From the NCBI GenBank assembly GCA_964247135.1, contig CAXTTL010000087.1:1-17650 (forward strand): a DNA stretch of 17,650 nt, given 5' to 3'. Of the stretch, positions 1 to 17,650 are shown in pieces. The stretch comes from an uncultured Deinococcales bacterium (lineage in GTDB: Bacteria > Deinococcota > Deinococci > Deinococcales > JAAFIG01). Every line of letters begins with the position of its first letter. Positions within the stretch are counted from its first letter, which is position 1. Made by a program: the position numbers and the translations under genes. The notes under the pieces are model-generated. The model ran no database searches. It worked only from the letters and a program-made list of their open reading frames with translations, and was not told where the DNA came from.

Positions 1-569
1 GCGTTGTAAATGTAGCCGCCAGCATTTTCGACGCGCACCAGTGGGCTGTAACTTTCATCACCTATCGAACCGGGCTTAAATTCGGTGGGCGGGAATGGAT
101 TTGTTTTTGGACCTGGTCTGATCACGTGTTCTGGGGCAAAATTGACTGTACCAGAATCAAAAGTCAGTGTGCCGTCCGTTCCGAGTCTGGCGTTGCGGGC
201 GCCCTTGCCGACGCTGGCATAGGTCAATTTTGCCGAATAATTGAGTCCCAAGGCATCCGCGTTGCCCTTATCGTTGGTGTCGGTCAGGACGTACCAAACG
301 TTTTTCTTGTCTTTGGTTTGACCACGGTACAAGGGCAGGGTGATCGTGCCTTTGGCTTCATCTATCGTGCCGGATTTCAGCAGTTGCACGGGTCCGACCA
401 ATTCTTTTTGGACGCTCGAGGGTGCGGGTCCAAAGTAGGTCAGTGGAATGTCCGCGCCAATGGACGGCGGTGCGGGTTGGGTGTCCCCGCCTTGGGCGAC
501 CACGATTCCAAGTGCGGCGAGCAAAATGACGGTTGCGAGGCTCGAGCTGGAGAATTTGAATCCTGGCAT
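1..569 (-). CDS. Secreted hypothetical protein, partial (runs off the left edge; absent from the ORF track)
   Basis: ATG at 569 preceded by AAGGA RBS. The frame is open to the edge: MPGFKFSSSSLATVILLAALGIVVAQGGDTQPAPPSIGADIPLTYFGPAPSSVQKELVGPVQLLKSGTIDEAKGTITLPLYRG...PFPPTEFKPGSIGDESYSPLVRVENAGGYIYNA. It has an N-terminal hydrophobic signal peptide. Confidence 0.85.
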   Translation of the reverse strand, partial: MPGFKFSSSSLATVILLAALGIVVAQGGDTQPAPPSIGADIPLTYFGPAPSSVQKELVGPVQLLKSGTIDEAKGTITLPLYRGQTKDKKNVWYVLTDTNDKGNADALGLNYSAKLTYASVGKGARNARLGTDGTLTFDSGTVNFAPEHVIRPGPKTNPFPPTEFKPGSIGDESYSPLVRVENAGGYIYN

Positions 570-633
570 GGTTTGTCCTTTACGTGTTCCGAACCTAGAG
601 GGCGAGCATGATTGCAGACAAGGGCGGTTTGGC

Positions 634-675
634 TTGAACCTTTGCGTCAGGAAATGCTTTAACGCAGAGGTTCAA
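634..675. other. 14-bp inverted repeat / hairpin between the SARP-like gene and the secreted-protein gene
   Basis: TTGAACCTTTGCGT (634-647) vs ACGCAGAGGTTCAA (662-675), one mismatch, 14-nt loop. No clear U-tract, so it could be a terminator, a stabiliser or an operator. Confidence 0.45.
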
Positions 676-731
676 ATCCTGCCTTTAGCTTGCCCCGAGG
701 TGTGGGTAATTTCTGGGTAATCAAATCTTGG

Positions 732-1724
732 TCACTCGAGCATTTTCTGGTATGCCTTACGAAGGGCTTGGGCTGCCGAGAATTCACCAGATTGCTCGAA
801 CAAATGAATCAATCTGGCGGTCGCCATTTCACTGAAGGCTTCAATCTCGAGGGCATCTTGGTAGATTTCGATGGCTCGTCTGGGTTCGTCTCGCTCGAGG
901 CTCTGGGCAAGCTTGAGGGCGGCACCCAGCGCCTGATCGGTCATGAGGGTGCGTTTGAGGTTCGCCCATTCACTGGTCGTGTACGGCATAAATTCGCCTC
1001 GGTATAACCCAAGTGCCCGCTCTAAACCCTGGGCATCTGGGTTTTTCAGCGCCTTGGCAAACTCGGCGGCATCGACCCAAAGCTCGAGTTGGGATGAGAG
1101 TTGGTAGCGTCTTTGTTCAAAAACAATTGGATTAAACTCGAGTTGTCCTGTGTGGATCAACGCGTTTCGGCTGCGCCGCACGACCACGCGAAAATACTCG
1201 CGGTTGCTGCGGGTGGCTTGTGCATTCCAGAGTTCGTCACAAATTCGGTCTTTGCTGGCGGCACCGTTCAGGGAAAGCCAAACGATCAGTTCGCTACACC
1301 TGGAAAACGGGAAGCGCACCGGTGTTCCAGACAACTTAATCTCGAGGTGTTTAAAGGTTCGCACCTCCAGCAAGCGATGTTGCTGGGTTGGGGAAGGGTT
1401 TTTTTTGAATTTTGGTTGGATTGTTTTGCTGGACAATACTTGGCTGAACGGGTTTGAAGCATTCAAAAACATGCCCTCGAATTCCAGTTCAGATTCGCGC
1501 CGATTTGTCAGGTTTGCCAGCAAACTGTTGATCTGCCAGGTGATTTCACCGATCATCTCGAGGGCTTGCTGCAAAATCAGTGCGACTTCCTCGAGTTGTT
1601 CTGTGCCCAGGGCAATTTGAACGCTTTGCAGGGCGTGAATGCTCGAAAGGGCGGTTTCGAGCTTTTGGATGATTCTCTCTTGGAGTGTGGTGTCCAAGGT
1701 TGTCTGGGACTGCACCGATTTCAT
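732..1724 (-). CDS. SARP/BTAD-domain transcriptional activator with an N-terminal coiled-coil extension (~330 aa)
   Basis: Winged-HTH signature (ELIVWLSLNGAASKDRICDELW...RVVVRRSRNAL) followed by BTAD signature (VDAAEF...ALGLYRGEFMP...EWA...ALEIEAFSE). Start reassigned to ATG 1724 (MKSVQ), which has GGAGG upstream. Confidence 0.8.
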   Translation of the reverse strand: MKSVQSQTTLDTTLQERIIQKLETALSSIHALQSVQIALGTEQLEEVALILQQALEMIGEITWQINSLLANLTNRRESELEFEGMFLNASNPFSQVLSSKTIQPKFKKNPSPTQQHRLLEVRTFKHLEIKLSGTPVRFPFSRCSELIVWLSLNGAASKDRICDELWNAQATRSNREYFRVVVRRSRNALIHTGQLEFNPIVFEQRRYQLSSQLELWVDAAEFAKALKNPDAQGLERALGLYRGEFMPYTTSEWANLKRTLMTDQALGAALKLAQSLERDEPRRAIEIYQDALEIEAFSEMATARLIHLFEQSGEFSAAQALRKAYQKMLE

Positions 1725-1829
1725 ACCGAAAACCTCCGAGTTGATTTTTAACGCACACTTGGGCATCGAGCGGCGCTCGAGTGGTAATTCGAGCAAAAGT
1801 TTTGAACAATTCACTTGGATCGGTAGATT

Positions 1830-1845
1830 AGTTAGTTAACTGACT
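1830..1845. promoter_or_regulatory. Putative TetR operator, copy 1 (AGTTAGTTAACTGACT), upstream of the SARP-like gene
   Basis: Near-perfect 16-bp palindrome. Related sites occur at 2543-2558 and 3773-3788. Confidence 0.6.
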
Positions 1846-1906
1846 TATATTTGATCCTCAGAATCCAAGTCAGCTATCGTTTTGTGCATGATGCCCGAGA
1901 CCGAAT

Positions 1907-2521
1907 TTAGTGTTTTGCAGTCATCATTTTTGGCTTGACATCCGCCACCGACTGCTCGAGCCAGCGTTCGATGCCGACCAATTGCTGATCGAGAAAATCC
2001 GCGTCGTTCATGGCGTTGGCAAGCGTATACGCGCCGTACAAACGAGCCAGAAATTCGGCGGCGAGGCGCTTGGGCTTTGGCTTTTTTAAGGCTTTAAATT
2101 GCGCCTCGGCAAACTCGAGGTACAGCCGCAACAAACCTGCGGCATCGTCGGCTTGTTGGTTTTGAATTTCCCGTAAGCCCTGCGCCAACGAGGCGTAAGG
2201 GCAACCGTGGGCGGTCAGCAATTCGCGGCTTCGAGACGAATCGTGAACCATTGACCGCAAACGCTCAAACGGGTCGGCTTGGCAACTTGCCAGCTCGAGT
2301 TCAACTTCTATCTCTTGGCGCCTGGCTCTGACCACGGCGGCAATCATGTCGTCTTTGCTGCGAAAATGATAATAGACATTGCCCAAGGGAACGTGGGCAG
2401 TCTCGGCAATCGTGGCGATGGTTGTGGGGGCAATGCCGCGCTCGTGAAACAGCCTCATGGCAGCCTCGAGCAGCCGCTCTCGCACGGGAGCTTGGGTTGG
2501 GTTGTTTTTGATTGAGGTCAT
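1907..2521 (-). CDS. TetR/AcrR family transcriptional regulator
   Basis: RERLLEAAMRLFHERGIAPTTIATIAETAHVPLGNVYYHFRSKDDM TetR HTH and a C-terminal GCP motif. ATG 2521 has a G-rich RBS; alternative start at 2548. Confidence 0.93.
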   Translation of the reverse strand: MTSIKNNPTQAPVRERLLEAAMRLFHERGIAPTTIATIAETAHVPLGNVYYHFRSKDDMIAAVVRARRQEIEVELELASCQADPFERLRSMVHDSSRSRELLTAHGCPYASLAQGLREIQNQQADDAAGLLRLYLEFAEAQFKALKKPKPKRLAAEFLARLYGAYTLANAMNDADFLDQQLVGIERWLEQSVADVKPKMMTAKH

Positions 2522-2540
2522 CGGTGTCCCCCCGAGTTTG

Positions 2541-2560
2541 TCAGTCATTTAACTGAATGA
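2541..2560. promoter_or_regulatory. Putative TetR operator, copy 2 (TCAGTCATTTAACTGAATGA), overlapping the predicted tetR transcription start
   Basis: 20-bp imperfect palindrome directly downstream of the -10 box. Confidence 0.65.
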
Positions 2561-2588
2561 GGTTAAATCCTGGTGGCTCGCCTGTCAA
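2560..2588 (-). promoter_or_regulatory. Sigma70-type promoter of tetR
   Basis: Minus strand reads TTGACA (2588-2583), 17 nt, TAACCT (2565-2560). Confidence 0.75.
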
Positions 2589-2591
2589 GAA

Positions 2592-2622
2592 TTCCCCCGA
2601 GTTTGAAATAAACCCGAGGGAA
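2592..2622 (-). terminator. Probable terminator hairpin after the DM13 gene
   Basis: TTCCCTCGGGTTT-ATTTC-AAACTCGGGGGAA: a 13-bp stem whose two mismatches are G-U pairs only on the minus strand. The U-tract is weak. Confidence 0.55.
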
Positions 2623-2638
2623 AATGTTTGAAGGAGGT

Positions 2639-3088
2639 TCAGTTCAGATTCGCACCCGCGAAGGTCACTTTGGCGACATCGCACCAAATGATCAGGCTTT
2701 TGAAATTCTCGAGTTTGGTGTTGGCAGGAATTTTGTATTGATAATTGCCCTTGAACGGTGCGCCGAGTTTGCCCAGGTCAACAAATTTTGCGCCCAGTTT
2801 TTTGACGGTTTTGCTGGGCACAGCGGCGGCGTACAGGTAGACGTGAAGATCGGGACCCGCCTCGGTTTTGAGGTTTTGAAGTCGCACCACACGGTTGCCA
2901 TCGCTTTGCTTCAGGATTTCGAGGCTGCCCGTGGTCGGTGCGCCGACGCTGAGGAGTTTGACGGTTTTCTCGAGCGTTCCTATGACATCAGATTTCATGG
3001 TTTGGGCGCCAACGTGGTTGGTGTTGATGGCAACCAAACCGAGGGCGGAAACGGCAATAACGGCGCTAACAATCTTTTGAATATTCAT
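2639..3088 (-). CDS. DM13 electron-transfer domain protein, exported (149 aa)
   Basis: DM13 motifs GPDLHVYL, VDLGKL, GNYQYKIP, SLIIWC...FAGA and a signal peptide. Start reassigned to ATG 3088 with AAGGAG RBS. Confidence 0.88.
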   Translation of the reverse strand: MNIQKIVSAVIAVSALGLVAINTNHVGAQTMKSDVIGTLEKTVKLLSVGAPTTGSLEILKQSDGNRVVRLQNLKTEAGPDLHVYLYAAAVPSKTVKKLGAKFVDLGKLGAPFKGNYQYKIPANTKLENFKSLIIWCDVAKVTFAGANLN

Positions 3089-3183
3089 GATGGACTCCTT
3101 TGATGACTCGAGCAAACTCGAGGGGCGTGGGGCGAGCAAACGGCGGCGGCACGGGTAAATTGAGTGCGTGTGACTCGAGATGG

Positions 3184-3750
3184 TTAAGGTTTTGGCTCGA
3201 GCGTGAAGTTGACTTTGACATCGACCTTTTGGTCGGCGCCAGGAATATTGATCTGGTGATCGCCGAGCGTGACATCGAAGGCGGCGCTGACTTTGACGCG
3301 TTGACCCTCGAGCTTGAGCGTGATTGGGGCGTTGAGCGGGGTGGCAATGCCGTTGAGGTCAAATGTTCCGACGGCGATGGCTTTGGTTTCTTTGCCCACC
3401 TCGAGCGATTTGATTCCAGCAATCCTCTCAAGCTTGAACACAGCATTCGGATGCTTGTCCGCACCCAGATAGCCCCTGGCGTGTTCGTCGCGCAGTCCAA
3501 TACCCGTATCGAGTTTTGCCAGGTTGACGCTGACGCTGCCGCTGGTTTTGGCGAGGTTCTTGGGGTCAAAATTGAGTTTGGCGCTGACGGCATTGACATG
3601 CCCAGGCACGGGAATCAGGGTCACCCGAAAATTGAATTCGGCACTGGCGGCGGTATTTGCGACACTGTACGGTTGGTTGACGGCGAGTGCGGTCACGGTG
3701 AGCGCGGTGGTGAGGAGTGCGGCGAGGATACTTTTGGTTGAACGGTTCAT
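3184..3750 (-). CDS. YceI family (polyisoprenoid/lipid-binding) exported protein (188 aa)
   Basis: YceI signature SVNLAKLDTGIGLRDEHARGYLGADKHPNAVF and a signal peptide. Start reassigned to ATG 3750 with GGAGG RBS. Confidence 0.88.
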   Translation of the reverse strand: MNRSTKSILAALLTTALTVTALAVNQPYSVANTAASAEFNFRVTLIPVPGHVNAVSAKLNFDPKNLAKTSGSVSVNLAKLDTGIGLRDEHARGYLGADKHPNAVFKLERIAGIKSLEVGKETKAIAVGTFDLNGIATPLNAPITLKLEGQRVKVSAAFDVTLGDHQINIPGADQKVDVKVNFTLEPKP

Positions 3751-3772
3751 AACTTCCTCCAAGGTCAGTTTA

Positions 3773-3788
3773 AGTAAGCCAACTGACT
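3773..3788. promoter_or_regulatory. Putative TetR operator, copy 3 (AGTAAGCCAACTGACT), upstream of yceI-DM13
   Basis: Matches the consensus AGTNAGTTAACTGACT with an intact AACTGACT half-site, 23 nt upstream of the ATG. Confidence 0.55.
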
Positions 3789-3846
3789 GAATTACGGGGC
3801 AAATCAAAGAATGGTTCAATCCAAATCGCTGTCTAGACTCGAGTTC

Positions 3847-3886
3847 AAAAATAAAGAACACCTCGAGCTTTAAACTCGAGGTGTTC
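3847..3886 (-). terminator. Rho-independent terminator of the 5'-nucleotidase gene
   Basis: Perfect 12-bp stem GAACACCTCGAG / CTCGAGGTGTTC with a 7-nt loop, followed on the minus strand by TTTATTTTT, 17 nt after the stop. Confidence 0.85.
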
Positions 3887-3902
3887 CCAGAATTTGCGGT
3901 GC

Positions 3903-5549
3903 TTACGCTTTGGGTTCGTTCAAAATCGTGATTCGACCCTCGAGTCCAATGTCCACGGTTTTCAGGAATTGCACGTAGTCGCTCATGACCGAGTAATCGG
4001 GCAGGTAGGTGTCGAGCCTGGGTCCTTTGGCGTTTTTCAGCATGTCAAAGCCGTCGCCTCCGCCAGCCACGAAGTTGTTGGTCACGATCTTGAATTTCGC
4101 CGCCTCGTCGAGCGGTTTGAAACCGTCTTTGACGTTGCCAATTTGCACATCTTTGATCCTGGCGCCCGGTTTTTGCGCCAGATCAAAGGTGTATTTTAGC
4201 CCTGAAACCTGCAAGAACCGTCCAGCGCCCGCCTCCCATTGGCTGACGCCATTCTCGAGGGCGGCTTTCAGCTCGTTACCGCTAATCTCGAGGGTATAAA
4301 GGGTGTTGCCGAAGGGTTGCACGGTCAGGATGTCGCCCTGGGTGATTGGACCCGCCTGGATGCTGGCGCGGACGCCGCCGCCGTTTTGCAAACTGATGGT
4401 CGTGCCCAGGTTTTTGGTGCGCCACAGGTTGGCGTCGGCGATCAGGTTGGAAAGGTTGGTCTCGCGTTTGCGGACGTCAGTGCGTTCGCCGTTCAGTTTG
4501 ACGGCGCTCGAGCCGACCACGGTTTTGCGGAAGCCATCGAGCGGTACGGTGAATGCTTTGAGGGTGGCTTGCAGGCGCGTATCGGCTTTGAAGGTCGCGG
4601 TGACTGGCGTGACCGTGCCTTTCCATGCCACCGGCACGCCGTCAGCGTTCAAACTCAGGCGCAGACTGCCGTAAAATTTGCCCCACTCCCAGACTTGGGT
4701 GATCAAAATGGTTTTGCCGTTTGAGTCTTTTAAAACCGTTGGATAATTGCCTTCACTGGCGGGCAAACCGTTGCCCTCAAATTTGCCGAGCGGGGTGTGC
4801 GAGTGACCGCCAACAATCACACCCACGCCTTTGAGTTGCGGCGCAAGCTTGAGGTCTTCGCCGTAACCCAAGTGCGAGAGCAAAATGATTTTGGTGATGC
4901 CCTGGCTGCGCAAATCATCGACGGCTTTTTGCACGCTGGTCAGCGGGTCAAGAAATTTCACCGTATCGCCAGGACTCGAGGTGATCGGGGTTTCTGGCGT
5001 GGTGACGCCGACGATACCGACTTTTTGCCCAGCAATCTCGAGGATCGTGCTGGGTTTGATCAGGCTTTTTAAGAGCGGGTCGGCGCTGGCGTCGATGTTG
5101 GCGCTGACCACCGGGAAACTGGCGTTTTTGATGTACTCGGCGAGTTGGCTTGGTCCATTGTCAAATTCGTGGTTGCCGATGGTTTGAGCTTGCACACCGA
5201 AGGCTTCCATGTACGCCAGGTCTGCCAGACCTTTGTAAATCATGCCGTAAATGGTGCCGGTAAAGACATCGCCCGCGTCCAAGATCACGGGGTTGATGGC
5301 ATTCTTTTTAAGATCGTCCACGGCGGCTTTGATCCTTCCGACGCCGCCGTATTCGACTTTGAAATCTTTGCCCGCAGCGTCTTTGCCCGTGTAGGGGGTC
5401 GGCTCGAGGTGATCGTGGGTGTCGTTGGAATGCAGAATCGTGAAGGTCAGGGTGCTGCCTGCCGCCACCGCTTGGTTGCTGGTTTGAATCGCGCTGGCTG
5501 CACCGGTGATGCCCAAGAGTTTTAAAATGTCGCGCCTCGAAATGCTCAT
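3903..5549 (-). CDS. Tat-exported bifunctional metallophosphatase / 5'-nucleotidase (UshA-like)
   Basis: Twin-arginine SRRDILK signal. Metallophosphoesterase motifs HSNDTH, LDAGD, IGNHEFD, LLSHLG, GGHSH, and C-terminal domain NGGGVRA...FLQVSG...GGDGF. GAGGAGG RBS. Confidence 0.93.
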   Translation of the reverse strand: MSISRRDILKLLGITGAASAIQTSNQAVAAGSTLTFTILHSNDTHDHLEPTPYTGKDAAGKDFKVEYGGVGRIKAAVDDLKKNAINPVILDAGDVFTGTIYGMIYKGLADLAYMEAFGVQAQTIGNHEFDNGPSQLAEYIKNASFPVVSANIDASADPLLKSLIKPSTILEIAGQKVGIVGVTTPETPITSSPGDTVKFLDPLTSVQKAVDDLRSQGITKIILLSHLGYGEDLKLAPQLKGVGVIVGGHSHTPLGKFEGNGLPASEGNYPTVLKDSNGKTILITQVWEWGKFYGSLRLSLNADGVPVAWKGTVTPVTATFKADTRLQATLKAFTVPLDGFRKTVVGSSAVKLNGERTDVRKRETNLSNLIADANLWRTKNLGTTISLQNGGGVRASIQAGPITQGDILTVQPFGNTLYTLEISGNELKAALENGVSQWEAGAGRFLQVSGLKYTFDLAQKPGARIKDVQIGNVKDGFKPLDEAAKFKIVTNNFVAGGGDGFDMLKNAKGPRLDTYLPDYSVMSDYVQFLKTVDIGLEGRITILNEPKA

Positions 5550-5665
5550 AAGTTCCTCCTCGAGAAATACGTTCGAGCTTCATTGTACTCGGTGAGGTCA
5601 TGGCTGGGTGATATTTGAAACTGGGTTTCTCGAGGGGTGTTCTGTAGCGGGTGACAGTTTGGGTG

Positions 5666-5694
5666 TTGCGCAAAAGAGGCTTGGTGGTTAGACT
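5666..5694 (+). promoter_or_regulatory. Putative pckA promoter
   Basis: TTGCGC (5666-5671), 17 nt, TAGACT (5689-5694). Confidence 0.55.
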
Positions 5695-5707
5695 GAACCA
5701 AGTATTC

Positions 5708-5743
5708 CTAACGAGCGTTTGTTTTAAATTTAACAAACGTTCG
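5708..5743. promoter_or_regulatory. Two tandem TetR/PaaR-type operator boxes in the pckA leader
   Basis: CTAACGAGCGTTTG (5708-5721) fits CNAACGNNCGTTNG exactly. TTAACAAACGTTCG (5730-5743) fits with two mismatches. The boxes are 22 bp apart. Confidence 0.55.
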
Positions 5744-5770
5744 TCATACCCTCAAGTTCTCGGAGGAAAC

Positions 5771-7387
5771 ATGACGACCATTCAACATCCTCAAGCCATT
5801 GACCAAACCATGCCTCAAACCTCAGACCTTCTGGGTCGTATGCACCCACGCACCCTTTACCGCAACCTCAGCACGCCCAGACTGATCGAGGAAGCCCTCA
5901 AGCGCTTTGAAGGTTGGCTGACCAAAGACGGCGCTTTTATCGCGCATACAGGCGTTCACACGGGGCGCAGCGCCCAAGACAAATTCGTGGTCAAAACTGA
6001 CTCGAGTGACAAGATTTGGTGGGACAGCCCCTACCAAAAACCGCTCTCAGAACAACACTTTCAGACACTGCTGGGCGATGTACTCGAGCATTTTGAGGCT
6101 CGAGATACTTTTGTGCTCGACGCCTTCGCGGGTGCGGACGCCAAATTTCGTCTTCAAGTTCAAGTCATTACCGAATTCGCCTGGCACAACCATTTCGCCC
6201 GCAACATGTTCATTCCCTGCAACCCAACACAGGCTCGAGATTTTGTCGGCGATTTTACGGTGATCTGTGCACCAAGTTTTAAAGCCGACCCCGCACGGCA
6301 CGGCTCGAGGACTGAAACCCAGATCGTGATTTCGTTCGAGCACGGGGTGGTTTTGATTGTCGGCACCAGTTATGCGGGCGAGATCAAGAAAAGCATTTTT
6401 ACGGTCTTAAACCATCTCCTGCCCGCCCAAAACGTCATGCCCATGCACTGCTCGGCAAATATTGGCGCATCAGGCGACGTGGCATTGTTTTTCGGCATGA
6501 GCGGCACGGGCAAAACCACGCTCTCCGCCGACCCGACACGGGGCTTGATTGGCGACGACGAACACGGCTGGAGTGACGCTGGCGTCTTCAACTTCGAGGG
6601 CGGCTGTTACGCCAAAGTGATCGGCTTAAACCAAAACGTAGAACCCGAAATTTTTCAAACCACCCGCACCCCAGGCACGGTGCTCGAGAATGTGGTCTTT
6701 GACCTCGAAACCAGGGAAATTGATTTAAACGATGCCAGCCTGACCGAAAATACGCGCAGCGCTTACCCGTTAAGCCAGATTTCGGGCGCGGTCATCCCAA
6801 GCCTCGGCGGGCATCCCAAAAACATTATTTTTCTGGCAGCCGATGCGTTCGGGGTTTTACCACCGATCTCGGGTTTAACGCCGGAGCAAGCGATGTATTA
6901 CTTTTTAAACGGGTACACCGCCAAGATCGCGGGCACCGAAAAAGGCATTCTTGAGCCGCAAGCCAGCTTTGAAACCGCCTTCGGCGCACCATTTTTGACC
7001 CGCGAGCCTCAAGTCTATGCCGAATTGTTGCGCAAAAAAATCGCGCAACACGGCACAAAAGTCTGGCTGGTCAACACGGGCTGGACGGGTGGCGCCGCCG
7101 GTGTGGGCAAACGAATTCCAATCGCTTACACCCGAGCGATGGTTCGTGCCGCGCTCGAGGGCAAACTCGAGGGCGTGGCAACGAGCAGACACCCAATTTT
7201 TGGCTTGCACGTGCCGATTAACGTTGAAGGCGTGCCAAGTGCCGTTTTGAATCCTCGAGATTCTTGGACGGATCAAGACGCTTACGACTTGCAAGCCCGA
7301 AAACTGGCGCAAATGTTCACCAAAAATTTTGTGCAATTTGAACCTGGGGCTTCAGATTTGCTTAACAATTCAAACCCGACATTTTAA
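5771..7387 (+). CDS. pckA: Phosphoenolpyruvate carboxykinase (ATP), 538 aa
   Basis: HTGRS, YAGEIKK, MHCSAN, P-loop FGMSGTGKTTLS, LIGDDEHGW, FNFEGGCYAK, ENTR and WLVNTGW. Start reassigned to ATG 5771 after GGAGG. Confidence 0.97.
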   Translation: MTTIQHPQAIDQTMPQTSDLLGRMHPRTLYRNLSTPRLIEEALKRFEGWLTKDGAFIAHTGVHTGRSAQDKFVVKTDSSDKIWWDSPYQKPLSEQHFQTLLGDVLEHFEARDTFVLDAFAGADAKFRLQVQVITEFAWHNHFARNMFIPCNPTQARDFVGDFTVICAPSFKADPARHGSRTETQIVISFEHGVVLIVGTSYAGEIKKSIFTVLNHLLPAQNVMPMHCSANIGASGDVALFFGMSGTGKTTLSADPTRGLIGDDEHGWSDAGVFNFEGGCYAKVIGLNQNVEPEIFQTTRTPGTVLENVVFDLETREIDLNDASLTENTRSAYPLSQISGAVIPSLGGHPKNIIFLAADAFGVLPPISGLTPEQAMYYFLNGYTAKIAGTEKGILEPQASFETAFGAPFLTREPQVYAELLRKKIAQHGTKVWLVNTGWTGGAAGVGKRIPIAYTRAMVRAALEGKLEGVATSRHPIFGLHVPINVEGVPSAVLNPRDSWTDQDAYDLQARKLAQMFTKNFVQFEPGASDLLNNSNPTF

Positions 7388-7457
7388 TTTGGCTTTGAAT
7401 TTTGTGGTTTGACGCCCGAAGGTATTGACCTATCGAGCGTCAAACTCTACTAAACAA

Positions 7458-7483
7458 CAATTGTCAGAGTTCTGTGACAATTG
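7458..7483. promoter_or_regulatory. Perfect inverted repeat upstream of the S8 peptidase gene (candidate operator)
   Basis: CAATTGTCA-N8-TGACAATTG, AT-rich, about 60 nt before the start codon. Confidence 0.4.
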
Positions 7484-7541
7484 ATATTGCATACTGCTTT
7501 CAAGTTCTGAATATCCTTGCAGTCTGAAACGAGAACACACA

Positions 7542-8762
7542 ATGACCGATAAAAATAACCTCGGTGGCGCCACTCGAATCATGATGCTCCCTGCCTTGTT
7601 GCTGGGCGTCGCCATCATGACATCGTGCAGTCAAAATATTTCCAAAGACCCAACAATCACAGACGCTCGAGCCGCAAAACCGCAAGTGCTGGTCAAATAC
7701 CAAATTGCCGAAAACAGCACCAGCGCCCGTGCAACAGGACGCAGCGCCTGGGCGACGGGGCGCAGTGCCTGGGCAACGGGGCGCAGCGCCTGGGCGACGG
7801 GCGATCCTGCAACGCTTGTCAATAACCTGGCGATTTGGACACAAATTCATTTGCAACAAGCCCAAACGCTCGCCCCGAACTGGGGTGCAGGCGTCAAGGT
7901 GGCTGTGATTGACACGGGCATTGACCTGAATCACCCAGCTTTTATGGGTCATCTGGCACCGAGCACCGATTGGAAAGACTTCATCGACGCTGATACCATC
8001 CCGCAAGAAGTCGCCGGTGGCGAGGCTTATGGACACGGCACAAGCGTTGCCAGCATCGTTTTGCAGGTGGCTCCAAAAGCACTCATCATGCCAATTCGGG
8101 TGCTTGACTCGAGCGGTACGGGCGACACCAATAAGATTGCCAGTGCGATTGACTGGGCAGCCCAGCACGGCGCGAAAGTGATTAATCTTTCGCTCGGCAC
8201 GGATGCCGCCAATTTTGATTGCGCGGTCCAAAAATCAGTGGCTTTGGCTATTCAAAATTACGGGACATTGATGGTTTTTGCGGCTGGAAACACGGGCGAC
8301 ACCAACATCAATTACCCTGCGATTACCGTCAAGTCCAATCCCAACAGCAACCCTGCCGTTAAAGCATGTCGCGCCGCGCCGTACAACTTGGTTCCTTCAC
8401 TCAATGCCAATGTCAATGTCGCCAGTATTTCGGTGGGCAGCGTCAACAGCCTCGATCAAAAATCGAATTTCTCGAGTTACGGTGAAAAACTCGAGATGGT
8501 TTCTCCAGGCGAAGACATTTACGGTCCTTATCCCGAAAATTCGGCGGCATCTTGGAGCGGAACCAGCATGTCAGCGCCACTCGTGACTGGGGCTTTGACC
8601 CTTGCCTTGGGTGAAAAACTAGGCTCTGGCATCAAAGTACAAGACTTACCCGATATTTTGATTGGCAAAACCGACAATGTTGATAGCCTAAACCCGAGCT
8701 TTGCCGGACAAATTGGCAAAGGGCGTTTGAACATCGAGAACTTTTTGAAATCCGTGTTTTAA
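7542..8762 (+). CDS. S8 family (subtilisin-like) serine peptidase, predicted lipoprotein, with a heptapeptide-repeat pro-region
   Basis: Catalytic motifs VAVIDTG, YGHGT, AAGN and SGTSMSAP; lipobox-like MTSC at residues 26-29. Confidence 0.93.
   Translation: MTDKNNLGGATRIMMLPALLLGVAIMTSCSQNISKDPTITDARAAKPQVLVKYQIAENSTSARATGRSAWATGRSAWATGRSAWATGDPATLVNNLAIWTQIHLQQAQTLAPNWGAGVKVAVIDTGIDLNHPAFMGHLAPSTDWKDFIDADTIPQEVAGGEAYGHGTSVASIVLQVAPKALIMPIRVLDSSGTGDTNKIASAIDWAAQHGAKVINLSLGTDAANFDCAVQKSVALAIQNYGTLMVFAAGNTGDTNINYPAITVKSNPNSNPAVKACRAAPYNLVPSLNANVNVASISVGSVNSLDQKSNFSSYGEKLEMVSPGEDIYGPYPENSAASWSGTSMSAPLVTGALTLALGEKLGSGIKVQDLPDILIGKTDNVDSLNPSFAGQIGKGRLNIENFLKSVF
7731..7802 (+). repeat. In-frame 21-bp tandem repeat x3.4 encoding (ATGRSAW)3-ATG
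   Basis: GCA ACA GGA CGC AGC GCC TGG / GCG ACG GGG CGC AGT GCC TGG / GCA ACG GGG CGC AGC GCC TGG / GCG ACG GGC. All differences are synonymous third-position changes. Confidence 0.95.
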
Positions 8763-8774
8763 ATTCAGTCTTTC

Positions 8775-8827
8775 AATTGACACCGGTCCCGAGAACGCAA
8801 GGCGTTTTCAGGATCGGTTTGTCAATT
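8775..8827 (+). terminator. Long hairpin after the S8 gene (terminator or RNA stabiliser)
   Basis: AATTGACACCGGTCCCGAGAACGC-AAG-GCGTTTTCAGGATCGGTTTGTCAATT pairs over about 23 bp with G-U pairs on the plus strand. No clean U-tract. Confidence 0.55.
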
Positions 8828-8900
8828 CGGAACATCTTCAAGGTTTTATTCTCAGTATGATAAAAGCCGCAGCGACCAGATTGGAGCTGTCAGCATTTTT

Positions 8901-11420
8901 ATGACCGAACCATCGACTCCACTCGAGACATCCCTCGGCGCCATTGCGCGTCTTGAGGGTCATGCCAAATTGAGTGCCTTAATCCAACTGGCAAAGGCGT
9001 TTCTCGAGGTTGGTTTGGAGCGCAATCCCAAGCTGGCATTGGAACTTGCCTTGGAAGCCAAAGATTTAGCCACCCAGTCAAGCAACATGGCTGCCTTGGC
9101 GCAAAGTCAAGCCATTCTGGGAACCTGTTATGTTGAGAGTGCAAGTTATGACGCAGCCCTTGAAGCGTTCAAGTCAGCCTTCAAACAATATGAACAACTT
9201 GAAGATCAGCGCGGCGCCACCAAAATGTTGCTCGAGCAAGGTCGAGTCTACAGAACGCTTGAACAGCACCAGAATGCTCGTGAGCAATTCGCCACCTCAC
9301 TGGAACTCAGTCGCCTTGCCAATGCCAAAGACCTTGAAGCAGATAACCTCAACGATTTGGCATCCATTTATGACTTGGAAGGCAACAACGTTCAAGCGAC
9401 CGATTTTATCAACCGTGCCCTCGAGATTCACAGCAGCTTAAAAGACGTGCGTGGACAGGTGAAATGCCTGATTAACCTTTCACTCTCACAACTTAAAATG
9501 ACCAACTATGACAAGGCGCTTGAACATGAATTACAAGCCTACAAACTCTTCCAAGAGCATCAGCTTAAAGACCCAGACCTTGAAGCGCGCTGCTTGATTG
9601 GTCTGGGCAATGTTTACGAAGAAATAGGCAACAACAAAACCGCCCTCGAGTTTTTCTCTGAAGCGGCGCAACTTGCGCAAAAGCATCAACTCAAAAACAC
9701 CCAAGTGTTGGCGACAGTCAACGCCGGCGAGGTGCAAAACAATTTAAAACACTACGATGCTGCAATTGAGGCTTTTAACCAGGCGCTCCGGATCGCCCGT
9801 GAGATCAGAATGCCTTCGGGTGCGCTTTACGCCTACCAGGGTTTGGGTAAAACCTTTAACAGTTTGGGCAAATACCTCGAGTCGCTCGAGGCGTATTTGC
9901 AATCCTTGGCGCTGGCTAAAAACATTGTTGACCGCGAAAGTGAAATCATTGCCCTGATCGGTTTGGGCGTCAACCAGCGCAGCCTTGGACGGTTCGAGAC
10001 CGCCACCGATTACTTTCAAGAAGCCCAAACTTTGGCACGCGCCACCAACCAGAAAAAATATGTTCAAGACAGCATTCAGGAGCTGGCTCAAACCTTTGAA
10101 ATGTCGGGCGATACAGGGAAAGCCTTGGCGTTTTACAAGGAATACCACCGTTTGGAAAAAGAAATTTTTAACTTGGAGTCCGAAAAGAAATCTCGAGATT
10201 TGGCGGTGCAATTTGACCTCGAGCGCAGCCAAACCCAAGCCGAGTTGTACCGTGTGCGCAGCGAGGCTTACAAGCAAAATGCCTTGGCGGCAGATCAAGC
10301 CAACCGTGCCAAATCCGAGTTTTTGTCGCGCATGAGTCACGAACTTCGCACGCCCTTGAATGCCATTTTGGGGTTCGCGCAACTCTTGGGCATCTCGAAC
10401 CTAAACCCCAATGACCGTGAGAGTGTCGAGCAAATCAGCCGAGCCGGCAGGCACTTGCTTGGACTGATCAACGAAGTGCTTGACATTGCCCGCATCGAAT
10501 CTGGACGAATTGACCTGTCCTTGGAAGCCATCAATCCGATGGAAATTGTGATTGAGAGCCTGGATTTGATCCGTCCGCTGGCGGTTCAATCGGGTATCGA
10601 ACTTTTAATCAACGAAGACCTGAGCAACCACCGATTGCGAATCACCGCCGACCGTCAACGTTTAAAACAAATCTTGATCAACCTGCTCTCGAACGCCGTG
10701 AAATACAACAAAAAAGCGGGTTCGGTCAGGGTCTGGCTCGAGTTAACGAGTGCCGAAAGATTGCGAATCAACATCACAGACACCGGCGTTGGCATCTCGG
10801 GCACCAAACTCGAGCAGTTGTTCACTCCTTTTGAGCGCCTCGGGGCGGAACAGAGCCGGATTGAGGGCAGCGGTATTGGTCTGGCGCTCTCCAAACGCCT
10901 GAGCGAGGCGATGTCTGGGCGAATTGGCGTCAGCAGCCGACCAAATGAGGGCAGCACTTTTTACATTGAACTGCCAGTCGCCTCAGAAATTTTGTCAACC
11001 GCCAACCCCCAACGCTCGGGCGAACCCGAGCTTGAAGCGCAGCCCATCAAACCCATTACGGTGGTTTACATCGAAGACAACCCTGCCAACATTCGACTGG
11101 TGCAATTGATTCTGGCAAACCGCCCACACGCGACCTTGTTGACCGCCACGGACGGTTTGAGCGGACTCGAGCTGGTTCGTGCGCAACAACCCAATGTGGT
11201 CCTGCTCGACTTGCACTTGCCCGATATTGAAGGCGGCGAGGTGCTAAACCGTTTGCAAGCCAACTCGAGCACCAAGCATATTCCGGTGGTGATTTTAAGC
11301 GCCGATGCCAACCCAGAACAAACCGCCAAGTTACTCGAGGCGGGCGCGAAGCAGTATTTGACCAAACCTTTTGATGTGCGTACATTCTTAAAAGTGCTCG
11401 ATGAAGTGCAGGGCACTTGA
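8901..11420 (+). CDS. Soluble hybrid sensor histidine kinase: TPR array - HisKA - HATPase_c - REC
   Basis: About 430 aa of TPR-like helical repeats (e.g. LGNVYEEIGNNKTALEFFSEA); H-box SEFLSRMSHELRTPLN; N-box NLLSNAVKYN; G1 DTGVGI; G2 GSGIGL; REC YIEDN...LLDLHLP...ILSA...LTKP. No obvious transmembrane segment. Confidence 0.95.
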   Translation: MTEPSTPLETSLGAIARLEGHAKLSALIQLAKAFLEVGLERNPKLALELALEAKDLATQSSNMAALAQSQAILGTCYVESASYDAALEAFKSAFKQYEQLEDQRGATKMLLEQGRVYRTLEQHQNAREQFATSLELSRLANAKDLEADNLNDLASIYDLEGNNVQATDFINRALEIHSSLKDVRGQVKCLINLSLSQLKMTNYDKALEHELQAYKLFQEHQLKDPDLEARCLIGLGNVYEEIGNNKTALEFFSEAAQLAQKHQLKNTQVLATVNAGEVQNNLKHYDAAIEAFNQALRIAREIRMPSGALYAYQGLGKTFNSLGKYLESLEAYLQSLALAKNIVDRESEIIALIGLGVNQRSLGRFETATDYFQEAQTLARATNQKKYVQDSIQELAQTFEMSGDTGKALAFYKEYHRLEKEIFNLESEKKSRDLAVQFDLERSQTQAELYRVRSEAYKQNALAADQANRAKSEFLSRMSHELRTPLNAILGFAQLLGISNLNPNDRESVEQISRAGRHLLGLINEVLDIARIESGRIDLSLEAINPMEIVIESLDLIRPLAVQSGIELLINEDLSNHRLRITADRQRLKQILINLLSNAVKYNKKAGSVRVWLELTSAERLRINITDTGVGISGTKLEQLFTPFERLGAEQSRIEGSGIGLALSKRLSEAMSGRIGVSSRPNEGSTFYIELPVASEILSTANPQRSGEPELEAQPIKPITVVYIEDNPANIRLVQLILANRPHATLLTATDGLSGLELVRAQQPNVVLLDLHLPDIEGGEVLNRLQANSSTKHIPVVILSADANPEQTAKLLEAGAKQYLTKPFDVRTFLKVLDEVQGT

Positions 11421-11479
11421 GCAGCCTTGAAGTGCAGGACACTCGAGCAGCCTTGAAGTGCAGGACACTCGAGCAGCCT
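11402..11479 (+). repeat. 26-bp tandem repeat x3 duplicating the 3' end of the kinase gene
   Basis: TGAAGTGCAGGGCACTTGAGCAGCCT (11402-11427, contains the stop), then TGAAGTGCAGGACACTCGAGCAGCCT twice (11428-11453, 11454-11479). Confidence 0.95.
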
Positions 11480-11530
11480 CGAGTCATGAAACTGTAAGAA
11501 TCACGGCGTTAAAGTAAGTACAAATTCGGT

Positions 11531-11569
11531 CAGTGAAGGTCAGGGACAGTAAAGGTCAGGGACAATGAA
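11531..11569 (+). repeat. 16-bp tandem duplication of the RBS region of the HD-GYP gene
   Basis: CAGTGAAGGTCAGGGA / CAGTAAAGGTCAGGGA / CAATGAA; the last partial unit contains the start ATG. Confidence 0.8.
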
Positions 11570-12665
11570 ACTCGAATCGCAACAAGCCAAAATTCTGATC
11601 GTCGATGACCAAGAAGCCAACATCTTGTTGCTCAGACGCTTGTTGCAAGAATTGGGTGGCTACGACCAAATCGCCAGCACCACCAACCCTCGAGAAACCT
11701 TTAACCTGCTGACCGACTTCGAACCCGACATTATTTTACTTGACCTCGCCATGCCCGAACTTGACGGTTTTGGCGTGATGGAACAACTCGGCATGATTCT
11801 GCCCAAAGACAGTTTTTTACCAATCATTGTCCTGACCGCCGACATTTCCGCCCTGACCAAACAACGCGCCCTGCAAGCTGGCGCCAGGGATTTCCTGACC
11901 AAACCGTTTGACAGCACCGAAGCCCTCTTGCGCATCCGCAACCTGCTCGAGACACGTTCGTTGCACCTTAAACTCGAGGCGCGGGTTCTGGAGCGCACCC
12001 ACGCCCTGCAAGAAGCCCACACCGAACTTTTTAACCGCGCCCTCGATCTCCAAGCCGCTCAAATCGAGGTGCTCGAGCGCCTCGGAGCCTGCGCCGAATT
12101 CCGCGACGATGCCACAGGACAACACACGCAGCGTGTGGGACACCTGGCAACCCAGGTGGCTCGGGTATTGGGCTTGCCAAATACCCAAATCGAATTGATT
12201 TCCAAAGCGGCACCTTTGCACGACGTTGGAAAAATCGGAATTTCGGATGCGATCTTGCTCAAACCGACGCGTCTAGACCCAATCGAACGCGCCCAGGTTG
12301 AACGCCACACGACCATCGGTGCCCATATTTTAAGACATGGACATTCGGAATTGATTCGCATGGCAGAAGAAATTGCCTTAACCCACCACGAACGATTTGA
12401 CGGTACGGGCTATCCCAACGGCTTGGCGGGCGAAGCGATTCCAATTTCTGGACGCATTGTTGCGATTGTGGACGTTTACGATGCCCTGACCCACGAACGC
12501 CCGTACAAACACGCCTGGAGTCACGAAGACGCCATGATTGAGATTAAAAATCAATCTGGCAAGAGTTTTGATCCAGCAGTGGTGGCGGCTTTTGTAGCCT
12601 TGATCGAGCAAAATGTAATTCTGCCCAATCAGGTACAACTCGAGTACGAACCCGAAAGTCGTTAA
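11565..12665 (+). CDS. Response regulator with HD-GYP cyclic-dinucleotide phosphodiesterase domain (RpfG-like)
   Basis: REC domain (ILIVDD, LLDLAMP, VLTA, LTKP); HD-GYP motifs HTQRV, LHDVGKIG, THHERFDGTGYP, DVYDAL, RPYK. Confidence 0.95.
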   Translation: MKLESQQAKILIVDDQEANILLLRRLLQELGGYDQIASTTNPRETFNLLTDFEPDIILLDLAMPELDGFGVMEQLGMILPKDSFLPIIVLTADISALTKQRALQAGARDFLTKPFDSTEALLRIRNLLETRSLHLKLEARVLERTHALQEAHTELFNRALDLQAAQIEVLERLGACAEFRDDATGQHTQRVGHLATQVARVLGLPNTQIELISKAAPLHDVGKIGISDAILLKPTRLDPIERAQVERHTTIGAHILRHGHSELIRMAEEIALTHHERFDGTGYPNGLAGEAIPISGRIVAIVDVYDALTHERPYKHAWSHEDAMIEIKNQSGKSFDPAVVAAFVALIEQNVILPNQVQLEYEPESR

Positions 12666-12750
12666 CCGCGTGATAAGCCAGCGCATCAGGCTTGAGGCTC
12701 GGGTATCGCAACCAACCGCCAGAAACCCTGACTGGGCGTTAAATTGATTC

Positions 12751-13200
12751 ATGGCGAACATCAAAACCGTTTTGGTCGATGCGTTAAACCCCGTCGGTGC
12801 GAACAGCTCGAGTTTTGTCGCGCAAAACCCGCGAGGCGACAGGGTCACGATCACCGCGCATAAAATCTTGCCGATCAATTCTGACCCGCCAAGCGCCGGC
12901 TTGGGTCCGATGGAGGCATTGCTGGCGGCGTTGGGCAGTTGTACGGCGGTGGACGTGCAAGACATCATGGCAAAACGTCGCACGCCCTTGACGCGTTACA
13001 AACTCGAGATTGAGGGCACCCGAGCCGAGGGAACGCCAGGGCGTTACACCCGCCTTCTGGTGCGGCACATCGGCAGCGGCGAGGGTGTGAGCGCAGAGCA
13101 ACTCGAGAAAGCCGCGCACCTTTCGCACGAGAAATACTGTTCGGTCGCTGCCAGTCTGCGCGAAGATATTGTTTGGATCATTGAAGCTCGAGTCGAGTGA
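12751..13200 (+). CDS. OsmC family protein (YhfA-like)
   Basis: GPMEALLAALGSCTAVDV and EKYCSV, with both conserved cysteines. Confidence 0.9.
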   Translation: MANIKTVLVDALNPVGANSSSFVAQNPRGDRVTITAHKILPINSDPPSAGLGPMEALLAALGSCTAVDVQDIMAKRRTPLTRYKLEIEGTRAEGTPGRYTRLLVRHIGSGEGVSAEQLEKAAHLSHEKYCSVAASLREDIVWIIEARVE

Positions 13201-13203
13201 TCT

Positions 13204-13704
13204 ATGGGACTTGAGGGCGTTGAAATGATTGTGAGGGTCGAAAATGCTTTTCAGATCAGCATTCCAGATATTGTGGCTGCCCGCATCCAGACCCCTCGAG
13301 ATTTGATTGATTACGTCTCGAGCAAGGTCTTGGTTGAAAGCTCAAAGCGCTGCGAAACGCAACGAATCTTTTATGCCATTCGCAAATTTGCTTCGGCTCG
13401 AGGTTCAATCCAGCCGAGCACCACACTGGCTGAATTGTTCAGACTTCAATCTTGGACTGTCATTCGAGAACAGCTTGAAATCAAGGATTTCGAGCATTTA
13501 CCAGGCAATATCTTTGGATTTAAATTGCGCACGGTACGCGAGCTGGTGTTCTGGATTGCAGAAGAGAACCAAGCCAGCAACAAACCGACCATTTGGACTC
13601 GAGAATCAATCGCATTGACGATACGGCGTGTGATTTCCGATGTCATCGGACTTCGTGGGTTTTCACAAAACGCTCAGTTGGTGCGGGACTTGGGTTTTAA
13701 TTAA
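13204..13704 (+). CDS. Acyl-carrier-protein-like hypothetical protein (permuted, lacks the phosphopantetheine Ser)
   Basis: N-terminus MGLEGVEMIVRVENAFQISIPDIVAARIQTPRDLIDYV resembles ACP helices II-IV. C-terminus IRRVISDVIG...NAQLVRDLG resembles ACP helix I and its loop. Starts 3 nt after the osmC stop. Confidence 0.7.
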   Translation: MGLEGVEMIVRVENAFQISIPDIVAARIQTPRDLIDYVSSKVLVESSKRCETQRIFYAIRKFASARGSIQPSTTLAELFRLQSWTVIREQLEIKDFEHLPGNIFGFKLRTVRELVFWIAEENQASNKPTIWTRESIALTIRRVISDVIGLRGFSQNAQLVRDLGFN

Positions 13705-13812
13705 AACTCGAGTTTTCAAATTCGCACAAACTTCGATTTTGGTTGGAACTTTCTTGATCTGCCCCTCGTAAGGTGAATCAGGAATCACTTTACAGATCGC
13801 CAGGAGACCATC

Positions 13813-15705
13813 ATGTTCAGAAATCGTTTTGTCACTCGAGCGCTCGTTCCATTCGCCTTGCTCGCCTTCATCGGCGTGACCCAAGCCCAGAGCCTCAACA
13901 CGCTCGAGATTGACCGTTTTGTGGCGGACGCCATGAAACGCCATAATGTGCCTGGCGTGGGTTTGGCTGTCGTGATGGACGGCAAGATTGTTTACACCAA
14001 AGGTTACGGCGTGCGTGACACCAAAACGAATGCTGCCGTGAATGCCGATACGCTTTTTGCGATTGGTTCGGTCAGCAAATCGTTTACCTCGCTGGGCGCG
14101 ATGCAGCTTGTGGGTGCAGGCAAGCTCAGTTTGAGCACCAAAGTGAACGCGATATTGCCAAACCTAAAATTTTCCGACCCAGGCAAAGGTGCAACAGTCA
14201 CACTGCAAAACGTGCTCTCGCACACCAGCGGCATGAATCGGGCGGATGACTTGTGGTATTTCGATAAAACCATCAAAACCCGTGAGGACATGCTTGGCAC
14301 GGTGGCAAAAATCCCGTTTAACCAACCCGTCGGCAAGACCTGGCAGTACTGCAATCAAAATTTTGTGATCGCGGGCGCGATGCTCGAGAAAATCACCGGC
14401 AACACTTGGGAGAATTACACCAAGCAAAATATTTTCGCGCCGCTCGGCATGAAACGGAGCGTATTTGAAAACGCAGATGCGATAAAAGATGGCAATTACG
14501 CCCAAGGGTTTCAGTTGGGCTTGAATGGTGCTGATCCAATGCCCGCTTTTGACCGCATGGTGATCGCCGGTCCAGCCGGTTCGATCATCTCGAGCGCGTC
14601 GGATATGGCACAGTACGCCGCGTTTCAACTCTCAAACGGCACATGGAACGGCAAGCAAATTGTCTCAAAAAATGCGCTCGAAACCATGCACAGCCGCCAA
14701 ATCGAGATTTCAGATGTTCCATCACACATCCCAGGTTTGGCATTCCCAAGTTACGGCTTGGCGTGGTTGAACGAAGAATACCGTGGTGTCAAGATCGTCG
14801 AACACGGCGGCAACATCGATGGTTTCTCGGCAGAGGTGCAACTTGTACCATCCAAAGGTTTGGGCATCGTGATCCTCAGCAACCTGAACGGTGCGAATGA
14901 GTTTACGACCGAGCTTCGTTTGGGCATCACCGAACGTGCGCTGGGCATGACCCCGCTCAGTCAATTTCAACCAAGTGCGCTCAGCGCTCAACTCGAGGCG
15001 GCAAAAACCTTCAAACCAGACCTTGGGGTTTTAAAGTCGCTCGAGGGAAAATACGCGCTTATCACAGGTGACAGCGCAGTGCTCAGCGTAAAAGATGGTC
15101 AGTTGAGCATTACCCAAGGTGGTCAAACCTTTCCAATGATCGCCGCCAGCAAAACAGAATTTATCGTCAATGTCTTGGGTTCGCTGATCTCACTCGAGTT
15201 TCAAATCGACCCCAGCGGTTTGGTTTGGGTCTACCAGGATGGTCAGGTGGTGGGCGTTCGCGTACCTACCTCGAGCACCACACCTGCCAGCAGCGAATTT
15301 AAAAATGCTGGAAATCAGTACAGTTTCACGCTCCCAGCGAATTTAAGCTTGGCGCAGCAAACCCCGAATTTCAGCGTGTTTCAATCGGCAAATCCTGCCG
15401 CCACCGTGATTGTGGCAACCACCAAAACGCAAGCCGACCTCGAGCAAAGCGTCAAGGTGGTGGTGGATCAGTTTGACCCCAGTTTCAAGCAAAAACCAGA
15501 CAACGTTCGGGAATTACCAGCCATCAACGGTGTGGTTTGGACGCAGTATTTATATCAATTGCCTAACGATCAAATTTTGGTGGCGCTGGCAGCCGTCAAG
15601 GGCGACACGGCTTTTGTCGTGATCGTGCAACTGAAAACCGCCGATGTGGGCGCGTTCACGCCGAGCATCAATGGGTTGCTCTCGAGTTTTAAGATTCTGA
15701 TTTAA
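13813..15705 (+). CDS. Secreted serine hydrolase, beta-lactamase/AmpC-like family, with C-terminal extension domains
   Basis: Signal peptide (AQA); FAIGSVSK (SxxK), LSHTSG, WQYCN (YxN), HGG; AGGAG RBS; about 250 extra C-terminal residues. Confidence 0.9.
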   Translation: MFRNRFVTRALVPFALLAFIGVTQAQSLNTLEIDRFVADAMKRHNVPGVGLAVVMDGKIVYTKGYGVRDTKTNAAVNADTLFAIGSVSKSFTSLGAMQLVGAGKLSLSTKVNAILPNLKFSDPGKGATVTLQNVLSHTSGMNRADDLWYFDKTIKTREDMLGTVAKIPFNQPVGKTWQYCNQNFVIAGAMLEKITGNTWENYTKQNIFAPLGMKRSVFENADAIKDGNYAQGFQLGLNGADPMPAFDRMVIAGPAGSIISSASDMAQYAAFQLSNGTWNGKQIVSKNALETMHSRQIEISDVPSHIPGLAFPSYGLAWLNEEYRGVKIVEHGGNIDGFSAEVQLVPSKGLGIVILSNLNGANEFTTELRLGITERALGMTPLSQFQPSALSAQLEAAKTFKPDLGVLKSLEGKYALITGDSAVLSVKDGQLSITQGGQTFPMIAASKTEFIVNVLGSLISLEFQIDPSGLVWVYQDGQVVGVRVPTSSTTPASSEFKNAGNQYSFTLPANLSLAQQTPNFSVFQSANPAATVIVATTKTQADLEQSVKVVVDQFDPSFKQKPDNVRELPAINGVVWTQYLYQLPNDQILVALAAVKGDTAFVVIVQLKTADVGAFTPSINGLLSSFKILI

Positions 15706-15756
15706 ACCGTCCACAATAGAATTTTCTCGAGTCTCGAGGTCATCCGAATCCCAGTT

Positions 15757-15788
15757 TCACCCACCCAAAATCCGAGTGGGTGATTTTT
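15757..15788 (+). terminator. Rho-independent terminator between convergent genes
   Basis: TCACCCAC-N11-GTGGGTGA followed by TTTTT. Confidence 0.6.
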
Positions 15789-16323
15789 ATGGTTTCGCCA
15801 AATCCATCGTCCAATATGGGCTGTTCGGGCTTGCATTTGGGAACAGTGCCGCCACGCCGATTTCGCTAAAATTGGCGTTCATGATGTTGGCACAGTGCCC
15901 CGCACTGTTCAACCAGGCGTCCATCACAATTTGGGTGGTGGACTGCCCCCAGGCGATGTTCTCGCCCCAAGTGTTGAACGTATAACCCTGGATTTTCATT
16001 CTGTCCCCAGGACTCGAGCCGTTGGAACCCGTGTGATCAAAAAAATTGTGGTCGATCATGTCTTGATTGTGCGCTCGAGCCGCCGCCTCGAGTTTGCTGT
16101 TCCAAGCCAAAGCTGGCGCGGCGGGATAATTTTTGGTTCCACAAGTCCGTGCTGAAGCTCGGGCGGCGTTGACTTGATTGAGAATATCTTGGTTGAAAGC
16201 GTTTAAGGTTGTGGTTGGCGGTGTGGTCGCGCCAGGTTTGGAAATCATGGGGTTGCTCGTGCCGCAAGCGGTCAAGCTGAGCAGCAAAACAATCGCAACC
16301 TGAAATCTCGGGTGTCCAGACAT
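15787..16323 (-). CDS. CAP (SCP/YkwD-like) domain lipoprotein
   Basis: Lipobox LTAC; VNAARA...CG, AARAHNQDM, FFDHTG, GENIAWG, WLNSAGHCANIM. Confidence 0.92.
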   Translation of the reverse strand: MSGHPRFQVAIVLLLSLTACGTSNPMISKPGATTPPTTTLNAFNQDILNQVNAARASARTCGTKNYPAAPALAWNSKLEAAARAHNQDMIDHNFFDHTGSNGSSPGDRMKIQGYTFNTWGENIAWGQSTTQIVMDAWLNSAGHCANIMNANFSEIGVAALFPNASPNSPYWTMDLAKP

Positions 16324-16444
16324 ACCCTAGAGTTTACGAAAGACTATGGGTTTTTGAGGGTCAAAATTGTGTTGAGAATGAAGCTCGAGCCAATAAATCA
16401 GCGCCAACTTTTCAAAGTCTTGATCTCTTGCCACAATAAACATC

Positions 16445-16678
16445 ATGAACAGTGTTTTGCAAAATTCAATTGCTCAACTATCAACCAACGAACAACTCGA
16501 GTTGGCACAATGGATTATTGGCAATGTTCAGGCGCAACAAGAATGAAACATCCCAGATTTAACACCGCTTGAACTTCGTTAAGTATTGCAACGCGCCAGC
16601 GATCACCCTCGAGATGCTAAACCCCCAGAGCAGTTGTTTGATGCCATCAAAACCAACCGTGAAATTCGGAATGCTTGA
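16445..16678 (+). pseudogene. Decayed addiction-module antitoxin (TIGR02574-like)
   Basis: Reads MNSVLQNSIAQLSTNEQLELAQWIIGNVQAQQE*NIPDLTPLELR*VLQRASDHPRDAKPPEQLFDAIKTNREIRNA*, with in-frame stops at 16544 and 16580. Size and pattern resemble this antitoxin family (recognised by eye). Confidence 0.6.
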
Positions 16679-16855
16679 TGTATTTCTTGGTTCTTGATGA
16701 CAAATTCAAGACCAATTGCTTCACATCAGTCAGAATTTCAGTGAAGCTCGAGGGCAACAATTTGTTCGGGTTCTCAAAAATGGCTTTGATACATCGTTCG
16801 CGTGGTGGCTTGTTACCATGTTCGCAGTGACCCTGAAACTTGGTTGCGGCAATAA
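16671..16855 (+). pseudogene. Decayed RelE/ParE family toxin
   Basis: ATG overlaps the antitoxin end by 8 nt. Reads MLDVFLGS**QIQDQLLHISQNFSEARGQQFVRVLKNGFD, then in a shifted frame YIVRVVACYHVRSDPETWLRQ*, a typical ParE C-terminus. The central part is missing. Confidence 0.6.
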
Positions 16856-16917
16856 CACTTCACTCGAGCGTCACCCTTTGCACACATCTGCAAAATATAA
16901 ACCACTAGAATAGATTC

Positions 16918-17650
16918 ATGTCGCTCGAGTTGATTTTCATGCTGGTCTTGGCGTATTTGGTGGGCAGTTTGCCGTTTGGGTACTGGTTGGCGCGTGCCAA
17001 AGGACTCGAACCGCTGCGCAGCGCCTCTTACAACATCGGTTTTGAAAATGCCATGCGCGTCTTGGGCGAGGACACGGTGATCGTGTCGTTCATGCTGGAT
17101 TTTTTAAAGGGCGCATTGGTGGTTGGTCTGGTCGCGCCGTTTGATGGCAACGAACCTGCCCTGCTGGCGGGTTTGGCGGGTTATGTGGGGCATCTGTACC
17201 CCCCCGCGTTTTATTTTTCCAAAGCCTATCCGGTGCGCGGTCGCGGTAACGTTTTTATTTTGGGTATGCTGGCGGGCTTGGCAGTTTTCACCGCGTTTCC
17301 ATTTTGGATGGCGGTTTTGCCGATCATCGTTTGGGCGGCGCTGCTGGGCTGGACGCGATATGTGGCACTCTCGAGCTTGGCGGCGGGAGCAACCCTGGCG
17401 CTCGAAGTGCTGCTCTCCCCTTCTGACGCCTGGGGACGGTTTGCCGTGCTGGTTTTGCTGGCGGCAGTGATTTGGCGTTTCAAGGAAAACTTGGGTCGTG
17501 TGCTGGACAAGACCGAACCCAAAGTCGGCGAGGTGCATCATATCGCCGGCGAGCGCAAAGACCAAATTGTCAGTGCGTTTATCATTCATCCGCTTTCACC
17601 TGACGCGGTGTTCATGACCGAACGCGCAAAATGGCTCAAACCGCTGTATG
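16918..17650 (+). CDS. Divergent PlsY-like (glycerol-3-phosphate acyltransferase family) membrane domain fused to a further soluble domain, partial (absent from the ORF track)
   Basis: Open frame to the right edge: MSLELIFMLVLAYLVGSLPFGYWL...SYNIGFENAMRVLG...LDFLKG...VGHLYP...RGRG...TRYVALSSL...RFKENLGRVLDKTEPKVGE, continuing into ...SAFIIHPLSPD... Confidence 0.88.
   Translation, partial: MSLELIFMLVLAYLVGSLPFGYWLARAKGLEPLRSASYNIGFENAMRVLGEDTVIVSFMLDFLKGALVVGLVAPFDGNEPALLAGLAGYVGHLYPPAFYFSKAYPVRGRGNVFILGMLAGLAVFTAFPFWMAVLPIIVWAALLGWTRYVALSSLAAGATLALEVLLSPSDAWGRFAVLVLLAAVIWRFKENLGRVLDKTEPKVGEVHHIAGERKDQIVSAFIIHPLSPDAVFMTERAKWLKPLY

Follow-up and report, generated by a model that had tools for sequence, protein, structure and literature searches.

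CTCGAG is very probably a genuine highly iterated palindrome that is maintained by a fixation bias acting at the DNA level. It is a bare 6-bp word rather than a repeat element, and it has built up by point substitution throughout the resident DNA. In the window (the whole stretch of DNA analysed here, 17,650 bases) the word occurs 101 times, or once per 175 bp, where about 3 copies are expected; the earlier note had claimed about 100. In 200 dinucleotide-preserving shuffles of the window the mean is 3.04 (sd 1.68, maximum 8), and 101 is reached in 0 of 200. The genic copies fall within 15 ORFs on both strands, with a minimum of 2 per ORF, and use all three frames (CTC-GAG 56, xCT-CGA-G 14, xxC-TCG-AGx 15). 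Density is 8.9/kb outside ORFs (16 sites) and 5.4/kb inside. The claimed occurrence on both strands, in every frame and in intergenic DNA is thus borne out, and the clusters placed at 3105-3180 and 15726-15738 are present. So is the copy claimed for a terminator stem, where each arm of the hairpin holds one CTCGAG (3862 and 3875). The sites in the PEP carboxykinase (PEPCK) gene are read as Leu-Glu (4), x-Arg-x (3) and x-Ser-Ser/Arg (2). The window has 0 copies of GAGCTC and 0 of GGCC.

Table 1. CTCGAG sites and associated features in the window
Feature	Position	Strand	Remarks
CTCGAG, n=101	1..17650	.	Spread over whole window; 85 in ORFs, 16 outside
Three CTCGAG in 73 bp (3107, 3117, 3174)	3107..3179	.	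5' end of DM13 ORF and gap preceding YceI-like gene
Terminator-like hairpin, 16 pairs then T run	3854..3888	-	3' of 5'-nucleotidase gene
ATP-dependent PEP carboxykinase gene	5651..7387	+	Pfam PEPCK_ATP, E 1.8e-206; 9 CTCGAG
CTCGAG pair 7 bp apart (15726, 15733)	15726..15738	.	Convergent gap between beta-lactamase-family gene and CAP-domain gene
Five CTCGAG (16384, 16496, 16608, 16747, 16863)	16384..16868	.	590-bp stretch without called ORF

The genome of 5,091,702 bases contains 33,925 copies, one per 150 bp or 6,660 per Mb. This is 24.8 times the zero-order expectation and makes CTCGAG the most over-represented of all hexamers. The earlier note had raised the question of whether the excess is confined to one contig. 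It is not; all 297 of 297 contigs of at least 5 kb show it (mean 6.70/kb, sd 1.21, range 2.56-10.53), the contig of the window has 5.72/kb, and the excess recurs in 19 separately assembled species. It also persists under the codon-shuffled null model that had been called for. When synonymous codons are shuffled within each gene, which leaves its protein sequence, dipeptides and codon usage unchanged, 28,701 genic copies are observed against 4,034 expected (O/E 7.1; 5.6, 13.3 and 11.5 by frame). The mirror word GAGCTC, which uses the same codons, has 0 copies against ~1,650 expected. Strict intergenic DNA is denser than genes, with 8.54/kb and O/E 40, and the 66 predicted tRNA genes hold 10 copies and the CRISPR repeat one. 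CTCGAG thus works at the level of the DNA rather than as a by-product of coding. With a 4th-order Markov model O/E drops to 1.24. Models of such high order draw their parameters from sub-words made up largely of the motif; 62% of genomic TCGA sits inside CTCGAG. Depletion of one-mismatch neighbours, for which a test had been proposed, is not seen (O/E 0.5-1.7). A fixation bias need not produce it, so these values are not evidence against the finding. CGATCG, the core of HIP1 (GCGATCGC in cyanobacteria), is nearly missing from the genome, with 47 copies. The genome also shows palindrome avoidance and a heavy restriction load.

Comparison with a congener (252 kb aligned, 85% identity) shows that 82.1% of 3,427 CTCGAG sites are kept, against 44.8% for all hexamers, which puts CTCGAG first among 982 words. 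Third positions that are synonymous stay the same in 89-95% of codons lying in CTCGAG and in 62-72% of the same codons elsewhere, and synonymous change within the word is about 5 times slower. Replacements fall evenly on each of the three positions of the half-site (100, 100 and 76 transition partners), which argues that the whole word is favoured and not one base. Proteins are affected as well. Leu-Glu is the top dipeptide (O/E 2.40; Glu-Leu O/E 1.02), and CTCGAG encodes 76.8% of it. PEPCK is a worked example of a protein sequence bent to accommodate the word: its 15 orthologues in the family carry on average 6.1 Leu-Glu and 7.9 motifs, while the means for 80 distant homologues are 1.9 and 0.4. 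At motif sites the family has LE where distant homologues have mostly LD, LA or LN, and GSR where they have mostly GTR or GCR. The fixation bias on CTCGAG therefore overrides synonymous drift and alters protein sequences.

The same word is found in 19 of 19 species from 5 genera of the family, at 4.3-6.8/kb; the family is uncultured, probably belongs to the order Deinococcales (Deinococcota), and has genomes of ~5 Mb with 52% G+C. Other lineages of the order show graded versions (synonymous-shuffle O/E 3.2-4.4, Leu-Glu O/E 1.6-2.1), and a Deinococcus-like genus avoids the word (0.03-0.15/kb). Within the genome, 13 stretches (64.5 kb) have 2/kb or less; their contents are an IS, type IV secretion genes, a sugar operon and a ParB-like gene. 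Restriction genes that arrived recently have 0-1 copies. Convergent 3' gaps are slightly denser in sites (9.17/kb) than divergent gaps (7.32/kb).

A tentative explanation, preferred here over the alternatives, is that biased uptake or recombination of kin DNA spreads CTCGAG as a tag recognised by a symmetric protein. DNA uptake and chromosome organisation had both been named as possible roles in the earlier note. A symmetric (dimeric) protein would read the word on duplex DNA, and the word would mark own or kin DNA. During natural transformation, kin fragments with CTCGAG would be preferentially taken up or recombined, and motif-bearing alleles would therefore displace motif-less ones. The process would be a molecular drive, with or without added selection, and density would climb to about one site per 100-150 bp, where the benefit levels off. 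It may be likened to the process behind DNA uptake sequences, now proposed for HIP1, and would require no methyltransferase. The mean spacing is 148 bp. Relative to random expectation, pairs less than 20 bp apart occur at 0.24-0.54 and gaps of 50-200 bp reach 1.15-1.29; this deficit and surplus suggest a saturating benefit. Genome-wide, 7-bp spacing occurs 87 times and 6-bp spacing never, because GAGCTC would arise. Intergenic flanks are weakly symmetric (A at -3 / T at +3, 0.47; G at -1 / C at +1, 0.34-0.35), as expected for a dimeric reader. In other transformable groups, uptake sequences and HIP1 go together with palindrome avoidance and heavy restriction load.

The closest uptake systems, Neisseria DUS and Pasteurellaceae USS, resemble CTCGAG in several respects: they are in excess in genes and gaps, distort encoded peptides, are family-wide, are scarce in recently acquired DNA, are spaced more evenly than random and form inverted pairs in terminators. 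DUS and USS are 9-12 nt long, non-palindromic and present at ~1/kb, and their uptake bias has been shown experimentally. CTCGAG, in contrast, is 6 nt, palindromic and present at 6.7/kb. Mell and Redfield on uptake sequences are referenced in PMC13756078, whose available text describes HIP1 as raising transformation efficiency and as a proposed uptake sequence. The same text makes this effect dependent on methylation, whereas no matching methyltransferase is found in the family. Against the uptake reading, no uptake receptor or motif-binding protein is identified in the family. Sequence specificity is not known for DNA uptake in Thermus and Deinococcus. ComEC is found in 17 of 18 family genomes and in 13 of 13 outgroup genomes lacking the excess, so it discriminates nothing. 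CTCGAG occurs in 2 of 15 unique CRISPR spacers (~520 nt) against ~0.09 expected, which hints that invading DNA carries the word too. If invaders do carry it, its presence in spacers would suit an intracellular process better than uptake. One spacer matches host-like DNA, and therefore spacers may derive from kin. Chi (RecBCD/AddAB) is likewise a short over-represented word and a possible mark of own DNA, but it is asymmetric and strand-skewed, unlike CTCGAG, and RecC, the component searched for, is found in 0 of 31 genomes.

Alternatively, an orphan methyltransferase, perhaps of an unrecognised family or differing by genus, would modify CTCGAG or its TCGA core; the dense marks would act in strand-directed repair, in the control of replication or in protection, with the sites retained by selection or by a repair ratchet. 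We consider this unlikely. The mean site spacing does resemble that of GATC in Dam/MutH bacteria, and the two motif-bearing spacers fit a mark useful to invaders too. According to the portions of the sources consulted, a methyltransferase that fits the HIP is present in each cyanobacterial genome that has one (Elhai 2015, PMC4390886), CTCGAG methyltransferases of the orphan kind are known from other bacteria such as Nocardia, where motif clusters lie at the origin (PMC4752239), and a hot-spring epigenome preprint, with the phylum not given, describes methylated CTCGAG and TCGA as shared within one host-phage subnetwork (10.64898/2026.06.24.734251). The gene content of the family speaks against such an enzyme, since none of the types searched for is family-conserved. 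PF01555 at E<=1e-8 is missing from 3 of 18 genomes, including the sole closed one (G011). The orphan-looking beta-class methyltransferase of the window's genome is found in 5 of 18 and TaqI_C in 6 of 18, and C5 methyltransferases are present in 4 of 5 genomes sampled and absent from G008. D12 enzymes are present in 17 of 18, but they resolve to two enzymes, one M.CbeI-like (GGCC) and the other paired with a SacI-like endonuclease, and MutH is found in only 2 of 18. G011 has no beta-class methyltransferase and no CTCGAG candidate; its enzymes are of type I, type ISP, the GGCC type and a SacI-linked kind, and a single C5 enzyme lies in an island of recent acquisition. In all, searches covering beta-class (PF01555), TaqI_C, C5, D12 and XhoI-linked enzymes find no family-conserved CTCGAG-type methyltransferase.

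The XhoI/PaeR7I- or TaqI-type methyltransferase link proposed in the earlier note is likewise unsupported by gene content. The XhoI endonuclease family, which shares the recognition word, is present in the order, with 4 of the 301 class genomes carrying it; none of the 10 sampled genomes of the family has it, nor does the window's own genome. Homologues of the methyltransferase adjoining XhoI in those 4 genomes occur in 0 of 10 family genomes and in 23 of 31 genomes of a genus without CTCGAG excess. Restriction targets should be avoided, as in the Deinococcus-like genus, whereas CTCGAG is abundant in a family in whose searched genomes no XhoI-family gene is found. The restriction systems present fit the avoided palindromes and not CTCGAG.

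An abundant sequence-specific protein that organises the nucleoid or chromosome, or shields it from nucleases, may instead bind CTCGAG, with selection keeping about one site per 150 bp to coat the cell's own DNA while site-less foreign DNA stays bare. This, too, is rather improbable. It is consistent with a palindrome whose weakly symmetric flanks reach +/-3, with similar density in genes and gaps, with sparser sites in mobile DNA, and with a footprint-like exclusion below ~20 bp and mild repulsion to ~60 bp; the ~34,000 sites are comparable to the copy number of abundant nucleoid proteins. However, no candidate protein is found, the 10-11-bp helical phasing looked for in site spacing is absent, known nucleoid proteins are only loosely specific, and at scales of at least 1 kb the counts are over-dispersed and not regular (var/mean 1.1-1.7).

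Motif-directed mismatch correction without methylation, with a logic like that of very-short-patch repair, is quite unlikely. A nuclease or glycosylase would see a one-mismatch CTCGAG and always repair it towards the motif, blocking losses and fixing gains without any advantage to the cell. This would explain conservation at synonymous sites and the spread into all resident DNA, including tRNA genes and the CRISPR repeat, and the undepleted neighbours are compatible with a bias only on the edges into and out of CTCGAG. On the other side, changes are even over positions and mostly ordinary transitions, unlike single-base patch repair, the deficit of close pairs is not predicted, and no enzyme is identified among the families searched. 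Dcm/Vsr repair at E. coli CCWGG is the only known route through which repair enriches a palindromic methylation site. That effect is small and concerns one base, whereas the CTCGAG excess is 25-fold with changes spread over positions, and C5 methyltransferases are not universal in the family.

That the excess merely follows from codon or dipeptide usage, or was introduced during assembly or library preparation (XhoI linkers), is rejected with near certainty: high CTC and GAG shares (24.5% of Leu, 46.2% of Glu) and the low Markov ratio point that way, but the synonymous-shuffle and intergenic ratios, the lack of GAGCTC and the presence on all contigs and in all 19 species do not.

The analogy to HIP1 drawn in the earlier note is upheld by measurement in frame independence, coding and intergenic occurrence, substitution-type origin, conserved sites and lineage-wide distribution. 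Both are bare palindromic words, hyper-abundant relative to composition, present in all coding frames and in non-coding DNA, and spread through substitution rather than insertion. Both are lineage-wide, with sites conserved between relatives and genomes with heavy palindrome avoidance (HIP1 features as described in parts of PMC4390886, PMC5861425 and PMC13756078). HIP1 is an 8-mer of cyanobacteria and CTCGAG a 6-mer in another phylum and, unlike HIP1, no matching conserved methyltransferase is found for it. Alternative cyanobacterial HIPs are GGCGCC (Calothrix PCC 7103), GCSGC and RCCGGY (Elhai 2015, PMC4390886). As given in the sections consulted, these are short palindromes of 5-6 nt that replace HIP1 as the lone outlier word (GGCGCC O/E ~15 or more), have 75-100% G+C and are each linked, within single strains, to a predicted methyltransferase. 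CTCGAG, in contrast, has 67% G+C, is family-wide, and no such enzyme is found. No earlier report of CTCGAG as a highly iterated palindrome was found in the literature. CTCGAG is a true highly iterated palindrome outside the cyanobacteria, and at 6,660 per Mb it is denser than HIP1, for which the same source gives 300-2,700 per Mb (PMC4390886).

The window contains 101 copies of CTCGAG, while 3.04 are expected and the largest count in 200 dinucleotide-preserving shuffles is 8. Its 15 ORFs on both strands hold 85 copies, at least two in each, and these are split 56, 14 and 15 among the three reading frames. The 16 non-ORF copies are denser (8.9/kb, compared with 5.4/kb within ORFs). The excess on both strands and in all frames, which the earlier note had described, is thus confirmed, and the clusters it pointed out and a hairpin with CTCGAG in each arm are also present. 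The ORF products are ordinary: a TetR regulator, DM13, YceI, 5'-nucleotidase, PEP carboxykinase, subtilase, TPR histidine kinase, HD-GYP, OsmC, beta-lactamase family, CAP and PlsY proteins. The window is contig C87 of its source assembly (G000; 5,091,702 bases, 386 contigs, 52.7% G+C, estimated completeness 84%), which carries 33,925 copies, one per 150 bp, and 4% of its bases lie within the motif. The observed/expected ratio (O/E) is 24.8, 35.2 and 14.4 in zero-, first- and second-order models. CTCGAG is the most over-represented hexamer, the words ranked just below it are its own overlaps, and the second palindrome reaches an O/E of only 3.7. The next most over-represented words are A-tracts (TTTTTG/CAAAAA 5.8, AAAACC/GGTTTT 5.4, TTTTGA/TCAAAA 5.2), and the rarest tetramers are CTAG (O/E 0.07) and GGCC (O/E 0.02). 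The excess is seen on every one of the 297 contigs of at least 5 kb (6.70/kb on average, sd 1.21, lowest 2.56), and each of 825 windows of 5 kb has at least 8 copies. Confinement to one contig, by which the earlier note would have been overturned, is therefore not observed, and these contigs together with the separately assembled species of the family rule out a single-contig or assembly artefact.

Genes of G000 were called with a crude ORF caller (longest ORFs of at least 100 aa, greedy choice; 4,557 genes, 86% of the assembly). CTCGAG density is 6.51/kb in coding DNA and 7.50/kb in the remainder, and strict intergenic DNA (2,372 gaps, 331 kb) shows 8.54/kb with an O/E of 40. Coding copies number 17,462, 4,590 and 6,649 by frame. 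Shuffling synonymous codons within each gene, with proteins and per-gene codon usage fixed (10 shuffles), predicts 4,034 copies (sd 29). The observed number is 28,701, an O/E of 7.1 (5.6, 13.3 and 11.5 by frame); a codon-order shuffle gives 17. GAGCTC, the mirror word, uses the same pair of codons and should occur about 1,650 times, yet it has zero copies. The synonymous-shuffle excess rules out a by-product of codon or dipeptide usage, the control against which the earlier note had proposed to measure its claim. In third- and fourth-order Markov models the O/E drops to 3.45 and 1.24, but we judge these nulls invalid since their parameters are dominated by the sub-words of CTCGAG itself. TCGA, for example, has 54,610 copies, 62% of them inside CTCGAG. 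Depletion of one-mismatch neighbors, suggested as a further check, was looked for in G000 and not seen; we do not regard it as a required prediction.

The repeated unit is the bare 6-bp word. Its flanks are nearly random (at most 0.18 bit per position), which rules out a longer repeat or mobile element as the carrier. One-base variants face CTCGAG sites in alignments, so the word has spread by substitution. Intergenic flanks are weakly symmetric, with frequencies of 0.47 for A/T at -3/+3, 0.36–0.39 for A/T at -2/+2 and 0.34–0.35 for G/C at -1/+1; the scarcity of G at -3 arises partly because GAGCTC is banned. The mean gap between sites is 148 bp. Relative to a geometric expectation, pairs less than 20 bp apart occur at 0.24–0.54, gaps of 50–200 bp at 1.15–1.29 and gaps of 300–800 bp at 0.70–0.82, and the 16 gaps longer than 1.5 kb are mostly low-G+C stretches. 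Counts are under-dispersed in 100–300 bp windows (variance/mean 0.80–0.83), as a short zone of exclusion, some 15 bp wide, would by itself produce, and over-dispersed at 1 kb and above. A spectral search of G000 found no 10–11-bp helical phasing; the strongest periods, 31 bp and about 2–4 bp, are weak. Just 13 stretches, totaling 64.5 kb, have 2 or fewer copies per kb, a lower bound since the assembly is binned and atypical contigs may be missing. They carry an insertion sequence (DDE_3 and HTH domain), type IV secretion genes (TraG/VirB4-like, TrbC), a ParB-like gene, a sugar-use operon and unassigned ORFs. A recently acquired MvaI/BcnI restriction pair of 38–40% G+C has 0 and 1 copies. No clear prophage was seen in the low-density islands or contig C25.

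The word is also conserved between species. When 350 kb of the congener G005 was compared with G000 (252 kb aligned, 85.0% identity), CTCGAG was kept in 82.1% of 3,427 instances, compared with 44.8% for all hexamers, and comes first among the 982 words that have 200 or more instances. Instances that are not kept are aligned with variants one transition away, evenly spread over the three half-site positions (100, 100 and 76 cases). Among codons with an unchanged amino acid, the third base is unchanged inside versus outside the motif in 93.7% and 64.5% of cases for CTC, 93.1% and 72.1% for GAG, 95.0% and 70.6% for TCG, and 89.1% and 62.4% for CGA. CTCGAG is a real highly iterated palindrome (HIP), and what holds it is a fixation bias whose target is the complete 6-bp word in double-stranded DNA. 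The word is about 20 times as frequent as any one-step neighbor; by our reasoning, its scaled advantage is then about 3. The effect extends to proteins and RNA. No dipeptide in the G000 proteome is more over-used than Leu-Glu (22,739 versus 9,456 expected, O/E 2.40), with 76.8% encoded by CTCGAG, while Glu-Leu has an O/E of 1.02. PEP carboxykinase has a mean of 6.1 Leu-Glu in 15 family orthologues versus 1.9 in 80 distant homologues, and their genes average 7.9 and 0.4 CTCGAG, respectively; at the motif sites, LD, LA or LN, or GTR or GCR, prevail in the distant proteins. Eight of 66 predicted tRNA genes contain 10 copies, compared with about 1.4 expected by composition and 34 at genome density, although two of these eight predictions look doubtful (a 95-nt 'Arg' and a 'Gln').

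Palindromes are otherwise strongly avoided in G000. Of 64 palindromic hexamers, 36 have an O/E below 0.2 and 19 below 0.05, while for non-palindromic hexamers these fractions are 10.7% and 1.5%. Several words are nearly absent from 5.09 Mb (GAGCTC 0, GGGCCC 1, CGGCCG 3, AGGCCT 4, CGTACG 5, GGATCC 7), and the window has no GAGCTC and no GGCC. Extreme avoidance is also found in G005 and in G254, a genome of a Deinococcus-like family (f3), and is absent in G198, which is labeled as the same genus (g36) as G254. The identifiable restriction systems (see table) fit avoided words and none fits CTCGAG. The SacI-family endonuclease matches its profile at 29.7 bits (cut-off 19.3); against its counterparts in G005 and the closed genome G011 it is 51–72% identical, and its methyltransferase 75–83%. 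This pair probably explains why GAGCTC is completely missing. PDB 7M6B, used in the table, is M.CbeI according to PMC8616854.

Locations and contents of features found in the source genome (G000) and its relatives
Feature	Genome	Location	Details
NgoPII-type system with C5 enzyme	G000		GGCC, 380 copies, O/E 0.02
Eco29kI-type system with C5 enzyme	G000		CCGCGG, 11 copies
M.CbeI-like alpha-class enzyme			310 bits to PDB 7M6B
EcoRV-type system	G015		
MutH/Sau3AI-like	G012 and G017		
SacI-family endonuclease and D12-class adenine methyltransferase	G000	C320:1061-2985	364 aa and 277 aa
Type I operon	G011	C1:2187937-2192142	extra NucS_C + DUF5655 gene between hsdM and hsdS
Type I operon	G005	C54	extra NucS_C + DUF5655 gene between hsdM and hsdS
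XhoI-family gene and adjoining beta-class methyltransferase	G021	C1:75199-76793	also G085, G140, G105 (family f4)
Orphan-looking beta-class enzyme	G000	C36:20010-21059	in 5/18 family genomes
tRNA genes with CTCGAG	G000	e.g. C14:11589-11740, C157:3282-3938	two tRNA-Glu, Asp, Val, Leu (two copies), Thr
CRISPR array	G000	C221:6962-8177 and start of C9	37-nt repeat with one CTCGAG
Match of one spacer	G000	C25:927-961	35/37 nt
Subtilase + TPR/HD-GYP module	G000	window 7542-12665	paralogous stretches on C5, C39, C78, C316, C375
Peptidase_S8 + TPR-HD_5 pair	G000	C5:27501-32500	motif-poor; similar to window module

The earlier note had tentatively linked CTCGAG to a methyltransferase of XhoI or TaqI type, and here this link finds no support: no conserved candidate was found in the families searched, and the identified systems fit other words. 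Family genomes are mostly incomplete (57–94%), so a gene not found in them is not necessarily absent. With this limit, matches to PF01555, PF00145, PF02384, PF07669, PF12950 and PF02086 include no conserved CTCGAG methyltransferase, the XhoI family (PF04555) is found in none of 11 family genomes including G000, and the XhoI-linked methyltransferase as a query yields no conserved candidate in 10 family genomes. In the whole class survey of 301 genomes PF04555 occurs in four, with none in the 99 genomes of a genus depleted in CTCGAG. Homologues of the XhoI-linked methyltransferase of G021 (62–74% identical) occur in 23 of 31 genomes of a Thermus-like genus, 8 of 14 of family f4 and 1 of 22 of genus g13, and in none of 10 in the family or 111 in f3. 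Its distribution is therefore unrelated, even opposite, to the CTCGAG excess. With the beta-class enzymes of G000 it shares only about 25% identity. In the 23 Thermus-like genomes it stands without XhoI and looks like a conserved orphan; where the full XhoI pair is present, CTCGAG is not avoided (1.7/kb in G021). The orphan-looking beta-class enzyme of G000 is ruled out by its patchy occurrence (see table). D12 methyltransferases occur in 17 of 18 family genomes but fall into two kinds, SacI-linked and M.CbeI-like; we take the specificity of the latter to be GGCC. C5 enzymes are present in four of five sampled family genomes, with none in G008, and those of G000 have NgoPII or Eco29kI partners. 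The closed genome G011 has 4.6 CTCGAG/kb, yet no PF01555 match; its methyltransferases are three type I HsdM/HsdS sets, one type ISP, two D12 and one C5, whose gene lies in a 34–42% G+C island and contains no CTCGAG. None of the XhoI, TaqI-like, MutH or RecC routes is conserved (TaqI_C in 6 of 18 family genomes, MutH in 2 of 18, RecC in 0 of 31 genomes searched). The competence gene ComEC (PF03772) is encoded in G000 and 17 of 18 family genomes, and is non-discriminating because it is equally found in all 12 outgroup genomes.

Each of the family's 19 species, in 5 genera, shares the trait, with CTCGAG at 4.3–6.8/kb. GAGCTC has at most 25 copies in 16 of them, and 114, 161 and 568 in the other three. 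In the class survey, where genome sizes of relatives are rounded values and the relatives, being kin, are non-independent data points, the genus of 99 sampled species (1.9–6.7 Mb) is depleted (about 0.03–0.15/kb), a genus of 31 species (about 2.1–2.4 Mb) has CTCGAG roughly equal to GAGCTC, and genera g13–g15 have 2–3.4/kb. The surveyed genomes include an unpublished one, G266, which no conclusion here depends on. We infer that these depleted, neutral and graded genera are Deinococcus, Thermus, and Meiothermus and its relatives, and that the order is Deinococcales, from the shape of the survey, the M.TaqI-sized TaqI_C matches in the small-genome genus and the failure to find RecC. In conflict with this placement, a protein atlas puts FtsZ nearest to clusters labeled Chloroflexota. 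Searches of G000 for ribosomal protein L2 and RpoB gave no match, and a contig end truncates EF-Tu; in a contig scan that excluded relatives, PEP carboxykinase matched distant phyla alone, with identities of at most 59%. The full trait reappears in G254: its small sample (38.9 kb) has CTCGAG at 7.35/kb (O/E 28), avoids 34 palindromes and contains no GAGCTC. Synteny ties G254 to G197 and G198 rather than to the family. G198 has 0.30/kb (O/E 1.3, synonymous-shuffle O/E 1.04), and both genomes have about 50% G+C despite their opposite states. Weaker lineages give synonymous-shuffle O/E values of 4.4 (G115), 3.2 (G087) and 3.5 (G197) in samples of 28–80 kb, those of G115 and G087 being small, with non-coding CTCGAG at 2.2–3.8/kb and Leu-Glu O/E of 1.6–2.1; on these small samples the weaker excess is likewise at the DNA level. 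All sampled lineages with the excess are also short of GAGCTC relative to the synonymous shuffle (G005 2/120, G254 0/10, G019 0/31, G115 3/20, G087 2/15, G197 14/33), while G198 has 20 versus 17.

Two of the 15 unique spacers of the G000 CRISPR array contain CTCGAG, and two spacers are duplicated. One spacer matches the same assembly within a 172-aa ORF without a family match, on contig C25, which has a normal motif density. The spacers gave no match in phage and plasmid collections, and a C25 protein with a PHROG match has no relative among viral contigs. Three close CTCGAG occur in at least 131 viral stretches, which among the matches listed are mainly high-G+C phages that also carry GAGCTC. 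In a search of sequencing runs, just two contained sampled words in contigs, at 6–7% of the words.

CTCGAG shows four features of the HIP class (sensu Elhai 2015), namely outlier abundance, occurrence in all frames and non-coding DNA independently of codon usage, a bare word and conserved sites. The class also goes with a methyltransferase predicted to recognise the palindrome or a word within it, and for this no conserved candidate was found in the families searched. CTCGAG differs from HIP1 proper, which is GCGATCGC with the core CGATCG and GATC methyltransferases in cyanobacteria: CGATCG has 47 copies in G000 (O/E 0.03), and the host lineage is non-cyanobacterial by the shape of its taxonomy. 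DNA uptake sequences (DUS/USS), by which competent cells preferentially take up DNA, have an asymmetric core of 9–12 nt at about 1/kb, whereas CTCGAG is a 6-nt palindrome at 6.7/kb; the likeness is that the uptake machinery gene ComEC is encoded. Chi sites of RecBCD are asymmetric, strand-skewed and require RecC, while CTCGAG is self-complementary and RecC is not found in the genomes searched. A target of XhoI-type restriction would come with cognate enzymes and tend to be avoided; CTCGAG is enriched 25-fold. In the literature on highly iterated palindromes, on deinococcal and Meiothermus genomes and on the Meiothermus methylome, we found no report of the CTCGAG phenomenon.

The reading that we favor, tentatively, is that CTCGAG may be a tag of kin DNA working through biased uptake or recombination. 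It needs no methyltransferase, and it predicts scarcity in imported DNA and short-range saturation. Uptake is also the sole documented route to lineage-shared, protein-distorting genome-wide motifs without a per-site function, and the reading is in line with the direction of the HIP1 field as presented in PMC13756078. It is weakened by the shortness and palindromic form of the word and by the lack of a known receptor, and the two spacers with CTCGAG suggest that invaders may carry the motif too. A methylation system of an unrecognised kind is somewhat less probable; HIP1 goes with methyltransferases, and the enzymes identified here fit other words. We give about the same modest chance to an abundant site-specific nucleoid or shielding protein that binds CTCGAG. 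Mismatch correction directed towards the word is improbable; Dcm/Vsr repair, the known system to compare, involves a C5 methyltransferase together with Vsr and converts at the methylated C only, and the CTCGAG variants are evenly spread over positions. The remaining probability belongs to something else, and the chance that the excess is an artefact is negligible.

The uptake or recombination tag can be put in a wider form, with similar reserve: CTCGAG could be a methylation-independent watermark of own DNA in the Deinococcales, with a putative symmetric reader that gates uptake, recombination or protection. Such a watermark would be at full strength, with a site every 150 bp, in G254 and a single uncultured family and at a third of that strength in Meiothermus-like genera, and would have been lost in Deinococcus, with avoidance in its place. 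The contrast of G254 and G198 is a natural one for finding the responsible gene. Since the trait is graded within one order, some of whose weaker-excess genera we take to be cultivable, it can be approached by phylogenetic profiling and at the bench. In CTCGAG-rich genomes, gene finders, codon models and binning by composition will give biased results, and XhoI would cut family DNA into about 150-bp pieces if the sites are unmodified.

What highly iterated palindromes do has been debated for thirty years, to our knowledge on the basis of a single phylum. The present case is independent, with a different word, a higher density and a clean control in the zero copies of GAGCTC. It also reveals the extent to which a drive at the DNA level can alter a proteome; the roughly threefold Leu-Glu content of PEP carboxykinase orthologues and the motif in tRNA genes and the CRISPR repeat illustrate its reach. 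If the watermark reading is true, the family would represent a second, independent invention of the HIP principle, and highly iterated palindromes would not need a cognate methyltransferase.

What the first reader, a model, noticed from the sequence alone, without database searches (positions are those of the whole stretch)
7542..12665. Candidate peptide-signalling system: subtilase carrying its own repeated peptide + soluble TPR kinase + HD-GYP output
Seen: three co-oriented adjacent genes encode (i) an exported lipoprotein subtilase whose pro-region is short and holds three identical ATGRSAW units just before the catalytic domain, (ii) a histidine kinase with no membrane span whose only input is a long TPR array, and (iii) a REC-HD-GYP phosphodiesterase. 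Known: RRNPP receptors (Rap, NprR, PlcR, AimR) are cytoplasmic TPR proteins that bind 5-10 aa peptides which are exported, cut by proteases (subtilisin-family enzymes for Bacillus Phr) and re-imported. Inference: the protease may be both pro-peptide and maturase, releasing several copies of a heptapeptide (register unknown, e.g. GRSAWAT or ATGRSAW). The peptide would be sensed by the TPR kinase and converted into a c-di-GMP change, giving a quorum-sensing-like circuit outside Firmicutes. I cannot tell from the sequence whether this has been described.
Basis: partly seen in the sequence, partly recalled or inferred. Interest (0 to 1): 0.88.

Follow-up and report, generated by a model that had tools for sequence, protein, structure and literature searches.

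The report
Repeat-bearing protease wired to TPR sensors
A secreted protease that carries several identical copies of a short tryptophan-containing peptide sits next to an intracellular peptide-binding sensor controlling the messenger c-di-GMP, and the pairing recurs across Deinococcus relatives, which points to an undescribed peptide-signalling system.

Summary
Gene 7542-8762 encodes a lipoprotein subtilase with ATGRSAW x3 just before the catalytic domain. Gene 11565-12665 is REC-HD-GYP. All 119 homologues with an N-terminus carry Trp repeats at the same place (100 strict tandem, 19 degenerate). In 20 of 23 Deinococcota loci the protease gene lies beside a cytoplasmic protein that starts with a TPR array of this type (full-length ~370-480 aa). 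In the 18 Deinococcus replicon loci that array is fused to HD-GYP, GGDEF and/or EAL domains. Related S8 genes in six other phyla sit directly after TPR-CHAT genes (12 loci). Repeat copies differ almost only at synonymous sites (137 vs 13), so selection keeps them identical. The residue after Trp is the most variable column among close orthologues. The best reading is that autoprocessing frees the repeat peptides, or exposes the repeat segment, as ligand of the TPR sensor, which sets c-di-GMP. Cleavage, release, uptake and binding are not shown. The system is RRNPP-like in logic but not an RRNPP member. Six literature searches found no description.

The parts
7458..7483 (.). Palindrome CAATTGTCA-N8-TGACAATTG overlapping the only promoter-like site upstream of the S8 gene (7461-7488). 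Candidate operator.
   Evidence: The 9-mer occurs exactly three times in the window, all in the two intergenic regions before the S8 and kinase genes. With one mismatch allowed there are 10 matches against 11.8 expected, so it is not enriched.
7542..8762 (+). Lipoprotein subtilase (S8), 406 aa.
7542..7628 (+). Signal peptide and lipobox ending in Cys29.
   Evidence: Read directly. Cys29 is conserved in at least 90% of 47 relatives.
7731..7802 (+). Three identical ATGRSAW units (aa 64-84) plus a partial ATG (85-87) at the pro/mature junction.
   Evidence: (6 synonymous, 0 non-synonymous codon differences).
7803..8759 (+). Catalytic domain (aa 88-406) with triad D124, H165, S342.
8901..11420 (+). 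Cytoplasmic hybrid histidine kinase. TPR superhelix aa 1-404 (8901-10112), coiled-coil 405-449, HisKA 470-535 (10308-10505), HATPase_c 584-694 (10650-10982), REC 721-832 (11061-11396).
11402..11479 (.). 26-bp direct repeat x3 (96% identical) spanning the kinase stop codon and the intergenic region. A 16-bp x2 repeat at 11531-11564 abuts the next start codon. Role unknown.
11565..12665 (+). Response regulator with HD-GYP c-di-GMP phosphodiesterase domain. REC aa 10-123 (11592-11933), HD-GYP aa 178-339 (12096-12581).
   Evidence: Three close orthologues share contig length with TPR-kinase orthologues.

Best explanation
The conserved core is a gene pair. One partner is an exported, lipid-anchored subtilase whose pro/mature junction has been multiplied into 2-6 identical 7-8-residue units of the form small-G/T/S-G-x-x-small-W. 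The other is a cytoplasmic LGN-like TPR superhelix that drives a signalling output.

Proposed mechanism:
1. After export the protease cuts itself at the reiterated junction. This frees the catalytic domain from its lipid anchor and liberates the units as short peptides, n per enzyme molecule.
2. The peptides are taken up and bind the concave groove of the TPR array.
3. In Deinococcus the TPR array is fused directly to HD-GYP, GGDEF or EAL domains. In this window the same logic is split: TPR controls a hybrid histidine kinase, which phosphorylates the adjacent REC-HD-GYP enzyme and so changes c-di-GMP.

Shown here: the anatomy, the conserved pairing, cytoplasmic TPR against exported protease, selection for identical units, and lineage-specific change of one unit position.

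Inferred: cleavage at each unit, release, uptake, TPR binding, the sign of the response, and kinase-to-regulator phosphotransfer.
For: (1) Family-wide repeat at a fixed place.
- 100 of 119 homologues have strict tandem repeats (period 7 in 91, period 8 in 9; 2-6 copies) and every unit contains Trp. The other 19 are degenerate or compound.
- The last Trp lies 40-43 residues before the catalytic Asp in 88 of the 100. That is the thermitase-equivalent mature N-terminus and the point where the AlphaFold2 model becomes ordered.

(2) Pairing.
- tblastn against plasmids found 18 Deinococcus replicon records from 14 species or strains.
- In 18 of 18 the S8 gene is next to a TPR_12/MalT-like TPR protein fused to HD-GYP, GGDEF and/or EAL. 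In 17 it lies directly downstream and co-oriented. In 1 it lies upstream, across an IS630.
- L004 (a Deinococcales MAG) has an overlapping downstream TPR gene.
- With the window this makes 20 of 23 Deinococcota loci.

(3) Twelve related S8 genes in Acidobacteriota, Chloroflexota, Planctomycetota, Actinomycetota, Ignavibacteria and Armatimonadota lie directly after TPR-CHAT genes. Among the other 63 non-Deinococcota, mostly more distant S8 loci of the same scan, only L053 has an adjacent TPR hit.

(4) None of 23 TPR partners has a signal peptide or membrane span (maximum KD19 1.67), whereas the proteases are lipoproteins.

(5) Three of three plasmid loci with two tandem S8 genes are followed by one protein with two TPR arrays, TPR-HDGYP-TPR-GGDEF.

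(6) Adjacent repeat copies in 20 genes differ at 137 synonymous and 13 non-synonymous codons out of 352 comparisons.

(7) Among 20 close orthologues the residue after Trp (columns 71, 78, 85) has entropy 2.3-2.45 bits. This is higher than all 319 mature-domain columns, yet the residue is the same in all copies of each protein.

(8) S8 and TPR distances co-vary (Mantel r 0.82, 0 of 5000 permutations, 16 pairs).

(9) The TPR model's closest solved folds are LGN/Pins, TONSOKU and APPBP2, all deposited in complex with partner proteins or peptides.

(10) TPR-HD-GYP fusions in relatives correspond to TPR-kinase plus REC-HD-GYP here.
Against: - No experiment or computation here shows cleavage, release, uptake or binding.
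- Three Deinococcota loci (L001, L002, L003) have repeat-bearing S8 genes without an adjacent TPR sensor.
- 9 of 12 TPR-CHAT-linked S8 genes have no tandem repeat (at most a single xAWGG junction). L097 and L098 keep the TPR partner without a clear repeat. So the coupling does not depend on reiterated units.
- L092 has Phe instead of Trp.
- No peptide importer is conserved beside the module. Only L082 has an ABC binding-protein operon nearby.
- No Hpt domain was found for a hybrid-kinase relay.
- The synonymous/non-synonymous count is biased, because repeats were detected by amino-acid identity.
- The plasmid loci include orthologues and paralogues, so 18 is not 18 independent events.
Confidence: 0.45

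Rival explanations
1. The repeats are only reiterated autoprocessing or pseudo-substrate sites. They would act as a stepwise maturation timer or tethered inhibitor replacing a classical prodomain. The TPR sensor would respond to something else made by the protease, for example peptides cut from environmental proteins (proteolysis or nutrient sensing).
For: - The repeats sit exactly at the pro/mature junction.
- Single xAWGG junctions occur in non-repeat relatives L005 and L008.
- TPR-CHAT partners occur without repeats in 9 of 12 loci.
- The window protein lacks a detectable I9 prodomain.
- The hypervariable residue after Trp could be P1' of each cut site.
Against: - A mere cleavage site does not explain strict amino-acid identity of 2-6 copies over saturated synonymous divergence.
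- It does not explain why the most variable residue of the protein changes in concert in all copies.
- It does not explain two proteases matched by two TPR arrays.
Confidence: 0.25
2. The TPR domain binds the repeat segment of the unexported or unprocessed precursor inside the cell. It would act as a chaperone or as a monitor of secretion load, and convert precursor accumulation into a c-di-GMP, kinase or CHAT response. No peptide is re-imported.
For: - Both gene products are made in the cytoplasm and the TPR partners never leave it.
- An array of ten TPR units could hold an extended 20-40-residue multivalent segment, as I recall LGN doing with its partners (LGN is the closest solved fold).
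- No importer is conserved in the neighbourhood.
Against: - Lipoprotein precursors are normally exported quickly.
- A lineage-specific specificity residue and paralogue multiplication within one genome (five S8 genes and three TPR proteins found on D. taeanensis plasmids) fit orthogonal signals better than a general secretion monitor.
Confidence: 0.17
3. The repeats are core peptides of a ribosomally made natural product (Trp-modified RiPP), with the protease as leader or maturase, and have no link to the TPR proteins.
For: - Weak NCBIfam similarity to PatA/PatG cyanobactin proteases (54.5 bits).
- L004 lies beside lasso-peptide-like genes.
- Multi-core precursors are known in cyanobactins and fungal dikaritins (recalled).
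Against: - The PatA/PatG score is far below its cutoff of 421.
- No modifying enzyme is shared among the 23 Deinococcota neighbourhoods. The only recurrent neighbour is the TPR protein.
Confidence: 0.04
4. The neighbours are coincidental: three unrelated genes that happen to lie together.
For: Intergenic gaps of 139 and 145 bp, with promoter-like sites before S8 and before the HD-GYP gene.
Against: - Pairing in 20 of 23 Deinococcota loci and 12 loci of other phyla, across different gene orders and output domains.
- Co-divergence with r 0.82.
- Overlapping or <=10-bp junctions in L004, L087, L091, L096, L097 and L098.
Confidence: 0.03

Closest known systems
RRNPP/RRNPPA peptide quorum sensing of Bacillota (Rap-Phr, NprR-NprX, PlcR-PapR, PrgX, AimR-AimP)
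   Same: - A cytoplasmic TPR-type receptor is encoded next to the gene for an exported precursor.
- Extracellular proteases mature the pheromone, and some Phr propeptides carry tandemly duplicated pheromones (PMC11343458, abstract and outline read).
- That Phr peptides are cut by subtilisin-type enzymes and imported by Opp is recalled, not checked here.
   Different: - There is no detectable family membership. RapF scores only E 2.6e-3 and no RRNPP structure is among the top 50 fold matches listed.
- The precursor is the protease itself, not a small ORF.
- Outputs are c-di-GMP enzymes, a histidine kinase or CHAT, not HTH or Rap phosphatase domains.
- The hosts are Deinococcota. Abstracts seen in the listing describe RRNPP as systems of Firmicutes/Bacillota.
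Yeast alpha-factor precursor cut by Kex2 (recalled)
   Same: Several identical peptide copies in tandem are released by an S8-family (kexin) protease. Copies stay identical at protein level.
   Different: It is eukaryotic, precursor and protease are separate genes, and the receptor is a surface GPCR.
RpfC-RpfG DSF signalling of Xanthomonas (recalled)
   Same: A hybrid sensor kinase passes a cell-cell signal to a REC-HD-GYP regulator that degrades c-di-GMP.
   Different: - The signal is a fatty acid and the sensor is membrane-bound.
- RpfC has an Hpt domain, which Pfam did not find in P0002 or elsewhere in the window.
LGN/Pins (GPSM2) TPR superhelix
   Same: It is the best sequence match (E 7e-17) and the best fold match (Foldseek E 6e-13). 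The matching entries are co-crystals with partner proteins (NuMA, Inscuteable, Frmpd4). That these partners lie as extended peptides in the inner groove is recalled.
   Different: It is a eukaryotic scaffold with no enzymatic output, and identity is about 22%.
Classical subtilisin/thermitase maturation
   Same: An N-terminal pro-segment is removed at a junction about 37 residues before the catalytic Asp.
   Different: No I9 fold is detected here, and the junction is reiterated 2-6 times with an invariant Trp.
Enterococcal sex pheromones derived from lipoprotein signal peptides (recalled)
   Same: A signalling peptide is embedded in the precursor of another functional exported lipoprotein and is read by a cytoplasmic TPR-type receptor.
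   Different: That peptide comes from the signal peptide, is present in one copy, and is cut by Eep.

Membership tests
Peptidase S8 (subtilase) | Pfam PF00082 above gathering score, with the Asp-His-Ser triad in that order. | tested here: met
   129.3 bits against a cutoff of 21.8. D124, H165 and S342 are invariant in 47 relatives. Thermitase E 2e-32.
Peptidase S8 (subtilase) | Classical I9-type N-terminal prodomain. | tested here: not met
   No I9 or fervidolysin prodomain hit at E<=1 in P0001 or in nine Deinococcota relatives. L011 (Acidobacteriota) does have Fervidolysin_NPro-like.
RRNPP receptors | Soluble cytoplasmic receptor built of TPR-type repeats. | tested here: met
   No signal peptide or membrane span. 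Ten TPR units at pLDDT 90.
RRNPP receptors | Homology to the Rap/NprR/PlcR/PrgX/AimR TPR domain. | tested here: not met
   RapF scores only E 2.6e-3 over residues 154-339. No RRNPP chain is among the top 50 Foldseek matches listed.
RRNPP receptors | Adjacent small ORF encoding the exported propeptide. | tested here: not met
   The candidate peptide is inside a 406-aa protease. No small ORF is needed to explain the locus.
RRNPP receptors | Binding of an imported 5-10-residue peptide. | not testable with these tools
   Needs binding assays and uptake mutants.
Hybrid histidine kinase | HisKA with phospho-accepting His, HATPase_c, and a C-terminal receiver. | tested here: met
   All three are above Pfam cutoffs. 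The H-box SHELRTPLN is readable.
RpfC/RpfG-type relay | Hpt domain linking the hybrid kinase to REC-HD-GYP. | tested here: not met
   No Hpt hit in P0002 or in any of 17 other window ORFs scanned.
HD-GYP phosphodiesterase | HD_5/HD domain with HD and GYP motifs. | tested here: met
   HD_5 at 112.9 bits. HDVGK and HHERFDGTGYP are readable.
Cyanobactin PatA/PatG proteases | NCBIfam TIGR03895 above its cutoff. | tested here: not met
   54.5 bits against a cutoff of 421.

The most novel reading that the evidence does not exclude
A class of self-reporting secreted proteases that spans phyla. The subtilase's own pro/mature junction would be a polyprotein of pheromone-like peptides, read by non-RRNPP cytoplasmic TPR receptors that are plugged into c-di-GMP enzymes, a histidine kinase or CHAT proteases. 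This would be the first peptide quorum-sensing-like system in Deinococcota. The residue after Trp would act as a pherotype determinant, and paralogous modules within one genome would act as orthogonal channels.
Probability: 0.3. Interest if true: 0.9.

Novelty: new variant of a known kind. Interest (0 to 1): 0.8.

Why it matters
If the repeat units are the ligand, several things would follow.
- Peptide signalling through cytoplasmic TPR receptors would extend beyond Bacillota.
- An extracellular protease would be linked directly to c-di-GMP, and so to the biofilm/motility/stress lifestyle switch, in the radiation-resistant Deinococcus group.
- Precursor and maturase would be the same polypeptide, which is a new design.
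- A ligand hypothesis would be assigned to the TPR-GGDEF/EAL/HD-GYP proteins found here, including D. radiodurans DR_A0342.
- The question becomes directly testable, because the predicted peptides are short, Trp-containing and easy to synthesise.

Even if only the pairing holds, the S8/TPR module, including the TPR-CHAT form in six other phyla, is a conserved unit that six searches of the held library did not find described.

Tried and rejected
- Complex prediction of TPR (1-450) with the repeat segment (S8 residues 55-95) gave no verdict: score 0.02 against a mark of 0.32, and controls were not run. It counts neither for nor against binding.
- Covariation between the variable residue after Trp and TPR columns was tried in seven contig-matched pairs. 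12 of 155 variable TPR columns partition like the A/F classes, against 8 of 105 in the kinase part. The two F-type kinases are 94-97% identical sisters, so phylogeny confounds the test. Inconclusive.
- Assigning which tandem S8 gene goes with which TPR array by Mantel correlation was not resolved (r 0.81 against 0.80).
- An I9 prodomain was not found.
- The RiPP reading was rejected for lack of shared modifying enzymes.
- The operator motif is not enriched once one mismatch is allowed.
- The 961-aa ORF after the L002 proteases has no Pfam or TPR match and a composition that suggests a spurious frame.
It returned only four Deinococcota loci and could not be repeated.
- Naming the window's organism through the listing of cluster members was not possible because the database was off. 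The close clade (73-85% identity) comes only from unnamed metagenome or MAG proteins.
- Literature searches found no description of the module. One search failed on term length and was not re-sent.
Full report
**1. What is in the window**

Three co-oriented genes occupy 7542-12665.

The S8 protease, P0001 (7542-8762), is a 406-aa subtilase.
- Pfam Peptidase_S8 covers residues 115-374 (129 bits). Thermitase is the best solved relative (E 2e-32).
- It starts with a signal peptide and a lipobox ending at Cys29. A 34-residue segment follows, then ATGRSAW three times (residues 64-84) and a partial ATG (85-87).
- Tandem Repeats Finder reports 21 bp x 3.9 at 7721-7801.
- Thermitase residue 22 aligns with residue 106. 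The homology-based mature N-terminus therefore falls at about 85-87, right after the last Trp.
- An AlphaFold2 model is disordered (pLDDT <50) for residues 1-88 and ordered from about 89.
- No I9 prodomain is detectable.

The kinase, P0002 (8901-11420), has these features.
- Ten regular 40-residue TPR units (model pLDDT 90.4) and a coiled-coil.
- No signal peptide or membrane span.

P0003 (11565-12665) is REC plus HD-GYP with intact HD and GYP motifs.

No + strand terminator-like site separates the genes. Promoter-like sites lie before S8 and before the HD-GYP gene.

**2. The repeat is a family trait**

A search of 5.8 billion proteins returned more than 1,200 relatives; the best 120 were listed.
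- Of the 119 with a usable N-terminus, 100 have strict tandem repeats. The period is 7 in 91 and 8 in 9, with 2-6 copies, and every unit contains Trp.
- The other 19 show degenerate or compound Trp repeats, for example an A-B-A pattern such as SRSIWASG-DIQAWAGG-SRSIWASG.
- The period-7 consensus is [S/A/G]-[G/T/S]-G-[R/W/K]-[S/K/A]-[A/S/T]-W.
- The last Trp lies 40-43 residues before the catalytic Asp in 88 of the 100.
- Named members are Deinococcus and Trueperaceae.
- Most distant members have an extra N-terminal segment of about 100 residues that Pfam does not recognise. The window's own clade (73-85% identity, unnamed metagenomic proteins only) lacks it.

**3. Selection on the units**

In 20 genes with at least 2 detected copies, adjacent copies differ at 137 synonymous and 13 non-synonymous codons out of 352 codon comparisons. 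The window gives 6 against 0 and L004 gives 21 against 0.
- Repeats were found by amino-acid identity, which biases the count.
- Even so, about 39% of codons differ silently. The copies are therefore old at DNA level and are kept identical as protein.

Among 20 close orthologues, the residue after Trp (columns 71, 78, 85) is the most variable column of the whole protein.
- It takes 6-7 different residues, with entropy 2.3-2.45 bits. None of 319 mature-domain columns is as high.
- It is nevertheless the same in all copies within each protein.
- The equivalent position before the first unit (A64) is invariant.
- This argues that the functional unit includes R-S-A-W-x. The exact register stays open.

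**4. The synteny test**

- L004 has a TPR gene overlapping the end of the S8 gene.
- L001, L002 and L003 have no TPR neighbour.

tblastn against PLSDB gave 18 Deinococcus replicon records from 14 species or strains, and all were inspected. In 18 of 18 the S8 gene is next to a protein with an N-terminal TPR_12/MalT-like array fused to c-di-GMP domains.
- TPR-HDGYP-GGDEF: L082, L083, L087, and L093 of D. radiodurans, where a transposase splits the gene.
- TPR-HDGYP: L085, L088, L092.
- TPR-GGDEF-EAL: L090, L091, L094-L098.
- TPR-GGDEF: L084, where the gene lies upstream across an IS630.
- TPR-HDGYP-TPR-GGDEF: L081, L086, L089.

The last three loci are the three plasmid loci with two tandem S8 genes, so two proteases are matched by two TPR arrays. 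These loci are related to each other, so they do not represent three independent events.

Seventeen partners are directly downstream and co-oriented, with gaps from 2 bp to about 1 kb.

A passage in PMC11219805 confirms that DR_A0342 carries HD-GYP and GGDEF domains and is split by IS2621 in one strain. It does not mention the protease.

None of 23 TPR partners examined has a signal peptide or membrane span.

S8 catalytic-domain and TPR distances co-vary across 16 single modules (Mantel r 0.82, 0 of 5000 permutations). This shows co-inheritance as a unit.

**5. Beyond Deinococcota**

A custom TPR profile run over all fetched loci, followed by Pfam, shows TPR-CHAT genes immediately upstream of the S8 gene in 12 loci.
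- The loci are L005-L009, L011, L014, L016, L017, L019, L030 and L036.
- They come from Chloroflexota, Planctomycetota, Actinomycetota, Ignavibacteria, Armatimonadota and Acidobacteriota.
- Only the three Pyrinomonadaceae genes have Trp repeats (GGSWSI, GRSWAV, GNTWSV).
- L005 and L008 have a single xAWGG or WAWGG at the junction.
- Among the other 63 non-Deinococcota, mostly more distant S8 loci of the scan, only L053 has an adjacent TPR hit, and it is a BTAD regulator on the other strand.

The TPR link therefore belongs to this S8 clade. The reiteration of the junction is a later elaboration.

**6. The window's own clade**

About 20 orthologous TPR-HK-REC proteins exist, at 66-89% identity over the TPR region.
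- Six share their longest-contig length with S8 orthologues (28844, 134598, 85636, 13448, 22885, 15897). I infer that they lie on the same contigs.
- Three of ten close REC-HD-GYP orthologue clusters share contig length with kinase orthologues, and one shares it with all three genes.
- The third gene is thus less firmly tied to the module. The Deinococcus TPR-HD-GYP fusions nevertheless give a Rosetta-stone argument for kinase-to-HD-GYP wiring.

**7. What the TPR resembles**

- By sequence the best solved relatives are LGN/Pins (E 7e-17). RapF reaches only E 2.6e-3.
- By fold the top matches are LGN complexes with NuMA, Inscuteable and Frmpd4, and TONSOKU bound to histone H3.1.
- The highest query-normalised TM-score (0.69) is to APPBP2 bound to an RxxGP degron.
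- These entries are deposited in complex with partner proteins or peptides.
- No RRNPP structure is among the top 50 matches listed.

**8. Interpretation**

- The pairing of an exported, self-processing protease with a cytoplasmic peptide-binding array is well supported (about 0.85).
- That the reiterated unit is the TPR ligand is the simplest reading of the copy identity, the concerted hypervariable residue and the two-to-two match (about 0.5).
- That the units act after release and re-import, RRNPP-style, is plausible but untested (about 0.35-0.45).

Rivals are a pure maturation-timer role, with the TPR sensing other protease products, and intracellular binding of the precursor.

The system works like RRNPP signalling, and like the yeast alpha-factor/Kex2 polyprotein logic (recalled). 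It fails the RRNPP membership tests on homology, precursor type and output.

**9. Novelty**

Six full-text searches found no description of Trp-repeat subtilases or of their pairing with TPR sensors.

The closest published parallel seen is tandemly duplicated Phr pheromones (PMC11343458, abstract and outline read).

Subscription journals and supplementary files were not searched, so prior description cannot be excluded.

Noticed in passing
window 11402-11479 and 11531-11564: A 26-bp unit is repeated three times (96% identical). It starts inside the last codons of the kinase gene and fills the intergenic region. A 16-bp unit repeated twice abuts the HD-GYP start codon. Neither Rfam nor any relative was checked.
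   Followed up: no
window 7458-7483, 8774-8782, 8820-8828: The palindrome CAATTGTCA-N8-TGACAATTG overlaps the S8 promoter-like site, and similar half-sites lie before the kinase gene. This may be a shared operator. It is not enriched once one mismatch is allowed.
   Followed up: partly
L081, L086, L089 (D. taeanensis, D. deserti plasmids): Two tandem S8 genes with different repeat units (GYSAWSS type and GSFGAWAS type) are followed by one 1238-1251-aa protein with two TPR arrays, TPR-HDGYP-TPR-GGDEF. Which protease matches which array could not be resolved.
   Followed up: partly
L005-L009, L011, L014, L016, L017, L019, L030, L036: A TPR-CHAT gene (about 940-1045 aa, cytoplasmic in the three checked) lies directly upstream of an S8 gene in six phyla. 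In the three Pyrinomonadaceae loci FG-GAP-repeat proteins (with CHRD in two) lie adjacent and sigma-70 region-2 ORFs are nearby in two. The few searches run found no description.
   Followed up: partly
L004:701-5610: Upstream of the S8-TPR pair lie an ABC exporter, Transglut_core3 (PF13471), an asparagine-synthase-like gene and a Rieske oxygenase. This looks like a lasso-peptide-type cluster.
   Followed up: no
L092:5728-6900: In Deinococcus sp. D7000 the S8 repeat is AGAFVT x4, with Phe where all other units have Trp. The copies differ at 11 synonymous and 0 non-synonymous codons.
   Followed up: no
L093:5611-10841: In D. radiodurans isolate DRR11 the S8 has two long-period units (LGARPIWIW). 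Its TPR-HDGYP-GGDEF partner is split by a transposase, matching the IS2621 split of DR_A0342 reported in PMC11219805.
   Followed up: partly
L082:1-5208: An ABC substrate-binding protein, two permeases, an Xaa-Pro peptidase and an IclR regulator lie divergently upstream of the S8-TPR pair. They could be a peptide importer, but this arrangement appears in only this one locus.
   Followed up: no
window 13204-13704: A 166-aa ORF has only a sub-threshold PP-binding match (E 5.7e-4). It lies between OsmC and a 630-aa beta-lactamase-fold protein, and its function is unknown.
   Followed up: no
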